This document shows positions 1-64,000 of a stretch of 64,000 nucleotides of DNA, piece by piece. A model generated the notes under the pieces. That model saw only the letters and a list, made by a program, of their open reading frames with translations. It made no database searches and was not told where the DNA came from. The position numbers and the translations under genes were made by a program. Numbering within the stretch: position 1 is the first letter of the stretch; every line of letters begins with the position of its first letter. This DNA is from a virus (Duplodnaviria > Heunggongvirae > Uroviricota > Caudoviricetes): positions 61,995 to 125,994 of the IMG/VR virus record IMGVR_UViG_3300033463_000016; one strand, written 5' to 3'.

Positions 1-244
1 TGTACTCGTTTGCATCATTTATATAATGAAATATGCACGCAGCATAAAACTCGGAATTGTTATTACACAAATCCAACATTTCATTGGTTGATGCGAACAC
101 TATGAAATTATCACAGTTCTTTTTCATTGCATTTTGCGACATATTGTTCATCTCTTTCATCCGAGCGCGAAGCTACATTAAGAACAGCCATAATAGAAAC
201 TCCTATGAATCCCCCTGTAAATAGTCCGATCAAGAATCCTACCA

Positions 245-1450
245 TTAGTCATCCTCCAAAACTTTTACGTTACTTGTATACTTGCCGTCTGCCACATATA
301 CTTTATCGGAACTTAACCACAACTCACGGATAGTGATATTACCGCAAATTTCATTGTTTGTTTCATTCAAATGAGTAATAAAAATAGCATAGTCTTTAAC
401 TTTATGTGATAATGCCGGTGTGATGTAACCGTCGTTGCAAACTCGATCCCAAAAATCATCTTTATCAAATTTGCCGTAGCGAATTGTGCCTTGATAGTCA
501 TTCGGCTCGTTTGTCAAATCAACAATGTCAGGATTGATTTCTTCTTTCGGACATTCTGTAATAAGCCGACCTGCGCCGTGACGAGTAAAATATGTTCTTG
601 TTACATAAACAATTTCAATTTCGCAATCAAGATTTTCGACTCGTTCCCTCGGAATATCTGAATTTGTATGGCTTGCTGTTGTATGTGGAATTTCAATATA
701 GTTATCTTCATCTAATCCAAGCCCTTGTGCGCCCTCAAAGATGATAAAATCGTATTGATCTACAATATCATCAAACTCTGCTATCTTCACGTGATTTATC
801 ATTTCTTTGAAATCACGGATATAATGGTTAATAAGACCTTCAGAACAAAAATGGCTCATATACCTGTCGGGTATATCTTCCAAAGAGATTCCGCAATACT
901 TCAATCTATTCATTGAGTATTCATTAGCGATACGATAAAGATAATTATGCAGTTCAAATTCTTTCATATTAACCAATTCACCGAACGTCTTGGCAAATTT
1001 GCCATTATCATACCGGCGTCTTGTTTCCCATATTCCGTGACCGCAAGAACCGTGACGATCATTTCCACGATGGTTTTCTCTTATTTGGTTGATTAGCATA
1101 TCATATATGGTAATAACACGACACTTAGGCGAGATGAAACATTTTGGAATCTTCTCGCCTTTGCCGGTCAGTTTATGGCACTCCTGAATGAACATTACCG
1201 GATTTACCATAAAATTTCGGTCAAAGTAAGTATCAGCACCGAAATGTGAACCGCAACCGAAATGTGAGTAAACGTGTCGGAATCCATCTTCCGTTTCTAC
1301 TGTATGTCCTCTCTGGCAGCCGCCATTAAAAAGCACATTTAAGCATTTTTGATCCTGCCGCTGTGCTTGTTCCGCAAAATACACAGTTGCCAGACCCTTA
1401 CCCTCATCACCATAATTCGCGCCAATAATTACTTTGACCTGTTTTTTCAT
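245..1450 (-). CDS. Adenylosuccinate synthetase family protein (PurA/PurZ-like)
   Basis: N-terminal GANYGDEGKG P-loop; FEGAQGLGLD and TRHGAG motifs align with PurA GDEGKG / FEGAQGTLLD / TRVGAG; 401 aa; divergent from bacterial PurA. Confidence 0.8.
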   Translation of the reverse strand: MKKQVKVIIGANYGDEGKGLATVYFAEQAQRQDQKCLNVLFNGGCQRGHTVETEDGFRHVYSHFGCGSHFGADTYFDRNFMVNPVMFIQECHKLTGKGEKIPKCFISPKCRVITIYDMLINQIRENHRGNDRHGSCGHGIWETRRRYDNGKFAKTFGELVNMKEFELHNYLYRIANEYSMNRLKYCGISLEDIPDRYMSHFCSEGLINHYIRDFKEMINHVKIAEFDDIVDQYDFIIFEGAQGLGLDEDNYIEIPHTTASHTNSDIPRERVENLDCEIEIVYVTRTYFTRHGAGRLITECPKEEINPDIVDLTNEPNDYQGTIRYGKFDKDDFWDRVCNDGYITPALSHKVKDYAIFITHLNETNNEICGNITIRELWLSSDKVYVADGKYTSNVKVLEDD

Positions 1451-1454
1451 ATTA

Positions 1455-2336
1455 TCACCAAGAAATTTCTGTTGTGTTTACCGGAGCAGTTACACTACCA
1501 TTCACGGCATTTGTTACGATATTAACGATTGCACCAGCAATACTGTTCAGATTGGTTACAAAAAGATGGTTTTCATCGAGATATTCACCATAAGACTTGG
1601 TAATATCATCCTCATAACGCTTATAGCAATTTGAAGTGCCGCCATCGACAGCAAGATGATATACATCAAACTTCTCAATTACCTCGGCATATAAATCCTT
1701 GGTTTCAACATCTGCCTGTACGACATCACCGGTCACACCTGCAAGCCTTACGTGAGGCAGATATGGATTCAAAGGTTCATCACCCATTGTAATGATAATG
1801 CCCTTCTTGCCACGCTTCCAGCAATCGAGTTTGGTATGATTCAATCCCATATACCAAGCAGCAGTATATGACTCATAACGATTTCCGCCACCACCGCCCT
1901 CGAAGTAAATCTTATCAAGTTGTTCGGCAATACGAATATCGGATTCAAACTGTGAAATCTGAATAGGTGTTGTGTCCCAAGACAAATCACCAATACCCAT
2001 AATACAGAACTCAACATCCGTAACCTTCTTATAAAGTTCGGTCATTACTTCATTCAGTTTTGCCGCAACTGATACAGCAGTGCTTCCCATACTGCCAGTA
2101 ACATCAAGAGCCAAAATAACGGGAATCGTGTTAGGATGCTCGTCCGAATCACAACACTCTCTCATTACTTTATAGGGATCAAGTTCGGGCTGTAAATGGC
2201 GTGACTTATATACTTCCTGTGCTGTATAATCATCAGCCATAAAGCACATCGTACCAGAGGCGCCCTTTGTTACCGATCTGCCAACGGAACACGAATACGC
2301 AGTATATTCTTTTTCAGTCCAAGCGCCTCCGCCCAT
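1455..2336 (-). CDS. von Willebrand factor A (vWA) domain protein
   Basis: ILALDVTGSMGS MIDAS-like motif (DxTGS); GGGGG loop; start overlaps stop of next gene (operon). Confidence 0.65.
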   Translation of the reverse strand: MGGGAWTEKEYTAYSCSVGRSVTKGASGTMCFMADDYTAQEVYKSRHLQPELDPYKVMRECCDSDEHPNTIPVILALDVTGSMGSTAVSVAAKLNEVMTELYKKVTDVEFCIMGIGDLSWDTTPIQISQFESDIRIAEQLDKIYFEGGGGGNRYESYTAAWYMGLNHTKLDCWKRGKKGIIITMGDEPLNPYLPHVRLAGVTGDVVQADVETKDLYAEVIEKFDVYHLAVDGGTSNCYKRYEDDITKSYGEYLDENHLFVTNLNSIAGAIVNIVTNAVNGSVTAPVNTTEISW

Positions 2337-2959
2337 TACTCAGTCGCCTCCGTTTCATCAACAACATCTTCCTCATCATCGGAGAAATCAAACATTCCCT
2401 CAAAGATATTCGGAACACTGCCGGAGCCGCCATTTAACATCATCAGAGGAAGAATAGCACTTAAACCACCACCGTTACTACCAGCATTGCCCTTCATCAT
2501 TTCTGACATCATCATATAGGACATAATATTCTTCATACCGCCCTTGCCCTTCAGCAAATCAGTGCCGAACGCAGAAACAATCTTGCCATAGAAATATGTA
2601 TTTCCCATAAATACGTGACGTTCAGGGATGATCTTCTCAATCGTGGAATCCTCGTAATTGATTACTTCAATGCTTCCCTTTTCAACACCGATAACACACT
2701 TGGGAAGTTTATTTACAAGGATGATGTCACCAATTTCAACCTTATTGGTCGGAATTACGAAGAAAAACTCATCACCAATATCAAAAACAAAATTGGTGCA
2801 ATTCGTCAGGCGATTCTTTTTAAGGTTATAACTCTTGTAACCACCGGAAGTCTTGACTGCAATACCCCCTGCCATAGAGAGTCTGCACATTCCCGCCTGT
2901 ACCTTACCGAACATTCCGTTCATACTGTTCAAAAAGTTCATTTCTTTACTTCCTTTCAT
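2336..2959 (-). CDS. Hypothetical protein, Gly/Met-rich C-terminus, acidic tail
   Basis: ORF with ATGA start/stop overlap with the vWA gene; no recognisable catalytic motif. Confidence 0.4.
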   Translation of the reverse strand: MKGSKEMNFLNSMNGMFGKVQAGMCRLSMAGGIAVKTSGGYKSYNLKKNRLTNCTNFVFDIGDEFFFVIPTNKVEIGDIILVNKLPKCVIGVEKGSIEVINYEDSTIEKIIPERHVFMGNTYFYGKIVSAFGTDLLKGKGGMKNIMSYMMMSEMMKGNAGSNGGGLSAILPLMMLNGGSGSVPNIFEGMFDFSDDEEDVVDETEATE

Positions 2960-3243
2960 TAACTACCGATAAAGTAGCCTAATTTGTGGATCAATTTAAT
3001 GGTTTCGAGCGCGGTATTTCTATCGTACTCTTTTTCGGACTCAGGCAGCTCATCATAAGGAACCAAGCAAGGATGAAGTTTCTTCTCATCATCTCTGGTT
3101 TCGCCATACTGCCAGCCTTGGGCGATTCTTCCCTGCGCCCATACGTCGTGTGTATTCTCTGCCAACCTCTCGGTCAATGCCAAAAGTTCGGACGAAAGTT
3201 CCACATCACTTGTATCAATGGGCTTGGGATCATACGTTTTCAT
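2959..3243 (-). CDS. RyR (ryanodine-receptor-like) domain protein
   Basis: HDVWAQGRIAQGWQYGETRDDEKKLHPCLVPYDELPESEKEYDR matches bacterial/phage RyR domain signature (W..GW.YG...D...K.HP.LVPY.EL). Confidence 0.6.
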   Translation of the reverse strand: MKTYDPKPIDTSDVELSSELLALTERLAENTHDVWAQGRIAQGWQYGETRDDEKKLHPCLVPYDELPESEKEYDRNTALETIKLIHKLGYFIGS

Positions 3244-3305
3244 CTAATAATACCTTCTTTCTCTTGATTTTTTTAATGATAAAACGAGCATTTTATCTGC
3301 ACCGT

Positions 3306-3731
3306 TTAACTTACTTTTCTTTCTACCGTACATAATGTATCGTTCTTACTTCCTCCGTGAGCCACAATAAGAATCTCGATTATTTCAAATCCTCGCTTTT
3401 TACCGACACCATTTGTATTCCAACCGAAACTTAGGCATAAACCATTCGGCTTGACAATTCGCGCAATTTCATCGAGATGTTTAGCCCTCCAGGATGATTT
3501 GGTGTGTTCTGCCGTTACCGTGATTCCGACACCCTCATAGCATTCTTTCACTTGCCGGAGAGAATAAGGTGGATCGTATAAGACCACATCAGCAGATTCG
3601 GATTCTATCAGTTTTAGGAAATCCAACGCATCCAAATGATATGTAGTATCAAATTTTGGATTTAGATCATTGGTTATCGTTCCATACTTGCAACCATTTG
3701 CAAAAGGATCAATTATGATACCCCCTGGCAC
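3306..3731 (-). CDS. Small DNA methyltransferase (N6-adenine/N4-cytosine class)
   Basis: IIDPFANG (AdoMet motif I-like) followed by VVLYDPPY (motif IV DPPY). Confidence 0.6.
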   Translation of the reverse strand: MPGGIIIDPFANGCKYGTITNDLNPKFDTTYHLDALDFLKLIESESADVVLYDPPYSLRQVKECYEGVGITVTAEHTKSSWRAKHLDEIARIVKPNGLCLSFGWNTNGVGKKRGFEIIEILIVAHGGSKNDTLCTVERKVS

Positions 3732-3810
3732 AAATGGCGCTCAACCAATTCTTTGATCGGTTTAATGCTGAACGTTTGACTATTCGGCATAGCCCATATA
3801 CGATTGATAA

Positions 3811-4122
3811 TCACGAGAGCATCAATTCCTTAATATATCTTTCTGCCTTCTTCTTGCGCTTGCCATAAGTAACCTTATCGACAAGCTCAGGATGGCAGCT
3901 CTGGATTTGCGCCCTTGTTCTGCGTACCGTTTCAAAGTGAACCAGACCATTATCAAAATGTTCTGAAAGCACTTGATCGAAAGACTTACTAAGGAGTCCA
4001 GGATTTGTCTGTTTGATAACCTGCTTATACAGATAAATATCATCGGAACGTGTAGCCTTGTCCGTATTTAATAAATCAAGTATAACCGACCTTACTTTGT
4101 GATTCTTGGGTTGCCTTCTCAT
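3811..4122 (-). CDS. Hypothetical protein
   Basis: 103-aa ORF, basic C-terminus. Confidence 0.3.
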   Translation of the reverse strand: MRRQPKNHKVRSVILDLLNTDKATRSDDIYLYKQVIKQTNPGLLSKSFDQVLSEHFDNGLVHFETVRRTRAQIQSCHPELVDKVTYGKRKKKAERYIKELMLS

Positions 4123-4135
4123 TTTTTGTTCTCCT

Positions 4136-4612
4136 TTAATATGGTTTTAAAATTTCAGCCAAGTTGTAATCCATTCCGTCAAGAACCTGATGCTCGAATC
4201 CTTCCTGATTCATCAGTTCGTTGATGTTATCTTCATAACATTCCTTGGCATTCATATATGCTTTGTAGTTCTTATCGCTATCGTCCCCCTCATAGCGATA
4301 TTTGAGTTTGTTTACCCACTGTTCTTTAATTGACAGTGCGGGATAAACAATAATTTGCCTTCTTGCCGGTTTTCTCTGTAACTCGTCACGAACTACCTTG
4401 TGAGAAGAAACACAGACGATAAACCCTTGTTGACATAACGATCTTGCTACATTACAGTACGGAATGTACCAATCATCAGCTCTCTTACCATCCACAAAGA
4501 AATTGCTGCTTTCGAGATCAACAACAGTTGGGTTATGATAAGCAAGTGTTGATTTGCCAATTCCCTGATAGCCTACAATTACTAAACCTTTACGATCCAA
4601 TTTACACCTCAT
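4136..4612 (-). CDS. P-loop nucleotide/polynucleotide kinase-like protein
   Basis: Walker A GYQGIGKST near the N-terminus; 158 aa; size and motif like dNMP / polynucleotide 5'-kinases. Confidence 0.55.
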   Translation of the reverse strand: MRCKLDRKGLVIVGYQGIGKSTLAYHNPTVVDLESSNFFVDGKRADDWYIPYCNVARSLCQQGFIVCVSSHKVVRDELQRKPARRQIIVYPALSIKEQWVNKLKYRYEGDDSDKNYKAYMNAKECYEDNINELMNQEGFEHQVLDGMDYNLAEILKPY

Positions 4613-5748
4613 TGAGAATATTTCATATCAAAGTATTTTGCCGCTAATTCCGGCAACTCTTGTTCTATTTGTTCTAAATAAATTAGACTTTTACATTTAG
4701 TTTCTTTCGTTTTCTTTCCTCTACGGACGTTTTGTTCATATTCTTGATCTGCCATAACAAATTCACGAATAGATTTCTTTTTGAAGAAACTCGGCTGATT
4801 ACACCATCTGGTGATTGTTATATAGAATCCCTTGTATGGTGATTCGGTATATCTGTTAAATCTCATAATGTAAGGAATACAACCATACTTTATGAGCAAT
4901 TCGATTCTTTTAAACAAATCAAATAAGTCTTGTTTCCAAAATTCCAAATCCCATTTATCATTTCGATCAAATCCACAAAAACAGTAGAATTTGGGAATTG
5001 AATCGGTATATTTTCTGAGAAGTATTAGTTTTCTTTCAATCAAATCATAATCGGCGACATTATCAAAAGCGAAAATATAATCTCCATCATATTTGCTTTT
5101 GAATAAAACTTCACATTTCTTTTCGGTAAGTATTCTTTCGTCTAAACCTTGTTTGAATTGAAATGGCTTATTAGTCGATTGCAATTCGACAAGTAATTCT
5201 TCCCACTTATTGCAACCCAAAAAATTGTCATCTAACAAACAAATCTTCTTTCTATTCGGATCATAGAACTCTTGTAATGGGCTATGGTGTTGAACACGTT
5301 TATAATTTTTATTAACACAAAACTCACATTGCCTAAAGCATCCACGAGTTAAAAATCCTATCGAATAATCTAAATAGTATTTGTACTCAACTCTTTTTCC
5401 TCTGCCATTAATCAACTGTTCGTTTACCCAATCGTCATATAAGTGATAGTCCGGCATAGAGTGTTCGATTTCGTATGGCAGAGGTGGTGCTTTATCATAA
5501 AAGAATCCCGTACCACCATACTGAACATTAGATATATGTAAAATATTTTCATCTATAGGTGTATCGGTAAAAACTTTACTGATAAATACTTTTTCAAATG
5601 ATTGTAAATCATCATAATCAAGTTTTAATACAACATCTTTCCCCCTGAGTTTGTAGTAAGAGGATATTTTCATACAAACTAAATTTGGGAATCTATGTTT
5701 TTTTCTGCCGATCAAATCCGCATCAATAATTGCTATTCTCATATTCAA
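4609..5748 (-). CDS. Radical SAM domain protein
   Basis: Canonical CX3CX2C: TRGCFRQCEFC; about 150-aa N-terminal extra domain; overlaps upstream kinase gene by 4 nt. Confidence 0.7.
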   Translation of the reverse strand: MNMRIAIIDADLIGRKKHRFPNLVCMKISSYYKLRGKDVVLKLDYDDLQSFEKVFISKVFTDTPIDENILHISNVQYGGTGFFYDKAPPLPYEIEHSMPDYHLYDDWVNEQLINGRGKRVEYKYYLDYSIGFLTRGCFRQCEFCVNKNYKRVQHHSPLQEFYDPNRKKICLLDDNFLGCNKWEELLVELQSTNKPFQFKQGLDERILTEKKCEVLFKSKYDGDYIFAFDNVADYDLIERKLILLRKYTDSIPKFYCFCGFDRNDKWDLEFWKQDLFDLFKRIELLIKYGCIPYIMRFNRYTESPYKGFYITITRWCNQPSFFKKKSIREFVMADQEYEQNVRRGKKTKETKCKSLIYLEQIEQELPELAAKYFDMKYSQ

Positions 5749-7790
5749 TTAACTTAAAAGCGCTTCTCAAACATTCATAACCAATCTTTGTAGTAACCGT
5801 ACCTATGGTTGATTGGTCTTGTCTGATTCTGCTGTTGTAATCATCGTAGATTATTGTGCTTCTCCCCCCGGATTCAGGCGAGAGAATAAAATGTTCTGCT
5901 GAACTTCCACCGATTGTATTAAACAATCTGTCCAGAGCAATTTCAAATGCTCCTATTCCTGAAAAGTAACTGCTTACTTTCAAATCTTCAAACAAATAAG
6001 GCATAACCTTATATAATTCAAGAAATATGTAAAATAATACGTCGGTTACAATTGAATTACCGGCTTGCTTGTAAAGCTGTGAAGCAGATTTATCTTTACC
6101 TTTGTAGAACCTATCGTTTAATGCTTTTCGCGCCTTTTCAAAATCCTCATCGGAGAATCCCATTAAACGCCAACATTCTTTTGGTGTAAGTCGCCGGATA
6201 CGATAACCAACATCCTGATTATCTTTTTCAATCACTCGCTTATCACCCCCGCGTCAATGGTGCGAATAGTGCCGATCGTGCCGCTTTTGAATGTACGCAG
6301 CCCCTCATCAGTTCTCTGTTCACAGATTATCTTTTCTTTACTCATATACTCTCCATAGAAGAATTAGGGATTTTAACAATTACGATAACCATTGGTTGAT
6401 TACCTCCCCCCCTGCATAGTCCGTAGAGCAGGGCAGTAATAATCCTTGTCCCATACATTCCCGGCAAAACTCATACCAGAATAGTTACCATACACATTCC
6501 CCAACTTAACTAAAACTTGTTTTTCTTCTGTCATTTCTTTGTTAAGCCATCATCAATAGGTTCGATAACATAGATCACAGGATTAGTTGCTGTTATTGTT
6601 GGACAAACTTCTCCCCCGATTGAACCCGTCCTCGGCGCGTCTTTGAATTTGGAAAACTCAAATCCGCGACGCCGGGAACGCAGCACTCTATATAACCGAT
6701 TTTCGTGGCTTGTTTAATCCTTACTTTTGTTACTTTCATCTTTCACCCTTTTCTCGCAGATAACTACGATTTTTGGAGGGTCTTTATAGCAAGATGATGG
6801 GATCGTAGAGAGCAATCCATCAATTGAATATATCCAACCTTGTTGTCCCCCCGAACCTCTGTGAATTAATCTCACTATTCCTTGTTCGGACATTCCATTA
6901 CTCCGTTCATACTTTGATTCCCAAAACCTTTGTAATCACGTGCCATCAATGTGTTAGCCAACTCTGTGAATCTCTCACATCGACAACCTTGATTGGATAT
7001 TAGCATTGTCTTTCTTGAACCATATCCCATTGATGACGATCTATACTGCCTCTCCCCCTGCCCTTACAGCGTTAGAAATCTCTTTTTCTAATTTGCCGTC
7101 GCTGATAAGGGTTTCGATAAGCTCTTTTGCTTTATCGGAATCGTTATAGTATTTCTCGTCAACTTCATCTTCGAGCAAATCTTTTAATCTCAGCCCGTTA
7201 TCAAATCCTTCAGGAAACTTGAATTTACCATTATCAAGTTCTTTCTGTACGATTATCAGATATACTCTTTCTCTGTTTTGCGGAATCCCATAATCTTTTG
7301 CATTCAGAATTTTGTAATAGGTGTTATATCCATACTCGTGAAGTTCATTAATGAACATTTGAAATGTGTCTTTGAATCGTTTGCCAACGATATTCTTGAC
7401 ATTCTCATAAATGCCCCATTTAGGCTTGTTTGCTCGAATAACCCTCAGCCACTCAACTAGCAGTGAGCTTCTTGATTTGTCGAGTTCTTCACTTCCGCAA
7501 TTCGGGCATTGATGCCTTACTGAATGGTGAACTGTTAATGGATTATACTCGTGATTGCATTCCTTACACTTCCACATACTGCCAGCTTGATTTCCGGCAA
7601 CGCTGAAATCTTGACAAGGCGATCCACCACAAATCATATTAAACGGAGGAATCTTAGTTTCATCAACCTTTGTAATATCGCCAAGATTGATACTTTCATC
7701 TACTCCGTGGATCGCACAATAGCTCGTAGATGCGAATTTATCAAACTCACAAAAATTCACTAATTCATAAGACTTTCGATCATTACTCAT
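5723..7790 (-). pseudogene. Degraded DNA cytosine-5 methyltransferase (frameshifted; multi-TRD-like middle)
   Basis: 7041..7790 ORF carries motifs II-VIII (PCQDFS, ENV, QNRERVYLI) but lacks motif I. The 6236..7040 gap has TRD-like peptides in shifting frames (LMARDYKGFGNQ; CPALRTMQGG) broken at poly-G tracts (G7 at 6404-6410, G6 at 6846-6851). 5723..6235 ORF has motif IX (RRLTPKECWRLMGF), X (QAGNSIV) then a motif-I-like YFSGIGAFEIALDRL. Confidence 0.6.
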
Positions 7791-7855
7791 ATTTTGAATT
7801 GATAACTCCTATAATCAAATTTCGTTATTCTGCCGATTTTTCTTTATTTCTTGAT

Positions 7856-8131
7856 TTACACAACAACAAAATCTTGGATCAGCGAATAAATGTCTTTCTC
7901 GCATTCACACCAAGTAGTGTTCCAATCAACATCGTGAGCAGTATGCGCCCTCTCGGTTTGTTGGCTTTTTGACACTACGAGAGAACAGAGAAGCGATTTT
8001 GCAGAAAGATTCCAATCATTTCCGTTCTCATCCTTACCAACCAGGCGTACATCACAATCGACGGTTTTGACTGCTTCCGTAAAGCGTTTTACCTCATCAA
8101 TATTGCTAAGTTCAACCTTAACTCTCATCAT
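7856..8131 (-). CDS. Hypothetical protein
   Basis: 91-aa ORF immediately downstream of a consensus promoter with RBS GAGGTG. Confidence 0.45.
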   Translation of the reverse strand: MMRVKVELSNIDEVKRFTEAVKTVDCDVRLVGKDENGNDWNLSAKSLLCSLVVSKSQQTERAHTAHDVDWNTTWCECEKDIYSLIQDFVVV

Positions 8132-8159
8132 TATTACTCACCTCTTTTCACTATTATAT

Positions 8160-8215
8160 ATTATAATGTAATATTTTTCGTTTGTCAACGCATTTTGTTT
8201 TATTTCTTGTAAATA
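8160..8215 (-). promoter_or_regulatory. Sigma70-type promoter (TTGACA-17-TATAAT) plus upstream AAGAAATAAAACAAAA box
   Basis: Minus strand reads AAGAAATAAAACAAAATGCG TTGACA AACGAAAAATATTACAT TATAAT; -35 at 8183-8188, -10 at 8160-8165. Confidence 0.7.
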
Positions 8216-8218
8216 ATT

Positions 8219-10249
8219 TTACAACGATGCTAATTCAATGTATTCGCCTTCAGAAATAATCTGTGTTCCAAACTTTTCCGCAGCCTTATTTTTTGAACTT
8301 CCTGAGCTTTTATCATTGGTTATTAAATAATTAGTTTTTGCCGTTACAGCCGATACGACAATTCCGCCGTGAGATTCAATATCGGCTACCAACTCTCTCC
8401 TATTTGAAAATTTGTCTAACTTGCCAGTTATACAAAACGTTTTTCCCGATAGATTATTTGATGATTTATCGAAATCAGATGAAACATCTAACTCTTTTAC
8501 CAATGCGTTAATCTCAAAAGCTATTTCAGATACAAAATTGTTAATGTCGCTGGATGTCTTTTCTCCGATTCCGGGAAGTCTGCTCCAATCAAAGTGTGTT
8601 ATTTCTCCTGCTGCCATATATAAAAACACTTCAAGAGAATTTCTCAACTCACCGCCATATAATTGGTTGACAAATTCGTATTTCTGATCCACATATTCAG
8701 AGATCGTTTTTGCCGTAGTTTTGCCTATGTTTGGAATGCCTATTGCAACGATTACATTAGATAATTTACATTTTCGGCTTTCTTCGATCGCTTGTAGTAT
8801 ATTGTCTACACTATTTTCTCCGAATCCAGGCTTTCCGATTATTTCATCACGGTGGTTTTTGAGATGATATAAGTCGGCAAATGAAGTTATATACCCCATA
8901 CTCATTAAGGCTTTGAGTCTTTCTTCTGAAATACCCACGATATTCAAACCATCTCTTGATGCAAAATTCGCTATCTTATCGTGAATCTTTTCAGGGCAGT
9001 TATCGTTTCGGCAACGCAGCACTTCTCTCCCGTTATTGTTTTCGATAACCGTTGGTTTTCCGCAAGATGGACAAACCTTCGGGATTTCGTATGTATCACT
9101 TCTCGTCAAGTTTTCCTTGATTTGTGGGATAATCTCATTTGCCTTAATAACATTGATCTTATCTCCAATGCCGAGTTGCAATTCACGAATAATACTCACG
9201 TTATTGAGTGTGGCACGGCTTACCGTTGTACCGTCGATTTCAATCGGATCGAAAATTGCCACCGGATTAACCAATCCTGTTCTGCTTGTAGACCATTCAA
9301 TATCTCTCAAAATTGTTTCATTTTCTTCTGGATAAAACTTAAAAGCCAAAGAATGACGAGGATGATGTGATGTGCTGCCGAGGCTTAATCCATACTTGAT
9401 ATTATCAAACATACCAACCATACCATCGATCGGTATGCCTAAATCATCATAAATCTTTTTCATATACTCGATCAATTCTTCACAAGTTAAATCGAGCAAT
9501 ATTGCCTTATTTCTCAATACCGGTTGTGGCGCTACAGTTGCAAATCCTAATTCTTGCAGCCACTTGATTGCGGCAAAATGTGTCGTAAATTTAACGCCAT
9601 CTGCCTTATATAGTTTCCAAGCAATAAACTGAGCGTTTCTTTTGGCAACAATACTACTATCAAAGTGTCTTGCAGTTCCGCTTGCCAGATTTCTTACATT
9701 CTTATACTCTTTTAATCCATTTGCTCTCTGATTAGCGTTGATCGCCTCAAAAGTATCTCTCGTGATAATACATTCTCCATCGACAATCAACTCATCATTA
9801 AACGGAATGGATTTCGGCAAGTTTGTGAATACTTTTGCATTGTGAGTTATATCCTCACCAACGATACCATCTCCACGACTTTCTGCTTTAACGAGTTCAC
9901 CATTGCGATAAGTAATAGAGCAAGTTAATCCATCCAACTTTGGCATAACAATATAAGTTCTATCACCAAAGAAAGATATAAAATTATTGATCTCGGTGGT
10001 TTTATCCAATGAGAGCAATTCGTGATTATGTGTAACCTTTTCTAATTTACTGATTACTGCATATCCGACACTTTGGGTCGGTGAATTAGGATATACAATG
10101 CCCGTTTCTTTTTCATATTCAGTCAGTTTATCAAATAGGGAATCATATTCCCTATCAGAAATTAAGCTCGTGTCGAAATTATAATACATATCACGACAAG
10201 TATTTAATTTCTCTATCAGAGTTTTCATTTCTCCAATCTTATCTGTCAT
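8219..10249 (-). CDS. ligA: NAD+-dependent DNA ligase
   Basis: Adenylation motif MPKLDGLTCS; Cys4 zinc finger CPSCG...CRNDNCPEK; HhH region; C-terminal BRCT (KTFCITGKL); 676 aa. Confidence 0.9.
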   Translation of the reverse strand: MTDKIGEMKTLIEKLNTCRDMYYNFDTSLISDREYDSLFDKLTEYEKETGIVYPNSPTQSVGYAVISKLEKVTHNHELLSLDKTTEINNFISFFGDRTYIVMPKLDGLTCSITYRNGELVKAESRGDGIVGEDITHNAKVFTNLPKSIPFNDELIVDGECIITRDTFEAINANQRANGLKEYKNVRNLASGTARHFDSSIVAKRNAQFIAWKLYKADGVKFTTHFAAIKWLQELGFATVAPQPVLRNKAILLDLTCEELIEYMKKIYDDLGIPIDGMVGMFDNIKYGLSLGSTSHHPRHSLAFKFYPEENETILRDIEWSTSRTGLVNPVAIFDPIEIDGTTVSRATLNNVSIIRELQLGIGDKINVIKANEIIPQIKENLTRSDTYEIPKVCPSCGKPTVIENNNGREVLRCRNDNCPEKIHDKIANFASRDGLNIVGISEERLKALMSMGYITSFADLYHLKNHRDEIIGKPGFGENSVDNILQAIEESRKCKLSNVIVAIGIPNIGKTTAKTISEYVDQKYEFVNQLYGGELRNSLEVFLYMAAGEITHFDWSRLPGIGEKTSSDINNFVSEIAFEINALVKELDVSSDFDKSSNNLSGKTFCITGKLDKFSNRRELVADIESHGGIVVSAVTAKTNYLITNDKSSGSSKNKAAEKFGTQIISEGEYIELASL

Positions 10250-10737
10250 ACTTCTACCTCAATTTCACCATCTGACTCCAAAAATCCCCAATCTCCATAG
10301 TTTTTAAGTAGCCGATAATATACAAACATATTAGGAGCATATCTCCTGTTATTAAAGATAGCATCGTCACTACCGGTATAGTGGCGCAGGATAGCAGCCG
10401 CTACGCCAGACGAGCGTGAAATCCCGGCATCACAATGCACGATGATTTTTCGCTCTTTATTTTTCTCTACAAAATCAATGATTTGCTTCGCTTGTTCATC
10501 AGTGAACAAATCATATTCCGTAACAGTGTGTCCATATACATCTCTATCATTGACGCCATCAGCATCACAAAATGAGATAAACAAAATATCTTTTACACAG
10601 TTTGCATAACTGCAAAACGGGACATTCGGGTAGTCTATATATGGAGTAAATAGTGAAATCATCACAGAGTCGTCACACCAATGGTCATTATTACAATATT
10701 CAATAGCCTTGCCACGACTCATTACAATAACATTCAT
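10246..10737 (-). CDS. Protein tyrosine / dual-specificity phosphatase
   Basis: CX5R active-site loop VHCDAGISRSSG. Confidence 0.7.
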   Translation of the reverse strand: MNVIVMSRGKAIEYCNNDHWCDDSVMISLFTPYIDYPNVPFCSYANCVKDILFISFCDADGVNDRDVYGHTVTEYDLFTDEQAKQIIDFVEKNKERKIIVHCDAGISRSSGVAAAILRHYTGSDDAIFNNRRYAPNMFVYYRLLKNYGDWGFLESDGEIEVEV

Positions 10738-11150
10738 ACTTCTATTCCCTTAAATAATATCAAATACCAACACCAAATGGTGACGATTTGCACCAAATGG
10801 ATACTCTGATCTATAATTAGATTTATGTATTTTTTGTTCGCTTTTAGGTCGTCTGTAACAGCGTGACCAACCATACTAAACACAAATGTAACAATCAACG
10901 CTGGGGTTGGTATTACAATATGTGAAATTATCCCATAAATAATAATCGGGAGATGGATCGAAAACGTCCACGAAAAGGAATGCTCAATTAATGCAACAAT
11001 ATAATCGTATTTATATAGTCTGTCCGGAGCATTTCTTTTCCACCATTCCCTTTGCTTCATATCTGCAAGGATTCCCTGTATTTTATAATCGTCGATCAAA
11101 TGGCAAAACACCATTGAAAGAAGAATCAAGAGAGATGTAGTCGATGTCAT
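10734..11150 (-). CDS. Integral membrane protein
   Basis: Several hydrophobic segments (LLILLSMVFCHL; IIIYGIISHIVIPTPALIVTFVFSMVG; IVTIWCWYLILF). Confidence 0.45.
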   Translation of the reverse strand: MTSTTSLLILLSMVFCHLIDDYKIQGILADMKQREWWKRNAPDRLYKYDYIVALIEHSFSWTFSIHLPIIIYGIISHIVIPTPALIVTFVFSMVGHAVTDDLKANKKYINLIIDQSIHLVQIVTIWCWYLILFKGIEV

Positions 11151-11160
11151 TTAGAATCCC

Positions 11161-11541
11161 TCAATTTTTAATTGTTCCCATTTCGGGGGGAGTAATATCT
11201 TCTTTTGTTGGTCTAAATGGTTCAGGCAAGTTCATCCAAGCAATTACTTTGTATTCAGACCAAATGGGCGAAAATCTTTCGGAAAATTCAACACATTCAT
11301 ACCATCCGGAAGGCACATAATAATCGTCTGCTTTTTGGTTATACCTCAAAACATCATCTAAATCAGGATCGAAATCCCACTCGTAATCACTATTTTCCAT
11401 CAAAACGTCGCCATTTTCATAAAAGGCATAAAATACATTGTAAATGTCTTTACCGGTATGGGGATGTTTATGGACGGCTGTGATTAAAACCGTTCTTTCC
11501 GAAGCTGGAAGCGCTTCTTTTACTGAAATCCATTCACTCAT
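11161..11541 (-). CDS. DUF551-like phage protein
   Basis: N-terminal MSEWISVKEALP resembles DUF551 signature (WISV.D.LP). Confidence 0.45.
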   Translation of the reverse strand: MSEWISVKEALPASERTVLITAVHKHPHTGKDIYNVFYAFYENGDVLMENSDYEWDFDPDLDDVLRYNQKADDYYVPSGWYECVEFSERFSPIWSEYKVIAWMNLPEPFRPTKEDITPPEMGTIKN

Positions 11542-11864
11542 ATTCCTAACTTCTCCAAAATAACACTGAGTATTTCATCCATCTTGTAAGAATCACCGCT
11601 GCGTTTCAAATCAGAAATATAGTCAACAACCATATCCCGCAAACTCATTTTATCCTTGCCAAAGACCTTTTCGGGACAATTAATTCCCATAGCGACAATG
11701 GCTCTGATTACTTCATTTTGACTGTCTATATAGTTGTTATAACTTTCTTTTGCTGACTTTAGGCGATCCTGAACCATTACAAGGCTGGAATCAATACTAT
11801 TGATTTTCTCAACTTTAGCCTGATACTCAGCTAATTGCTTTCTTAATTCTTCCATTCTGTTCAT
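11538..11864 (-). CDS. Hypothetical coiled-coil protein
   Basis: 108-aa ORF, heptad-rich. Confidence 0.35.
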   Translation of the reverse strand: MNRMEELRKQLAEYQAKVEKINSIDSSLVMVQDRLKSAKESYNNYIDSQNEVIRAIVAMGINCPEKVFGKDKMSLRDMVVDYISDLKRSGDSYKMDEILSVILEKLGI

Positions 11865-11876
11865 TATAATATCTCC

Positions 11877-12146
11877 TTAATCCAGACCCAATCTTTGTCT
11901 GCATTCTGATCTTGAAATCTTACCCATTTTGAACTCTATTTCGGTTTTAAGTGTATCACCGTTATAAAACGTGAAATGAAGTGCTTTAAGATGGTTTCTA
12001 ATTTCTTTTAGTGCTTCTTCCGGTGACAAATGTGACTTACTTGCTTCAACTAATAGTTCACATATCATTGATTCATCGGCAATAAATTCACGAACCAACC
12101 AATTTAGTTCATCTTTATCAAGGTTGTTCAATTCTTTCTTATACAT
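11877..12146 (-). CDS. Hypothetical protein
   Basis: 89-aa ORF. Confidence 0.35.
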   Translation of the reverse strand: MYKKELNNLDKDELNWLVREFIADESMICELLVEASKSHLSPEEALKEIRNHLKALHFTFYNGDTLKTEIEFKMGKISRSECRQRLGLD

Positions 12147-13377
12147 TTTGATGATCCTTTGATCCTACAATCAGCCAACAGATCGCCATTGCCACAATAT
12201 ATAAGATGGCGCCAATCATAAAAATAATATTATAATTGTTGGTTTTATTTAATATAATCTCTGATGTATTATTGCCAGTTAAACCTGCGATCGCCCAAGC
12301 TGATAAAGCCAACCCGTGAATCTGGCTTATCTTCTTCATCCCGAATCGCTCAGATAGCAATGCGGGTAGAGTCGAGAAGCCGCCACCATATCCTGCGTTA
12401 ATAACTAATAGTGATATAATTACTATTATTGAAAATACAATATTTCCCGCTTGGTTTACTGTATCGAATAGGAATACGACAAATGAGATAGCAATACAAC
12501 TAACGAAAATAATCATATACACTGTATTGCGTTCCTTGAATTTATCGGATAATGTTGAATATCCAATTCTGCCGAGAGCGTTAAATCCTGCGGTAACTGA
12601 AGGTATTACACTAACAATCGTAGCAAGCGCAGCAGTCCCAGCAAATGTAACATTCAAAATCTGCTTTTCATAAGAGATAATCATCAATCCACAATGAATA
12701 TTAATAAAGAACATCAACCAAATTCCAACGAACTGTTTATTCTTAAACATTAGCAGAACATTAGTATCATCCTTATTTGCCGACTCTACCCATCCTTCGG
12801 GTTTTTTCAAAAGGATATGTCCGAGGAACATTAAGCAGAAATACGCAGCACCTAGGATCATAAACATAGGCGCTATTCCGAAATTGTTCTGTAACCATTC
12901 CATAATCGGCGTCGCAATAGCTTTTGCAAGTCCGAATCCCATAATCGAAATGCCTGTTGCAAGCCCTTTGTTTTCACTGAACCAGAGCATTAGTGTTTTG
13001 ACGGGAGTAAGATAACCGATTCCTAATCCTATTCCCATAATCGCTCCGTAGCATAGATATATACAGATCATAGCCGCCCAACCTGTCAGGAATTGGATAG
13101 AGAATCCCGTTCCGATCATACCGACAGCAAAACAAATGCAAGAAGTTAATGACGATTTATGTATATTTCTCTCGACAAACTTGCCCGCAAATGCAGCAGA
13201 CATTCCGAGGAAGAAGATAGCCAACGAAAAAGCCCATCCAACGGTGAAAGGCGTCATACCGATCTGTTCTGCTATGGATTGTTTGAATGTAGACCAACAA
13301 TAAACTGTGCCTACTGAAATATGTATAAGTAGTGCCGGAATCGCGGCACGAACCCATTTATTATTCATTGCTACCAT
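12139..13377 (-). CDS. Major facilitator superfamily transporter
   Basis: 412 aa, about 12 predicted TM helices, N-terminal half and C-terminal half repeat architecture; OFA-like N-terminus. Confidence 0.75.
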   Translation of the reverse strand: MVAMNNKWVRAAIPALLIHISVGTVYCWSTFKQSIAEQIGMTPFTVGWAFSLAIFFLGMSAAFAGKFVERNIHKSSLTSCICFAVGMIGTGFSIQFLTGWAAMICIYLCYGAIMGIGLGIGYLTPVKTLMLWFSENKGLATGISIMGFGLAKAIATPIMEWLQNNFGIAPMFMILGAAYFCLMFLGHILLKKPEGWVESANKDDTNVLLMFKNKQFVGIWLMFFINIHCGLMIISYEKQILNVTFAGTAALATIVSVIPSVTAGFNALGRIGYSTLSDKFKERNTVYMIIFVSCIAISFVVFLFDTVNQAGNIVFSIIVIISLLVINAGYGGGFSTLPALLSERFGMKKISQIHGLALSAWAIAGLTGNNTSEIILNKTNNYNIIFMIGAILYIVAMAICWLIVGSKDHQNV

Positions 13378-13789
13378 CCTTCAACTTACTAAGTTCTTGA
13401 AATAAATAGGCTAATGCTTTTTTGTGACCGAAACTCTTTATAATCTCACTGATCGATATGTCATATCCTGGTTCCGTATATATGACAGATATTTTACCTG
13501 ATTCAAAATTGCTTTTTCTTGCATTACTATTGCTAATTAAGCAATTATTGTCACAAATTACTTCGTCTTTACTAAAACAACGATTTGCTATAAATGCGTC
13601 AGTTTTACTCCTTACAATCATTACAAATTTATCCCATTCATCCGATTTGTAATAATCTGTCGTTTCATTAACGAAGCCATTGGTAACATCTTCGATTACT
13701 AAATCATTCTTTTGACAAAAATATCTACCATTAATTGAAACAATACATTTTCTGATAAAAATCTTGTACTTATCCATATTTATTACCAT
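13361..13789 (-). CDS. Hypothetical protein
   Basis: 142-aa ORF. Confidence 0.35.
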   Translation of the reverse strand: MVINMDKYKIFIRKCIVSINGRYFCQKNDLVIEDVTNGFVNETTDYYKSDEWDKFVMIVRSKTDAFIANRCFSKDEVICDNNCLISNSNARKSNFESGKISVIYTEPGYDISISEIIKSFGHKKALAYLFQELSKLKDGSNE

Positions 13790-14028
13790 TCTACACTAAC
13801 ATCGCACCAGGTTACGTCAATTTTTATTTTATAGCCAAGTGAAGTGTAATATTTCTCTATTGTTTTAATGTCATCGTCAGAAAAGCAAAAGCCAATTGTT
13901 GTACGACAACTCGTATAGCCTCTCTTGGCGGTTTCTCTGATTTCACTATTAATCTTTCTGATACTATACTTTAATTGTTTTGCAACACCTTTATTTGATT
14001 TTTTTCTCATTTGTTCTCCACTTACCAT
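13783..14028 (-). CDS. Hypothetical basic protein
   Basis: 81-aa ORF, K/R-rich N-terminus. Confidence 0.3.
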   Translation of the reverse strand: MVSGEQMRKKSNKGVAKQLKYSIRKINSEIRETAKRGYTSCRTTIGFCFSDDDIKTIEKYYTSLGYKIKIDVTWCDVSVEW

Positions 14029-14171
14029 ATTATTCTCCTAACTCAATTGGAGGGGTATCATTTCGCCACCAACCAATAGATACTTCTCCTGTTATGGTGT
14101 TTGTTAATACTTCAACGGTACAGTTTTCATACCGCTCAACCTTATCGAACATATTAGTTTCAACTATTTCG

Positions 14172-14639
14172 TTATTTTGATTCATAATGCTCCTTAATAA
14201 ACTTATCAATCCTATCCTGTGCAATGCCAAGAATGGCGCTTCCGGGAATACTGCTCTCAAATGTCATTTGAGCATAAATGATTGGAACCAATTCTCCGTC
14301 CCTGTGTTCTTCATCATAATGAATATCCGTGTATTCCTTTAGTGTATATCCATCATCCCAATTATCCCGCAAAGAACCATCCAAATCGTAAATGAATCTA
14401 TATAAGATTAATGGCGACACGTCAATTTTCGTGTTGATGTTTTCGCTTTCAAACTCGATGACTTCACAGAGTTCATATCCATCCAATGTTGTAAAATATG
14501 GTGCATCATATTTACTTCTCTCGTAGTCGTTTTGTTCTGCCGCGAAAACCTTGGCATCTTTCGGATATTTTGTGACTCCAAGAATCCGCATCGGTTCTCC
14601 AGTCAGTTCTTTCTTCTGAACTACAGCATATAACTTCAT
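14172..14639 (-). CDS. Hypothetical protein
   Basis: 155-aa ORF. Confidence 0.35.
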   Translation of the reverse strand: MKLYAVVQKKELTGEPMRILGVTKYPKDAKVFAAEQNDYERSKYDAPYFTTLDGYELCEVIEFESENINTKIDVSPLILYRFIYDLDGSLRDNWDDGYTLKEYTDIHYDEEHRDGELVPIIYAQMTFESSIPGSAILGIAQDRIDKFIKEHYESK

Positions 14640-14734
14640 TTTGTATTCTCCCTATTTCTGACATACTATATATAGTATATTTATATCGCTACACCACTAT
14701 ATATTGTGCCTATTTTGACGATAAAATAATGTTT

Positions 14735-15121
14735 TTATTCACAAGTGCAATTTTCAGCGTTTTCGCCTGTATCAAGCACCATTTCAGAGTTAATTACATT
14801 TTCAACGAGTTGGAAATTCTTTAGTGCTGGCACTTTGTTGAAGTCAACATCATCGAAAATAAATCCAGAGCCGAAAACATACTTTACGCCGTCAACTTCC
14901 TCGATCCAAAACTGATTGAAATATCCAAGTGGTTTCTGATTCTCGTCAACGAGATAAATCCATTCGTGATTCTTGATGGCGAGATTGAATATGCCCTCTG
15001 AATACTTGTCCTGATCCTCGATTTCATATTTTGACAGGATATTAGAGAGCCTATCTACCTTGCCTAAAAACTTTTTCATCTTACTCACCCCCAATCCAAT
15101 GCTTGTCCACAGTTGCCACAA
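14735..15121 (-). CDS. Hypothetical protein
   Basis: 128-aa ORF. Confidence 0.35.
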   Translation of the reverse strand: MWQLWTSIGLGVSKMKKFLGKVDRLSNILSKYEIEDQDKYSEGIFNLAIKNHEWIYLVDENQKPLGYFNQFWIEEVDGVKYVFGSGFIFDDVDFNKVPALKNFQLVENVINSEMVLDTGENAENCTCE

Positions 15122-15615
15122 TAGTTCGTTAATTTATCAACAAAGTACACGCCACAATGCGGACACCTGCCATTACCATAGTATTTATTCTCAGGTAATG
15201 GTTTCTTTGGAATCAATCTTGAATCGGTAGGGGTGTTATCATCAAATGCATTTATCGGTCTACCATCAACACCAATCAGAGGTTTACCATCAATCTGCGT
15301 GTGAAGTTCTTTTTCTTCTTCCGGAGTCAAGTGTGACATTTCACTTTCGTTAAAAATAATACCCTCAGTTTTTAACGCACTTGTCGCATTTACGAGGTTC
15401 ATTAGCAATTCTGGAACTTCTTCATCATAACAATAGAGTGTTACTACCTCTAAATTCTCCTTGTAAATATGCCTAAAACCATCACGGTAATTATTTATAG
15501 CAGATTGAGCCTTGCCACGCTGAATCCAAAACTTATGAGCAGGGCTTGTTAAACCGTTTACAAGCTGACCGGTGGATTTATCTCTCACCGCATACAATGT
15601 AGTTATTTTATTCAT
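15085..15615 (-). CDS. Hypothetical protein with C-terminal zinc ribbon
   Basis: CPHCG...CGNCG at C-terminus. Confidence 0.4.
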   Translation of the reverse strand: MNKITTLYAVRDKSTGQLVNGLTSPAHKFWIQRGKAQSAINNYRDGFRHIYKENLEVVTLYCYDEEVPELLMNLVNATSALKTEGIIFNESEMSHLTPEEEKELHTQIDGKPLIGVDGRPINAFDDNTPTDSRLIPKKPLPENKYYGNGRCPHCGVYFVDKLTNYCGNCGQALDWG

Positions 15616-16025
15616 CCACTTCTCCCTGATATTCTGAAATATCTTTCAGTATCTCTATCGTACTTCTGCACTCTCCGTTATCATCTCGTAAAGCAATCCC
15701 ATACTTTTTCAATGTCTGTTCAAGTTCATCCAGATTGCTATGTGGATTACACAATGCAGCGATAATCCGATCTCTTATGTCTTTTGCCATTATTTGCCTT
15801 TCTTATCTTTCCGCTTACGTTACAATCCAAGTCACCATCAAAGTTATACGCTACGTTTTTGCATTTGTAACAATCACGGTTCTGGCTCCCATATTTAGGA
15901 CAAACATAATAATCTTCCATATCTGCTTCCGCGATAGATGCCTTCGTTATGGCATAGATCGATAACCAACCAATGCCTAAGATTCCGGCGATAATAACTC
16001 CGCCAACGATTAGTACAGTTTTCAT

Positions 16026-16628
16026 TTAAAACTTCCCTTTGTGTTCAATATAATAATCGTGCCACCAAGCAATTAACTCATCTGCTGTTCTTGGTGTGTA
16101 GTTTACATATTCCATCATACAGCCAACATTGATAATCTGACCTCGATTGTCATAGTCCTCTTTACGAGAATCAATGAGGTCTTGCACATATTCGCGGCGC
16201 TTCATTTCCTCGTTTGTCCGGTTATGAGTATGTCCGCAAAATTGCCAAACGTCTTTGTTGTAGCTCCCGCGATAGAACAGAATAGGATAATGGTCTAAGA
16301 TGATACGTCTACCATTATCTTTTACTTCTTCCCTATCGCAGATTTTAATAAATCTCTTTTTGAGAGCCAACGTGGGACTTTTGAGATCGTGATTCCCTAT
16401 GATTAGAACCTTATAACCATTCAGTTTGTCGAGAATACTGATCCATTCCCTTTCTAAGTCCCAACAAAAATCTCCGAGGATATAAACCTTATCATCTTTG
16501 GTTACACGCCCATTCCAATTTCTGATGATTGTTTCTTCCATTTCTTTTGTACTTGAAAAAGGACGCTTATCGAAATTAATAATGTTTGTGTGTCCAAAAT
16601 GTAAATCTGCTATGTAATAATTAGTCAT
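16026..16628 (-). CDS. Calcineurin-like metallophosphoesterase
   Basis: DLHFGH, GDF..., GNHD motifs. Confidence 0.7.
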   Translation of the reverse strand: MTNYYIADLHFGHTNIINFDKRPFSSTKEMEETIIRNWNGRVTKDDKVYILGDFCWDLEREWISILDKLNGYKVLIIGNHDLKSPTLALKKRFIKICDREEVKDNGRRIILDHYPILFYRGSYNKDVWQFCGHTHNRTNEEMKRREYVQDLIDSRKEDYDNRGQIINVGCMMEYVNYTPRTADELIAWWHDYYIEHKGKF

Positions 16629-16647
16629 TGTTCACCTTCTTTTTGTT

Positions 16648-17406
16648 TCACCAAGCATCAAAAAATCTAACGCCCAAGTATTCGACAACGAAGTTTTGAC
16701 TTTCGTGCCAGGAGCTTGAAGCATATGCAGGACAATACATAAACAATATTCTATGTGGAACTGCTAATCCGCCTGATCCAAAAATATAATCAACGGCATC
16801 ATAACAGTTCTGATTTGGTGCAAGGGTAAACCCATAAACATCATATTGATAGGCGTGATAGACTTCTTCGACACTGCTGCCGCGAAGAATAACAGCATCT
16901 CTCAACGCCTGAGTTTGTAAACAGCACGCAGTATAGCCACCATCACCGAACTCTCCCATCACAATTTTCGCTGCTAATTCTCGATCATCATAGGACAATT
17001 GGATTGTTTGTGGGTGATATGTATAATCCGGATTTGCTATATCCAACATATATGATGAGCATTCGGATGGATCGTTTACAATTGATACTGTGGTTTCTGT
17101 TAGTGAATCGGTTTGCTTTTCTGTAGGTCTTTGAGTAGACACAGAGGTTGATACTTCTGTTTGCTCTGTCGGCTCCGTAGGTTTCGTAGTGACCTTTTCA
17201 GTTTCAGTTACAGATTCAGACGATCGGCTGGTTTCGATTCCCAATGTCATAGGTTCTATCCGCTTCTGCTCTGGCGTCACTTTTATGGAGAACAATGCAA
17301 CTGAACAAATAGCAATAGATAACACAATAAAAACTAACAGAATAATTCCGATGATTTTAGCTATCGGATTTGCTTTCTCTTGCTTTTTCAGGTGTGTCAT
17401 ATTCAT
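16648..17406 (-). CDS. Membrane-anchored cell wall hydrolase (SleB/Hydrolase_2-like), putative endolysin
   Basis: N-terminal TM (IIGIILLVFIVLSIAICSVALF), Thr/Glu-rich linker, C-terminal domain with LAAKIVMGEFGDGGYTACC...NCYDAVDYIF. Confidence 0.5.
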   Translation of the reverse strand: MNMTHLKKQEKANPIAKIIGIILLVFIVLSIAICSVALFSIKVTPEQKRIEPMTLGIETSRSSESVTETEKVTTKPTEPTEQTEVSTSVSTQRPTEKQTDSLTETTVSIVNDPSECSSYMLDIANPDYTYHPQTIQLSYDDRELAAKIVMGEFGDGGYTACCLQTQALRDAVILRGSSVEEVYHAYQYDVYGFTLAPNQNCYDAVDYIFGSGGLAVPHRILFMYCPAYASSSWHESQNFVVEYLGVRFFDAW

Positions 17407-17638
17407 TCACATCTTTCTGATCTTTTTTATGGTTTTCTTTTTTAATCTTTTTCTGCGTATATGCTGTCAGTACGCCAATCACCTGTTCATTCTGTGAAAT
17501 TGTCAATGATAGTTCGGAAACTTTGCTTCGTAATTCATCATTGTCGTTTTCTAAATGTACATTGCGAATTCTAATTGCTACCATATACGCGGTTACGAAA
17601 GCGAGAACCATAGAAAGAACCACAATGGCAATTATCAT
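17357..17638 (-). CDS. Small TM plus coiled-coil protein (holin or spanin-like)
   Basis: N-terminal TM helix followed by coiled coil; adjacent to the hydrolase. Confidence 0.35.
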   Translation of the reverse strand: MIIAIVVLSMVLAFVTAYMVAIRIRNVHLENDNDELRSKVSELSLTISQNEQVIGVLTAYTQKKIKKENHKKDQKDVNEYDTPEKARESKSDS

Positions 17639-17639
17639 A

Positions 17640-18569
17640 TTAGCCCTCCTTTTTGTTAGCCGCTTTTAATAATAGCGTTTTTGAATTAAACCCTGCGGCA
17701 GCTTTGTGACCGCCACCACCATACTTCGCCGCAACTTTTGATACGTCAATATTGTTTGACCGGAGAGAATAAGTCCATAACTCACCATCAAATGAGAATC
17801 CGATGAGTATATCGTATTGATCGGGATTTTCGATCACAAAATCATCAGAGCCGACCATCCCCATATTCAGAGCATAGCAATTTTTATAATCGTCAAAAAC
17901 GGCAACAAATCCCTTCTTATCGCAGTAGTCTTTCATCATACTATTACGGTATTCCGTTATAACCCTGCCTTGATCTATCATTCTCTTGATGATCTTACGA
18001 TCTCGCGGGAATAGCAAATCTTCTTCATACATCATTTTCCAAATTTCCTCGTCTGGTTCATTTGGATAAAGAGTAAAACCCTTTTGAAAGAATCTCGTAT
18101 GATCTCCATATTCAAAAGTCCAAACATCATAATCAGCAATAAGTTTGGTGAAATACGGAGCTGATTCAACCATTTCCGGATCAAACTCTTTTGTGACTTC
18201 TCCGGTGTCTACATTAACCATACAAGCAAGGAAACAATACGTGAGCATACATCCAGCTATGCCGTTATATCTCAATCCTCTGATCTCCTTGTCATAATTC
18301 CTGTATTTTTCTATTGCGGAAATATGATGATCTATCCAAGTTACGTTCTCTGTAATGGTTAATAACTTGTCCATTTCGCTTGGCTCAATAGAATAATCAA
18401 CAATATAGACTGATTCATCCTTGTGGATCATCTCGAATGGAAATGGAATGCCGTAGTCGATCTTAAATAGTTGGAATGGATATTTGCATTTATCGTGTAT
18501 GCGGGCAATTTCTTTTACCCAATATCCAGCACATTTGCCGTCATTATCTGAATGATAAAAACAAATCAT
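17640..18569 (-). CDS. DHH-DHHA1 family phosphoesterase (NrnA-like)
   Basis: DHH motif (WIDHHIS) and DHHA1 GGGGHKAAAGF; 309 aa. Confidence 0.75.
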   Translation of the reverse strand: MICFYHSDNDGKCAGYWVKEIARIHDKCKYPFQLFKIDYGIPFPFEMIHKDESVYIVDYSIEPSEMDKLLTITENVTWIDHHISAIEKYRNYDKEIRGLRYNGIAGCMLTYCFLACMVNVDTGEVTKEFDPEMVESAPYFTKLIADYDVWTFEYGDHTRFFQKGFTLYPNEPDEEIWKMMYEEDLLFPRDRKIIKRMIDQGRVITEYRNSMMKDYCDKKGFVAVFDDYKNCYALNMGMVGSDDFVIENPDQYDILIGFSFDGELWTYSLRSNNIDVSKVAAKYGGGGHKAAAGFNSKTLLLKAANKKEG

Positions 18570-18750
18570 TTTGCCTCCTCCGTTTCTTTGTTTAATGATA
18601 GTTTTGCACGTAATTTTTCAGAGAAAGATTGCTTCCTCATATTTGCTTGTTTATATATAGCATAGTTTCTCAAAATTCTACGGAGCCATTTATCCTTATT
18701 TATCTCCCGGATAAATTCGCGCTTTACTTTTTCAGAAAACTTGTTGTCCA

Positions 18751-19065
18751 TTATGCACCTTTCCTTTTGCAATGCCGACTTAAAAAGTCTTTGAGAAAAA
18801 TATCGTATAGTTCGTGTGAAATCAGAATGTCGTCAAACATCGGCATTTCACCCTGACCAGCTTTTACTCGTTTCATAATATCTGTCATATTATCAATCGA
18901 AATAACAAATACACCAGAGAAATTATTGGTTTCATTCATAGCTTTGTATATCTCTCCCATTTCCCTTGGGCTACCGTCAGTCACAAATAAAAACAACTTC
19001 GATTGATCTTTGAGGTTTTGGTTGAGCAGGATTTTAGCCCAACCACTATTTAATGTATGCAGCAT
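18751..19065 (-). CDS. Hypothetical protein
   Basis: 104-aa ORF. Confidence 0.3.
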   Translation of the reverse strand: MLHTLNSGWAKILLNQNLKDQSKLFLFVTDGSPREMGEIYKAMNETNNFSGVFVISIDNMTDIMKRVKAGQGEMPMFDDILISHELYDIFLKDFLSRHCKRKGA

Positions 19066-19075
19066 TCAATCAACC

Positions 19076-27216: not shown

Positions 27217-27315
27217 AAGGCTCGTTATGACACTGCCTGATGCTCTCCCTGCTGAGCTACAATCGCCATACGGCGAACGATAGGACTCGAACCTATGACT
27301 CTCTGGTTTTCATAT
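27217..27315 (-). ncRNA. CAGCAAT-box tRNA-like RNA, copy g
   Basis: 5' AAGGCTC TAACAGCAATTTTATATG ... ATAGGTTCGAGTCCTAT ... GGCGATTGTAGCTCAGCAGGGAGAGCA ... GAGCCTT 3'; closing stem AAGGCTC/GAGCCTT. Confidence 0.5.
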
Positions 27316-27385
27316 AAAATTGCTGTTAGAGCCTTATTTTCAACAATAAAATTGGTATTTGATTGTCATTTCATTTTCAAAAATC

Positions 27386-27491
27386 AAGACACTTTCGCGT
27401 ACCCATTAGGGTTTGAGGGACTCGAACCCTCTGAAATTAACTTTCCATAGTTGATTTGTTATCCATATCGTAAAATTGCTGTAAGTGCCTT
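27386..27491 (-). ncRNA. CAGCAAT-box tRNA-like RNA, copy h
   Basis: Begins 3 nt after tRNA-Lys CCA: 5' AAGGCAC TTACAGCAATTTTACG ... GAGGGTTCGAGTCCCTC ... GTGTCTT 3'. Confidence 0.5.
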
Positions 27492-27494
27492 ATG

Positions 27495-27569
27495 TGGTGC
27501 GCGTGATGGGAGTCGAACCCAACTAAGCACGATTAAAAGTCGTGTGCATAGCCGCTTTGCTACACGCGC
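27495..27569 (-). tRNA. tRNA-Lys (TTT), CCA encoded
   Basis: Acceptor GCGCGTG/CACGCGC, D-arm GCAA..GCAC, anticodon stem CACGA/TCGTG with loop CTTTTAA, T-loop GGGTTCGACTCCC. Confidence 0.85.
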
Positions 27570-27574
27570 ATATA

Positions 27575-27648
27575 TAGCGAGTACAAGGAGTCGAACCCTG
27601 TTTCCCCACCCGTTTCGGAGTAGCGCAATTCCGATATACTAACTCGCT
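27575..27648 (-). pseudogene. tRNA-like gene without a foldable anticodon arm
   Basis: Acceptor AGCGAGT/ACTCGCT and T-arm CAGGGTTCGACTCCTTG present; no 5-7-5 anticodon stem-loop can be formed; abuts next tRNA. Confidence 0.4.
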
Positions 27649-27722
27649 TGGAGGGTGGTATAGGATTTGAACCTATCCTGAAAGTGCCACAAACTAACGT
27701 GCTACCGCTACACTAACCACCC
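27649..27722 (-). tRNA. Probable tRNA-His (GTG); no genomically encoded G-1; CCA encoded
   Basis: Acceptor GGGTGGT/ACCACCC, D-arm GTGT AGCGGTA GCAC, anticodon loop TTGTGGC with weak 3-bp stem, T-arm ATAGGTTCAAATCCTAT; base preceding +1 is T. Confidence 0.5.
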
Positions 27723-27907
27723 ATTTTATTCTCATTATCTTTTAATAATGTTTCCAAGAATTTAATTTCATTAATTACAAACTTAAAGAAATCATATAAA
27801 CATATCTGTTGTTCTAACATTATTGAATCTTCACAAAACACACAGCATTGTGGTTGTGAATTGGTATAAACAACACGACCACAAGTATTACAAATATATT
27901 TTTTCAT
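27713..27907 (-). CDS. Small zinc-ribbon protein
   Basis: CNTCG...CCVFC pairs; 64 aa. Confidence 0.35.
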   Translation of the reverse strand: MKKYICNTCGRVVYTNSQPQCCVFCEDSIMLEQQICLYDFFKFVINEIKFLETLLKDNENKMGG

Positions 27908-27954
27908 ATAACTTCCAAAGTTTAATCATTCTGTATCTTCCGTTTGTGGCAAGA

Positions 27955-27995
27955 GCGCAAGGAATCGAACCCTGATTGAAATCTAAATCAAATAT
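27955..27995 (-). other. Orphan tRNA 3' fragment (T-arm plus acceptor plus CCA) overlapping the KptA stop
   Basis: CAGGGTTCGATTCCTTG CGCTCTTG CCA with no matching 5' half upstream. Confidence 0.45.
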
Positions 27996-28513
27996 TTTGT
28001 TGGAACCTCAGATGTGAGATATACTCCATTCTCAGATAGAAAAAATTTATATCCATCTTTATACATATCCTGCGCTGCAATTGAGAGAACAACCGGATTT
28101 CCGTGTCTTTTCCCTACCATAATTGCAGTGCTATGATCCTTTGATAAATGCACATAAAGGCGTGACATTGGTTTGATTCCATTTTTATAAATAGAATCTA
28201 AAACATTGGAACTCGTTCCGTGAAAAAGTATTTCAGGAGGGTTGACCTCTTTGAGTTCCACTTCCACATTAACTGAATGACCTTGATTGGCTCGAATCAT
28301 TGTTTTATCATTATTGAACGAATATCTATGTTTGCTGTCAGTGGCAACAATTTCTTCAAGGATAGACATATTTATTTCCGGAAACTTTATCTTTAATCCA
28401 GTAATCAATTCATTCACTTTAGCCCAACCGTGTGAATCAAGTTTAATATTTGCTACTTCCGGCTTGTGCCTTAATACAAGGCTTATAAAAATACTTACTT
28501 TTTTCAAATTCAT
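27983..28513 (-). CDS. kptA: RNA 2'-phosphotransferase (Tpt1/KptA family)
   Basis: SIFISLVLRHKPE, IRANQGHS, LFHGTS, HVHLS and RHGNPVVL family motifs; 176 aa. Confidence 0.8.
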   Translation of the reverse strand: MNLKKVSIFISLVLRHKPEVANIKLDSHGWAKVNELITGLKIKFPEINMSILEEIVATDSKHRYSFNNDKTMIRANQGHSVNVEVELKEVNPPEILFHGTSSNVLDSIYKNGIKPMSRLYVHLSKDHSTAIMVGKRHGNPVVLSIAAQDMYKDGYKFFLSENGVYLTSEVPTKYLI

Positions 28514-28564
28514 AAGTTTTACCTATTCATCGTCCTTATATGGTTTCATACTTCCACAAAATTT

Positions 28565-28807
28565 TCATCCTTGACACTCGATCCAATTCATAAAATACTG
28601 AAAAAACATATCAGAAGTGATTTCCGGCGGTGTTTCGATTATACCATCGAGTTCAGTAAGATTGGTGCGGAACATCGGTAGGAACTTAACACAAGGAGAT
28701 TGATCGCTTGTCCAACACCATTCAGCATTATTCCGGCAATGATTACACTGGTTGGATTGCTTTTTCTTATAATGACTAAATAAACTCATATCAATACTCC
28801 GTATCAC
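28565..28807 (-). CDS. Hypothetical Cys-rich protein
   Basis: 80-aa ORF with CNHC...C...C. Confidence 0.3.
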   Translation of the reverse strand: MIRSIDMSLFSHYKKKQSNQCNHCRNNAEWCWTSDQSPCVKFLPMFRTNLTELDGIIETPPEITSDMFFQYFMNWIECQG

Positions 28808-29111
28808 AATATTCGCATTTATGTCCGTGAAGTGGAGCGCCGCAATTCTTACAATTTGTGGGAGTTATTTTCTTTTGTTTAACCTCATCCATTGTTCTAA
28901 ACAAAAATCCATTATAACCGATGGCAGCATACTTATCTCTTAACATTTGTATTTGTTTACTCTTTGCTTCACATCTAAGTGCTTCAAGTTGAGAATTTCT
29001 CAATTTTAACGCTTCTTCACTTTTCCGAAACATCCGAACAATACTAAATACCGCATACACAACCAAAGAGATAGTTGCCAAAAAGAATAAAATAGTTATT
29101 ACGTTTTGCAT
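28791..29111 (-). CDS. Membrane-anchored protein with C-terminal zinc ribbon
   Basis: Start taken at internal Met (MQNVITILFFLATISLVVYAVF) because upstream ORF portion overlaps tRNA-Trp/Glu; C-terminal CKNCG...CEYC. Confidence 0.4.
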   Translation of the reverse strand: MQNVITILFFLATISLVVYAVFSIVRMFRKSEEALKLRNSQLEALRCEAKSKQIQMLRDKYAAIGYNGFLFRTMDEVKQKKITPTNCKNCGAPLHGHKCEYCDTEY

Positions 29112-29121
29112 TATTCCACCT

Positions 29122-29195
29122 TGGCAGGGCAGCGAGGAATCGAACCCCGATAAGCAGTTTTGGAGGCTGCTGTTCTTCCACTGAACTACTGCCCT
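29122..29195 (-). tRNA. tRNA-Trp (CCA), CCA end encoded
   Basis: Acceptor AGGGCAG/CTGCCCT, D-arm GTTC..GAAC, anticodon loop CTCCAAA, T-loop GGGGTTCGATTCC. Confidence 0.8.
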
Positions 29196-29282
29196 ATGAT
29201 CGGACGGTTTTAGAGTTGCCGCCCACAACTTTGAGATGATAATTTGAAGTTGTTTTATTAAGCTCGAAGAACTATGAGCCTG

Positions 29283-29357
29283 TGGTGACGGGTACGGGAA
29301 TCGAACCCGTGTTACCACCGTGAAAGGGTGATGTCTTAGCCTCTCGACTAACCCGCC
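29283..29357 (-). tRNA. tRNA-Glu (TTC), CCA encoded
   Basis: D-arm GTCGAGAGGCTAAGAC and anticodon region CCTTCACGG closely parallel E. coli tRNA-Glu; T-arm ACGGGTTCGATTCCCGT. Confidence 0.75.
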
Positions 29358-29446
29358 ATAGATTGCCGTCTTTCCGGCTGTCAGTTTGCTGGCACAGACG
29401 GCTTTTCCATACATTTTGTGAATGATGCGTAGAGGAATTACCCTCT

Positions 29447-29935
29447 TGGTGGAGATGGCGGGAATTGAACCCGCGTCCAAAATTCATACTCAAATTAACT
29501 CTTTTTACGCAATAGACCGAATTTCGCCGAACGTCGCTCGGTCAAACGATGGGTAACATTATAACTTGCGATCATATATAATTGAATGTTCGTTATATGA
29601 TGCAAGAGGTCGTCGGAAACCTGGGCTGCAAAGGTATTGCGCAAGTCCACCACTTGCTTTTTAGGAAAGCAAGAAAACCGGTGAGTAAAACTCCACTACC
29701 ACTTGTCTTTAGGCTCAGACAAGAAACCATCATTCAATATTCGTCCGGCAAATTAACCGAATGATAGGTGTTTGCTGGAATCTGGATCAAGCCGCAGCTC
29801 TCTTAGAGAGAACAGCAACAAGAGCCGGATGTAAAGATACAACAGTATTGTCGTTTATTTTTGTTTTGCGCCGTGAGGTGGTCGCCAACCTGCGAAGTTA
29901 ATTCTTTCAAAACCCTGTCGAAGCCTGTCATCCCC
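29447..29935 (-). ncRNA. ssrA: tmRNA (SsrA)
   Basis: 5' GGGGATGACAGGCTTCGACAGGG and 3' GGACGCGGGTTCAATTCCCGCCATCTCCACCA match tmRNA termini; internal tag ORF ending ...KRAAA-TGA. About 489 nt, long for a tmRNA. Confidence 0.8.
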
Positions 29936-29941
29936 ATATAA

Positions 29942-30035
29942 TGGCGGAGCGGGTGGGACTCGAACCCACACGCCGGGAAACCCGACTACTCAGGGATTAG
30001 CAATCCCCTATCTTACCAATTAGGCTTACCGCTCC
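29942..30035 (-). tRNA. tRNA-Ser (GCT), long variable arm, CCA encoded
   Basis: Acceptor GGAGCGG/CCGCTCC, anticodon loop TTGCTAA, extra arm, T-arm GTGGGTTCGAGTCCCAC. Confidence 0.8.
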
Positions 30036-30387
30036 ATATATAGCCCTGATAACCACCAAAACTTGAATAACCTTATTGTGATCGTGTGCTTTTTGTGTAT
30101 CAGAGCTATTACTTTTGTTACCTTGGCTATTATTTCCGCGACGTTGCGCTGACGCCAGGCGGACTTAGGTTGCCATCCTAATCGTTTATACCCAATTCCG
30201 TTGCCAACTCGGAAAGGTTTTAATCAAAGATGCGAATCCCATCTTATCCGTTTGTCTGTATCGGGCTGAACGAATCAAAAAGCCCGCCGCTTCGGTTTAA
30301 GCAGTACCACACGCTATTTTCAGGTAAAGCGCACCCACCCCACCAGTGGTAAACACCAGCGCAAACAAACTATTTTGGCAACAGGCA

Positions 30388-30461
30388 GTTCGACCTTTGG
30401 CTCTCGTGGCGGGATTTGAACCCGCGTAATCCATCCGCCTAATATAGCGCTACTTATTAGG
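30388..30461 (-). ncRNA. D-arm-less tRNA-like RNA (7-bp anticodon-like stem, 10-nt loop), CCA encoded
   Basis: Acceptor TCTCGTG/CACGAGA, stem CCTAATA/TATTAGG with loop AGTAGCGCTA, T-arm GCGGGTTCAAATCCCGC; no D-arm can be formed. Confidence 0.4.
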
Positions 30462-30477
30462 CTCCACGAGAATATAT

Positions 30478-30551
30478 TGGCTGGGCTATCAGGACTCGAA
30501 CCTAAACCAACAGAGTCAAAGTCTGTTGTGCTGCCATTACACCATAGCCCA
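30478..30551 (-). tRNA. tRNA-Gln (TTG), CCA encoded
   Basis: Acceptor TGGGCTA/TAGCCCA, D-arm GTGT..GCAC, anticodon stem ACAGA/TCTGT with loop CTTTGAC, T-loop GGTTCGAGTCC. Confidence 0.8.
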
Positions 30552-30845
30552 TTAAAAATGCGGCTCCGAGATTTAATCGTGTCCGACCGCCTTGTTTATT
30601 CTCGAAACTTAGGGACTAATCCGATTCGCACGGTGACTACACCTATTTATACTCCGTTGCTGACAATCTTTGGAGTTTTAGATCGAGCCATAGGAATTTC
30701 ACCTATGGGAGCAACATCCGGATTTGGTCTGCGCAGCACCGTGCCGGAAAGCCTTTTGTTTAATCCTGTTGGCTTAAACAGTCTTTGTCTAATTGAATTT
30801 GTGTTGCTTTTTCATATTTCATATTTTTAAGAGATTTTCTTTTTG

Positions 30846-30892
30846 GGCGAGATATTGTGGGACTCGAACCCACATCTCCGCTTTACTTATCG
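30846..30892 (-). other. tRNA-like minihelix (acceptor plus T-arm only)
   Basis: GAGAT GTGGGTTCGAGTCCCACA ATATCTC; no D or anticodon arms. Confidence 0.35.
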
Positions 30893-31018
30893 CGGTATTT
30901 TACCTTTAAACTATCACTCTAATCTCTGCCACACTATTACCGCGTTGTACGGGCGCTTATGTAATAGTTTGTACGTTGTGGCATACTCAATATGGATTTA
31001 TACTCACTACTCGACTTA

Positions 31019-31095
31019 TGGAGCGGACAGCAGGATTTGAACCCGTACTCTCAGTTTGGAAAACTGATGTGCTAACCGTTAAACACTATGCCCGC
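31019..31095 (-). tRNA. tRNA-Gly (TCC), CCA encoded
   Basis: Acceptor GCGGGCA/TGTCCGC, D-arm GTGT..GCAC, anticodon stem TCAGT/ACTGA with loop TTTCCAA, T-loop GGGTTCAAATCC. Confidence 0.8.
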
Positions 31096-31166
31096 AGGTT
31101 TGCGGGAAAATCTCTCGACCTTCCCGCGTGAAGAAAGGATGTTTAAAGAATTAATCAGCCAAATAA

Positions 31167-32831
31167 TTAGGAGTTGTCTGTATTATCCGGCAAAGTGGGC
31201 TTTTCAGCCACATCTTCACCTGTCGTTGATACTCCAACAGGAGCATTAACAGTAGTTGCAAGGATTCCCTTTGCAGGATCAAGGACACTCGCCACCAAAT
31301 CCCTTAACTCGGCGTTAAAGGGCTTGCCGTTAAGAGCCTCATTCTCCGCATTGAGAGTTCTCATAAGGCTGGGAATACTCGCCAGAGTATCAACCAAAAC
31401 GTTACCTGAACCACCGGTCTGGCTACCGCCGATGTTGACAAACTCAGCCTTACTACCGACAGAACCCATCAGTTGCGCTGCCTTAGTTGCGACCTGAACT
31501 TTACCTTCGGTTTCGATCTTCAACTTCTCAATTTCAAAGTTGACCTTATCATTTGAAGCACGCGCTTCCGCAAGAGCCTGTTCACCTTCAGCCTGCGCCA
31601 TCAACTTCTGCCTTTCAACTTCCGCCTCGGCAAGACCCTGCTGCTTGATTACTTCCGCCTCGGCAAGACCCATTTGACGGGCAACCTCGGCTTCGGCAAG
31701 ACCCTTTTGACGTACCACATCAGCTTGTGCTTCACCCTTTTTCTTGGTAACTGCCGCATCAGCATCACCTTCGGTTCTGACTCTCTCAGCCTGAGCATTA
31801 GCCTGAATCTTTACAGCGCTGGCTTCATTTTCCGCAACCTTAACCTTTGCTTCCGAACTGATAGTCTGTACGTTAGCATCGGCTTCGGCTTCGATACGCT
31901 TCTTCTTCTTTTCTGACTCCGCTCTTGTGGCGATAACCTCCTGCTCCTTTTGAGCCGCCATATTAGCCTGTTCCTGCCTTACAACTTCAACACGACCTTC
32001 CTGCTGTGCGATTTCCTGCGCACGAATGGTCTTTTGCAGTTGTCCGGCAACAGCAGCGTCAGCATCAGCCTTGTCGGTTTCAGCTTTGTACTCAGCCATC
32101 TTTAACCTGTTATCTCTCGTCTTTTCAGCGATAGCAAGTTCGGACTGCAACTCGTTCTGAGATGCTTCCCTCTCGGACTCCGCGTTTTGGGTACGAATAG
32201 CCTGATCGACCTTTGCTTTCTTACTCTCGGCTTCACGGCGCTTATCCTGCATATCCAACTCAGCGATATTGTTGTAATAGCCATTGTTATCGTTAATATC
32301 CTGGATGTTCAGAGATACAAGCTCCATACCCATATTGAGCATTTCGTCTTTAATCAGGTCTTTGACTTTTGAAGCGAAGATCGCCTTTTCCTTCAGAACA
32401 CCTTCGGGAGTCATTGCCGCAACTACATCACGGACGCCACCCATAAGTGTCATTCTGGTGTCTGAAATAATCGCTTCCTTACCTCGCTCCTTAAATGAAA
32501 TGATCGCCTTCAGCAAATTGTCCATACTGCTAATATCCGGACGAATCTGTGCTGTCCAATTGATTTCAATGGGTACGGATGTCGAGGTCATAATCTCGTC
32601 GTTACTTGCGGTAACGGTCAGCATAGACAGATCGAAGTAATCATACTTGCGAAATACAGGGATTACGAAAGCACCACCTGAAATCTTGATTAGAGGTTTC
32701 TTACCCCCGGTCACGATCAGCGCCTTGTCAACGTCCGCAACCTTATACATCGTCTTAAATACGATTAGGAATAAAAGGATGGCAAAAACCACAACGCCAA
32801 CCGGAATTAGGATAGGCAAAAACTGTTCCAT
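31167..32831 (-). CDS. SPFH/band-7 flotillin-like protein with long EA-repeat coiled coil
   Basis: N-terminal TM, SPFH-like region, then about 300 aa of QxxAEAE / LAEAEV repeats typical of flotillin/YqiK; 554 aa. Confidence 0.7.
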   Translation of the reverse strand: MEQFLPILIPVGVVVFAILLFLIVFKTMYKVADVDKALIVTGGKKPLIKISGGAFVIPVFRKYDYFDLSMLTVTASNDEIMTSTSVPIEINWTAQIRPDISSMDNLLKAIISFKERGKEAIISDTRMTLMGGVRDVVAAMTPEGVLKEKAIFASKVKDLIKDEMLNMGMELVSLNIQDINDNNGYYNNIAELDMQDKRREAESKKAKVDQAIRTQNAESEREASQNELQSELAIAEKTRDNRLKMAEYKAETDKADADAAVAGQLQKTIRAQEIAQQEGRVEVVRQEQANMAAQKEQEVIATRAESEKKKKRIEAEADANVQTISSEAKVKVAENEASAVKIQANAQAERVRTEGDADAAVTKKKGEAQADVVRQKGLAEAEVARQMGLAEAEVIKQQGLAEAEVERQKLMAQAEGEQALAEARASNDKVNFEIEKLKIETEGKVQVATKAAQLMGSVGSKAEFVNIGGSQTGGSGNVLVDTLASIPSLMRTLNAENEALNGKPFNAELRDLVASVLDPAKGILATTVNAPVGVSTTGEDVAEKPTLPDNTDNS

Positions 32832-32913
32832 TCAAATTCTCCTTTATTTTGTTTTATTTCTTGAATAGAAAATATTTTTAACCGCTCATTCGCGGCTCTT
32901 AACTACATTTATA

Positions 32914-32966
32914 ATTGTAACAGATTGCTTTTCAAATGTCAATACATTTTGCTCTATTTCTTGAAT
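32914..32966 (-). promoter_or_regulatory. Sigma70-type promoter (TTGACA-17-TACAAT) plus AAGAAATAGAGCAAAA box; second box copy at 32848-32870 abuts the RBS
   Basis: -35 at 32937-32942, -10 at 32914-32919; leader hairpin CCGCGAATGAGCGG. Confidence 0.65.
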
Positions 32967-32970
32967 TATT

Positions 32971-33759
32971 TTAGAATACATTGTGAAATCTAAAAGAAGG
33001 CATAGGCGCCATTTTGAATTGGTTTTTCTTATGTAAAAAGTCTATCTTCTTTTGCACCGCAGGATCATCACAAATACCGGTTCGGATATACTTATCCAGT
33101 ACGGCATACGTGAATCCAAGGTTTTCCTCATCAGTCTTTCCACACAACCCATCTGTTGGTGCTTTTTCCATTAGATGTTCCTGTAATCCGAGAGCATACC
33201 CAATCTCGATAACTTCACTTTTTGTAAAATCTGCAATCGGAGCGAAATCGCCAACAGAGTCACCGTATCTGGTTGAATAGCCAATATAATCTTCCGAGAA
33301 ATTGCAGGTATTCGCAACTCGACCATTCTTGCTCTGAGATACGGCGTATAACATCGCCATTCTGATTCTTGCCGGTAGGTTAGTTCTTGTCTGCTCGGAA
33401 ATATCCATATGTGCGCTTTCCATAGCATTATACACACTATCGACGGCAGCACCAATATTCACCTTGTATTGACGGATTCGCAGTGAGTTCACCACAGTAT
33501 GAGCATAATCAATATCATCTTGAACGTGGTTAGGCATCAGAACACCGATAACTCTACTTTCACCGAGAGCCTTTGTACAAAGAGCCGCAACAACCGTACT
33601 ATCAATTCCACCGGAAATTCCGACGATAGCATTGTTGCCGTTTCCGTTCTTTTCAAACCAGCCTTTTATCCAGTCTATACACTTTGCGGCGGCAAAATGT
33701 CCAAATCCATATCTCTCCATACTAAAACTCTCCATTGTGAAGTTTATTACGAATATCAC
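32971..33759 (-). CDS. nadE: NH3-dependent NAD+ synthetase
   Basis: PP-loop IVGISGGIDSTVVAALC; 262 aa. Confidence 0.85.
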   Translation of the reverse strand: MIFVINFTMESFSMERYGFGHFAAAKCIDWIKGWFEKNGNGNNAIVGISGGIDSTVVAALCTKALGESRVIGVLMPNHVQDDIDYAHTVVNSLRIRQYKVNIGAAVDSVYNAMESAHMDISEQTRTNLPARIRMAMLYAVSQSKNGRVANTCNFSEDYIGYSTRYGDSVGDFAPIADFTKSEVIEIGYALGLQEHLMEKAPTDGLCGKTDEENLGFTYAVLDKYIRTGICDDPAVQKKIDFLHKKNQFKMAPMPSFRFHNVF

Positions 33760-35239
33760 TTAAACTTTGCTCAACAAGCATTTTACCGTCACGGAAAACA
33801 GGAATAAGCAAATTGCACTTTTCGGATTCTTCAACATCACGGTTGATTCCGATCGTATCATTGAAGTGCATATAAGTAATATTCTTCCAAGAATATCCAT
33901 CCCGATACGTCAATTCTCCATTCTCACCATAGAACACCTTGCAACAACCCTTTTGGGATGTTTTGAACCCACCATCTTTAGGGTCTTTGAAGATCGGCGT
34001 CGGTTCTCCATCAATTTCGCAATAGGTCGCCTTAATACAAGAGCTGAATGTATCGCGTGTAAACGGATTAAATACTCCATCTTCCTCGATACATTGGAAC
34101 GAGAATGAGCCAACACCAAGGGCAACGTTTGAACAGGCGAATCCGTTATCTTCCAAGATGCTGTAAATCATAGCACAGCGTTGGATCGTGATAGAATCTC
34201 CGTAAATTGCCTTAACGTGTGGATCAAGAACCTTGTAACCTTTACTATTGATGGTTCCACCAAAGATTTCCCATAACTTGAAAACGGTATTCGTTACAAC
34301 ATCAACACAGTTGCCAGAATCGCCACGCATCAGCATACAGCCATTATGAGCGAGGATTTCAGACTTCAACTGCGGCAGGATATTATTAATTACATTCCAA
34401 TAATCATAGGAATCCAATACAGCGGAGAATGAAGTGTTCGGATAGATTTCCGTCAAGAGTCTACGCAGCAGAGTAATTTCATCACCATCAACTGCAAAAT
34501 TAGAACACATCACAGAATGTTCCGTACTCGGAGAACCGAATCCGACCGGCTCTTTCGTACAATCACAGTTATAATACTTTTCAAGATAAGGAATTGTCGG
34601 AACAGTAGCAGTATTAAGGAACGATAGCAGCCAACCCGCACCCGCCTTTGTTGCGGATTGCAAGCATTCCTCGCCTCGGAAATCAAATGCGCCTAACGCT
34701 CTGGCTCTCGAAATACTATCGTCACAAGTCTTATCATAATATCTGTTTACAATTTGGCGATATGTATACCCAACCGTAGCAGCGATCATCGGATGCCACA
34801 TCTCAGCGGAAATCAATGATTCAAGCGACTGTGGAAGCCAAGCAAAGTCCTTATGTGTATTTGTGATACAAAACATCGGAACGTGCATCGGCACAAGCGT
34901 TCCTTCCGGCAAAGCCCACACTTCAATGGGAAGATAACCGAGTTTGTGTAACTTCTTGATCTTCTCAATGTTGTATGTATTCTCTCCAAGAGTAGCATCC
35001 ATTACTCTCTTGTAATCGCTGATAACTTCTTCAAAAGGCTTGTTAAAAAACTCACGATTGAAATAATCAATCAAATATGTTTTGATAAAGCCCTGTAAGC
35101 CAAACATTACGACCTTATCCCACATTCTGATTCTGCTCATTCTCGGAGTGAAATATGATACCGATTTCGTGATCTTTTCCGGTAGCATTTCAGCGTGAAC
35201 AGCCTTGTAATAATCAATCAGTAACATCGGATTTGTCAT
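33722..35239 (-). CDS. Nicotinamide phosphoribosyltransferase family protein (NadV/Nampt or Namat-like)
   Basis: Extensive collinear similarity to human NAMPT (SYF..R; GLQ; LPIE...PEG; DFRG; EHS; DSYD; RGDSGN; KGYK; GDSIT; VFKDP). Confidence 0.85.
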   Translation of the reverse strand: MTNPMLLIDYYKAVHAEMLPEKITKSVSYFTPRMSRIRMWDKVVMFGLQGFIKTYLIDYFNREFFNKPFEEVISDYKRVMDATLGENTYNIEKIKKLHKLGYLPIEVWALPEGTLVPMHVPMFCITNTHKDFAWLPQSLESLISAEMWHPMIAATVGYTYRQIVNRYYDKTCDDSISRARALGAFDFRGEECLQSATKAGAGWLLSFLNTATVPTIPYLEKYYNCDCTKEPVGFGSPSTEHSVMCSNFAVDGDEITLLRRLLTEIYPNTSFSAVLDSYDYWNVINNILPQLKSEILAHNGCMLMRGDSGNCVDVVTNTVFKLWEIFGGTINSKGYKVLDPHVKAIYGDSITIQRCAMIYSILEDNGFACSNVALGVGSFSFQCIEEDGVFNPFTRDTFSSCIKATYCEIDGEPTPIFKDPKDGGFKTSQKGCCKVFYGENGELTYRDGYSWKNITYMHFNDTIGINRDVEESEKCNLLIPVFRDGKMLVEQSLSDIRNKLHNGEF

Positions 35240-36087
35240 ACGTCAAACACCTCGATCTTATTTGGCATCAACCCAATATCGTGAGCGTATTTCTGATCCC
35301 GCTTTGTGAAGATGCTATTCGTAGTATAGAGCTTTTCAATCAAATCTTCGTGAAGCAGTTCACCACGAAATACCGTGTTTTCACAATGAGTCACATAAAG
35401 ATAGATTTTTCCAGCTCCAAGTTCCTTCAACTTCTTTGCGGAATGATAGAACGTGCCACCTCTACAACAAATATCATCAATAATAAGAACAATTTTATCC
35501 TCAATCTGTGATGTATCGCCTTGAACATAAAGACCCTTGATTTTCCCTGTTTTCCAATCTCGGTCTTTATCACCGTGCATATATGGAAAATTGACCATAC
35601 CCATATAACGTTTCATAGCACCACCATCGGGAAAGAAAATCATAAATGAATCTTCATCTTCGATTTTATTTTCTATGATAGTATTTTCGATTGCTCTTTT
35701 GATTAAATGCGTCGGATCAATAACTTGTACCCTATCAAACAACGCGGAAGCCACATTTGAATGCGGGTCTAAGATAACCACCTTGCGGAATTTCAGAAAA
35801 TTGATAAACTCCGCAAAATATTTGAGAGTGAAAACGTCGTTATCGTCCTTTACCCTATCCATTCGTGCATTCGGCACATAAGGCAGATAAAGAGATACAT
35901 CGTATCCGAGATTCTGATAATGCTTTGTCAAGAATAACAACGCAGCCATTTCACCATCATTCTCGTAATACCACGAAATGGGAATAGCATTGTTTTCCCA
36001 GGATATTTCTGTAACTTCCGGCGTCAAATGCAACGTGCCATCCGGAAAATGATCGAGTTTTACTTCTTCATCAAAAATCTTAATCAT
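35236..36087 (-). CDS. Ribose-phosphate pyrophosphokinase family protein (Prs/Adps-like)
   Basis: PRPP-binding loop KIVLIIDDICCRGGTF; 283 aa; 4-nt overlap with NAMPT-family gene. Confidence 0.8.
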   Translation of the reverse strand: MIKIFDEEVKLDHFPDGTLHLTPEVTEISWENNAIPISWYYENDGEMAALLFLTKHYQNLGYDVSLYLPYVPNARMDRVKDDNDVFTLKYFAEFINFLKFRKVVILDPHSNVASALFDRVQVIDPTHLIKRAIENTIIENKIEDEDSFMIFFPDGGAMKRYMGMVNFPYMHGDKDRDWKTGKIKGLYVQGDTSQIEDKIVLIIDDICCRGGTFYHSAKKLKELGAGKIYLYVTHCENTVFRGELLHEDLIEKLYTTNSIFTKRDQKYAHDIGLMPNKIEVFDV

Positions 36088-36631
36088 TCTTTACCTCGTC
36101 AATCTGACAAGAACCCATAACCATCTTTGCAGCGTTATGAAGTTCGGGAGTCACACCCGCGCAGCAGGAGTAATCACAAGCGATCTGGATTTCAGGTGAA
36201 AACGCCTTAATCACAAGGGCATTACTGATTACACAAATATCAGTACACAGCCCGACGATTTCAACGTAATCAAATTTTTCGTTCTTGATGGTTTCAGCGA
36301 GTTTTACCGATCCGAATGTTTCCTTCATAAAAACACTCTGATCGTAACCGCCATTTGTGGCGTTCAGACGCTCACGAAAAGCTGCCTCAATTTCAGGATT
36401 AAGCTGCCAACCATCAGTATGGACGATGCAGTGCTTTACCGGCAGGTGCTTTCCCTCGTTACTGTCTAGGTAGGAATTGTCAAAATGACTGTCATATGTA
36501 ACACATACATTACCATCAAAAGACCTAATCTTATTGATGACGCTGTTCACAATTGCCTTTGCTTCGGGAGTTCCAAGCGCACCGTCAATGAAATCATTTT
36601 GGCAATCTATAACCACAAGTAGTCTTTTCAT
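36080..36631 (-). CDS. Isochorismatase-family hydrolase (nicotinamidase PncA-like)
   Basis: LLVVIDCQNDF N-terminus, catalytic Cys context GLCTDICV; 183 aa. Confidence 0.7.
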   Translation of the reverse strand: MKRLLVVIDCQNDFIDGALGTPEAKAIVNSVINKIRSFDGNVCVTYDSHFDNSYLDSNEGKHLPVKHCIVHTDGWQLNPEIEAAFRERLNATNGGYDQSVFMKETFGSVKLAETIKNEKFDYVEIVGLCTDICVISNALVIKAFSPEIQIACDYSCCAGVTPELHNAAKMVMGSCQIDEVKND

Positions 36632-36640
36632 ACGTTCTCC

Positions 36641-37048
36641 TTAATTTTCCAGATTTACACCGAGCAGTTCTGCGTATTCATTCAGCAGAGCATTCACGGT
36701 AGGATCATTTTGTGCAGCCGCCTTGTAAAGCTGAATCTTGTTTCTGTTAGCGACAGCCTTATCAAGTTCCTCGGCTAACTCCTTGATTCTGGAGGCGCTA
36801 TTCTGGCGATTGAGGTATCTCGTCATATCAACCTTGCAGACGATCTCGCTTGTGACTGGCGCACCATAGTAATGGATTTTGTCGGTAATCTTCATAACCT
36901 GACCGACGCTCATACCATTGGAATTGGCAAGAAGAACATAGTCCCCCACTTGTACGTCCTTGTCAAACAGAGCGAAATTGTAATGCTTTGTGTTGACTCC
37001 GTTGTAGTGCTGAATCTCTGCGATTCTGTAATTTCCTTGAATAGCCAT
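36641..37048 (-). CDS. Hypothetical protein
   Basis: 135-aa ORF preceded by AAGAAATAAAGCAAAA box and RBS AAGGAG. Confidence 0.4.
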   Translation of the reverse strand: MAIQGNYRIAEIQHYNGVNTKHYNFALFDKDVQVGDYVLLANSNGMSVGQVMKITDKIHYYGAPVTSEIVCKVDMTRYLNRQNSASRIKELAEELDKAVANRNKIQLYKAAAQNDPTVNALLNEYAELLGVNLEN

Positions 37049-37092
37049 TAGAAATTCTCCTTTGTTTTAATTTTCATTTTGCTTTATTTCTT

Positions 37093-37118
37093 GAATAGCC
37101 TGAAATAAGAGCCGCATT
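37093..37118 (-). terminator. Rho-independent terminator
   Basis: Minus strand GCCGCAGAAATGCGGC followed by TCTTATTT, directly after stop of 37133..38140. Confidence 0.6.
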
Positions 37119-37132
37119 TCTGCGGCACTATT

Positions 37133-38140
37133 TCAATTTTGATCTAAATACATTTTCAAATAGTTCTTGACCTCTGCTGGGCTAATACTGTATGGAGCGA
37201 CGCCAAATTCAACGGCATAGGACATCAACTCGGTAATATCATCACTGTTTCTTACCGACAAAATGAGTTCCCTTGCCCTCTCTTTACCGCACTTCTTCAC
37301 AATATAATCATAGCAGCCAAGCCAAAAAATATTTTTATATGTTGTTTTCAAACCATAGCCATTCCTTATATACTCAGACAACAATTTATTCAAAGCAATG
37401 GCGATAACGGATTCCTCCCGATTATCGAAATCATCCTCTAATCTCGGTTCCACTACAAAATGTAGATAGCTGTTTCGCCAGCTTCGCATATAAACTGTTC
37501 GTCTTGCGGTTTGATACTCGGTAGCCTTATGATTTTTCTGCAATAATGAGATGATCCTACTACTTACCTTAACCGTTCGACCAGGCAAAGTAATTATTTC
37601 CGCACGCAGATTAATATCCTGTTCATTAAGATGGATTACTTCACCTAAGCTATTAAAACCACAGTAAAATAGTCCGGTAATGAGTTCAGTATAATCGGCG
37701 CGGTCATTCATACCATTCTTCCTCATATCGGCAAATATATTATCGAAATCCTGCCAAGTGACCGGCTTTGTCGATATTTCAAGAACACGCATAAAACCTT
37801 TCGTACCTTTTAATTCCGGCGATCTCAGCCAAATAATTATCGGCTCAACATTGAATGAGTACCATTCACAGATCGAAATAAGGCACGTTCTCACGTATTT
37901 ATAGTCGGACATAATAATCTGAGCCTTTGCGTCTGGTTTAAGTGACTTTGTAAGCAGCGCCCGAATCAAATAAATAAACTCATCTTGATCCATATCGACC
38001 AACTCTTTGCCGATCGATCTTTCATACTCAAACAGAATAGGAATATCAACGAATTTCTTTACATTCGCAATACGACTCTGAGATAATCCGCTACCCTCAT
38101 AAAATCCATCAATAATTTCTCTCGTGGACATTTTACCCAT
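37133..38140 (-). CDS. Hypothetical protein
   Basis: 335-aa ORF. Confidence 0.4.
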   Translation of the reverse strand: MGKMSTREIIDGFYEGSGLSQSRIANVKKFVDIPILFEYERSIGKELVDMDQDEFIYLIRALLTKSLKPDAKAQIIMSDYKYVRTCLISICEWYSFNVEPIIIWLRSPELKGTKGFMRVLEISTKPVTWQDFDNIFADMRKNGMNDRADYTELITGLFYCGFNSLGEVIHLNEQDINLRAEIITLPGRTVKVSSRIISLLQKNHKATEYQTARRTVYMRSWRNSYLHFVVEPRLEDDFDNREESVIAIALNKLLSEYIRNGYGLKTTYKNIFWLGCYDYIVKKCGKERARELILSVRNSDDITELMSYAVEFGVAPYSISPAEVKNYLKMYLDQN

Positions 38141-38200
38141 AACAACACCTCATTTATAATACGATTATAGCAATAACGATATATTTTGTCAAGAAATAAA

Positions 38201-38572
38201 TCAAGAATGTAATAAGATTGGAAATTGCACGAGGATCGCATTTGTGATGTCAGTCAAAGTATCTTCATCCGTGATGGCTCCGATACATCTATCCAGACGT
38301 TCAATATTGATTGTTTGGATTTGTTCTACCAACATTGTACTCGGAGCATTCAAACCATATGCGTGATGATTCCAAAGCTCAACGTGTACCGGCAACTTCC
38401 GTTTGTGCATTCTCGATGTTATTGGAATGACATTCAACGTAGTGCTATATGTATTATTTTTGTCATTCGAGAGGATAAAAACAGGTCTATATCCACCCTG
38501 CACGCTACCCTCATTTGTGTTCAGGTAGCATAGCCAGATTTCACCGCAACGCGGATGATTAGTGCGCAGCAT
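38201..38572 (-). CDS. MazF/PemK-family endoribonuclease toxin-like protein
   Basis: GEIWLCYLNTNEGSVQGGYRPVFILSNDKNN...VIPITS matches PemK/MazF core. Confidence 0.75.
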   Translation of the reverse strand: MLRTNHPRCGEIWLCYLNTNEGSVQGGYRPVFILSNDKNNTYSTTLNVIPITSRMHKRKLPVHVELWNHHAYGLNAPSTMLVEQIQTINIERLDRCIGAITDEDTLTDITNAILVQFPILLHS

Positions 38573-38954
38573 AATTCCGTACCACCCTTATGAAAGATAT
38601 GTAAAAATCATAGGGTTGGAATGGTGCTACTGCCCTTTATGGTGTTGTTATGTTATGGAATTTAGTAGGGCTTACGTATCACCTCCAGCCCCTTTGGTTT
38701 CTGTAAAAAATCTGTATATCTCATTATACATTTCCAAATCGTTATGATTGTTGATCGAAATATTTTTCCTCTAATTCCGGCGGTGTCCGTGCTTTTCCGA
38801 GTTTCACGGCTTTTCCGTCAATTAGTTTATAGCAATAGTAATAATCTCTGATCTGCTTTGATGTGATATAGAAAGTTTCGCCGTCCGTTCTTGTGTATGT
38901 TACCCATAGGATTTCAGTTCTCGGAATCCCTGGGATTGATTTTAATTTTGCCAT

Positions 38955-39395
38955 TTATTCCCTATGAAATAAGCGATATAAGAATCCGTGCTTTTTCTGA
39001 TCCTCCATTTCAAGAGGTTCAACTTCCGAATCTTTTTTTGTATCGTAAAACTTTTTTCTGCGAATTTTCTCACGCTCTAAATATTCATTATAATCTTCGC
39101 TGCTTTTTGCATCATATTCACTCTTAACTTCATCATAATTGCTTTCAATTATAGTGATGATATCAGTATCAAGCAATTTAATAACAGTTGTTTCTCCGTT
39201 ATTATCTGTTCCTTTAAATGCACCTTTCATATTAACGAAACTATCGTATTCTGTTCCACTAACTATGAAATTTAAGATCAAACATATTTCTCCACGTATA
39301 ATTTTCGCTTTGAATTTGATAATTGTATCACTCCATACATATTTAGGAAAATATAATGAAGGATAATAAACTGAGTCGTAGCCCAACATTTTCAT
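38955..39395 (-). CDS. Hypothetical protein
   Basis: 146-aa ORF. Confidence 0.35.
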   Translation of the reverse strand: MKMLGYDSVYYPSLYFPKYVWSDTIIKFKAKIIRGEICLILNFIVSGTEYDSFVNMKGAFKGTDNNGETTVIKLLDTDIITIIESNYDEVKSEYDAKSSEDYNEYLEREKIRRKKFYDTKKDSEVEPLEMEDQKKHGFLYRLFHRE

Positions 39396-39413
39396 ACACC
39401 TCGTTCATTGCAG

Positions 39414-40040
39414 CTATTCAATCAACGCAGATTTCAAATTGCGGATCGCTTTTTCGATTCGTTCTTTGCGCGTAACTTCTTCGTAAATATCATTATATCT
39501 TTGAGTTTTCGCAAACACATATACCGGATGAACAATACTACACCTTGTTATTACTCCATTAGCTCTAAATATATCAATCAAATTATGTGATTCAAGAGCC
39601 ATTAGAGCATCCATCACTCTGAGTTTATCAATGGTTTCCAATTCGCTCATAATCTCTGCACGTGTCGCAGTGATATGTGTGGATAGGTAATCAAGTATTA
39701 ATTTCGCAAATGGAATCTTGAAAACACACCGTAAATCAGATTCAAGATGTTTTCTTTTCATCATTGCAAAACTAATACTCTGTGCGAGGTCATATATTCC
39801 TCGGCGATAGCCTTGAATATAAGAGCCGTTTCGTTCGTGTATCTCTCCTTCATTGACTTTGAAAAGATTATCTTTTCCGATAACGTCCACTTTATCTTGT
39901 CGAATAATGGGCTTCGATTTATTAATGATGGTATTAACTAAATCAAGATTGTTTTCTATAATAGCATCCACCAGATCGGAAATAAAAATATGTTCACTTC
40001 CAAGCTCAAACAAAGCACGATCATTTTCACTCATTTTCAT
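39414..40040 (-). CDS. Hypothetical protein with winged-helix-like segment
   Basis: HITATRAEIMSELETIDKLRVMDALMALESHNLI resembles MarR-type recognition helix-wing. Confidence 0.35.
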   Translation of the reverse strand: MKMSENDRALFELGSEHIFISDLVDAIIENNLDLVNTIINKSKPIIRQDKVDVIGKDNLFKVNEGEIHERNGSYIQGYRRGIYDLAQSISFAMMKRKHLESDLRCVFKIPFAKLILDYLSTHITATRAEIMSELETIDKLRVMDALMALESHNLIDIFRANGVITRCSIVHPVYVFAKTQRYNDIYEEVTRKERIEKAIRNLKSALIE

Positions 40041-40213
40041 ATACCTCTCTATTGTATTCCCTGCTCCTGATAAATTCGATCACGGTGTATTTTTCCGTTA
40101 TACCTATCACAAATCTGTCAAAATTGATTCTTGACACTATGCCATCAAGTGAATCCATTATGTGCTTTTCAAACAATCTTGATGGAAATGTGATCTTGAT
40201 CGTTTCTGTATAT

Positions 40214-40588
40214 CTAACGTACAAAGGTGTCATTTGTTAGGATACTTCTGTCCATAGAGAACTTTACGCAGGGCTTATTATCTTCTACATCGTAATCCAC
40301 CCGAATAGCATACGGACAATTATCACATCCATCTTCAAGTCCGCTACCCCCGGATTTAATATAGCCGATTTCCTTTGATTTCTCATCATTTAAAATCGGG
40401 CAGATAAATTCTAATGTATCAGCTCCCATCATTCTCGCTCCGCAAGTATGAAAATGATTGAAGTGATCGAATTTGATTTGACCGATGCCCCAAGGTCGTT
40501 GGCAATAGGTAGGGTATCTGTAAAAATCCGTTGCTGCCCTGATACACATCCGGATTCTATGAAAGAATCCGCTGATTTTGTATTTCAC
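40214..40588 (-). CDS. Hypothetical Cys-rich protein
   Basis: 124-aa ORF. Confidence 0.3.
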   Translation of the reverse strand: MKYKISGFFHRIRMCIRAATDFYRYPTYCQRPWGIGQIKFDHFNHFHTCGARMMGADTLEFICPILNDEKSKEIGYIKSGGSGLEDGCDNCPYAIRVDYDVEDNKPCVKFSMDRSILTNDTFVR

Positions 40589-40591
40589 GTA

Positions 40592-41566
40592 TTATTTGCT
40601 CACTCCTTCGACAAGGCTGAGAATTTCATTCATTGCATCCAAATGGATAGCAGGATCGGTGATCCCCGCATTTTCCGCTCCCATCTGATAAGCCATAGAC
40701 AGAATATCTCTTAAATCTCCGATGTCCAGAGTAACCATAGGGTTGCCAGATTCGGATACGAACAGTTTTCCGTCCCTGATGTGAGTTGCATAGAAATCTC
40801 CAAAATCAGCGAAGTAACTGTTTACCTTGTCTTTTGTTAATCCAATATATCTCTTAGTCGTTTTTGTATCACTGTGATTATAGATAGTCTGCAAAAGCTC
40901 CATACTATCATAATCGTTTGGATGAAGGATACGGCTAATCTTACCAAATGTTTTTCTGGTGCTGTGTGTACCGATGTTGTATTCGATGCCAACACTAACG
41001 GCAGCACGCTTTAGAGCTTTTCTCCAACCGTCAGCAGAAATTACGTTACCCTTACCGGTTCCGCTCAACTGCAAAAATACGGGATTCTGATAGGCGTTAT
41101 CAGCCGGATTACAATTCGTCTTTTCCAAATAAAGAGTTATGGCGTCACGGCAAGCCGAGTTGATAAGAGGATTCGCAAGTTTGTCTGTCTTTTCCTCGAC
41201 GATTTCAAGCAGTTCATTCCGAAATGATCCGGTTGCCGGATTGAAAAAGTGTTCCCATCTCAGGCTCAAAGTATCGCCGATACGCCTTGCCATATTCAGA
41301 GAAATGACGAAAAGCAGATAGTGAAGCCACGCCTCATTCGCTGTGAAGTAGTCGATCATCTTCTTCAAATCTTCCACTTCAAACGGATAAACCTCTGATT
41401 TCTTGCCCTTTTTCTTATTCTGGACAATCCTCTTTGGTTTGCCGGACTTTGTGAGTTTCGGCGTATTCTCGTTTTTCGGTTCGACCGGCATTTCCGCGTA
41501 GAAAGTTTGACCTGGAAATAGCGGTGAAGTCACAATAACGGTATTGGTTTCCATTGTCTGTTTCAT
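40592..41566 (-). CDS. Tyrosine recombinase / phage integrase family protein
   Basis: ARRIGDTLSLRWEHF (Arg box), HSTRKTFGK (HxxR), TKRYIGLT (catalytic Tyr region). Confidence 0.65.
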   Translation of the reverse strand: MKQTMETNTVIVTSPLFPGQTFYAEMPVEPKNENTPKLTKSGKPKRIVQNKKKGKKSEVYPFEVEDLKKMIDYFTANEAWLHYLLFVISLNMARRIGDTLSLRWEHFFNPATGSFRNELLEIVEEKTDKLANPLINSACRDAITLYLEKTNCNPADNAYQNPVFLQLSGTGKGNVISADGWRKALKRAAVSVGIEYNIGTHSTRKTFGKISRILHPNDYDSMELLQTIYNHSDTKTTKRYIGLTKDKVNSYFADFGDFYATHIRDGKLFVSESGNPMVTLDIGDLRDILSMAYQMGAENAGITDPAIHLDAMNEILSLVEGVSK

Positions 41567-41596
41567 TGTTGGCTCCTCCTATATCTCTTTAGTCTT

Positions 41597-41648
41597 ATTA
41601 TATCACAAGTTTTCGAGAAAATCAACACTTTTCTTTATTTCTTGAATA
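41597..41648 (-). promoter_or_regulatory. Sigma70-type promoter (TTGATT-17-TGn-TATAAT) plus AAGAAATAAAGAAAAG box
   Basis: -35 at 41620-41625, extended -10 TGTGATATAAT at 41597-41607. Confidence 0.6.
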
Positions 41649-41781
41649 TATTTTTATGATTCCCAAAGTAATAGGATCACGAGCAGCAACCACATCCATT
41701 TGCCATCCTTAAAATAGATTGATAACACAGTTGCAGCAGCAATTACGACGCCTACCATAATAGTGTTATAAATCATTGGTT

Positions 41782-42144
41782 TCATTCCACTTCCTCAAAA
41801 TCAATTATGTTCTGATATGCACTTACCAAAGGCAATCTATAACCAACCACTGTAAAATCATAAGATTTTCCAACCTTGATCCTGTTATAGAACGAGGATG
41901 AATTGAATTTTCCTCGCAGCGCCTCGTCTGAACACTTAAACTCATAGTATTCTCCGGTTTGCTCGTTCTCACAGAAAATAAGATAGTAACCCCCATCCTC
42001 TGTGGTTATTCTGGTCTTGTCCGTTACCGTTGCGGTATAGTGCGTGTCATTAAACGAAAACGATACCGATGCAATAATTCCGATTATGACCAAAATAATG
42101 ATTATGACAAAAAATCCGCCTTTTAACATATTACTTTTCTTCAT
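41782..42144 (-). CDS. Membrane-anchored hypothetical protein
   Basis: N-terminal TM GGFFVIIIILVIIGIIASV. Confidence 0.35.
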   Translation of the reverse strand: MKKSNMLKGGFFVIIIILVIIGIIASVSFSFNDTHYTATVTDKTRITTEDGGYYLIFCENEQTGEYYEFKCSDEALRGKFNSSSFYNRIKVGKSYDFTVVGYRLPLVSAYQNIIDFEEVE

Positions 42145-42556
42145 TTGAATTTCTCCATATATTTTTTAGTTGTATAATTACGTCCTTGATTTCATCAAAG
42201 ATTTCCTCCGTAGTCCAGACCTTTCCAGCACGGCAAAGTGCAAGAGCTGGAAGGAAATCTCCATAATGAGCATAATCCCATCCGATCACGAACTGATTTC
42301 CGAAAACTTCCACTAAATGCGGGACGTTCTTCCGCGAAATCTCGCCCCTTAGATTCTCCATAAGCGTGATCCCGCCGTGACAGTTGATAAGAGAATAGAT
42401 TAGTGTGCGGTTTCCACGTAGAGGATGTCCATCCGGTATTCCGACGTATGCCGAAGGATTCAAGCCATAATTGAAGATTGCGAATTTATAGCCTTCATAT
42501 TCTCCACTTTCAACGAGCTGATTCATATGAAAAACAGTATAAACAATCTCATTCAT
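42131..42556 (-). CDS. Hypothetical protein
   Basis: 141-aa ORF. Confidence 0.35.
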   Translation of the reverse strand: MNEIVYTVFHMNQLVESGEYEGYKFAIFNYGLNPSAYVGIPDGHPLRGNRTLIYSLINCHGGITLMENLRGEISRKNVPHLVEVFGNQFVIGWDYAHYGDFLPALALCRAGKVWTTEEIFDEIKDVIIQLKNIWRNSNEEK

Positions 42557-42899
42557 ATTTCACCTCATTGAATAAGTAAGGGACGCCACCTTGAAATGGA
42601 TATATCGTGAACGATGTATCGCTCCATACCCTCATAGCGTGCTTGCTCGGCTCGTCCCGCTTAATCCGAACGCTATTTTTTCCGTCAAACATAGCGGAAA
42701 TGTGCGGCGTCTGATCTCCATAATTCTGTATGATGTCGATCAAACTGAACAGATATGACTTTTCCGTGACTTTTACATCAAGAATAACCTGATATTTCAA
42801 GACAGAATTTCCGTCGAATGTCTTATATATTTCGCCGTTTCTATCCTCAAAATATTCAACTGCTTCATATCTGCCGGATTGTAATTCGTATTTATTCAT
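42549..42899 (-). CDS. Hypothetical protein
   Basis: 116-aa ORF. Confidence 0.35.
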   Translation of the reverse strand: MNKYELQSGRYEAVEYFEDRNGEIYKTFDGNSVLKYQVILDVKVTEKSYLFSLIDIIQNYGDQTPHISAMFDGKNSVRIKRDEPSKHAMRVWSDTSFTIYPFQGGVPYLFNEVKYE

Positions 42900-42900
42900 A

Positions 42901-43281
42901 TCAATATATCACTCTATAATAGAAATCGTGGCATTCTCTTTCATATTTGCCATTATCTCCGAGAATATCATCCAATGTGAACATATAGTCATTGTTGCTG
43001 TGCCTCGCCTTATATAACCAAGACTCAAAAAACATAAGCTCGTCCATAAAGCCCTTGTTTTGGAAAAGCCCACATACTTTGTGTAGCGTGTCGCTACAGG
43101 TATCATCGAGGTAAGGCGGGAATATGTCGATAAAATATCTTAGTTCATCGCAGAATGCGTCAAATGACCGACGATTCTTTCTATCGCATCTTTTCTCTAT
43201 CTCGTACATAAGAGGAAGCACCAGTGCAAACTTTTCCGCATACACATTTTCCGCATACATACTATTCCCACCTCTATACAT
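42901..43281 (-). CDS. Hypothetical protein
   Basis: 126-aa ORF. Confidence 0.35.
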   Translation of the reverse strand: MYRGGNSMYAENVYAEKFALVLPLMYEIEKRCDRKNRRSFDAFCDELRYFIDIFPPYLDDTCSDTLHKVCGLFQNKGFMDELMFFESWLYKARHSNNDYMFTLDDILGDNGKYERECHDFYYRVIY

Positions 43282-43483
43282 TTGCTTTCATTTTTTCTCC
43301 TATGTTGTGAATAGATAATTCTGAATTATTTGTAACGCTCCGTTTATTTCTTCCGGCTCATACATTAGAACAACATCTTTATGTGCTATTCCGTTTTTGA
43401 CATAACCATCAGGATATTTATAAACCATATTCCCGATAATATAGATAGCATTCAGTAACTTATTAAATTCAGTTTCCGGCATA

Positions 43484-43807
43484 TTAACCGCCTTTCACCT
43501 TTTCGGCTTTCTCTCGCGTCGCCTTTTTGCGGAATAACCTATCAGCCAACTTGTCAACGGCTGCGTCAACAATCTCCTGCTCGTGCTTTTCAAGAATGCC
43601 GTCGATGGCGTCTTTTACCATTTCGCGGACGGGAGATAAATCCTTTTCATCAAATTCAGTCGAATTGTAATATCTTCGCCCGTAGATAACTCGCTTTACC
43701 TCATAGGTGATTTTTTCCACAACCTGCTTTTCAACATTGGATTCGACCTCTTTTGCGATCCGCTGTTCGTCAACTCCGATTGTTACCGGTACACTAAATA
43801 CTCCCAT
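43484..43807 (-). CDS. Hypothetical protein
   Basis: 107-aa ORF. Confidence 0.3.
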   Translation of the reverse strand: MGVFSVPVTIGVDEQRIAKEVESNVEKQVVEKITYEVKRVIYGRRYYNSTEFDEKDLSPVREMVKDAIDGILEKHEQEIVDAAVDKLADRLFRKKATREKAEKVKGG

Positions 43808-43821
43808 TATTTTCTCCTTTA

Positions 43822-44157
43822 TTAGTATAAAAAACTGTCAAGAGTTTGCTTTTCTATATCATCATCAAGGATTAGCAACGGCAATTTTCTTTTTTTATAG
43901 AATTTAAGCATTTCTTTTGTAAATCTGTAATGCTTTTTAGCGGCTTTCAATTGTTCTAATGCTTTATCACATTCATGCTGATGATATGGGATATATTTAG
44001 CCAATTCATATCCCTCTATATATAATTGATCAATATATTTTGGCAATTTATAATGAGTAACAAGTTCTTCGTCTATCCGTCTGCCATTGATAAATTTAAG
44101 AACATATACCTCACCAGGATAAGCGTCTACCCAAAAAAATTGTTTTCTATCAGCCAT
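43822..44157 (-). CDS. Hypothetical protein
   Basis: 111-aa ORF. Confidence 0.3.
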   Translation of the reverse strand: MADRKQFFWVDAYPGEVYVLKFINGRRIDEELVTHYKLPKYIDQLYIEGYELAKYIPYHQHECDKALEQLKAAKKHYRFTKEMLKFYKKRKLPLLILDDDIEKQTLDSFLY

Positions 44158-44543
44158 TAGAGTTTCCCTTCTGCCGCTGCACCGAGCATTGCAAGAGTAG
44201 TCAGAACGTTCGGATTCTCGTAATCAAACAGAACGCGATTTTCCGTGTAATTTGGATCAAGTTCGGGAATCTGTTTCACCCAAGCGTCCCAATAAGCATT
44301 GCGCCGGATCGGGGCTTTTCCATTGTGATCCTTTTCCCATAAACCAACAAGCGCATTCCACTTGTTATTGAGTTCTCGGATAATTCCGCGAATAGCGTCA
44401 TTCCGCTGCGCTTTCCGCTTCTTGATAAGTTCCTTTGATTCGGCGTTTAGCCCTTCAATGACTTTTCCGATTGACTGGATAAATTCATCCTCTGTCTGTG
44501 GATTTTCCGCAATCATCTGATTGTAGTAATCTTTTGCTTTCAT
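44157..44543 (-). CDS. Hypothetical protein
   Basis: 128-aa ORF. Confidence 0.3.
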   Translation of the reverse strand: MKAKDYYNQMIAENPQTEDEFIQSIGKVIEGLNAESKELIKKRKAQRNDAIRGIIRELNNKWNALVGLWEKDHNGKAPIRRNAYWDAWVKQIPELDPNYTENRVLFDYENPNVLTTLAMLGAAAEGKL

Positions 44544-44743
44544 TTCATTCTCCTATTTTGTTTTTCTTATTATATCTTATTTTAATGAATGGTATATATC
44601 CTATTTTACAAATATATACAACCCATCCAGGAGTCGTTTTATAAAAATCAGTAATAAATCTACTCTTTTTCTTCTTTGATTTTGATGTAACAAATGGTTT
44701 ATCCAATTCTAAATTTTCCGCACAAACCCAATACTTATTGTTT

Positions 44744-45529
44744 TTATTCTTCTTTTTCATTAAAAATCTCTCTCATTTCCAATAGTATTGAATTATATAA
44801 TCTGCGGTATTTCCATATATCCGACGCGAACATCGGAGTGTACCAAAACTCTTGGCTATCCTTTTCAACCGGAAATAACGCAGAATCTCCGATTATAGGA
44901 TTCGTAAGAGTGTTTCCAACAACCACATAACCAGCACAACCGAGCAATGATAACTGAACATAACACATCATTGCCGCCGTTCTATCAACGTCCTGTGCCA
45001 CGAATAATGCGTGATTCTGATAATTTACTTCGTGCTTTCTCATAATGTTAGCAGCGGCAATAAGTGTAGCTCCGGCGCCACAAGCACAATCGAAAACCGA
45101 CACCCAACCTTGATGGCTGATGGTTTCTTCCAGACCGTCTATATTGATCTCTGCCATAAACTCGCACAAATGATAAGGAGTGAAGAATTGACCAACCCAA
45201 TGGTTTCCGAGATTCAAATTCATAAACATATTGCCGAGAAAATCTTGTTCCGGATTTTCCGTCATAGCCTCGGTAAGAATTGCAAACATTTTTGCCGGTT
45301 TCTCAACTCCACCAAGCCGTTCAATACAACGCTCGTATTCTGCTTCTCGCTTTTCTCTGATCTTTTCGTTGTCCTCTACCCTATTTGCAAGTGCGATAGC
45401 CGACACCGTAATGAAGTCAGCCCATACCTGCCAATTACTCCGAGAATAACATAATTCCTCGAAAGTATTGATAAACTCCTTTTCAAGACTGTTTTTAGCA
45501 ATAGGTTTCTTTGCCATATAACACCTCAA
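44744..45529 (-). CDS. N6-adenine DNA methyltransferase (N-6 DNA methylase family, orphan)
   Basis: GQFFTPYHL (TP motif) and VFDCACGAGATL (AdoMet motif I). Confidence 0.75.
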   Translation of the reverse strand: MRCYMAKKPIAKNSLEKEFINTFEELCYSRSNWQVWADFITVSAIALANRVEDNEKIREKREAEYERCIERLGGVEKPAKMFAILTEAMTENPEQDFLGNMFMNLNLGNHWVGQFFTPYHLCEFMAEINIDGLEETISHQGWVSVFDCACGAGATLIAAANIMRKHEVNYQNHALFVAQDVDRTAAMMCYVQLSLLGCAGYVVVGNTLTNPIIGDSALFPVEKDSQEFWYTPMFASDIWKYRRLYNSILLEMREIFNEKEE

Positions 45530-45830
45530 AAATCATAATGTCGAACTACGTGAGTCTGGCGGCGGGTATCGTTCTCCAATTCAAAGGAAAACCAAAAGCC
45601 CGCTTCATCGACGTGATCCAAATGGGCGTTCCTTATAATATTCCCGAACAGAAAATAAACAACATTAAAGAATGCCTTGTACGCTGCCGGTTTCCTTGCT
45701 TCCCAAGTTTTTCGGCGATCGGCTTGGATTTGATTCCTTAATTTCTCATTCTCCCGTTCAAGATACTCTATTCGCTCATAAAGTTCCGATTTAGTGGGCT
45801 TTTTCATAGTTTTAACCTCTATTTAATTGA

Positions 45831-46463
45831 TTAAAAGGTGAGTTCCATATCCGTATTCGGATCGGTTTCTTCGATTTCCGTTTCAAATGCCTTGCACATC
45901 TCATCCTTTGTCGGGAGATCGTCAAGATTCCATTTCGCCACAAGAGCGACCGGATGCCAACCGTTATTCTTCTCGTATTCCGGCAACTGATTTTCCATAT
46001 AGAAAAATCTTTCGTTTTCCGCCAACGGCGTCTTATTGAAGCCACAATAACCCTCAAATGTGTTATTATCCAGATCAATAATCCAAGCGTATTCGCAATC
46101 AAACTCCGCAGCGAATGATAGGCTGTTCCTCAACTTGATTTCATCGTCGGATTCTACAATCACCCGCAAAATTTCTCCGCCTGTATCTCTCGACAACTCC
46201 GGATATACCTTTTGCCAGGATTTCAGATCACCGGATTCGATTCTTGCATTGATAGCGTCAATGTCTGCCTGGGTGATCCATTGACAAGCACGGATTTTCC
46301 GTTCAAACTCCTTTCGGAATCCAACATCAGATAAACGCTTGCAAAATTCCAAACACGTTGCCCCCTGTCCATCGGGATAGCCATCCCATTGTCCATACTG
46401 CGCAACCTTATATTCTCCGTCGATGAAAACTGCGACCAAATTTCTTGTACCCATTCCGTCCAT
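45831..46463 (-). CDS. Hypothetical protein
   Basis: 210-aa ORF. Confidence 0.35.
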   Translation of the reverse strand: MDGMGTRNLVAVFIDGEYKVAQYGQWDGYPDGQGATCLEFCKRLSDVGFRKEFERKIRACQWITQADIDAINARIESGDLKSWQKVYPELSRDTGGEILRVIVESDDEIKLRNSLSFAAEFDCEYAWIIDLDNNTFEGYCGFNKTPLAENERFFYMENQLPEYEKNNGWHPVALVAKWNLDDLPTKDEMCKAFETEIEETDPNTDMELTF

Positions 46464-46471
46464 CCTTTCGA

Positions 46472-48322
46472 TTAAAAAATCGGTTTATAAGTGTTGATGA
46501 TTGGCTTGATGCCTTTTTCCTTGAAGTAGTCGATAATCACATCATACTGCTTCTTATCACAAGACAAGAATTTGGTATGCCTTGTGTAAACTCCGTTTTC
46601 TCCGTTCTCGGTATATTCCCACATCAGGCTTTCGGGATAATCCACCCAACCATCATAGATGAGAACATCACGATAAAAATATTTGGAATACAGCCCTCTC
46701 TTGCGCTCTGGCGTGAAGAACATATTAACGGCTTTGTCATACTGTGCATATGATCCATTCTTGAATCCGCTATATGTGACTTTTGATTTCGTTATCATTC
46801 CAAAATCGCCAATCTGAATAATCGTGATCTTCTGTCCCTGCCTAATCTTTGCCGTTTCAAACTGATGTTGAATGTCAATCGGCTCGGTAAGAATACGATA
46901 AAGGGCTTCTTTGATGGTAGGATTCTCGATAGCCTGGATAACACCAGCGTCAAACCGAAGATTCATCGATTCAATGCTTTCGATTAAATGCAAGCGGAAC
47001 AGATCGAACGAAATTGATACGATGGTTTCCGGTGTGCAGTATTCATTGTTCACGAAAATCTCATCAATGACCGTCATCAGGTTGATCGCTGCGGCTTTGT
47101 TTGCTTCCGCTTCTTCATCGGCGATTCCCTTGTTTCCTTCGTAGTTATCCGCAACTTTGGATTCAGAATCGACCTCATAAGTGTATCTGGCGTAACTGAA
47201 TCCTTCCGGATTGATGACCAATTTCAGTTCGTCGCCGCAATAAATGGCTACACACTTTGTATTGTACCATTCGACCGTTTCACGTTCTTCTGCGCTCATA
47301 CGATTGAAATCCATCATTGTCTGGATTCTGTAATCGTCGGTAGCGCCGCCGCCCATCTGTTCAAGGAATGAGAAATCCGTGATAAGGTGCTGAATGAACA
47401 GATCATAAAGATGCTCGGAGAGATATACACGTCTTGCAACTCGACAATTCTCACGTTTGTGATCGGCGTAATAATCATCGTCTTTTTCACTGAGATTTGA
47501 TACCTTGTTGGCTACCAAACGAACATTCATAACCCACATATCACAATCTTCCGATTTGTAACCAGCTTCGATCTCGGCGGCTTCTTCGGCTCTGCGCTTC
47601 TCGACGATCTCCGCCTCTCTACGCTCGATCTCCATCTGTTTCATTCTTTCCTGATACTCGCGTTCTTTACGTTCTGCTTCTGCCTTTTCAAACGCTGCCA
47701 GATCAATCCTGAACTGTTCGGAGATAGTATGCTCGGCGACGGTTTCATCGCGCTGCTCATATTCGTACTTATTTACGATATTGCTTATATGATAAGAACC
47801 ATAGAAGTTAACATCAAAATAGTCAGAATAGTAATCAGAATTGTTATAGTTATAACTTTCTACAAATCTATAAACATATTCCGCGATAGCCTTAACCTCT
47901 ACACTCTCACGATCCCAAGGGCTAGATTTCATCAGAACGTCAATAGAATTATAGTCTGATCTAACCGACCATTTGCACATCGGGAATCTGGATCGGATAT
48001 GCTTCCGGATAATTGCGGCGATCTCTTTCGTATCATTGATATGATACTTCTCATAGTTATTTCCGATCTCGTCCGTTCTCGTCATCTGGAACAGATTATA
48101 CTGTTCAGATTCCTTTTTGCTCTCCTTCTTGATTTCCTCGCAGTTTTCAAGGCTCCTGGCGAATGCCATTCTTTCCTCGGTCTGCTTCGCATACCACATT
48201 TTTTGCTTGCCGCTCCATCTAAATCCCAGCTCTTTCATCTGTGCCAGAACTTCGCTGCTCGGCTTGCTGTCGAATCTGATCTCGATCCCGTTTTTCTCGT
48301 TATTGATTGTAATTGTAGTCAT
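46472..48322 (-). CDS. Large hypothetical protein
   Basis: 616-aa ORF; no recognisable motif. Confidence 0.45.
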   Translation of the reverse strand: MTTITINNEKNGIEIRFDSKPSSEVLAQMKELGFRWSGKQKMWYAKQTEERMAFARSLENCEEIKKESKKESEQYNLFQMTRTDEIGNNYEKYHINDTKEIAAIIRKHIRSRFPMCKWSVRSDYNSIDVLMKSSPWDRESVEVKAIAEYVYRFVESYNYNNSDYYSDYFDVNFYGSYHISNIVNKYEYEQRDETVAEHTISEQFRIDLAAFEKAEAERKEREYQERMKQMEIERREAEIVEKRRAEEAAEIEAGYKSEDCDMWVMNVRLVANKVSNLSEKDDDYYADHKRENCRVARRVYLSEHLYDLFIQHLITDFSFLEQMGGGATDDYRIQTMMDFNRMSAEERETVEWYNTKCVAIYCGDELKLVINPEGFSYARYTYEVDSESKVADNYEGNKGIADEEAEANKAAAINLMTVIDEIFVNNEYCTPETIVSISFDLFRLHLIESIESMNLRFDAGVIQAIENPTIKEALYRILTEPIDIQHQFETAKIRQGQKITIIQIGDFGMITKSKVTYSGFKNGSYAQYDKAVNMFFTPERKRGLYSKYFYRDVLIYDGWVDYPESLMWEYTENGENGVYTRHTKFLSCDKKQYDVIIDYFKEKGIKPIINTYKPIF

Positions 48323-48372
48323 ATTCTGTTCCCCATTTCTTAATCGTGATTCTGTTTAATCTCACTATGGTT

Positions 48373-48430
48373 ATTATACTACAAATCATTCAATTTGTCA
48401 ATCACTTTGGACTATTTCTTGAATAATTTT
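48373..48430 (-). promoter_or_regulatory. Sigma70-type promoter (TTGACA-17-TATAAT) plus AAGAAATAGTCCAAAG box
   Basis: -35 at 48396-48401, -10 at 48373-48378. Confidence 0.65.
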
Positions 48431-48783
48431 TAATAAAAATGATGATGAAATCACCATTTTATCGTCATATTATTTTGCTAATTTCATAGCAGTATGATGG
48501 TACAAATGACCATCTGCACAACGGATAAAAACATCTTTATCCTCGACGGTAATTTCCGCTACGTGTTCCGGTCTGTATATCGGATTCTTGCCGCCTTGTT
48601 CGATGATGAAAACCTTATCATCCTTGTGCAGAGATTTTGCTTCTGAATACTTCATATTTTCGCCTCAATACACCCTGTAATCCTTGTAAATTTCTCCATT
48701 CGGATCAAGCGCTTTACATATTTTATATTTCCGATCTTCTCTTTGAATAATTATCTCATCATCAATTTTCATAAAATCATCTC

Positions 48784-49116
48784 TCAATCAAATTCAACTT
48801 GTTCAAATAACGCCATTTGCAAGGCGTCGATTTCTTCCGCCTGTTCTGAATTTTTGCAATACTCGAAAAGAGTATCACTATCATAATAGTCTTTTCCGTC
48901 GTCGATATACCAATCTTCCCATTCGCCTTCATCTTCGTTATACATCTGCAATCCGCCCGTATTAGCATAATCCGGCTTGATATTATTGTTATACTGAAAA
49001 CAATCATACGCTGCCAAAATATCCAGGACTTTCTTGCCCTCTACCGGAGATTGAACAGGAATATAAAACGGCTTCATCGGCACTTGCGGAATCCACCATA
49101 CCCGTAGTTTTTCCAT
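48784..49116 (-). CDS. Hypothetical acidic protein
   Basis: 110-aa ORF. Confidence 0.3.
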   Translation of the reverse strand: MEKLRVWWIPQVPMKPFYIPVQSPVEGKKVLDILAAYDCFQYNNNIKPDYANTGGLQMYNEDEGEWEDWYIDDGKDYYDSDTLFEYCKNSEQAEEIDALQMALFEQVEFD

Positions 49117-49284
49117 AATATTACCTCATAACAATTTTATAATATCTTGACAATTCAAATGTCACATATTCATCATTGTCAAAATCATAGATAGTCAATA
49201 GATTAGAAGAAATTGCGCACTCCCGATCTGTATGATAAATAATCGGACTACTATTTTCATCGTAATACAATTCAATTATTGTAA

Positions 49285-49605
49285 TCATATTGATTGCCTC
49301 TTGTATTCGTAATCTTCCACGCCGGTGATATACTTCTCATAATCTACCCGGATGAGCTTTTCGCCACCGACCGTCTGGACGCCACTACCGAATGCGATCC
49401 TGCCATTTGTGCCGACAAAGTTGATCGTCATATTTCCGTTGACCGCCATAATTTCGGCAAAACATCTTTCTGTTGGTTTCTTGCCATCTGCAAACATAAA
49501 GCCTTCATCCTCGGCTTGTTGCATAAAGCGTTCACCGATTGCCACATTTGCCAGATACACATATACCCTGCCATTTTTCTTGCTTAATTCTTTAATCGTT
49601 CTCAT
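49285..49605 (-). CDS. Hypothetical protein
   Basis: 106-aa ORF. Confidence 0.3.
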   Translation of the reverse strand: MRTIKELSKKNGRVYVYLANVAIGERFMQQAEDEGFMFADGKKPTERCFAEIMAVNGNMTINFVGTNGRIAFGSGVQTVGGEKLIRVDYEKYITGVEDYEYKRQSI

Positions 49606-49829
49606 TGTATCAATCCTTTACAAAATAATGATAATAGAGTATGCAAGAAAAAAAATCCCATCGTCATCGACGGGATCAGCGTCCCATCGTTCAAGCATTA
49701 CCACCTTGCACACATCATCAATTTTTCCATAAATTGACGGTTAATATGTAGGTTGGTGTATGGTCATCGGGCTTGTCCCTCGCATACTCTATATGGTACT
49801 TTTAATTATAGCCGGAGGATTCCGATCTG

Positions 49830-51026
49830 TCAAGCGTTATCTTTCATAAATTCTATCAGCTCATCACTATGATCTTTGCACTCATTGATTCTCATAGGCA
49901 CTACTACGGTATGATATTCCTTGTTGTAGAAATGAATCATAGCCATAGAATTATTAAATGTTGCGACCTGGCAATCAGTAATGTCGGCATTGTCCTTAAA
50001 TATCTTCAAAACTATTCCGACGTATTCAGGGTCAAGCATTCGCACGAATCCATCAGGAATATCCCCCTGATATGATAACTCATCCATTGTCCGGTATTTA
50101 CTGTTGGAATAGCCGGAATACAGTTTGTCGCCGATCTTGTGGATAATCGTACCCATTCGGCAGCGTGTCGAATTACATTTCTCATACTGCGCCATTACAT
50201 CATAAACTTCGGCAATATTTAGATAGAATCGAACATCTGCCTTCTTGGTGTTGTTGATAATATCCATATACCTCATAAATGATCCGTTGGATGTGTCAGG
50301 TAGTTTTACGGAATATTTGAAGTCCTTGCCCTGGAACGTTCCCCAATCCGCCTTATCGGTAATATAAACGTCGATTTCCTCATCAGCCTTGTAATTCGTG
50401 ATTTTCTTGAAATTCGCAAGAAATCCGGTAGTTTTGCCCGGAATGAGCATTTGAAAATTCATCCGCTCAAATTTCCAATCAATATGACGGAGGATAAGTG
50501 TGAATCCGCTGATTGTGAGCATTGCCATATTTTCCGGATCAATGCAATAACACTGATATATGGGCTTCGCATTGTTTTCGGATAGACTCGGTGCAAGAGT
50601 CTGCATTGTATCGATTAGCTCACGTTTTCCAACTCTGAAGGCAATGCTGCCGGTGCTGGGCTTTTCCAAAAGCTGATCCGCGTCAGAATTGTACGTCCGG
50701 ATTTCACTGCGCTTCTTATCCGTTGACGCCTTGAAATATTTGCCGTCAATCACTTCAATAGTAATAAATCCGTTGATTGATAACAGGGGCTTGACCTCGG
50801 ATGTATCGACGATCGCAAAACCGCCTTCAATCACACGTGCAGAATCCACCGTGATGGTGAGAATCTCATCCAACTGCTGCGCCGAGAATGTGACCGTTCC
50901 GGCGTTCTGATCGGCTGTAATCACGATATAGAATAACTGTGATAAATGTCCGCCCTTCTTACCAGATACAACCATAACACGCTCCATAGCGGTCTGGAAT
51001 GTCTTTGAATCAATAGTGAATTTCAT
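49830..51026 (-). CDS. DNA polymerase sliding clamp (DnaN-like beta clamp)
   Basis: N-terminus MKFTIDSKTFQTAMERV...LSQLFYIVITADQNAGTVTFSAQQLDEIL resembles beta-clamp domain I; 398 aa consistent with three-domain clamp. Confidence 0.5.
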   Translation of the reverse strand: MKFTIDSKTFQTAMERVMVVSGKKGGHLSQLFYIVITADQNAGTVTFSAQQLDEILTITVDSARVIEGGFAIVDTSEVKPLLSINGFITIEVIDGKYFKASTDKKRSEIRTYNSDADQLLEKPSTGSIAFRVGKRELIDTMQTLAPSLSENNAKPIYQCYCIDPENMAMLTISGFTLILRHIDWKFERMNFQMLIPGKTTGFLANFKKITNYKADEEIDVYITDKADWGTFQGKDFKYSVKLPDTSNGSFMRYMDIINNTKKADVRFYLNIAEVYDVMAQYEKCNSTRCRMGTIIHKIGDKLYSGYSNSKYRTMDELSYQGDIPDGFVRMLDPEYVGIVLKIFKDNADITDCQVATFNNSMAMIHFYNKEYHTVVVPMRINECKDHSDELIEFMKDNA

Positions 51027-51862
51027 TTGTTACTCCTTTTTATGCTCACATTTTCGCAAGGTGTGTACATCAGCAACCCCCTTAATGCGCTCGACCATAA
51101 TATATCTCCGGTCTTTCCGTTACATTATATATATAACTTCCGCATTTAACTAAAAGGGCGTCCTGACCGTAATATTTTTCTTTCATTCCTCTGACGCTGC
51201 CTGACGCTGAAAAATTAGGGAAATTTTCAATATGCAAACGCCGACCTTCCGCGACCGGTAGATATTTAACCCTCACAATAATCAACCTCCATCAGTTGAA
51301 GAATCCACCTAATGCCAGAACGGTAATATCAATCGCCGCTCCGAGAATTGACAACCACGCACTATAATAACCGTCCTTCGGTTTTCCGTGATTTCCTATG
51401 GCAATCCCTGTTCCAACCAAAAGCATTCCGAGATAAATTATTTTCCAAATATTCATTATAGATTCTCCTTTTTATTGTTTTCCATTTCTCGATAGATTTC
51501 TTTATATCTCTTGTCCGTGAATACAGATACTCGCGGGCGGCGTCCGGAATTTGTAATTTCCACAACACTGCTGATGGCATAACCTTTCAAAGTGTCTTGT
51601 GCTACATATCGGAATAAATCATCCTTCGATTCACATTCCACCAATACCGATGACGCATAATGATAAGATATACAAAACAAATATCCTTTGATTTCCCGTG
51701 CCATTTTACTCTCCCATTTCGTGTTGACGTTTCAGGTATTCGGCATATCTTACAGCATTACAGCCGAAATACCAAGCGTTATTTGAATAATACTTGTATA
51801 ACTCTGGATCATACTTTTTGAAGATTTCAAAACATTCTTCTCTGCTCATTTCTGCCATATTA

Positions 51863-52183
51863 TCACCACAATTCCGATTCATCAAATACTTCGATTTGTA
51901 TGACGTTCTTCTCTTTGTATCTCGCATTCAACCGATTATAAGCCTTGATTCGCTCAGCGATCTCGGTTTCGCTGCCGTAGAAGATATAACCCTCGCCAGA
52001 TACTCGATAACCGCCATCAACTTTCATATATTTGATCGTTCCCTCGATCGGTTCAACTCTCATTTTGAAATATCCCTGCGGATTATCTTCACTCTTGAAT
52101 ACGTCATCCCAATCAAGAGAAGAATTATAATATCCCGACTTATTCAGCCTTTTTACAATGATCGTGCCTTTCATTTGTAACAC
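51863..52183 (-). CDS. Hypothetical protein
   Basis: 106-aa ORF. Confidence 0.3.
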   Translation of the reverse strand: MLQMKGTIIVKRLNKSGYYNSSLDWDDVFKSEDNPQGYFKMRVEPIEGTIKYMKVDGGYRVSGEGYIFYGSETEIAERIKAYNRLNARYKEKNVIQIEVFDESELW

Positions 52184-52208
52184 CCCTTCTCCGCTCTGGT
52201 ATCTTTTA

Positions 52209-52574
52209 CTATGCCGCTACTTTCCGGCTCCTGATACTATCGATGTATTTGTCTACGATCCGATAAAGCTCCATAATGAACTCCTGGCATTCCTCCATAT
52301 CCTCGTAAATATCTTTGATGTCATACGGTGCGCCATTTATGCCGTGTCCATCGGCTCCGATCCATAATGACGCTTCATAAGATACATCAAAATCCTGATA
52401 ATAAGAAAGAATGTTCATAAGGAAATAATCAAGGCTGTTTTCTGTATCAATGCAGAAATGAAAATCCTGACCTGCCGAACTGTACTTGCTAAAGCCAATG
52501 ATTGTTTCATCCTCATATTCAATAACAAAATCTGCCTTCTCGATCATCTTTGTTAATCTCTTTGATAACTTCAT
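52209..52574 (-). CDS. Hypothetical protein
   Basis: 121-aa ORF downstream of promoter at 52656-52684. Confidence 0.35.
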   Translation of the reverse strand: MKLSKRLTKMIEKADFVIEYEDETIIGFSKYSSAGQDFHFCIDTENSLDYFLMNILSYYQDFDVSYEASLWIGADGHGINGAPYDIKDIYEDMEECQEFIMELYRIVDKYIDSIRSRKVAA

Positions 52575-52655
52575 TTTTACAACCTCATTTCTATTTTGTT
52601 TTATTTCTTGTTTTGCTAATTATTTATAGGGCTGCCGCCCTAATCCGTTATCTAT

Positions 52656-52712
52656 ATTATATACTAAATAGTATGTTATGTCAACATTATTTTGCTTTAT
52701 TTCTTGAATTAA
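52656..52712 (-). promoter_or_regulatory. Sigma70-type promoter (TTGACA-17-TATAAT) with ATACTA..TAGTAT operator-like palindrome, plus AAGAAATAAAGCAAAA box
   Basis: -35 at 52679-52684, -10 at 52656-52661; spacer ACATACTATTTAGTAT. Confidence 0.65.
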
Positions 52713-52794
52713 TTTTGTGAAATGCCATATCCTGCAAGTCAGTCATATCACTAACTGCAAGATATGACAATTCACATTAGCATATTATCTGTTT

Positions 52795-53265
52795 TTAATC
52801 CTCGTCCTCGTCATCTTCAAAATCATCTTCAAAGTCATCAATGGCTTCAATGATAACCATCAAAGTTTCCTTTGCTTCAAGGATAGCTCCATCCTCATAA
52901 TCGTTCGCTGCCTGTCGGATCGCCTTCACAATCTTCTCGTCGGATAACTCTGCACCATTGTAATACTCGCTTACAATATTTTCATCCTCACGTTCAGCCC
53001 ATACAATGTTGCCACTCTCGATGTTGGCAATAACCATTTCACGGATAGCCATTTCATCACCAGGATTGCAAGGTAAACCAGAATCATATGACGGGCTACC
53101 GTAGTCCTTATAAGCCGTGAAAATCTCGGCAAGTAAAGAATGCTCTCCATCCGATTCAAGCGGATTAAAGACGATATAAACGATCTTATTGTCCGTTTCC
53201 AGATCAATAATCATCGTGCTTGCAAATGTTGTCTTATACTCGTCAATAGGATCATAAGTATTCAT
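52795..53265 (-). CDS. Hypothetical highly acidic protein
   Basis: 156-aa ORF, DE-rich tail (DDFEDDFEDDEDED). Confidence 0.35.
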   Translation of the reverse strand: MNTYDPIDEYKTTFASTMIIDLETDNKIVYIVFNPLESDGEHSLLAEIFTAYKDYGSPSYDSGLPCNPGDEMAIREMVIANIESGNIVWAEREDENIVSEYYNGAELSDEKIVKAIRQAANDYEDGAILEAKETLMVIIEAIDDFEDDFEDDEDED

Positions 53266-54250
53266 AGTGTTCTCCTTTCAAACTGCCGTATCAACTTCAA
53301 AAACCACATAGGGTAATTGTGTTTCCGGATCGAATCTCGGATAGACGTACCGGATATTCATATCCATATAGTCGTCGTTCTTTAACGAAAATCTATCCGA
53401 TATATCGCCTTTATAGATTTCGTGTTCTCTTTCATCTTCATCAAATCCGATGATGATAATGTGTCCCTGGATTTCAAATTGATCCATCAATTCTCCGATC
53501 GTCATCTTGTTATCTCCTTTGTGAATTTCTTGCCCGTTGCCGTAAATACTTCCGGCGTGCTGCCGGTGTTGGCAAATTCATCATATACTTTGTATCTTCG
53601 TGTGTCATCGGTGGATTGTTCGGTGTCAGTGCATTGAATATACCGATGACCACCCACACAATCAAGATGAGTAAAACAATTAACAAAGAAATTGTAATCA
53701 CCTCCAGACTATAATACCCGATTTATTTCGGAATTTCAAGCATAATAATCAAATTCCGCTAAACCGCCGCTATCCTCAATGTACCGGATACAACCATCAA
53801 CCGTGAACTCATTACCATACTCACGATCATCCGATTCTTCATAATCAAATGACGCAATAATGATATAAACCAGGTTTTCGATTGTTGTCTTGACTTCATA
53901 GCCTGTCGATTTAATATAATCAGCGATCCGATCACAATCGCATTTCTTTTCTTCCGGTGTGTCCGGCTCATATGTCCAGAATCCATATCTATCAACCATA
54001 ATAGCCTCCTATCAATATTCCTCGTTTACAATCTGATCCAGATTTTCGATGACCTTGTTTGCGTCGATTCCGATGTCCATCCTGCCAAGTGCATATATCA
54101 GATCGGTCAAACTGTTATATGCTTTCCATCCGGCTTTTGTCATAGGATTATGATGAACTTCTCCATCGCTATCAACTCCGCTAACCGGTGGATTCTTATA
54201 GAATGGGCGCTTGACGTTAAAAAACTGCTGTAAAATTTCTTCCAACATAA

Positions 54251-54826
54251 TCAAGCCACCTCATATAATCTTGTTCTCAACTCCGGCAACTTCTCAGCAA
54301 TCGGTCTTTTGTCTTTCAACGCTGCGCATAACTCGGTGAATGGAAGAATGTCCAGAATCCGGCTGTACTGCTCAATCTCGGAATACATTTCAAACTGACG
54401 CTTGTATTCTTCCCTCATCTTGTCCGCTGCTGATTTAATCCTTGCCATATCATCGGCGGGAATATAATTCTCTGCAACATACAGCTTGATATTACCAGCC
54501 GGAGAAATGTGTGCAACCATCTTGTAATCGTTATTCTCCATTACCGCACGATTACATACTGTCAAACCATTTCCCAAATAGCCCATAAAAAGATCAAATT
54601 TCTTTGCCGTTTCCGGCTGTTCTTTCCCCTGTGTTTCGATAGAAATTATGTGGCAAATCTCATCGTTTCGGATGATTGACCAATTCATTTGCCATTTGTG
54701 TCCTTTATCGTCCGTTCCCGTCCAATGTCCGGTATCATCTTTGGTATAAACCATCTTGCCGATGGCGTTGCCCGCCATAATCTCACATTCGATTCTGATC
54801 GCATTTCTCGGTATCTTGTTTGCCAT
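54251..54826 (-). CDS. Hypothetical protein
   Basis: 191-aa ORF. Confidence 0.35.
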   Translation of the reverse strand: MANKIPRNAIRIECEIMAGNAIGKMVYTKDDTGHWTGTDDKGHKWQMNWSIIRNDEICHIISIETQGKEQPETAKKFDLFMGYLGNGLTVCNRAVMENNDYKMVAHISPAGNIKLYVAENYIPADDMARIKSAADKMREEYKRQFEMYSEIEQYSRILDILPFTELCAALKDKRPIAEKLPELRTRLYEVA

Positions 54827-54919
54827 AATAAAGCTCCTTTTTTGATTGCTTTGTGATTTTGTTTTATTTCTTGAATAGATTTGTTTTAATAGGCGGATGA
54901 CCGCCTATCTGATAGTATA

Positions 54920-54948
54920 AGTATATCACATACTAAAATGTATGTCAA
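54920..54948 (-). promoter_or_regulatory. Sigma70-type promoter (TTGACA-17-TATACT) with ACATAC..GTATGT palindrome in spacer
   Basis: -35 at 54943-54948, -10 at 54920-54925; leader hairpin TAGGCGGTCATCCGCCTA; AAGAAATAAAACAAAA box at 54862-54882 next to the RBS. Confidence 0.65.
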
Positions 54949-55401
54949 GCGATTTCAGAAAAAAGTATGGAATGCGCGGATAAATTTTCCGAAAATTGAT
55001 CCGGCGCCACAATACTATATAGACTGTAAAGGATATATAGTATTGTGTTTATTTATATACTTAACAATACTTCTAATATATATTATATACTCTATAAGAG
55101 CTGTTATTTCCACATCTGGAACACTTTGAACATATCCCTGAATAGCTCCGTTATGCTCTTGCCGGATTGCTTCTCACCCTCTATATAATCAATGATTTCG
55201 GCGTCACGATCCCGGCGTAGAGATATGGTATAGGTCTTGTAATTCTCTTTATTCCATTTGCGGCTTGCCTGATAATTCGTATTTTTGGCATATTCTCGCT
55301 GGTGTTCGTTCTTGTGCTGCCTTGCCTTATCTGAAATTCTTTGTGCCATCAAATCCCTCCTGTTGGATTTATTCTATCATATACTGTCGAATTATTCAAC
55401 C

Positions 55402-55809
55402 TTATTCCGGATATAATTCCGTGTCAAGCAACACATATCCGATCGCTTGTAATACCGTGTCAGCTTCGTCTGGATCGATCCCGTTGTCTATCAAAACTTG
55501 CTCGGTGCGGATGATGTCATTGAGTGTAATTGTTACTTTAGTCTGTAAAACTGGATCGAACTCCGCTTTGAAATACCGGAGATTTCCAAGATCATCATAG
55601 CCTTTTAACCTGACATATTCCCTTGTAATCCTGTCAATTTGGAATTTGACATATAGATCCATTTTATTAAGGTTTGTAACCAGATCACGGACTGTTGCTG
55701 CGTCCTCTACGGCGTCCAAAATATCCATATCGGTATATTTATTTGAATCATAAAGAGAACTAAGAGATAAGGGTGTCCGGTCTTTCAAATATAATTTTGC
55801 ATTTTTCAT
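55402..55809 (-). CDS. Hypothetical protein
   Basis: 135-aa ORF. Confidence 0.3.
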   Translation of the reverse strand: MKNAKLYLKDRTPLSLSSLYDSNKYTDMDILDAVEDAATVRDLVTNLNKMDLYVKFQIDRITREYVRLKGYDDLGNLRYFKAEFDPVLQTKVTITLNDIIRTEQVLIDNGIDPDEADTVLQAIGYVLLDTELYPE

Positions 55810-55821
55810 TGATTTAACCTC

Positions 55822-56325
55822 CTATACTGTATGGATTCTGTATTTGAGAATTGCCGCGCCTCTCACGGAATTGTCAATGACTTTTCCGTTATAGTTATAG
55901 CGCTTGCCTTTTATTGTGTCGCTGCCGTTCATCCAAGGGCAAGGGCAATGCCGGTAATAATCCTTCTGCAACCAAAACCAACCATCGCCGTATGGATTCC
56001 GGCGCTCATAGTCCTCTACAATGCGTCTTGCTTCATTCAAACATTTCTGTTCTTCCGGTGTCACTTCGCGCTCTCCGGCGTCGTAAATCGTCAAAGATTC
56101 TCCATCATAATCAATCAGTTTTGCACCTGTATTAAGCCTTAATTCACTTTCCTGCCCGTCTGCTGTCATCAACATAATGCCGACTGTATTGACCCTCTTG
56201 ACCGTCCGGATTCCTCTACACCTCGGAGGAATTGCGTCGCTGGTTTTTCCGTACCGTTCGACCAATTCAAATTTGATTGCTCCGGCTGCTGCCCGTCTTT
56301 TCAAATCCGATAACGTATATCTCAT
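55822..56325 (-). CDS. Hypothetical protein
   Basis: 167-aa ORF. Confidence 0.3.
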   Translation of the reverse strand: MRYTLSDLKRRAAAGAIKFELVERYGKTSDAIPPRCRGIRTVKRVNTVGIMLMTADGQESELRLNTGAKLIDYDGESLTIYDAGEREVTPEEQKCLNEARRIVEDYERRNPYGDGWFWLQKDYYRHCPCPWMNGSDTIKGKRYNYNGKVIDNSVRGAAILKYRIHTV

Positions 56326-57294
56326 TTTGATTCCTCCATCTTATTTCAAATATCAACTTCTAAATATCCCGTTTGCGCAAGCGTTTCATCATATGGTATA
56401 TAAAAGCGGCAACATTTCACGCCTTCACCAATTTCGCCTGGATTTTCCTCTAAAAATTCTGGTGTATCTCGCCCATATCCACATTCAGTTTCTCTGATAC
56501 AAAGATATGTTTCCGTAACCTGGTCTTTTTCCTCATCGGTTAAATCATCCCAATATAAACAATCTATACCGAACGCATCTTTATGAAATTGACGCCCTTT
56601 TGTTGTGTGCTTGTTCATATTGCACCTCAAATTTCCGCTAAATAGCCTAAATGATATTCCTTGACCTTGATCCCGCACTTCTTCATTACCGGGATAACCA
56701 TATCCGTGAAAAAGCAAATGTAACATTTCTTGCAAGATGATAATTCATCATAGATATGCTCCAACTCACGAAAACCGGCGATAGAAAATCTCTTGTTTGG
56801 CATTTTGCCAGAATCATAAGCCTGTTCGATAATGTTCTTTAATTTCTTCATTATGATAGCCTCCTTCTAAATTCTTGTTAAAACCATCATAGGAATGATA
56901 CCTTTAATAAGAATTTTGCCCGTATAGCCGATAGCTCAGCTTATGTAATTAAAACTTCTTCATATTGTCCTCCTTATACCTGCGCTGTGATCTTGTTGAC
57001 CTTGCCTTTCATCTGGTGATGTACTGCGATGAAATACAAGATGATGAACTTGATTCCCTTGATGATCCAGGCGGGCGAATAAAATACCGCCGCTGCGATC
57101 CTGCCGACCACACAATTCCCATCGATGAAATGCTCCTTCATCTGCCTTGCGGAGAACTTCGCCGCCGTGAAGATGTTGATCGTGACGATGATAATGGTGA
57201 TTGCTAACATTGAGATTGTTAATACCAGATTGTGCATTTTGATTTACCTCGATTCTGTTTTTTATTATTCCGCTTTTCGCGGTTATTGACTTGA

Positions 57295-57837
57295 TTATGC
57301 TACGTCCCGGACGGCTGCGATCATTGCCGTGCGCTCGGTGTACTGTTCATATATTGCTTCGCCGTTGCTGAATACTCCAAGACACACGATTCTTTCAAAT
57401 CCTCGCCGATCCAAACCGGCAAGCCATTTCTCAATCTTGCGCTTTTCGGCGTCCGCTGCTCTCAATACACGGCTCCGGCACATATCGAAATAATAGCGGG
57501 CGTCCTCATTGTCGATACAGTATTCCGATTCCTTGTCAAGATCAAATTGTGCGCTGTATTTTTCTTCAACAAAGAACTGAAAACCGAAATATCGTCCGGA
57601 TTCAATCGTGATGTCGTGAAATGTAAGAGTATCCTGGATTTCCGATACAAGCGCCTCCGCCTGTTCGTACTCATCATCGAATAAGAATTGACAATCCAAC
57701 TCGTATGCTGTTTCGTCGTATTCCTCGCCGGTTTCCGCTTCATATTCCGCTTTGGATTCCTCGTAACTCGGCATTCTGCAAACTCCGACGATCATCGGCA
57801 TATCATATAACATTCTTTTGAAATTAGGCGCTCCCAT
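57295..57837 (-). CDS. Hypothetical protein
   Basis: 180-aa ORF. Confidence 0.3.
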   Translation of the reverse strand: MGAPNFKRMLYDMPMIVGVCRMPSYEESKAEYEAETGEEYDETAYELDCQFLFDDEYEQAEALVSEIQDTLTFHDITIESGRYFGFQFFVEEKYSAQFDLDKESEYCIDNEDARYYFDMCRSRVLRAADAEKRKIEKWLAGLDRRGFERIVCLGVFSNGEAIYEQYTERTAMIAAVRDVA

Positions 57838-58142
57838 TGTCGTATCTCCTTTTGCTTTATTTCTTGATTATGCTCTGAAAAATTCAGCCGTATAATCGGT
57901 GTCCTGGTATCTTGTTTCGATTGTGCCGACCTTGACGGCTCTGGTAATTTTATATCCGTGATGTGCTGCTGTTTTCTTTGCTCTGGATATACATCCGGGA
58001 GAATCAACCAAATTTCCGAAGATCAAAACCTCGTCGCCGCCGGTGCGCTTGCCGTAAACTCTCAAAGTGTTCATAATATCCTCCGTTTTGCTTTATTTCT
58101 TGAATTGTCCGCCGTGTTACCGTTGGATCAACTTACAAGTAT

Positions 58143-58171
58143 ATATTATCACATACTATTTAGTATGTCAA
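58143..58171 (-). promoter_or_regulatory. Sigma70-type promoter (TTGACA-17-TAATAT) with perfect ACATACTA-AA-TAGTATGT palindrome
   Basis: -35 at 58166-58171, -10 at 58143-58148; AAGAAATAAAGCAAAA box at 58089-58108 adjacent to RBS GGAGG of 57868..58074. Confidence 0.65.
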
Positions 58172-59216
58172 GCAAAATTGAAAATATTTTTATTACATCT
58201 TTGTAACTTTTGGCAATATCCGTTGTTAATAAAATCGGTGCTTTATTACTATTTGTATATTACTCTTTGTATAATCCAGGAAATTCTGCGATTAGCCGTC
58301 CGGTGTATTGCTGCGTCAACTCCGGTGATTCTCCGCCGTGATAAAATCCTTTTACCTCGGTTTTGAGATCGTCGCCGATCCTTGTATCCACCAGAATGAA
58401 GGTAATGTCGGTATCCGGTGCATATGTCGTATATACCTTATATTCCGCCATAAGGCGCTCACCTGTGCCGATTCCGCCGTGTGTTTCATACTCTGTTAAA
58501 CTCGCATATATCGGCTGTAACGGGTGATTATGCTGATCCTCATATTCTCCCTTGATAACTCTCTCGAACTCGTCCAGGGCGTCCAGATCGTCCGAAAAGT
58601 ACAAACTCTCGGCTTCTTCATTCGATTCATAATTCAGCTCGTAATGTAACATTGTTATTCTCCTTCCGGCTTGAATACCCATATAATAATGTCGTTATTG
58701 CTGCCGCTGTTAAAACTCTCAATCTTATATTCCGTTGTGTCGATCATTTCATAGATATGATCCGCTGTTCCCTCAACTATCGGATCGGCGTCTTGAATAT
58801 CTCCGTCATCGTTCACATCGTAGATTTTGAACTCTTGATAACAGTCATTGCAAAGAGTCAAAAGATTATACAGTGTCATTGTCAATCCTCCTTGTTATTT
58901 CCGGTGATGTAGTCCAGAACTATCTTCTTGATTTTCTCCTGATCGTCAACACTGCCGGAATATCGTGTGATGAATATCAAATCCAAATACGGATCGACGG
59001 AAATATAAACCTCAACCGTTCCGATTTCAAACTCACAAGCGAACACATAATGCTCCGTTACATCCTGCGGTACAAAACGATACCCGTCCGCCCTTTTCGT
59101 GATGACTTTGGCAAATTCCGATTCATTATCGGTGATGATAGGGATCGAAATGTCCGCCTCTCCCGGTGCTGTGCTGCGTGTCACATTTTCAAAATCAAGT
59201 GTGATATTCATTCTGT

Positions 59217-59750
59217 TCAGTCCTCGCCTTCTCTGTTGAATACAAAATCAAATCGTTCAACATCATCGATGTAATTGTTATCCGGATTGTAAATTAAATA
59301 CGTGAGAATTTCCGTGCCGTCCTCAATATTGAAATTGACGCATTTATAACTGATGTAATTATAATATGTGTCCGATGTATTGATGATCCTTCCGTCGCCG
59401 GTGCTTTTGTTTATAACCTTGCCGATGATCCGCTCAATGATAAGCGTGTCGCCTTCGGCTCGATGTTCCAGAATTTCCGGCGTCAACTCGTCCGGATTAT
59501 AAACCTTGTATTTTTCCTCGATGTCAAGGACAAAATTGTATTCGATCGGCATATAACTGTAATTTGTAAAATCACATCCCGGCTGCGTGCTTTCCTCGAC
59601 CGGCTCCGGCTCTGGCTCCGTCTGCTGCATTGCTTCCGACTTCGTGATCCCCTTAATATCCGCCGCACACATAACCACCATTGAAAATGCAAGGGCGATG
59701 AATGCGAATATCAAACAGATATAACCAAATGCATTGTGCTTTCTAATCAT
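59217..59750 (-). CDS. Membrane-anchored hypothetical protein
   Basis: N-terminal TM YICLIFAFIALAFSMVVMCAA; 177 aa. Confidence 0.35.
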   Translation of the reverse strand: MIRKHNAFGYICLIFAFIALAFSMVVMCAADIKGITKSEAMQQTEPEPEPVEESTQPGCDFTNYSYMPIEYNFVLDIEEKYKVYNPDELTPEILEHRAEGDTLIIERIIGKVINKSTGDGRIINTSDTYYNYISYKCVNFNIEDGTEILTYLIYNPDNNYIDDVERFDFVFNREGED

Positions 59751-60403
59751 TGTGAAAACCTCCTAATTATTCCAACTCTTGCAAAACTCGATGATCGTTT
59801 CCGTTTTGTAATTTCTCTCGTTCAAATAGTTAATCAGATCGATGATGAATCCACCTTCATCATAATTTCCGGTGATTGTCATATAGTCCGCCATCCCGGA
59901 TAGATAGGCGCTGCGCCTGTCCTCGATGATGTTCATCACTTTTCCGATGATAGCCTTCTGCGATCTGTTCATTTTCTTTTCCTCCCGATTTCTGCCCGGA
60001 TTTCCGCCCGTGCTATATCGTCAAGCTCGTTGACGTGTACCTTCTCGCCCATATTCCACATCTTGACGGTGAATCCCTTTCTTGCCATTTCTCTCGCTAC
60101 GGCTCCGCCGTCGGTCTGGATACCGGCATATCTTAATTCTCCGTTGTTGTATCGGATCACGACAAATACGTTATTCATTAAGCGATCCTCCGGCTGCCGG
60201 GGCTATGCTTATATAATGCCCTTTCCGCTTCTTCAAACGTATCGAATACGTAATTTCCGCCGCATACACTCTTTTTTGTTTTGGTATCGATCCCGTAACT
60301 GATCCCAAATTTCCGATTGCCGGGCGTCTGGTCTATCTTGTGGTATGTTGTGCGGCTTCTGCCGAACTGCTGATAATATGCTGTCATCGTATTTTCCTCC
60401 CTG

Positions 60404-61171
60404 TTACATCAAAAATGATCGGATTGCCCTGCTATATACTCGCTCGATCGAATTAGGCAAGATCGAATTAAATTCCTTACACATCGAACTCAACGCCTTC
60501 TCCGCTTCTCTGATCTTGTTGAACTTCTCGATGATTTCCATTGCCCGCTCTGCCGGATTTTCCACGTATGCCCCGCACTCTCCAAGGTGCAAATCGTCCG
60601 GCGTCGGTACTACGATTTTATTGTTCTCATCCAGAACTCGGAAATGACCGCCCTTCTGTTGGCTGTATGTGCCGTATATCGTGATTTTCCGATAGGCGAA
60701 AACTTTATCAGCAAATACATCAATGCCCTCACGGTGAAGAAATACACGGCATTCAATCTCGCTGTAAAGCTCGTCGGTGATTTTCTTGCTTGTGACTTTA
60801 CCGTATGATTTTCCGGCGTACTTCTGTAATTTCTTGATGATATGCGGGAGAATATAAGCATATAGGCTCTGCCGGGCATTGTCCGAAAGAATAGAATTGA
60901 TGATCTTCAATTCGTGCTGTTCCCGATATTCCGGGCTTGTATCTCGCTGCGAATACCTCATATTATCCAACTTTTCCGATAATACCTTGATTCGATCCTG
61001 ATTTGCGGCTATGTTTTCCAGAATGGTATTGACGTTTTCCATTGTGTCCTCCTTAATATGTAATTCTCGCATTGTTTCTGAATGAATAAACCAGATTGTT
61101 AAGCACTCCGAAGATTCCGCCCTTGATTGCTCTCTTGACCTGCTGTGCGGCTTCTGCTCTTGTGATTCCAT
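60404..61171 (-). CDS. Hypothetical protein
   Basis: 255-aa ORF. Confidence 0.35.
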   Translation of the reverse strand: MESQEQKPHSRSREQSRAESSECLTIWFIHSETMRELHIKEDTMENVNTILENIAANQDRIKVLSEKLDNMRYSQRDTSPEYREQHELKIINSILSDNARQSLYAYILPHIIKKLQKYAGKSYGKVTSKKITDELYSEIECRVFLHREGIDVFADKVFAYRKITIYGTYSQQKGGHFRVLDENNKIVVPTPDDLHLGECGAYVENPAERAMEIIEKFNKIREAEKALSSMCKEFNSILPNSIERVYSRAIRSFLM

Positions 61172-61713
61172 CGTACCACATCATAGCGGCGATATATTCC
61201 GATCGTCTGTATTTGGCTCTGTTCATTGTTTCCGCTCCCCCTCAATAGCCGTAATGGATAACTAATAATTCAGCCCATTCATCCGGCTGTAACGCCTTCA
61301 AGTATGCAAGTATCGGCGGAATTCTCCTGTAATGATCCCGCTGCTCGAACGCTTCAAGCCATCCGATGACGGTTTCGATCTTTGCGCCTTTGCACTTCTC
61401 GCCGTATCTGTCAATAGAAAGATTGATCTCAGCGCCACAATCGGGACAACAATCATCTGAAAAGATTTCAAAATCCAGATCGATGTTGAATATCTCGCTG
61501 AACATTTTTCCGTTGATCCTGTCATATCCCATTTTGCAAAGATCGAATTCAGCGATCTTGCTGCCGTAGATGTAAGGCGGTTTATTTTTCTTTTTGATTG
61601 ATTTTCTGTTTACGATAAATAATCTGCTCTCATATCCCATTGTGATACCTCCGTTTTGTTTTGATTCTGTCCGGCGGGCGTCGATCCGTTTCCGCCGGAT
61701 TCCGATTATCGAA

Positions 61714-62157
61714 TTACATCAATCTTGTGTATGTCGGAATGCTGCCGACCTTTTCCAGATTCTCCGCCGTCCATTCCTCGGCGTATTCCTCGGCGTCATA
61801 TTCTCCGCTGATCCTGCAAAGCGTCGCATACTTTTTGGAATTTTCCGGCTCTCCCATCTCGATCCGCTTGACCGGTACACTCGTGTACATTCCGCTCCCT
61901 GTCGGGCGAAGAAGGTTTACACACAATTCCGGAATGTATCTGCCGGTTTCAACTTTCCAGGTACAACCGTGAGCATTTGTCCGTTCCTCGTATTCTTTTG
62001 TGTACCAGAGGCGAAATTCAAGATAGATATTTTCCGTGATCTTGATCGTCCTTGTGAGCGTCTTTTCACTCCAGATTAAACAGTATTGTAAATCAAACTT
62101 GAATCCGCCCTTCGCCTGATTGTTCCATTTGATTGCCTGTTCTCTTGTGATTTTCAT
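61714..62157 (-). CDS. Hypothetical protein
   Basis: 147-aa ORF. Confidence 0.3.
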   Translation of the reverse strand: MKITREQAIKWNNQAKGGFKFDLQYCLIWSEKTLTRTIKITENIYLEFRLWYTKEYEERTNAHGCTWKVETGRYIPELCVNLLRPTGSGMYTSVPVKRIEMGEPENSKKYATLCRISGEYDAEEYAEEWTAENLEKVGSIPTYTRLM

Positions 62158-62254
62158 ATTGATCCCCTTTTCCGTTTACTATTTCATTTTGCTTTATTTC
62201 TTGATTTGTTGTTATTGTTTGGCGGGATTTTCCGCTCCCGCCCGGCGGCTGCTG

Positions 62255-62557
62255 TTAATATCTATCTGCAAATGCTCCGATGACCGTGATCGTTGTGTCA
62301 ATGTCGTGCTTTTCGTCATCATAGAAATTCCGCTTGATTTTGATAATTGCGGCTTTTGTCATAACCTTTCTTAATCCGTCAACTGATACCTCATTCTTTT
62401 CTATCCAGATCAACAACTCATTCGGCGTATTGAATCCAGGCTGCCGGAGAATTTCCGTCGCTCTATTGACCGCCTCCTGCTCCGTTAGGCTGCTTTTGGG
62501 ATCAATCAACTTGTGATCCATTCCGGTAATATAATAGACTTTTGATGTTACTGTCAT
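62255..62557 (-). CDS. Hypothetical protein
   Basis: 100-aa ORF with RBS AAGGAGG; driven by promoter at 62585-62613. Confidence 0.35.
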   Translation of the reverse strand: MTVTSKVYYITGMDHKLIDPKSSLTEQEAVNRATEILRQPGFNTPNELLIWIEKNEVSVDGLRKVMTKAAIIKIKRNFYDDEKHDIDTTITVIGAFADRY

Positions 62558-62584
62558 ATCAATTCCTCCTTGCTTGAAAAACTC

Positions 62585-62640
62585 CGTTTTCTAAATTATA
62601 ACCGATACTTTTTAGTATGTCAATACCTTTTTGCTTTATT
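62585..62640 (-). promoter_or_regulatory. Sigma70-type consensus promoter (TTGACA-17-TATAAT) with ATACT-AAAA-AGTAT palindrome plus AAGAAATAAAGCAAAA box
   Basis: -35 at 62608-62613, -10 at 62585-62590, box 62619-62638. Confidence 0.7.
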
Positions 62641-63300
62641 TCTTGAAAATTATTTCAAGCGTATATTTTCCGATATTCCTCCATAGCTCCGATCGATTCG
62701 GCATATGCTCTCTGTGATTCTTCCGCTGCCTTCGGATCGCCGCCGTTCCGGTGTAACTCATTCCAAAAATGATCGATTATCATTTTTCGGCGTTTCTCCG
62801 ATTCTCGGTGCTGTTTGTAATCATCCAGGTCATAAACCCGTGCGCTGTTCGTGTAATGATAGGATTCAAAATAGATGTTTTTCATCCGGCTGAGAAGGTG
62901 TATCATCCATCTGTATTCCTCGGTGTCCGGTGCTGCTATCATCACGCCGTCCGGTATTTCTCGGATTGTGTACCCGTTATTTTTTGCCATCCGGCTGATC
63001 TTGATATAAAATTTCTGATTCATAGCTTCCTCCTTAATAATCCATCATCATTTCTTGATGTGCTAATATTGCGCCTTCAAAATCCATATCATCATTATTA
63101 CTTTTCGATTTGCTTTTCATATCGCCAGTGCAGATTCTCCCGTTTGTAATAGCCCAGCAATTATTACACAAACCATCACAGATTTGATTCTTCCAAGGGC
63201 ATTTATTGCCGATATGTTCTCTGTTATATACTGAATACATTGTGATCCTCCTTCGGCGCCGGGCGTGCTGCGTGCCGTGTCCGGCGCTCTTGCTTTTCAT

Positions 63301-63822
63301 TTATGCGATCATCGGGATCGGCTCTGATTCGATCGTGTCACATCCCCATCGTTCCTTCAGATCGTCCAGATTTTTATGTTTTGGATACTTGCTATAATGC
63401 ACATAGTATTCGGGATGCCAATACCAGGCGCGTTTTTTCGATCCCCATTTGAATCCCAGATTTTTTAATACGTCCTTGTATGGATAGGTATTTCCGGTGA
63501 TCCAGATGAATATACCAACCAGATCAATGGTGATATTCGGAATGTGAATAAGGGCGTTTATAATCTTTTGGAACTCCTCCGGGATTTCTACCTTCTCCGG
63601 CTCCGGCTTTTTCGTGTATGTCCCGCCGTCGCTGTTCCGGTGAATGTCACGGTATTTGTTAAAGGCTTTTTCATACTCGGCATTGATTTCCTTCATTGCC
63701 TGTTCGTTCTCGGCTCCGGGATGTAAATCCGGGTGATACTGAAAACACAATTTCCTGTATAGGCTTTTCACATCTTCAATGCACTTGCAATTTGTAAACC
63801 ATTTCATTTTGATTCCTCCCAT
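63301..63822 (-). CDS. J-domain (DnaJ-like) protein
   Basis: LYRKLCFQYHPDLHPG with HPD tripeptide, ...AMKEINAEYEKAF helix; 173 aa. Confidence 0.65.
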   Translation of the reverse strand: MGGIKMKWFTNCKCIEDVKSLYRKLCFQYHPDLHPGAENEQAMKEINAEYEKAFNKYRDIHRNSDGGTYTKKPEPEKVEIPEEFQKIINALIHIPNITIDLVGIFIWITGNTYPYKDVLKNLGFKWGSKKRAWYWHPEYYVHYSKYPKHKNLDDLKERWGCDTIESEPIPMIA

Positions 63823-64000
63823 TCTTTTTCATAGCACCAGCATTCTACATCCGGCTGCTGTTCGATGTATTCAATCGCTTTTTTCAGTGAATGAAATTCT
63901 GTTACATACTCCGGAAATGCCCATCCGTGATATACTTTATAAACTGATTTTTTCTTTGCCATTTCGTGCCTCCGTCATCGTACCAGATCAAAACCTAATA

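Follow-up and report, generated by a model that had tools for sequence, protein, structure and literature searches.

A repeated, strand-oriented box in the early region of an uncultured phage and its probable role as a repressor operator

Promoters and leaders of the early region

We analysed a window of 64,000 nt (the whole stretch under study, with positions counted from its first letter) from an uncultured phage whose circular genome of ~171 kb encodes ~17-19 tRNAs and one tmRNA. Most early proteins are ORFans, and the genes are all co-directional. The recognisable genes include those for p335 (335 aa; 37133..38140, minus strand), a PemK/MazF-like toxin (38201-38572), the tyrosine recombinase p324 (PF00589; 40592..41566, minus strand) and a 616-aa LPD29 protein (46472..48322, minus strand), the orthologue of SPR spr_90 (33% identity). 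The recombinase p324 shows a weak resemblance to YopP and is well conserved in related phages; by eye it keeps the catalytic residues R, HxxR and Y, which makes it a probable enzyme. Just outside the window, an operon transcribed divergently encodes a YonO homologue with a DxDGD motif (581 aa aligned at 26% identity, E = 1e-27).

A search of the window for TTGACA-N16-18-TAYAAT returned eight exact matches where 0.11 were expected, none of them on the plus strand. Named by the start of the -35, which is the higher coordinate, they are 8188 (8160..8188), 25303 (25275..25303) and 32942 (32914..32942), the latter two TTGACA-17-TACAAT, 38192 (38164..38192; p335 gene), 48401 (48373..48401; LPD29 gene), 49833 (49805..49833), and 52684 (52656..52684) and 62623 (62595..62623), both TTGACA-17-TATAAT. 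Three more are near-perfect: 41625 (41597..41625; TTGATT-17-TATAAT with TGn; p324 gene), 54948 (54920..54948; TTGACA-17-TATACT) and 58171 (58143..58171; TTGACA-17-TAATAT with a TGn extended -10). The window thus holds 11 near-consensus sigma-70 promoters, on the minus strand only. The first-pass annotation had proposed at least nine such promoters, and they are indeed a genuine family; its coordinates were 5-15 nt off, yet the same sites were meant, and 38192 and 49833 had been missed.

Several leaders contain short GC stems, which stand at a constant 14-16 nt upstream of several copies of the box described below. On the minus strand, these include a 9-bp stem at 54888..54909 (leader -17 kcal/mol, z = -5.3; ~15 nt 5' of box 54875) and AGGGCggcaGCCCT at 52627..52642 (~14 nt 5' of box 52612), both without a U-tract, a hairpin at 32880..32897 (~16 nt 5' of box 32865), of which the related phage L081 has the same stem with another loop, and GCCGCAgaaaTGCGGC at 37111..37126, past the p335 gene and 15 nt 5' of box 37095. 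These stems had been regarded as possible attenuators. They are present, but mostly lack a U-tract, and terminator-like sites with a T-tail are no more frequent than expected (15 vs 14.5). The leader hairpins do not qualify as canonical attenuators; the only recognisable one is a SAM riboswitch at 49681-49799, in the leader driven by promoter 49833.

A repeated box in two contexts

Ten of the 11 strong promoters have, within ~100 bp, a copy of a box with the consensus (A)TTCAAGAAATAAAGCAAAA(TG), a conserved stretch of ~23 nt with an information content of 29-34 bits; promoter 49833 has none. Searching the window with AAGAAATAAAGCAAAA at <=2 mismatches gave 16 matches where 0.28 were expected; all but one are on the minus strand. 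The 19-mer box search gave 16 intergenic minus-strand copies, in 16/16 of which CAAGAAATA is unchanged, as well as one degenerate intragenic and one inverted copy. Spacers and flanks differ and are unrelated from one copy to another, therefore cassette duplication cannot explain the identity of the boxes.

Seven copies lie 2-5 nt 5' of a -35 element and occupy about -40 to -60. Named by their higher coordinate, they are 62647 (62629..62647, 19/19 identical positions, 5 nt from promoter 62623), 52708 (52690..52708, 19/19, 5 nt from 52684), 48423 (48405..48423, 15/19, 3 nt from 48401), 41646 (41628..41646, 17/19, 2 nt from 41625), 32965 (32947..32965, 18/19, 4 nt from 32942), 25327 (25309..25327, 18/19, 5 nt from 25303) and 8211 (8193..8211, 17/19, 4 nt from 8188).

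The other nine copies lie in leaders or between genes, 5' of a Shine-Dalgarno sequence (SD) with no intervening promoter and 11-46 nt upstream of start codons. Two are found in leaders as the sole box: 58104 (58086..58104, 19/19; promoter 58171), immediately 5' of the SD, and 54875 (54857..54875, 18/19; promoter 54948), past the hairpin. Three are second boxes: 52612 (52594..52612, 16/19; promoter 52684), where the order is box-promoter-hairpin-box-SD; 32865 (32847..32865, 18/19; promoter 32942), a layout kept at the orthologous gene in L081; and 25189 (25171..25189, 17/19; promoter 25303), past a long hairpin. The remaining four are 62205 (62187..62205, 18/19), after a GC hairpin and 5' of the SD of a 147-aa gene, 57868 (57850..57868, 18/19), intergenic and immediately 5' of an SD, 37095 (37077..37095, 19/19), after the p335 gene and its hairpin and 5' of the SD of a 135-aa gene, and 7855 (7837..7855, 17/19), intergenic. 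No sigma-70-like promoter was found within 160 nt upstream of these four. If they are operators, they must work as roadblocks or serve some other purpose. A 20-nt box upstream of the -35 or in the leader upstream of the ribosome-binding site had been noted before, and both contexts are real, with 7 and 9 copies.

The degenerate minus-strand copy (48115..48133, 15/19) lies within the LPD29 ORF, which is preceded by the order box-promoter-(partial box)-SD. Some 10 related IMG/VR phages each have their own, different box in the same positions, so that a cross-matrix of boxes by genomes is diagonal, and in these relatives the box is either proximal to the -35 or one helical turn further out. Own-box copies also occur at the intragenic position in L025 (18/18), L004 (15/16) and L003 (19/20), near-perfect though the encoded linker peptides differ. 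The inverted copy (38188..38206, plus strand, 16/19) is the sole plus-strand match in the window and covers the -35 of the p335 promoter, which has no direct box. We regard it as a putative autoregulatory site.

Candidate repressor and comparison with SPbeta and phi3T

Every p335 promoter, in this phage and in its relatives, has a box at the -35, inverted here and in L003. No Pfam or PHROG family was found for p335. Its integrase (CB+CAT) fold most resembles those of phi3T SroF and SPbeta MrpR, with ~13% identity to phi3T SroF in structural alignment, and by eye the protein appears to have lost the catalytic residues. Sequence comparison detects no homology between p335 and YopR/SroF (BLASTP E = 1.4; hhalign probability <1%); it is by fold, synteny and the architecture of the sites that they are linked. 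In relatives, p335 is found together with the boxes, and it evolves fast, at 27-55% identity versus 51-78% for its neighbours. Phages whose p335 is 68-70% identical have one box in common, a co-variation that is confounded by phylogeny. Previously, a wHTH protein at 39414-40040 had been named as a candidate regulator. It belongs to no Pfam family and has no homologue even in the closest relative, L003, which carries a similar box; p335 is the better candidate.

In SPbeta, the master repressor MrpR/YopR/SroF binds SPBRE (SPbeta repeated element), defined by MrpR ChAP-seq targets (Kohm et al., NAR 2023, PMC10516654). We found the SPbeta repeat A[CT]AAA[AT]AATATGTATA upstream of yonT, yonX (two copies), aimR, yopM, yopV, yorE and yonP, which are among these targets. 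SPR has the same positional classes, including upstream of the orthologue of the 616-aa gene. Like SPBRE, the window box is a dispersed, asymmetric, A/T-rich repeat of 15+ bp in the same orientation as the downstream gene, and the positional classes recur: box-6 nt-(-35) at aimR, box-promoter-box-SD at yonX, and promoter-box-SD at yopV and yopM. Likewise, the context includes the LPD29 gene, an integrase resembling YopP, and a YonO polymerase transcribed divergently from a promoter that bears a box. In contrast to SPbeta, the box sequence is unrelated (ACAAAAAATATGTATA), and p335 has its own promoter, whereas the SPbeta repressor is the last gene of the yopM-R (sroA-F) operon. Neither AimR/AimP nor a Sar-like antirepressor was recognised in this phage, and LexA boxes are not enriched (18 matches vs 21 expected). 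Judged by its sequence, the phage is a very distant relative of SPbeta in architecture.

For phi3T SroF, a 26-bp operator has been defined crystallographically; the protein is a monomer that reads 24/26 bp and recognises A-tracts (Chmielowska et al., bioRxiv 10.1101/2025.11.27.690993; PDB 9rd5, 9rgl). Such binding fits an asymmetric, oriented box with A-tracts and explains its high information content. The phi3T box occurs in ~17-19 co-oriented copies per 50 kb in the same contexts (box-promoter-box-SD, box-SD). Its operator core TTAAGAATAAAAATAAAAT and the window box TCAAGAAATAAAGCAAAAT are identical at 14/19 positions without gaps; each contains two A-tracts, and they share their register to the -35. 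Unlike in phi3T, the Sar antirepressor and the SOS arms were not found here, and the binding role is predicted. SPbeta and phi3T, too, differ in their boxes, and their SroF proteins share only 29% identity.

Together, the motif statistics, positions and strandedness, the boxes of the relatives, the SPBRE/SroF layout, the p335 fold and the SPbeta-like synteny, all of them shown by the analysis, suggest with a probability of about 0.7 that a monomeric, SroF/MrpR (YopR)-type repressor with an integrase fold, which the phage itself encodes and which is most likely p335, uses the box as its operator. Among the alternatives raised in the first-pass annotation, a regulator binding site fits best. On this inference, p335 would bind the box, binding would repress, and the system would control lysogeny; no prophage copy or host of this phage was found, so that the role in lysogeny is a predicted one. 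The early genes would be read by host sigma-A RNA polymerase from the near-consensus promoters, and the repressor would wrap the long, asymmetric, A-tract-rich site. Binding at boxes abutting a -35 would occlude the UP-element/-35 region, and at leader or intergenic boxes it would block promoter escape or read-through. The inverted box over the repressor's own -35 would provide negative autoregulation, and the pairing of a private box with a diverged p335 in each phage might create immunity specificities. A very distant, uncultured relative of 171 kb would then most likely share a form of control that has been described to date only in SPbeta-type phages of Bacillus.

Other readings of the box and a second motif

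We give a slim chance to the box being a promoter, or a promoter element, of a phage-specific transcription machine such as a YonO-type single-subunit RNA polymerase, working in tandem with the host-type promoters or alone. Like T7/T3/SP6-type promoters, the boxes are oriented sequences of ~20 nt that are lineage-specific, differ between related phages and precede genes, and they are strictly co-oriented with transcription; the YonO homologue nearby and the four genes with a box but no sigma-70 promoter would also fit. However, the register of the box to the host-type -35 is fixed (2-5 nt, or one helical turn more in relatives), one copy is inverted over the -35 of the p335 promoter, and the yonO-like operon itself begins at a sigma-70 promoter with a box upstream. 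Furthermore, it is the repressor MrpR/SroF that binds the elements at the equivalent positions of SPbeta and phi3T, and YonO is reported to read the late structural genes rather than early regions such as these.

An equally slim chance goes to binding by another phage protein, for instance p324 (at arm- or core-type sites) or a small regulator, with p335 having a different target. The p324 gene is part of the same module and driven by a box-bearing promoter, and the many early ORFans offer further candidates. Against this, p324 is 51-74% identical among phages with unrelated boxes and probably an enzyme, the protein at 39414-40040 is absent even from L003, and it is p335 whose fold matches the known box-binding repressors and whose promoter always carries a box.

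Slightly less probable is that the box serves only as an A-rich UP element upstream of promoters or as an A-rich translational enhancer in leaders, with no dedicated protein and with gene conversion keeping the copies identical. An A-rich stretch that covers about -40 to -60 at seven promoters, its placement in relatives either proximal or one helical turn out, and its predicted unpaired state in leaders would agree with this; at those seven promoters the operator probably overlaps any UP function there is. UP elements are degenerate, host-determined and found upstream of promoters only. The window box, in contrast, hardly varies within a phage yet differs from one phage to the next, and it also turns up in leaders, at intergenic sites, within an ORF and, in one case, in inverted orientation. 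The suggestion that it is not only an UP element was borne out by an information content of 29-34 bits and unchanging G and C positions, more than an UP element needs, and by the 9/16 copies away from a promoter; the unrelated spacers and flanks and the co-occurrence of a cognate, fast-evolving SroF-fold protein speak against this reading as well.

A role in RNA, also raised earlier, is the least likely. Nine copies near start codons, possible read-through into the upstream copies and constantly spaced GC hairpins would suit a leader motif through which a phage RNA-binding protein or nuclease such as the PemK/MazF-like toxin governs processing, stability or translation. However, the box is predicted to be unpaired with no structure or covariation found, and seven copies are located 5' of the transcription start, in a fixed 2-5 nt register to the -35 that indicates a DNA-level constraint. 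The inverted copy would not be in sense orientation in the RNA, sites of the MazF family measure 3-7 nt, and among phages with different boxes PemK remains 56-78% conserved. The start-associated sequences (SAS) of cluster K mycobacteriophages (Pope et al. 2011, PMC3203893) are also conserved asymmetric repeats just upstream of many start codons. SAS overlap the ribosome-binding site and do not lie upstream of -35 elements, and no integrase-fold repressor is known to be associated with them.

In addition to the operator that we propose for p335, five of the most upstream promoters carry an ACATACT-N4-AGTATGT palindrome, a putative separate, second operator of a probably dimeric regulator. A search for ATACTA-N-TAGTAT gave 3 matches against 0.02 expected. 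At promoter 58171 the palindrome is a perfect 18-mer (ACATACTAAATAGTATGT, 58151-58168), and at 52684 (ACATACTATTTAGTAT) the core is perfect (52661-52674) and displaced 3 nt toward the -10. The copies at 54948 (CATACATTTTAGTATG, 54929-54944) and 62623 (ACATACTAAAAAGTATCG, 62603-62620) are imperfect, and a fifth is located on the first early promoter, just beyond the window. An inverted repeat shared by the four promoters in the window had been taken as the mark of one regulon under a common repressor; a known repressor system (SPBRE/SroF) finds its counterpart in the box rather than in the palindrome. The promoters with the palindrome do form a distinct class, and half-sites of a similar kind are present in the relatives L011 and L025.

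The repeated box and the promoters of the window

All genes of the 64-kb window lie on the minus strand, as do all eight matches to TTGACA-N16-18-TAYAAT, against 0.11 expected in the window. We find eleven strong sigma-70/sigma-A promoters (named here by the start of the -35), each intergenic or at the end of a gene; those at 41625, 54948 and 58171 are one or two bases off consensus. The first-pass annotation had described this family with nine members; the family holds, with coordinates that were 5-15 nt off and with promoters 38192 and 49833 missed. Its observations as a whole are confirmed, its interpretation only in part.

The A-rich box that adjoins these promoters, AAGAAATAAAGCAAAA, has 16 matches in the window at up to two mismatches, 15 of them on the minus strand, against 0.28 expected. 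When the 16 intergenic minus-strand copies are aligned, conservation extends over ~23 nt, (A)TTCAAGAAATAAAGCAAAA(TG), worth 29-34 bits, and CAAGAAATA is invariant across all 16. Seven copies end 2-5 nt ahead of a -35. The other nine stand 11-46 nt ahead of a start codon with no intervening promoter, five in the leader of an upstream promoter and four between genes; upstream of these four orphan boxes we found no sigma-70-like promoter within 160 nt, weak ones included. At three loci the layout is box, promoter, hairpin, box and SD. The plus strand has a single copy, at 38188-38206, which overlaps the -35 of promoter 38192, and a degenerate copy at 48133 lies inside the ORF of the 616-aa LPD29 protein.

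The copies next to a -35 invite the reading of a pure UP element, and those ahead of start codons that of a translational enhancer. UP elements sit only at about -40 to -60, are degenerate and are determined by the host, whereas 9/16 box copies lie away from promoters, the information content is high, one copy is inverted, one is inside an ORF and the box is specific to each phage. The earlier suspicion that the box is not only an UP element is thus borne out, the UP-element or enhancer reading is the less likely one, and a repeated box adjoining a -35 should not be presumed to be an UP element. The nine copies ahead of start codons would suit an RNA motif; an Rfam search found no family that covers the box or the leaders. 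The same box recurs ahead of -35 elements, and we consider this reading less likely too.

Lineage-specific boxes and the candidate repressor p335

A search of IMG/VR with the 616-aa protein returned ~32 related contigs at 41-58% amino-acid identity, none of which carries the box of the phage studied here (W). The exact 19-mer has two unrelated single matches in IMG/VR, and as far as sequence searches reach the box is private to W. About ten of the related contigs each have an A-rich box of their own, on the coding strand and in the same two contexts as in W: CAAGAAATATCTCGAAA in L003, AAATAAATCTGAAAAACC in L025, AAAATAATTTGGAATAACC in L020 and, with ~14 copies in 22 kb at up to two mismatches, AATTAAATCAGAAAAA in L004. 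When the boxes are cross-matched against the genomes, the matrix is sharply diagonal. Furthermore, a near-perfect copy of the own box occurs at the same position inside the LPD29 ORF of L025 (18/18), L004 (15/16) and L003 (19/20); because the encoded linker peptides differ, selection at these intra-ORF boxes acts on the DNA. In some relatives the distance from box to -35 is ~15 nt rather than ~4 nt, one helical turn further out. Two relatives without the box module, L019 and L028, carry 14-16 copies of GGTGCATCCTCAGCTACAGGAGAT in ~22 kb, possibly a CRISPR-like array or a repeat, either tandem or coding.

One protein accompanies the boxes. The 335-aa p335 (37133-38140, minus strand) has only ten homologues among 5.8 billion clusters and belongs to no Pfam or PHROG family. 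In relatives it is always found with the tyrosine recombinase p324 and PemK, and only in phages having boxes. It is 27-55% identical across them, about twice the divergence of its neighbours, and one box is common to the three phages in which p335 is 68-70% identical. Every p335 promoter bears a box at the -35, which is inverted in W and L003 and has the direct orientation in most relatives; this suggests autoregulation. A scan of bacterial genomes for the family gave one match, in a probably mis-binned rumen MAG, and yielded no host and no prophage evidence.

Could another protein bind the box? The 'wHTH' protein 39414-40040, put forward earlier as the candidate regulator, has no Pfam family and no homologue in any relative, and we dropped it. 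Likewise p324 (40592-41566, minus strand) is 51-74% identical among phages with different boxes, too conserved to track them. A Pfam scan of 30 early-region proteins recognised no sigma factor, polymerase or classic HTH protein; almost all are ORFans. We regard binding by a different protein as less likely.

Likeness to the SroF/MrpR repressors of SPbeta-like phages

The AF2 model of p335 is a confident one (pLDDT 88.8) and shows two domains (CB+CAT) in the tyrosine-recombinase fold, with SroF/MrpR as the closest match: in a Foldseek search 'Phi3T SroF bound to DNA' and 'SroF-Sar complex' rank first. At the sequence level homology to YopR/SroF is not significant (BLASTP E = 1.4; hhalign probability 0.4-0.8%, E = 0.07-0.15, with the alignment collinear over 138-177 columns), nor is homology between p335 and p324, even when profiles are compared; SroF of SPbeta and SroF of phi3T are themselves just 29% identical. 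PF00589 has no match in p335 at E < 0.01 and matches p324 at 4.6e-11. Judged by eye, the box-I Arg position of p335 is N in W and not conserved in the family, and the catalytic residues of p324 look intact. As an analogue of MrpR, p324 was rejected, with no similarity to YopR and a weak one to YopP.

To our knowledge, the first accounts of repressors of this type, a dead integrase that acts as a monomer on a long asymmetric operator, date from 2023-2025 and concern Bacillus SPbeta/arbitrium phages alone. MrpR (also YopR or SroF) is the master repressor of SPbeta and binds the repeated element SPBRE; it is a monomer of tyrosine-recombinase fold whose recombinase activity has been lost (PMC10516654). 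In the phi3T SroF-DNA structure of a 2025 preprint (10.1101/2025.11.27.690993), SroF surrounds the DNA as a monomer and reads out 24 of the 26 bp of CAGTAATTTTATTTTTATTCTTAATG, which has two A-tracts.

We located the SPBRE repeat in 50 kb of SPBc2 as A[CT]AAA[AT]AATATGTATA, upstream of seven MrpR-target genes. At aimR it stands 6 nt ahead of the -35, at yonX it flanks the promoter on either side, at yopV and yopM it falls between -10 and SD, and for yonP/yonO it is on the opposite strand. SPR displays the same pattern, with box, promoter, box and SD ahead of the orthologue of the W 616-aa gene. Likewise, the phi3T core AAGAATAAAAATAAAAT has about 17-19 co-oriented copies per 50 kb, some next to -35 elements, others on either side of a promoter or immediately ahead of SDs. 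This core and the W box are identical at 14/19 positions without gaps and stand in matching register to the -35. The W box resembles the SroF/MrpR-SPBRE operators in being long, asymmetric and rich in A-tracts, with many dispersed copies co-oriented with the genes, and the placement of copies next to the -35 and/or between -10 and SD is common to W, SPbeta, SPR and phi3T.

The genomic setting points the same way. Besides its LPD29 (yonX/yopA) gene, whose product shares 33% identity with spr_90 of Bacillus phage SPR, W has a YopP-like integrase in p324 (E = 0.003 against YopP) and a divergent YonO-type single-subunit RNA polymerase. The latter, of 937 aa, is encoded ~4-7 kb past the right edge of the window (L208 3221-6034, minus strand) and is 26% identical to YonO over 581 aa (E = 1e-27), with a DxDGD motif and a faint PF05183 match. 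Its gene is divergent from the early genes, as in SPbeta, and on all these grounds we take W for a very distant phage of SPbeta-like architecture. W differs from SPbeta in that we found neither a Sar antirepressor under a LexA box nor the arbitrium genes AimR/AimP: the LexA/SOS (Cheo-box) pattern has 18 matches against 21.3 expected, none at a promoter, and Pfam recognised no AimR-like family among the 30 proteins. A Sar analogue may be among the many small acidic ORFans of W.

Such a polymerase in the genome, and boxes between genes where no sigma-70-like promoter was seen, raise the possibility that the box is itself a YonO-type promoter. The yonO-like operon starts from an opposite-strand sigma-70 promoter that bears the box (L208 ~7631-7652), as seven promoters of the window do, and this reading is the less likely. 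From the sequence and the structural match we infer instead that the boxes are operators of p335, a monomeric SroF-like repressor with a presumed role in lysogeny. Next to a -35, p335 would cover the UP/-35 region, and at leader or intergenic sites its binding would stop promoter escape or read-through; on its own promoter it would regulate itself. The regulon would reach past the window on both sides and include the promoter of the yonO-like operon.

The feature is best classed as a sequence-divergent SroF/MrpR-SPBRE repressor-operator system, an extension of a recently described system well outside Bacillus phages with many lineage-specific operator-repressor pairs. If this is true, the same regulatory logic operates in far-diverged uncultured metagenomic phages of ~150-170 kb, through a repressor beyond sequence-level recognition in that family, and at least ten lineage-specific pairs have diversified. 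The early regulons and immunity groups of such phages could then be annotated from sequence alone, and the pairs would offer a test case for protein-operator co-evolution and a naturally occurring set of monomeric DNA-binding proteins, orthogonal to one another, with ~23-bp operators. A bolder and rather improbable idea is that the box serves two purposes, with p335 at intergenic and intra-ORF sites forming programmable roadblocks or insulators, or with host polymerase handing over to the YonO-type polymerase at orphan boxes; this would amount to genome-wide partitioning of transcription in a large, possibly non-lysogenic phage, and box/p335 pairs would define incompatibility groups among gut/rumen phages.

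A second operator, leaders and the wider genome

The inverted repeat noted earlier at four promoters is real, two of its copies being imperfect. The palindrome ACATACTAAATAGTATGT, written ACATACTA..TAGTATGT in short form, has three matches in the window against 0.02 expected and spans the -35/spacer at four promoters: 58171, where it is perfect, 52684, and the two imperfect cases 54948 and 62623. We take this class for a second operator, independent of the box. Similar half-sites occur in L011 and L025. At 14663-14678, in the leader of a 155-aa gene with no strong promoter nearby, ATACTATATATAGTAT has the same half-sites around a centre 4 nt longer. A different palindrome, tAGTAAAtgAgTTACTa, occupies roughly +1 to +17 at most early promoters of L004 (for example 1520-1540), L005, L009, L010, L011, L020, L025 and L027, is missing from W, L003 and every p335 promoter, and is probably another operator layer.

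The leader hairpins, read earlier as possible attenuators, are present and short. A role as intrinsic terminators or attenuators finds no support: most have no U-tract, and terminator-like sites in the window are at chance level (15 against 14.5 expected). A conserved leader at 38573-38741 (minus strand), upstream of the PemK/MazF-like toxin gene (38201-38572), matches no Rfam family. It has a long-range helix GGGCUGGA...UCCAGCCC, with compensatory changes in 5/9 pairs across eight phages, and an invariant GUUACAUA; it may serve the toxin as a regulatory or antitoxin-like RNA.

A 10-kb slice of the window had no megablast match among 50,697 phage genomes. The window belongs to a 171,080-bp metagenomic contig, ENA ERZ27257207 k141_8416588 (loci L082, L208 and L209), whose coordinates it fits only as a circle with a 141-bp terminal overlap; because the locus coordinates wrap in this way, the genome is probably circular, which suggests a complete circle of ~170.9 kb. 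Recognisable genes, besides the PemK/MazF toxin and p324, include an NAD-dependent ligase and, all on the minus strand, those for a PurZ-like adenylosuccinate synthetase (PF00709, phrog_1211; 245-1450), a Ro60/TROVE-like RNA-binding protein (25327-26853), an SPFH/Band-7 protein (31167-32831), NAMPT (33722-35239) and a gp17-like superinfection-exclusion protein (48784-49116). A cluster of about 17-19 tRNA genes (21863-31095, minus strand) contains a tmRNA (29447-29935, minus strand; RF00023, 87.5 bits), and a wcaG RNA match at 29639-29731 falls within the tmRNA match.

A SAM riboswitch (49681-49799, minus strand; RF00162, 47.1 bits) and its terminator (49654-49677, minus strand), the single convincing minus-strand terminator-like site, lie downstream of promoter 49805-49833 (minus strand), the sole strong promoter without a box. 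The riboswitch precedes a 106-aa ORF (49285-49605), an arrangement that recurs in relatives, and an AdoMet synthetase gene is found just past the left edge of the window (L209 11687-12829).

What the first reader, a model, noticed from the sequence alone, without database searches (positions are those of the whole stretch)
27950..28513. KptA/Tpt1 RNA 2'-phosphotransferase in the tRNA island, ending on an orphan tRNA 3' fragment
A clear Tpt1/KptA homolog (LVLRHKP, RANQGHS, HGTS, RHGNPVVL) lies between tRNAs. Tpt1 removes the 2'-phosphate left at a splice junction by yeast/plant-type RNA ligases; in bacteria and phages its substrate is unknown. Together with the Thg1-like enzyme, the P-loop kinase, the DHH and the metallophosphoesterases, it suggests a dispersed RNA end-healing and sealing toolkit, perhaps counteracting host anticodon nucleases. 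The CDS stop overlaps a T-arm plus acceptor plus CCA fragment with no 5' half, which could be an attachment-site-like remnant or a partial tRNA duplication.
Basis: partly seen in the sequence, partly recalled or inferred. Interest (0 to 1): 0.6.

Follow-up and report, generated by a model that had tools for sequence, protein, structure and literature searches.

The report
Phage KptA gene beside tRNA-Trp remnant
A large gut or rumen phage carries an intact copy of the known RNA 2'-phosphate-removing enzyme KptA on a small strain-specific insert in its tRNA gene cluster, and the "orphan tRNA piece" next to it is a leftover end of a dead tRNA-Trp gene; both are ordinary.

Summary
The ORF at 27983-28513 (- strand, 176 aa) is a genuine full-length Tpt1/KptA: Pfam PF01885 E=1e-47, and E=4e-49 to the biochemically proven Runella Tpt1, with the catalytic Arg-His-Arg-Arg tetrad intact (R15, H16, R63, R118).

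The tRNA-like piece is real but lies at 27974-27947. It starts 8 nt after the stop codon and does not overlap it. It is the 3' third (T-arm, acceptor 3' strand, G73, CCA) of a phage-type tRNA-Trp. All 16 database tRNAs that share its acceptor strand are tRNA-Trp, and the best match (28/30) is a tRNA-Trp in a 188-kb phage. No host tRNA matches it, and the integrase gene is 12.6 kb away.

Two related phages lack kptA. In this phage a 955-bp block (kptA, the remnant, a 64-aa ORF, tRNA-His, an odd tRNA-like gene) sits at an insertion hot spot between a conserved small ORF and tRNA-Lys. The remnant is therefore best read as a recombination scar.

Phage KptA is already annotated in 98 GenBank phages and has been proposed to act in tRNA repair. 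No RNA ligase, Pnkp or 2H enzyme was found in the ~84 kb examined of this ~171-kb genome, so the "healing and sealing toolkit" remains unproven. This is a new member of a known kind, of low to moderate interest.

The parts
27983..28513 (-). kptA: RNA 2'-phosphotransferase (Tpt1/KptA), 176 aa, catalytic tetrad R15/H16/R63/R118
   Evidence: PF01885 E=1.1e-47 over the full length. NCBIfam NF002014 scores 235 bits against a cutoff of 239. PDB 7KW8 (Runella Tpt1) E=4.3e-49, ungapped over 173 residues. Tetrad defined in PMC6097658. GC 34% and GC3 29%, against 40% for the window.
27947..27974 (-). 3' third of a tRNA-Trp pseudogene: T-stem/loop CAGGG-TTCGATT-CCTTG, acceptor 3' strand CGCTCTT, G73, CCA. 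No D-arm, anticodon arm or 5' acceptor strand.
   Evidence: Coordinates. No tRNA call. 16 of 16 database tRNAs containing GGTTCRANTCCNNNCGCTCTTG are tRNA-Trp(cca). It is 28/30 identical to the tRNA-Trp of a 187.9-kb phage contig (L151), whose 5' strand is AAGAGCG.
27575..28529 (-). Lineage-specific 955-bp block (kptA, the tRNA-Trp remnant, ORF64, tRNA-His, an atypical tRNA-like gene) at an insertion hot spot
   Evidence: blastn of relative L149 against the window: collinear at 72-77% on both sides (ORF74 77%, tRNA-Lys 95%). L149 has an unrelated 230-nt spacer in place of this block. In L117 the ORF74 homologue directly abuts tRNA-Lys.
27713..27907 (-). ORF64, a small CxxC...CCxxC zinc-ribbon protein inside the block (GC 26%)
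   Evidence: No relatives in IMG/VR.
27649..27722 (-). tRNA-His(GTG) inside the block. No encoded G-1 (base -1 is T); discriminator is U73.
27575..27648 (-). Atypical tRNA-like gene (ARAGORN 'Arg-acg', no CCA, not found by Rfam). Its T-arm CAGGGTTCGACTCCTTG differs from the remnant's by 1 nt.
28565..28789 (-). ORF74, a conserved Cys-rich small protein and the left flank of the block
   Evidence: 74% identical homologue P0242 in L149. 30% homologue in L117.
27495..27569 (-). tRNA-Lys(TTT), the conserved right flank of the block
   Evidence: 95% identical to L149 10491-10570.
29122..29195 (-). Intact tRNA-Trp(CCA) with acceptor AGGGCAG/CTGCCCT, ancestral in this lineage
   Evidence: 71/74 identical to the L149 tRNA-Trp. 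Only 24/30 identical to the remnant, and the acceptor strands are incompatible.
32971..36631 (-). Context: NAD+ salvage cluster (NadE, NAMPT, PRPP synthetase-like, nicotinamidase/isochorismatase). It could resupply the NAD+ that KptA consumes and recycle the nicotinamide it releases.
   Evidence: Conserved in L149 and L117, which lack kptA.
20950..21738 (-). Context: Thg1-like 3'-5' nucleotidyltransferase
   Evidence: PF04446 E=3e-30.

Best explanation
The gene encodes a catalytically competent NAD+-dependent RNA 2'-phosphotransferase. [quoted passage not shown]

The gene is an accessory gene. It sits on a 955-bp, AT-rich, lineage-specific block inserted between a conserved small ORF and tRNA-Lys, in the hypervariable tRNA and small-RNA island of a ~171-kb circularly assembled phage.

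The 28-nt tRNA-like piece, 8 nt downstream of the stop codon, is what remains of a second, phage-type tRNA-Trp gene. Its 5' two-thirds were lost when kptA was joined to it. The loss was tolerable because an intact tRNA-Trp lies 1.15 kb upstream. On this reading the piece is a recombination scar, not an attachment site and not a working RNA.

The most likely role of the enzyme is inferred, not shown: cleaning 2'-phosphates from tRNAs or other RNAs cut by metal-independent nucleases during infection. This could happen either at a terminal 2'-PO4 before ligation or at the junction after ligation. The phage's own NAD+ salvage genes could replace the NAD+ consumed.
For: Enzyme identity:
- PF01885 full length, E=1e-47.
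- E=4e-49 and an ungapped alignment to RslTpt1, a proven 2'-phosphotransferase, with R16/H17/R64/R119 matching R15/H16/R63/R118.

Accessory, inserted gene:
- Absent from the two nearest relatives, which are collinear on both sides (L149 at 72-77% nt, L117 at ~60% aa).
- Absent within +/-10 kb of the DUF2828 gene in 76 IMG/VR phage loci.
- GC3 of 29% against 39-49% for conserved neighbours.
- The closest homologues (64-69%) sit in unrelated phage-like contigs, next to a tyrosine recombinase.

Remnant identity:
- 16/16 tRNA-embedded matches to its acceptor strand are tRNA-Trp.
- 28/30 identity to a phage tRNA-Trp whose 5' strand, AAGAGCG, is the exact complement.
- No cloverleaf, and the local fold is no better than shuffled sequence (z = -0.1 and +0.9).
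- A second orphan tRNA 3' end (GGCGTGCCA) lies at the same hot spot in L149.

Repair context:
- Thg1-like enzyme, two metallophosphoesterases, DHHA1, a TROVE-like DUF2828 protein with Y-like RNAs, SPFH, tmRNA, RlaP and a CCA-adding enzyme.
- Published comparative genomics assigns phage KptA to tRNA repair (PMC7824862, PMC9503650).
- An NAD+ salvage cluster lies 4.5 kb away.
Against: - No RNA ligase, polynucleotide kinase-phosphatase or 2H cyclic phosphodiesterase was detected in the ~84 kb read, so no source of 2'-phosphates is shown. About 93 kb of the genome was out of reach.
- The gene's context is not conserved among other KptA-bearing phages, so there is no guilt by association.
- The closest characterised enzyme, RslTpt1, is poor at removing terminal 2'/3'-phosphates (PMC6573784).
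- The remnant still has a perfect T-loop, a fully paired T-stem and CCA. That fits either a recent event or some constraint. All four metagenome copies are identical, so selection cannot be judged.
- The direction of the event (insertion here, or loss in the relatives) rests on only two relatives.
Confidence: 0.65

Rival explanations
1. The fragment is an attP core or integration-site remnant: the phage, or a cassette within it, integrates into a host tRNA-Trp gene through a tyrosine recombinase and carries the tRNA 3' end in order to rebuild it.
For: The fragment runs from the T-stem to CCA, which is the usual extent of tRNA-borne att cores (general knowledge). The phage encodes a Phage_integrase-family protein at 40592-41566. 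A Lachnospiraceae MAG tRNA-Trp (L043) ends in the same CGCTCTTGCCA. The closest kptA homologues sit directly next to a homologous recombinase (38% identity).
Against: The pattern scan of 185,579 species genomes found no tRNA gene carrying the exact sequence. The only locus with the exact T-arm and acceptor is a non-tRNA site in a Dormiibacterota MAG. The best matches are phage tRNA-Trp genes (L151 28/30, L011 26/30). The recombinase gene is 12.6 kb away. The intact tRNA-Trp upstream cannot be the partner, because AGGGCAG does not pair with CGCTCTT. The flank ORF74 is ancestral, so there is no bounded element between the two Trp sequences. The recombinase-adjacent kptA loci contain no tRNA or T-loop sequence. 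The genome assembles as a circle spanning the contig ends and carries 17+ tRNAs, which is more typical of a virulent phage.
Confidence: 0.07
2. The fragment is a working RNA element rather than debris. It could be a degenerate Y-RNA-like or tRNA-like module, a decoy for enzymes that attack tRNA 3' ends, a processing signal at the 3' end of the kptA message, or the -35 box of a promoter for ORF64 and tRNA-His.
For: The island holds at least 8 Y-RNA-like units, several of which contain a T-arm. The unit at 24103-24027 has a nearly identical T-arm context. A hairpin, CUCUUGCC-ACAAAC-GGAAGA, follows the T-arm, as in closed YrlA acceptors. TTGCCA-16 nt-AATGAT overlaps the CCA end upstream of ORF64. 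The T-arm is still perfect.
Against: The Y-like 5' signature (AAGRCNC..RCAGCAAYYTTA) and the 3' strand GNGTCTTG are both absent; the upstream sequence is kptA coding sequence. Rfam finds no YrlA or tRNA hit. Folding is no better than shuffles. Promoter-like hits in the region do not exceed chance (5 found, 5.9 expected). There is no 5' acceptor strand, so RNase P or RNase Z recognition is unlikely. Acceptor + G73 + CCA match the tRNA-Trp class exactly, which points to a tRNA gene origin.
Confidence: 0.1
3. KptA works here not in break repair but through another NAD+-dependent chemistry. One option is ADP-ribosylating 5'-phosphate ends of RNA or DNA (capping). Another is reversing an as yet unknown host defence that phosphorylates or otherwise marks RNA 2' positions.
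For: Tpt1 enzymes can ADP-ribosylate 5'-phosphorylated nucleic acids (PMC12678800 and PMC10415124 abstracts). No ligase was found nearby. The phage invests heavily in NAD+ (salvage cluster, NAD-dependent DNA ligase, RyR-domain protein).
Against: There is no direct evidence, and none of the computations run here could discriminate between the chemistries. The active site is that of a canonical 2'-phosphotransferase, and the closest relative, RslTpt1, is a bona fide one. The NAD+ salvage cluster is conserved in relatives that lack kptA, so the two are not co-inherited. No PADLOC defence-system model matches.
Confidence: 0.12
4. kptA is a recently acquired passenger gene (a 'moron') with little or no integrated function in this phage.
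For: It is lineage-specific and AT-rich, lies at an insertion hot spot, and is flanked by debris. Its context is not conserved across phages.
Against: The reading frame and all catalytic residues are intact. The sequence is identical in four independent metagenome assemblies. KptA recurs in 98 phage genomes from several lineages, which argues for a selectable benefit.
Confidence: 0.1

Closest known systems
Runella slithyformis Tpt1 (PDB 7KW8/7KW9) and Clostridium thermocellum Tpt1 (6E3A/6EDE)
   Same: Same length (176 vs 178-182 aa). The alignment to RslTpt1 is ungapped (E=4e-49). The Arg-His-Arg-Arg tetrad is the same, and the one-domain-pair architecture is the same by sequence.
   Different: This copy is encoded by a phage. 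RslTpt1 lies in a putative bacterial RNA-repair gene cluster, whereas no ligase or kinase is seen nearby here. Activity is untested, and Tpt1 enzymes differ in terminal-phosphate and capping activities, which cannot be read from sequence.
KptA of large phages (Clostridioides phage phiCD211 family at 58-60% identity; Erwinia/Dickeya/Klebsiella jumbo phages at ~41%; Bacillus phage G gp280)
   Same: A stand-alone ~180-aa KptA in a large tailed phage, annotated as RNA 2'-phosphotransferase and proposed to clean 2'-phosphates during tRNA repair.
   Different: Here the gene lies inside the tRNA island, next to a tRNA pseudogene and near an NAD+ salvage cluster. In the other phages its neighbours are unrelated hypothetical genes, and no tRNAs were found in the phiCD211 locus, the only one of the three scanned.
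tRNA gene remnants and pseudo-tRNAs in mosaic phage tRNA clusters
   Same: A 3' piece of a tRNA gene left at a recombination junction. A second example (a tRNA-Arg-like GGCGTGCCA end) sits at the same hot spot in relative L149.
   Different: This remnant is unusually clean (perfect T-arm and CCA) and abuts a horizontally acquired enzyme gene.
tRNA-borne attP/attB sites of integrative elements
   Same: The fragment covers the T-stem to the 3' end, like many att cores. An intact tRNA of the same isotype lies upstream on the same strand.
   Different: No matching host tRNA, no adjacent integrase, acceptor strands that are incompatible with the upstream tRNA-Trp, and no bounded element.

Membership tests
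Tpt1/KptA RNA 2'-phosphotransferase (PF01885) | Full-length match to the family profile above the curated threshold | tested here: met
   PF01885 scores 162.8 bits against a cutoff of 26, covering residues 5-168 of 176 and profile positions 5-176 of 177.
Tpt1/KptA RNA 2'-phosphotransferase (PF01885) | Essential Arg-His-Arg-Arg tetrad (RslTpt1 R16/H17/R64/R119; E. coli KptA R21/H22/R69/R125) | tested here: met
   R15, H16, R63 and R118 align without gaps to 7KW8. Spacing of 48 and 55 residues matches RslTpt1.
Tpt1/KptA RNA 2'-phosphotransferase (PF01885) | NCBIfam equivalog score (NF002014) | tested here: inconclusive
   235.1 bits against a cutoff of 239. This is 4 bits short of one subfamily equivalog and has no bearing on family membership.
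Tpt1/KptA RNA 2'-phosphotransferase (PF01885) | NAD+-dependent removal of RNA 2'-PO4, or complementation of yeast tpt1-delta | not testable with these tools
   Requires a biochemical or genetic assay.
Functional tRNA gene (tRNA-Trp) | Complete cloverleaf: 5' acceptor strand, D-arm and anticodon arm with CCA anticodon | tested here: not met
   No ARAGORN or Rfam call. The sequence upstream of the T-arm is the kptA 3' end. No AAGAGCG-type 5' strand lies nearby.
Functional tRNA gene (tRNA-Trp) | T-arm, acceptor 3' strand, G73 and CCA of the tRNA-Trp class | tested here: met
   16/16 tRNAs with this acceptor strand are tRNA-Trp. 28/30 identity to the L151 tRNA-Trp.
tRNA-borne attachment site | Sequence identity to the 3' end of a host tRNA gene | tested here: not met
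   No tRNA gene with the exact sequence in 185,579 species genomes. The exact 25-mer is absent from the JGI metagenome collection, and the best matches are phage tRNAs. The true host may not be sampled.
tRNA-borne attachment site | Adjacent site-specific recombinase, and a direct-repeat partner bounding an element | tested here: not met
   The integrase-family gene is 12.6 kb away. The upstream tRNA-Trp shares only the 13-nt T-loop core and has an incompatible acceptor. ORF74, which lies between the two, is ancestral.
YrlA / Y-RNA-like RNA | Terminal Ro-binding stem with a conserved 5' motif, plus a tRNA-like module | tested here: not met
   The motifs seen in the island's 8 units are absent around the fragment. 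There is no Rfam hit.
Heal-and-seal RNA repair system (T4 Pnkp/Rnl1 type or yeast Trl1/Tpt1 type) | An RNA ligase plus a 5' kinase and a 2',3'-cyclic phosphodiesterase or phosphatase in the same genome | tested here: inconclusive
   No Rnl, RtcB, Pnkp or 2H hit in the window plus ~10 kb on each side. The 316-aa neighbour of RlaP has a polymerase-palm fold, not a ligase fold. About 93 kb of the genome could not be read.

The most novel reading that the evidence does not exclude
KptA is the NAD+-driven end-cleaning step of a phage tRNA-rescue pathway with no conventional ligase or kinase. It would work with the TROVE-like protein and its Y-like RNAs, the Thg1-like enzyme, the RlaP / palm-domain protein / CCA-adding operon and the phage's own NAD+ salvage genes. 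That would supply the long-missing physiological substrate for a bacterial-type Tpt1: tRNAs carrying 2'-phosphates made during host anti-phage RNA cleavage.
Probability: 0.12. Interest if true: 0.7.

Novelty: new member of a known kind. Interest (0 to 1): 0.27.

Why it matters
What Tpt1/KptA does in organisms without a yeast-type tRNA ligase is a long-standing open question. A phage that carries KptA inside its tRNA island, together with Thg1, a CCA-adding enzyme, a TROVE-like protein with Y-like RNAs, and its own NAD+ supply, would be a reasonable system in which to look for natural 2'-phosphorylated RNAs. As it stands, though, the gene is one more example of an already annotated class. It is not conserved even in the nearest relatives. 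The tRNA fragment is a recombination scar that mainly shows how these tRNA islands are reshuffled.

Tried and rejected
- **Split or intron-containing tRNA with kptA inside.** Rejected. No AAGAGCG-type 5' half lies upstream of kptA, and ORF74 there is ancestral.
- **Displaced 3' end of the neighbouring intact tRNA-Trp (classic attL/attR).** Rejected, because the acceptor strands are incompatible.
- **kptA captured from a host chromosome together with a flanking tRNA.** Rejected. The 3' part of the tRNA, not the 5' part, abuts the gene. The closest kptA homologues have no tRNA nearby and are themselves in phage-like contigs.
- **Fragment as a Y-RNA-like unit.** Rejected.
- **ORF64 as a conserved partner of kptA.** The small zinc-ribbon ORF downstream of kptA in L145-L148 shows no significant similarity to it.
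- **Relatives of KptA or ORF64 in IMG/VR.** None found.
- **Exact fragment in JGI metagenomes.** None found.
- **ORF 54251-54826 as a 2H phosphoesterase (two HxS/T motifs).** No Pfam or PHROG hit, and the single-sequence AF2 model is unusable (pLDDT 46).
- **ORF 19917-20711.** It belongs to a large uncharacterised family (776 representatives) with no Pfam or PDB match.
- **PADLOC scan of KptA and neighbours.** Nothing found.

Full report
**Observation**

The window is identical to metagenome contig ena:ERZ27257207:k141_8416588 (171,080 bp) and spans its two ends. L001 matches window 29465->19983 with 0 mismatches in 9,483 nt. L143 (contig 1268-22242) matches window 51566->30592. By arithmetic, the contig ends overlap by about 141 nt, so the assembly is circular at ~170.9 kb. 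All genes read on the - strand.

ARAGORN finds 17 tRNAs between 21863 and 31095, and Rfam adds a tmRNA at 29447-29935.

Downstream of the ORF the - strand reads TAG-ATTTCAAT-CAGGG-TTCGATT-CCTTG-CGCTCTT-G-CCA. The tRNA-like piece therefore occupies 27974->27947. No tRNA is called there by ARAGORN, or by Rfam even at E<=10 on a 261-nt slice.

The T-loop consensus occurs 25 times in the window against 2.5 expected, almost all of them in the island and on the - strand. The piece is not a chance match.

**The enzyme**

- Pfam PF01885 matches end to end (E=1.1e-47).
- The best solved relative is Runella slithyformis Tpt1 (7KW8, E=4.3e-49, 173 residues without a gap).
- RslTpt1 is a proven NAD+-dependent 2'-phosphotransferase whose Arg16, His17, Arg64 and Arg119 are essential (PMC6097658). 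The ungapped alignment places these at R15, H16, R63 and R118, all conserved.
- One NCBIfam equivalog misses its cutoff by 4 bits. This does not affect family membership.

**The fragment**

I searched for its acceptor strand with any T-stem (GGTTCRANTCCNNNCGCTCTTG) in IMG/VR and in 185,579 species genomes. I also ran a stricter pattern that fixes its T-stem (CAGGGTTCRANTCCTTGCGCTCTTG) against JGI metagenomes. Together these gave 59 matches. Sixteen lie inside ARAGORN tRNAs, and all sixteen are tRNA-Trp(CCA).

The closest match is the tRNA-Trp of a 187.9-kb phage contig (L151), at 28/30 identical. Its 5' acceptor strand, AAGAGCG, is the exact complement of the fragment's CGCTCTT.

The phage's own intact tRNA-Trp (29122-29195) is only 24/30 identical. 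Its acceptor (AGGGCAG/CTGCCCT) cannot pair with the fragment. The fragment is therefore the 3' third of a second, different, phage-type tRNA-Trp gene.

No tRNA gene in the species genomes carries the exact sequence. The exact 25-mer is absent from the metagenome collection scanned, although that collection evidently does not include every JGI record, since L003 has it.

**Comparative genomics**

- A homologue of the upstream small ORF (ORF74; P0242, 74% identity) led to L149. L149 is a relative that is collinear with the window at 72-77% nt across the NAD+ genes, SPFH, the tRNAs, ORF74, tRNA-Lys, the Y-like RNAs and the DUF2828 gene.
- L149 lacks kptA. Window 28529->27575 (955 nt: kptA, the remnant, ORF64, tRNA-His and an atypical tRNA-like gene) is replaced there by 230 unrelated nt. 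Local alignment is no better than shuffles. That spacer itself ends in a tRNA-Arg-like GGCGTGCCA stub.
- In the more distant L117 (~60% aa) the ORF74 homologue abuts tRNA-Lys directly.
- None of 76 IMG/VR loci centred on DUF2828 homologues encodes KptA.
- kptA, ORF64 and ORF106 are AT-rich (GC3 20-29%) compared with conserved neighbours (39-49%).
- The intact tRNA-Trp is ancestral (71/74 identical to L149).

The simplest reading is that the ORF74/tRNA-Lys junction is an insertion hot spot. kptA arrived there, or in a donor island, by a recombination that cut off the 5' two-thirds of a redundant tRNA-Trp.

**Where kptA came from**

The closest homologues (64-69% identity) include some labelled Lachnospiraceae MAG proteins. 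Those inspected lie in phage-like contigs of small co-directional ORFs, including a 171.6-kb one. There, kptA sits directly downstream of a tyrosine recombinase, among GmrSD_N genes, with no tRNA nearby.

Ninety-eight GenBank phage records encode KptA: the phiCD211 family at 58-60% identity, and Erwinia, Dickeya, Klebsiella and Serratia jumbo phages at ~41%. The neighbourhood is not conserved.

Phage KptA is discussed in PMC7824862 and PMC9503650 as an NAD+-dependent 2'-phosphate clean-up step in tRNA repair.

**The 'toolkit'**

Confirmed in the window:
- Thg1-like enzyme (E=3e-30)
- a weak DHHA1 match
- two metallophosphoesterases
- a 158-aa P-loop protein of unknown function
- a DUF2828/DUF7788 (TROVE-like) protein
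- SPFH
- NAD-dependent DNA ligase
- an NAD+ salvage cluster (NadE, NAMPT, PRPP synthetase-like, nicotinamidase)
- a PemK-type toxin

No Rnl1/2, RtcB, Pnkp or 2H was found in the ~84 kb read. About 93 kb could not be reached.

The Thg1-like enzyme has a specific and simpler likely role. The phage tRNA-His has T at position -1 and U73, so G-1 must be added after transcription.

**Mechanism**

*Shown:* an intact Tpt1 active site.

[quoted passage not shown] The nicotinamide could be recycled by the phage NAMPT 4.5 kb upstream. That cluster is also present in relatives that lack kptA, so the two are not co-inherited.

*Cannot be decided from sequence:* whether the substrate is a ligation junction, a terminal 2'-phosphate, or something else. 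Tpt1 enzymes differ in terminal-phosphate activity, and RslTpt1 is poor at it (PMC6573784).

**Verdict**

The enzyme call is right, and the repair idea matches published proposals but is not demonstrated here. The fragment is a tRNA-Trp pseudogene remnant, not an att site, and it does not overlap the stop codon. This is a new member of a known kind. Interest is low to moderate. The most interesting material lies around the finding rather than in it.

Noticed in passing
window 23940-24440 and 27209-27482 (- strand): An array of at least 8 Y-RNA-like small RNA units. Each has a terminal stem (5' AAGRCNC / 3' GNGYCTT) that varies between copies by compensatory changes: CAGACAC/GTGTCTG, AAGACGC/GCGTCTT, ATACCCA/TGGGTAT, AAGGCTC/GAGCCTT, GGCAC/GTGCC. 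Each also has a nearly invariant RCAGCAAYYTTA motif. One unit (27326-27209) hits Rfam YrlA (27.6 bits, below the gathering score of 69) and has a permuted tRNA-like module. The units lie upstream of the TROVE-like DUF2828/DUF7788 gene (25327-26853) and are also present in L149 and L117. The motif is 6-fold enriched in the 1.5 kb upstream of DUF2828 genes in 76 IMG/VR loci.
   Followed up: partly
window 23890-24017 (- strand): A tRNA-like RNA with a canonical acceptor (GGGGCG/CGCCCC), D-arm and T-arm. Its anticodon arm is replaced by a ~75-nt insert that carries a Y-like stem and the CAGCAAT motif. It amounts to an unpermuted counterpart of YrlA.
   Followed up: partly
window 27649-27722 and 20950-21738: The phage tRNA-His has no genomically encoded G-1 (base -1 is T) and has U73, and the phage encodes a Thg1-like enzyme. 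The pair probably forms a self-contained tRNA-His maturation module rather than a repair function.
   Followed up: partly
window 29447-29935 (- strand): A phage-encoded tmRNA (Rfam 87.5 bits), with a wcaG RNA match (48 bits against a gathering score of 42) nested inside it at 29639-29731. ARAGORN did not call the tmRNA.
   Followed up: no
window 32971-36631, 8219-10249, 2959-3243: NAD+ economy. A four-gene salvage cluster (nicotinamidase/isochorismatase, PRPP synthetase-like, NAMPT, NadE) differs in composition from the published NARP1-3 pathways. There is also an NAD-dependent DNA ligase and a RyR-domain protein, a family recently linked to degrading ADPR-based immune signals.
   Followed up: partly
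[not shown]
   Followed up: partly
L149 10470-10490: Relative L149 carries a different orphan tRNA 3' end (GGCGTGCCA, like the phage tRNA-Arg genes) immediately upstream of tRNA-Lys. This is the same junction where the window has the kptA block, so the junction is a recurrent breakpoint.
   Followed up: partly
window 38201-38572 (- strand): A PemK/MazF-family endoribonuclease toxin homologue encoded by the phage (precomputed Pfam PF02452). MazF-type RNases leave 2',3'-cyclic phosphate ends.
   Followed up: no
window 27575-27648 (- strand): An atypical tRNA-like gene. ARAGORN calls it Arg(acg) with an oversized anticodon loop. It has no CCA and is not detected by Rfam. Its T-arm differs from the tRNA-Trp remnant's by 1 nt.
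   Followed up: no
window 30040-30400 and 30560-30840 (- strand): Long GC-rich noncoding stretches between tRNAs. They look structured, but no Rfam family matched at E<=1.
   Followed up: no
L007 11618-11639 (IMG/VR 3300013121_000008, 158 kb): Another phage tRNA island has an orphan T-arm plus a CGCTCTTG acceptor piece between tRNA-Pro and tRNA-Ile. tRNA-Trp remnants may therefore recur in phage tRNA clusters.
   Followed up: no

Follow-up and report, generated by a model that had tools for sequence, protein, structure and literature searches.

We think that the four-gene operon at positions 32971-36631 of the window (by which we mean the whole stretch of DNA analysed, 64 kb of a large phage that infects gut bacteria) most likely rebuilds NAD+ via nicotinic acid, with a PncA-type nicotinamidase, an Adps-type homolog of Prs, a variant of Namat and the NAD synthetase NadE presumably acting in sequence. 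NAD+ depletion is among the commonest anti-phage strategies of bacteria, and phages are known to counter it mainly through NARP1. Defences of this kind (Thoeris, DSR, SIR2-type) cleave NAD+ into ADP-ribose and nicotinamide. In the proposed pathway, PncA would convert nicotinamide into nicotinate and NH3, Adps would form ADPR-pyrophosphate (ADPR-PP) and AMP from ADP-ribose and ATP, the Namat variant would join ADPR-PP and nicotinate to give deamido-NAD (NaAD) directly, together with PPi, and NadE would complete NAD+ from deamido-NAD, ATP and NH3, the latter possibly coming from the PncA step. Such a pathway would be self-contained, requiring neither a host enzyme nor an adenylyltransferase. What each enzyme uses as substrate, and that the operon counters defence, we infer from comparison.

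The preliminary description had placed four consecutive genes here, with overlapping stops and starts between some of them, and this was confirmed together with their identities; all lie tightly packed on the minus strand. The gene of the PncA-type enzyme (36080-36631; isochorismatase fold, 183 aa; Pfam PF00857, E 1e-17) overlaps by 8 nt with that of the Adps-type Prs homolog (35236-36087; 283 aa; PHROG 619, 241 bits), which in turn overlaps by 4 nt with the gene of the Namat-family transferase with the switched pyridine pocket (33722-35239; 505 aa; NAMPT_N and NAPRTase domains). The NH3-dependent NadE follows (32971-33720; 249 aa; TIGR00552 and PF02540). Its listed ORF, 32971-33759, opens at a GTG within the Namat gene, and the true start is likely the ATG at 33720, 1 nt past the Namat TAG stop, in agreement with the gene call on an identical metagenome contig. 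This arrangement is no chance product, because all four genes recur jointly in 150 of 171 related loci. The edges of the unit, both found by consensus scan only and both on the minus strand, are a terminator-like hairpin upstream (37111-37126) and, just downstream of NadE, a strong sigma-70-like promoter with TG extension (32914-32942; 11/12 matches) that serves the next gene (SPFH). Directly upstream of the PncA gene there is a 135-aa ORF on the same strand (36641-37048; PHROG 3489, function unknown, E 3e-14), which is probably co-transcribed with the four genes but lies outside the conserved module; a Pfam search gave no match for it, and only 3 of the related loci have homologs.

The assignment of the Prs homolog to the Adps type, suggested earlier, is well borne out. 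The protein shares 42% identity and 167 bits with the validated Adps of SPbetaL1, against at most 65 bits with any solved Prs. It falls below the cutoff of every NCBIfam Prs model, far below in the case of all equivalogs; the best one, TIGR01251, gives 91.7 bits for a cutoff of 113, and the validated SPbetaL1 Adps likewise remains below the Prs cutoffs with 106 bits. The active-site lysine (Lys162 in SPbetaL1 Adps) is Lys in all 153 aligned homologs, that of the window included, and the motif DDIxSxGGTF is common to the window protein and SPbetaL1 Adps. When purified, the latter was reported to lack Prs activity and to pyrophosphorylate ADPR instead (Osterman preprint, 10.1101/2024.02.11.579819).

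The transferase also proved to be of the type that had been proposed, Namat and not Nampt, as it scores 387 bits against the crystallised SPbetaL1 Namat (9w5x) and only 167 and 147 bits against Xcc Nampt and human NAMPT, respectively. It passes NF006629 ('nicotinate phosphoribosyltransferase') with 427 bits (cutoff 405), but the name of this model does not discriminate, because validated Namat enzymes pass it too (582-594 bits). Assignment as a PncB was rejected, the protein carrying NAMPT_N and not NAPRTase_N. The scenario of an ordinary Prs feeding an NMN-making Nampt, with an NMNAT encoded elsewhere, is not supported either: a scan of 40 window ORFs, each 140 aa or longer, found no adenylyltransferase (CTP_transf_like) in these 64 kb of a roughly 170-kb phage, and phages on the PRPP route carry PncB plus NMNAT.

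It is in the pyridine pocket that the window transferase is altered. The Asp that hydrogen-bonds the nicotinamide amide (D215 in SPbetaL1, D219 in human) is replaced by Ala, G213 by Asn and A242 by Ser (SPbetaL1 numbering), GTDT becoming NTAT and PATEH becoming PSTEH. Every one of the 85 non-Asp sequences has Ala or Ser at position 215, and every one of the 73 canonical ones has Asp. In SPbetaL1 Namat, D215 hydrogen-bonds nicotinamide, A242 lines the same pocket, and the D215A mutation lowers the NAD+ output about 8-fold (PMC12774641). In human NAMPT, the choice of substrate depends on D219 and is shifted by D219S (PMC7096376; PMC4919578), toward nicotinic acid according to Khan et al. 2006, whom both sources cite, whereas D219A appears among the mutants that have lost activity (PMC4919578); an Ala at this position, taken alone, is no proof of nicotinate use. 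D219S, as these citing papers present it, resembles the window enzyme in having the Asp replaced at the same fold position, although it is an engineered single mutant that uses PRPP, while the window enzyme, of the ADPR-PP type, shows a three-residue switch that arose naturally and is conserved.

The catalytic core is conserved. The catalytic residues F189, R192, H245, R306 and D308 are retained in the window transferase and, together with D13' and Y15', are invariant in its clade, one Trp at Y15 excepted; the Namat catalytic core is also invariant across the other non-Asp lineages. Regarding the adenine clamp, R40 and F392 are retained, the SCL stacking position R40 being occupied by Arg in all but one of the 81 window-clade sequences. 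The SCH side of the clamp carries a 9-aa insertion, GSFSFQCIEEDGVFNPFTRD, so that the region reads GSFSFQ-CIEEDGVFNPF-TRD: the first half of the SCH motif is kept, but the canonical Namat motif as a whole is lost in the window transferase, where another residue takes the place of the Tyr at position 7 and TRD is immediately preceded by a position conserved as Phe or Tyr. Given the insertion and the missing Tyr396 equivalent, the preference for ADPR-PP could be weakened in this clade. Two sister lineages, phAss-1 and L145, have the canonical SCH motif along with the same four genes. Since the core is invariant, R40 and F392 are kept, and these sisters retain the clamp within the same gene set, the non-Asp enzyme would appear to be still active and still oriented to ADPR.

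The clamp also bears on a different ribosyl donor. The cluster might be a PRPP-based booster of the Preiss-Handler route, in which the Prs homolog makes PRPP, a nicotinate-specific NAMPT-family enzyme makes NaMN, host NadD converts NaMN into NaAD and phage NadE completes the synthesis, with PncA supplying the nicotinate. The pocket switch informs on the pyridine only and not on the ribosyl donor, Namat accepts PRPP in vitro with formation of NMN (PMC12774641), the window clade has the clamp insertion and lacks the Tyr396 equivalent, and phage Preiss-Handler clusters do exist (PMC11662467; Phosso, LR756501). Nevertheless, we regard this alternative as unlikely: the Prs homolog falls in with Adps, misses all Prs cutoffs and has Adps-specific motifs, the sister lineages with the canonical adenine clamp have the same four genes, and phages that combine PRPP with nicotinate rely on a true PncB together with their own adenylyltransferase, an enzyme not seen among the 40 window ORFs scanned.

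The two flanking enzymes are those that the nicotinic acid pathway would call for. The PDB matches of the window PncA are nearly all nicotinamidases, including those of B. subtilis-like type (5zn8), P. horikoshii (1ilw), Acinetobacter (2wt9) and M. tuberculosis (PncA, 3pl1), as well as yeast Pnc1 (2h0r). Among 81 homologs, the metal ligands D47/H49/H67 are invariant and so is the catalytic triad D9/K103/C133, apart from 3 gaps at D9. A score of 34 bits against the equivalog model NF008623 (cutoff 174) says little about the function of this PncA, because the model was built on the longer enterobacterial type. The window NadE reaches 185 bits with TIGR00552 (cutoff 63.65) and E 3e-54 with PF02540 (NAD_synthase); the PP-loop SGGxDS does not vary among 80 homologs, and the domain search returned a single domain, without a glutaminase domain. 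Seven loci have a NadE of about 657 aa in the same slot. The one scanned, L203, encodes a glutamine-dependent form with CN_hydrolase and NAD_synthase domains, and the other six resemble it in length and in their low score to the NH3-type profile.

Francisella NadE (3fiu) prefers NaMN, and NadE scores cannot tell an NaAD-specific enzyme from a NaMN-preferring one. A route can be drawn in which NaMN from the transferase is turned into NMN by a Francisella-type NadE and then adenylated by a host enzyme; 3fiu is indeed the second-best PDB match of the short window NadE, with 109 bits. We give this route hardly any credit, as the best PDB match is the P. horikoshii NadE with 131 bits, at least one sub-lineage (that of L203) has the glutamine-dependent NadE instead, and the required NMN adenylyltransferase is present neither in the cluster nor in the 40 window ORFs scanned.

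The comparison of loci argues for nicotinic acid as the pyridine. In about 54 of the best 150 representatives at 50% identity, the three residues of the G/D/A triad have changed together to x/[A,S]/S. For 171 non-Asp loci, the neighbourhoods were compared with those of 73 viral loci of the D type and 2 D-type controls. PncA and NadE are absent nearby in all 75 of the latter; for the 73 viral ones (out of 158 viral loci), neither was detected within 6 kb by profile HMM at E<1. In contrast, both occur in 150 of the 171 non-Asp loci, mostly arranged as PncA-Adps-Namat-NadE, and most of the other 21 are on cut contigs. Both are carried by 75 of 84 viral non-Asp loci, and all four genes by 71 of 80 further loci in bacterial genome assemblies, whereas among seven distant non-Asp representatives PncA occurs in six and the pair in four. 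For two of the three distant ones without the pair, the contig stops just past Namat; for the third, NadE was not found in the 2.6 kb downstream and the contig is cut upstream. The gene identities, the residue switches and this co-occurrence pattern are established, and the nicotinate-type four-gene version is widespread in phages. The earlier suggestion of nicotinic acid as substrate is therefore supported by comparison, the replacement of Asp by Ala or Ser and the two further pocket switches tracking PncA and NadE, although the preference itself is predicted. The non-Asp proteins form a single old and diverse subfamily that splits into 50 or more clusters at 50% identity, and because they are a single clade, the covariation may trace to one historical event, kept over deep divergence.

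This pairing also makes it very improbable, in our opinion, that the cluster is an ordinary nicotinamide-using NARP1 in which PncA and NadE are unrelated add-ons, diverting surplus nicotinamide to the Preiss-Handler route of the host. Adps and Namat alone do suffice for NAD+ in characterised phages (Osterman preprint, 10.1101/2024.02.11.579819). However, the exclusive association of a three-residue switch with PncA and NadE would be hard to explain, PncA would rival Namat for nicotinamide, and loss of the Asp is costly for nicotinamide-using enzymes, as seen in the 8-fold effect of D215A and the inactive human D219A.

If the nicotinic acid reading is true, a large and abundant 'Namat' subfamily has another substrate and another product. 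The non-Asp subfamily accounts for about one third of the best 150 cluster representatives and comprises thousands of gut metagenome sequences, which current tools label as Nampt or NARP1; the change from G/D/A to x/[A,S]/S provides a simple three-residue test for separating the two types. Moreover, making deamido-NAD straight from ADPR-PP would join the Preiss-Handler and ADPR-salvage branches without an adenylyltransferase.

Among known systems, the closest is NARP1, formed by Adps and Namat in phages Bas63, SPbetaL1 and FADO (10.1101/2024.02.11.579819), with Namat structures 9w5w/9w5x (PMC12774641). It has the adjacent Adps-type and Namat-type genes in the same order as the window, and the two have in common the active-site Lys of Adps, the Namat core and the clamp residues R40 and F392, at 42-45% identity to the validated enzymes. 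The window differs in its pocket residues (Ala for Asp215, Asn for Gly213, Ser for Ala242), in the SCH insertion of its clade, in the PncA and NadE genes that never adjoin Asp-type NARP1 (75 D-type loci examined), and in the predicted transferase product, deamido-NAD instead of NAD+. Extended NARP1 operons offer precedents for accessory enzymes that feed or widen the pathway, namely the Macro-domain ADPR-1''P phosphatase of NARP1-AP (10.64898/2026.01.28.702374) and NARP1 + RyDEP (10.64898/2026.05.28.727677), but these act on the ADPR side with Namat unchanged, while the window accessories would act on the pyridine side with an altered transferase. The pncB-nadD-nadE Preiss-Handler clusters of gut jumbo phages (PMC11662467) likewise involve nicotinate and NadE, possibly with PncA-like genes. 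Two jumbo phages, Phosso (Sinorhizobium) and LR756501 (megaphage), carry PncA, NadE, a true PncB (NAPRTase_N) and NMNAT or NadR, and lack Adps; such clusters thus pair PncB and PRPP with NMNAT, NadD or NadR, in contrast to the Adps and Namat-type enzyme of the window cluster, which has no adenylyltransferase. NARP2 (Nampt + Nmnat, KVP40) and NARP3 (PnuC + NadR; PMC13464706) are also phage-encoded means of restoring NAD+ against depleting defences, but they use PRPP and nicotinamide, or imported nicotinamide riboside, and neither ADPR nor nicotinate.

A nicotinate-based version is not described in the papers on NARP1, NARP1-AP, RyDEP, NARP2 and NARP3 that we consulted, and in the literature searched we found no description of a nicotinate ADP-ribosyltransferase with deamido-NAD as its direct product, which agrees with the earlier impression that an amidation-coupled version was undescribed. 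On balance, we favour the view that the cluster represents a fourth phage NAD+ pathway ('deamido-NARP1'), built around a nicotinate ADP-ribosyltransferase coupled to a nicotinamidase and an NAD synthetase, widespread in phages of gut Clostridia and maybe present on bacterial chromosomes, which would probably recycle both of the products that immune NADases release, without help from the host. These Clostridia are Lachnospiraceae, Ruminococcus and Oscillospiraceae. As ideas for why their phages would take the nicotinate route, the pyridine might be trapped as a charged acid, nicotinamide might be removed by host PncA activity, or nicotinate might be plentiful in the gut.

The same chemistry could instead serve as a general NAD+ supply for NAD-consuming phage enzymes and not for counter-defence, which we consider possible but rather doubtful as the purpose. 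The window does encode a NAD-dependent DNA ligase (8219-10249) and a NAD-consuming Tpt1/KptA RNA 2'-phosphotransferase (27983-28513). On the other hand, ADPR is abundant mainly following NADase action, and NARP1 is a shown anti-defence system in which ADPR-PP appears only with the defence system present (Osterman preprint, 10.1101/2024.02.11.579819). General supply and counter-defence are, in any case, mutually compatible roles. In one bacterial-looking locus, the four genes stand behind an NrtR-type regulator (30.7 bits, cutoff 27). NrtR responds to ADP-ribose, which favours the proposed ADPR chemistry; its presence also suggests housekeeping salvage for that version.

The four genes follow one another on the minus strand of the window, as the preliminary description had placed them. 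They encode an isochorismatase-fold protein of the PncA type (36080-36631), a Prs-family protein of the Adps type (35236-36087), a NAMPT-family protein of the Namat type (33722-35239) and NadE, the first two genes overlapping by 8 nt and the second and third by 4 nt. NadE is listed at 32971-33759, but the most probable start codon is the ATG at 33720, 1 nt past the Namat stop codon, so that the gene would span 32971-33720. A terminator-like hairpin (37111-37126) and a strong promoter-like site (32914-32942), both consensus matches only, lie at the edges of this unit. A 135-aa ORF upstream of PncA was rejected as a member of the module, being common to only three related loci. The window, with nearly all of its genes on the minus strand, is a piece of a large phage. 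Megablast of the cluster nucleotide sequence gave no match among GenBank phages, which include no close relative of this phage, and protein-level searches were therefore used.

Two of the proteins resemble the enzymes of NARP1, the phage NAD+ rebuilding pathway in which Adps makes ADPR-PP from ADPR and Namat joins it to nicotinamide. The best solved relatives of the Namat homolog are SPbetaL1 Namat, at 387 bits (9w5w and 9w5x), and entry 9ke8, at 319 bits, whereas Xanthomonas Nampt and human NAMPT give 167 and 147 bits, respectively. Among GenBank phages, its identity to the experimentally validated Namat of SPbetaL1 and FADO is 42-43%, and its fold is clear, judging from 45% identity to a crystal structure. 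The Prs homolog aligns with validated SPbetaL1 Adps at 42% identity and 167 bits, compared with at most 65 bits for any solved Prs; like SPbetaL1 Adps, it falls below all curated Prs models. Both share the motif DDIxSxGGTF, and the lysine equivalent to SPbetaL1 K162, which was mutated by Osterman et al. (10.1101/2024.02.11.579819), is kept and is invariant in 153 homologs. These scores support the Adps-type and Namat-type readings that had been proposed for the two genes. The PDB neighbours of the isochorismatase-fold protein are almost all nicotinamidases, and its Asp-Lys-Cys triad and Asp/His/His metal site are invariant in 81 homologs, except for three gaps at the triad Asp. NadE passes its curated model, has the PP-loop and lacks a glutaminase domain; its PDB scores are compatible with an NaAD-specific as well as an NaMN-specific enzyme.

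The main departure from NARP1 lies in the pyridine pocket. In SPbetaL1 Namat the nicotinamide pocket is formed by Phe189, Arg192, Asp215, Ala242, Arg306, Asp13' and Tyr15'; Asp215 hydrogen-bonds nicotinamide in the crystal structure, and D215A lowers NAD+ formation about 8-fold (PMC12774641). The human counterpart, Asp219, sets the substrate specificity of NAMPT, D219S being listed as substrate-switching and D219A as inactive (PMC7096376, PMC4919578). The window protein has NTAT where Namat and Nampt have GTDT, and PSTEH where they have PA(T/A)EH, which amounts to G213N, D215A and A242S in SPbetaL1 numbering (human G217, D219 and A244), while the other residues of the catalytic core are intact. 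We infer a pocket that has lost its amide acceptor and gained polar or basic donors, the pattern expected for carboxylate binding.

This switch goes together with the gene content of the locus. Our viral set comprised 158 loci with 6-kb flanks. Adps is present in all 73 of the viral loci with Asp at position 215, and neither PncA nor NadE was found within the 6-kb flanks of any of these by profile HMM (E<1). Another 84 viral loci have Ala or Ser at this position, and 75 of them carry PncA, Adps and NadE, the rest being mostly cut contigs. Bacterial genome assemblies provided 80 further loci, all of the NTAT type (one LTAT), with all four genes in 71. Of the 146 complete clusters, 136 keep the order PncA-Adps-Namat-NadE. 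When 1.84 billion cluster representatives were searched, 3291 relatives emerged; among the best 150 of these, the triad is G/D/A in 92 and x/[A,S]/S in about 54, where x is K, N, P, S, A, L, R or G. For distant representatives the pocket residues were read from a profile-guided alignment. Seven distant non-Asp representatives were inspected, with PncA in six and both PncA and NadE in four; two of the three contigs without both genes end just past Namat, and the remaining one, itself cut upstream, has 2.6 kb of downstream sequence that contains no NadE. Of the four genes, only Adps and Namat are present in two Asp-type controls. The non-Asp proteins form one old subfamily: neighbour-joining trees place them in a single bipartition, also with the three switch columns excluded, and a convergent origin of the pocket switch was rejected for this reason. 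Identity between deep non-Asp lineages is 38-48%. As there is one subfamily and no repeated convergence, the covariation counts do not represent independent events.

In the reaction sequence that we propose, PncA would convert nicotinamide into nicotinate and NH3, Adps would make ADPR-PP from ADPR and ATP, the Namat variant would condense ADPR-PP with nicotinate to deamido-NAD, and NadE would amidate the latter to NAD+ with ATP and NH3. Both products of the NADase reaction would in this way be returned to NAD+, and no host enzyme would be needed. The pocket switch and its covariation with PncA and NadE support, at the sequence level, the nicotinic-acid, NadE-coupled reading advanced in the preliminary description, and we think that such a four-enzyme route is probable, although not assured. 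Its main rival is a Preiss-Handler route based on PRPP and completed by host NadD, which we regard as unlikely. Namat does accept PRPP in vitro (PMC12774641), and in the window clade the adenine-clamp segment (SCH) is lengthened by an insertion of 9-15 aa and has no equivalent of Tyr396, a Phe/Tyr directly before TRD nevertheless being conserved. The Prs homolog, however, is of the Adps type, and R40 and F392 of the clamp are retained. Moreover, two sister lineages, the human-gut phage phAss-1 (GAYTYQYVTRD) and locus L145 (GSYSFQYNTRD), combine a canonical SCH motif with the same four genes, and neither the cluster nor the 40 scanned window ORFs of at least 140 aa include an adenylyltransferase. 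Phages with PncA and NadE that lack Adps, namely Sinorhizobium phage Phosso and megaphage LR756501, carry instead a true PncB with NMNAT or NadR-PnuC, whereas the window has the Adps and Namat types. NrtR regulators respond to ADP-ribose, and an NrtR-type regulator, with an NrtR winged-helix domain, stands ahead of the four genes in a bacterial-looking locus (L242, 128-4614), which adds to the case for ADPR-PP as donor. There the order is Adps-PncA-Namat-NadE, with a methyl-accepting chemotaxis gene after it, and the arrangement suggests that a chromosomal salvage version of the pathway exists as well.

The known phage pathways are NARP1, NARP1-AP (with a Macro phosphatase), NARP1 with RyDEP, NARP2 and NARP3; jumbo phages also have pncB-nadD-nadE clusters (PMC11662467). 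Identity with NARP3 was rejected, as this consists of PnuC and NadR. The literature searched on all these systems agrees with the earlier statement that an amidation-coupled version was undescribed: NadE, PncA or nicotinate are not tied to Adps and Namat in the NARP1 preprint (10.1101/2024.02.11.579819), PMC12774641, the aRES/RyDEP preprints, Iyer et al. 2022 or PMC11662467, subscription journals being outside this scope, so that an earlier description is possible. The evidence supports regarding the window cluster as a variant of a known pathway that carries a specific biochemical prediction.

In seven related loci (L203, L204, L206, L208, L210, L215 and L216) a protein of about 657 aa replaces the NH3-dependent NadE in the same slot. 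The one scanned (L203, 7458-9425) joins CN_hydrolase and NAD_synthase, the architecture of glutamine-dependent NadE, and the other six resemble it in length and in their low score to the NH3-type profile; selection thus appears to act on the NadE function. Between Namat and NadE, about 40 related loci (e.g., L078, 7473-8231) carry a further ORF of about 215 aa that is absent from the window; it has no Pfam match, but inspection by eye shows the motif DxDxT (FCVDFDDTLYD), which HAD phosphatases typically have. In phAss-1, a code-15 gut phage (OQ749652.1, 4861-9299), a 139-aa ORF lies between Namat and NadE, and NadE is annotated merely as a hypothetical protein. Among Namat homologs, lengths of 550-1114 aa are common, the match being divided into two to four stretches (representatives P0123, P0138, P0198 and others), and the Bacillus phage matches H2, H8 and H13 fall into two parts on the phage DNA. 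Such split matches suggest that the Namat gene is frequently interrupted by inteins, introns or homing-endonuclease insertions.

The family is widespread, with at least 8000 metagenome proteins matching the Namat homolog at E ≤1e-20. Identical copies of the window's Namat homolog occur on metagenome contigs of up to 171 kb, one being a 4.7-kb JGI contig. Related contigs come from the guts of animals and humans, and most of them are binned with Lachnospiraceae, Ruminococcus and Oscillospiraceae; assembled isolates of Pseudoruminococcus massiliensis and Filifactor villosus contain them as well.

The window has other notable genes on its minus strand. A LigA-type NAD-dependent DNA ligase with BRCT (8219-10249) and a Tpt1/KptA RNA 2'-phosphotransferase (27983-28513; 235 bits, cutoff 239) both consume NAD, which gives the phage its own reason for keeping NAD+ high. 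Directly downstream of the ligase lies a small dual-specificity/PTP-type phosphatase (10246-10737), with PF22741 ('PTP fused to NAD kinase') among its weak matches. A link to the NARP1-like pathway would be speculative, because the known NARP1 helper phosphatases, which convert ADPR-1''-phosphate into ADPR, are Macro-domain proteins (10.64898/2026.01.28.702374). An MFS transporter of the monocarboxylate/oxalate-formate family (12139-13377; best model L-lactate transporter, 254 bits, cutoff 320) could be a nicotinate importer for the pathway, since nicotinate is a monocarboxylate. A C5 cytosine DNA methylase is seemingly split into ORFs 5723-6235 and 7041-7790, about 800 nt apart, with a zinc-ribbon insert in the N-terminal piece; possible explanations are decay of the gene, a mobile insertion or an intron. 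A divergent adenylosuccinate-synthetase homolog (245-1450) scores 83 bits with PurA models and 35 bits with the PurZ model, all far under cutoff; enzymes of the PurZ type are a hallmark of phages whose genomes contain 2-aminoadenine.

Upstream of the cluster, and also on the minus strand, are genes for a MazF/PemK-family toxin (38201-38572) and an integrase-family protein (40592-41566), and a 12/12 sigma-70 consensus promoter with TG extension (38164-38192) stands ahead of a 335-aa ORF (37133-38140). The gene directly downstream of NadE (31167-32831, minus strand) encodes an SPFH/Band-7 protein that ends in a long coiled coil; BLAST found homologs in 19 related loci, and in one distant locus (L246, 1196-2086) an SPFH gene separates PncA from Adps inside the cluster. 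The array of 17 tRNA genes (21863-31095) is adjoined by a Thg1-type tRNA-His guanylyltransferase (20950-21738, minus strand), and in phage FADO Thg1 is likewise a few kb from the NARP1 genes.
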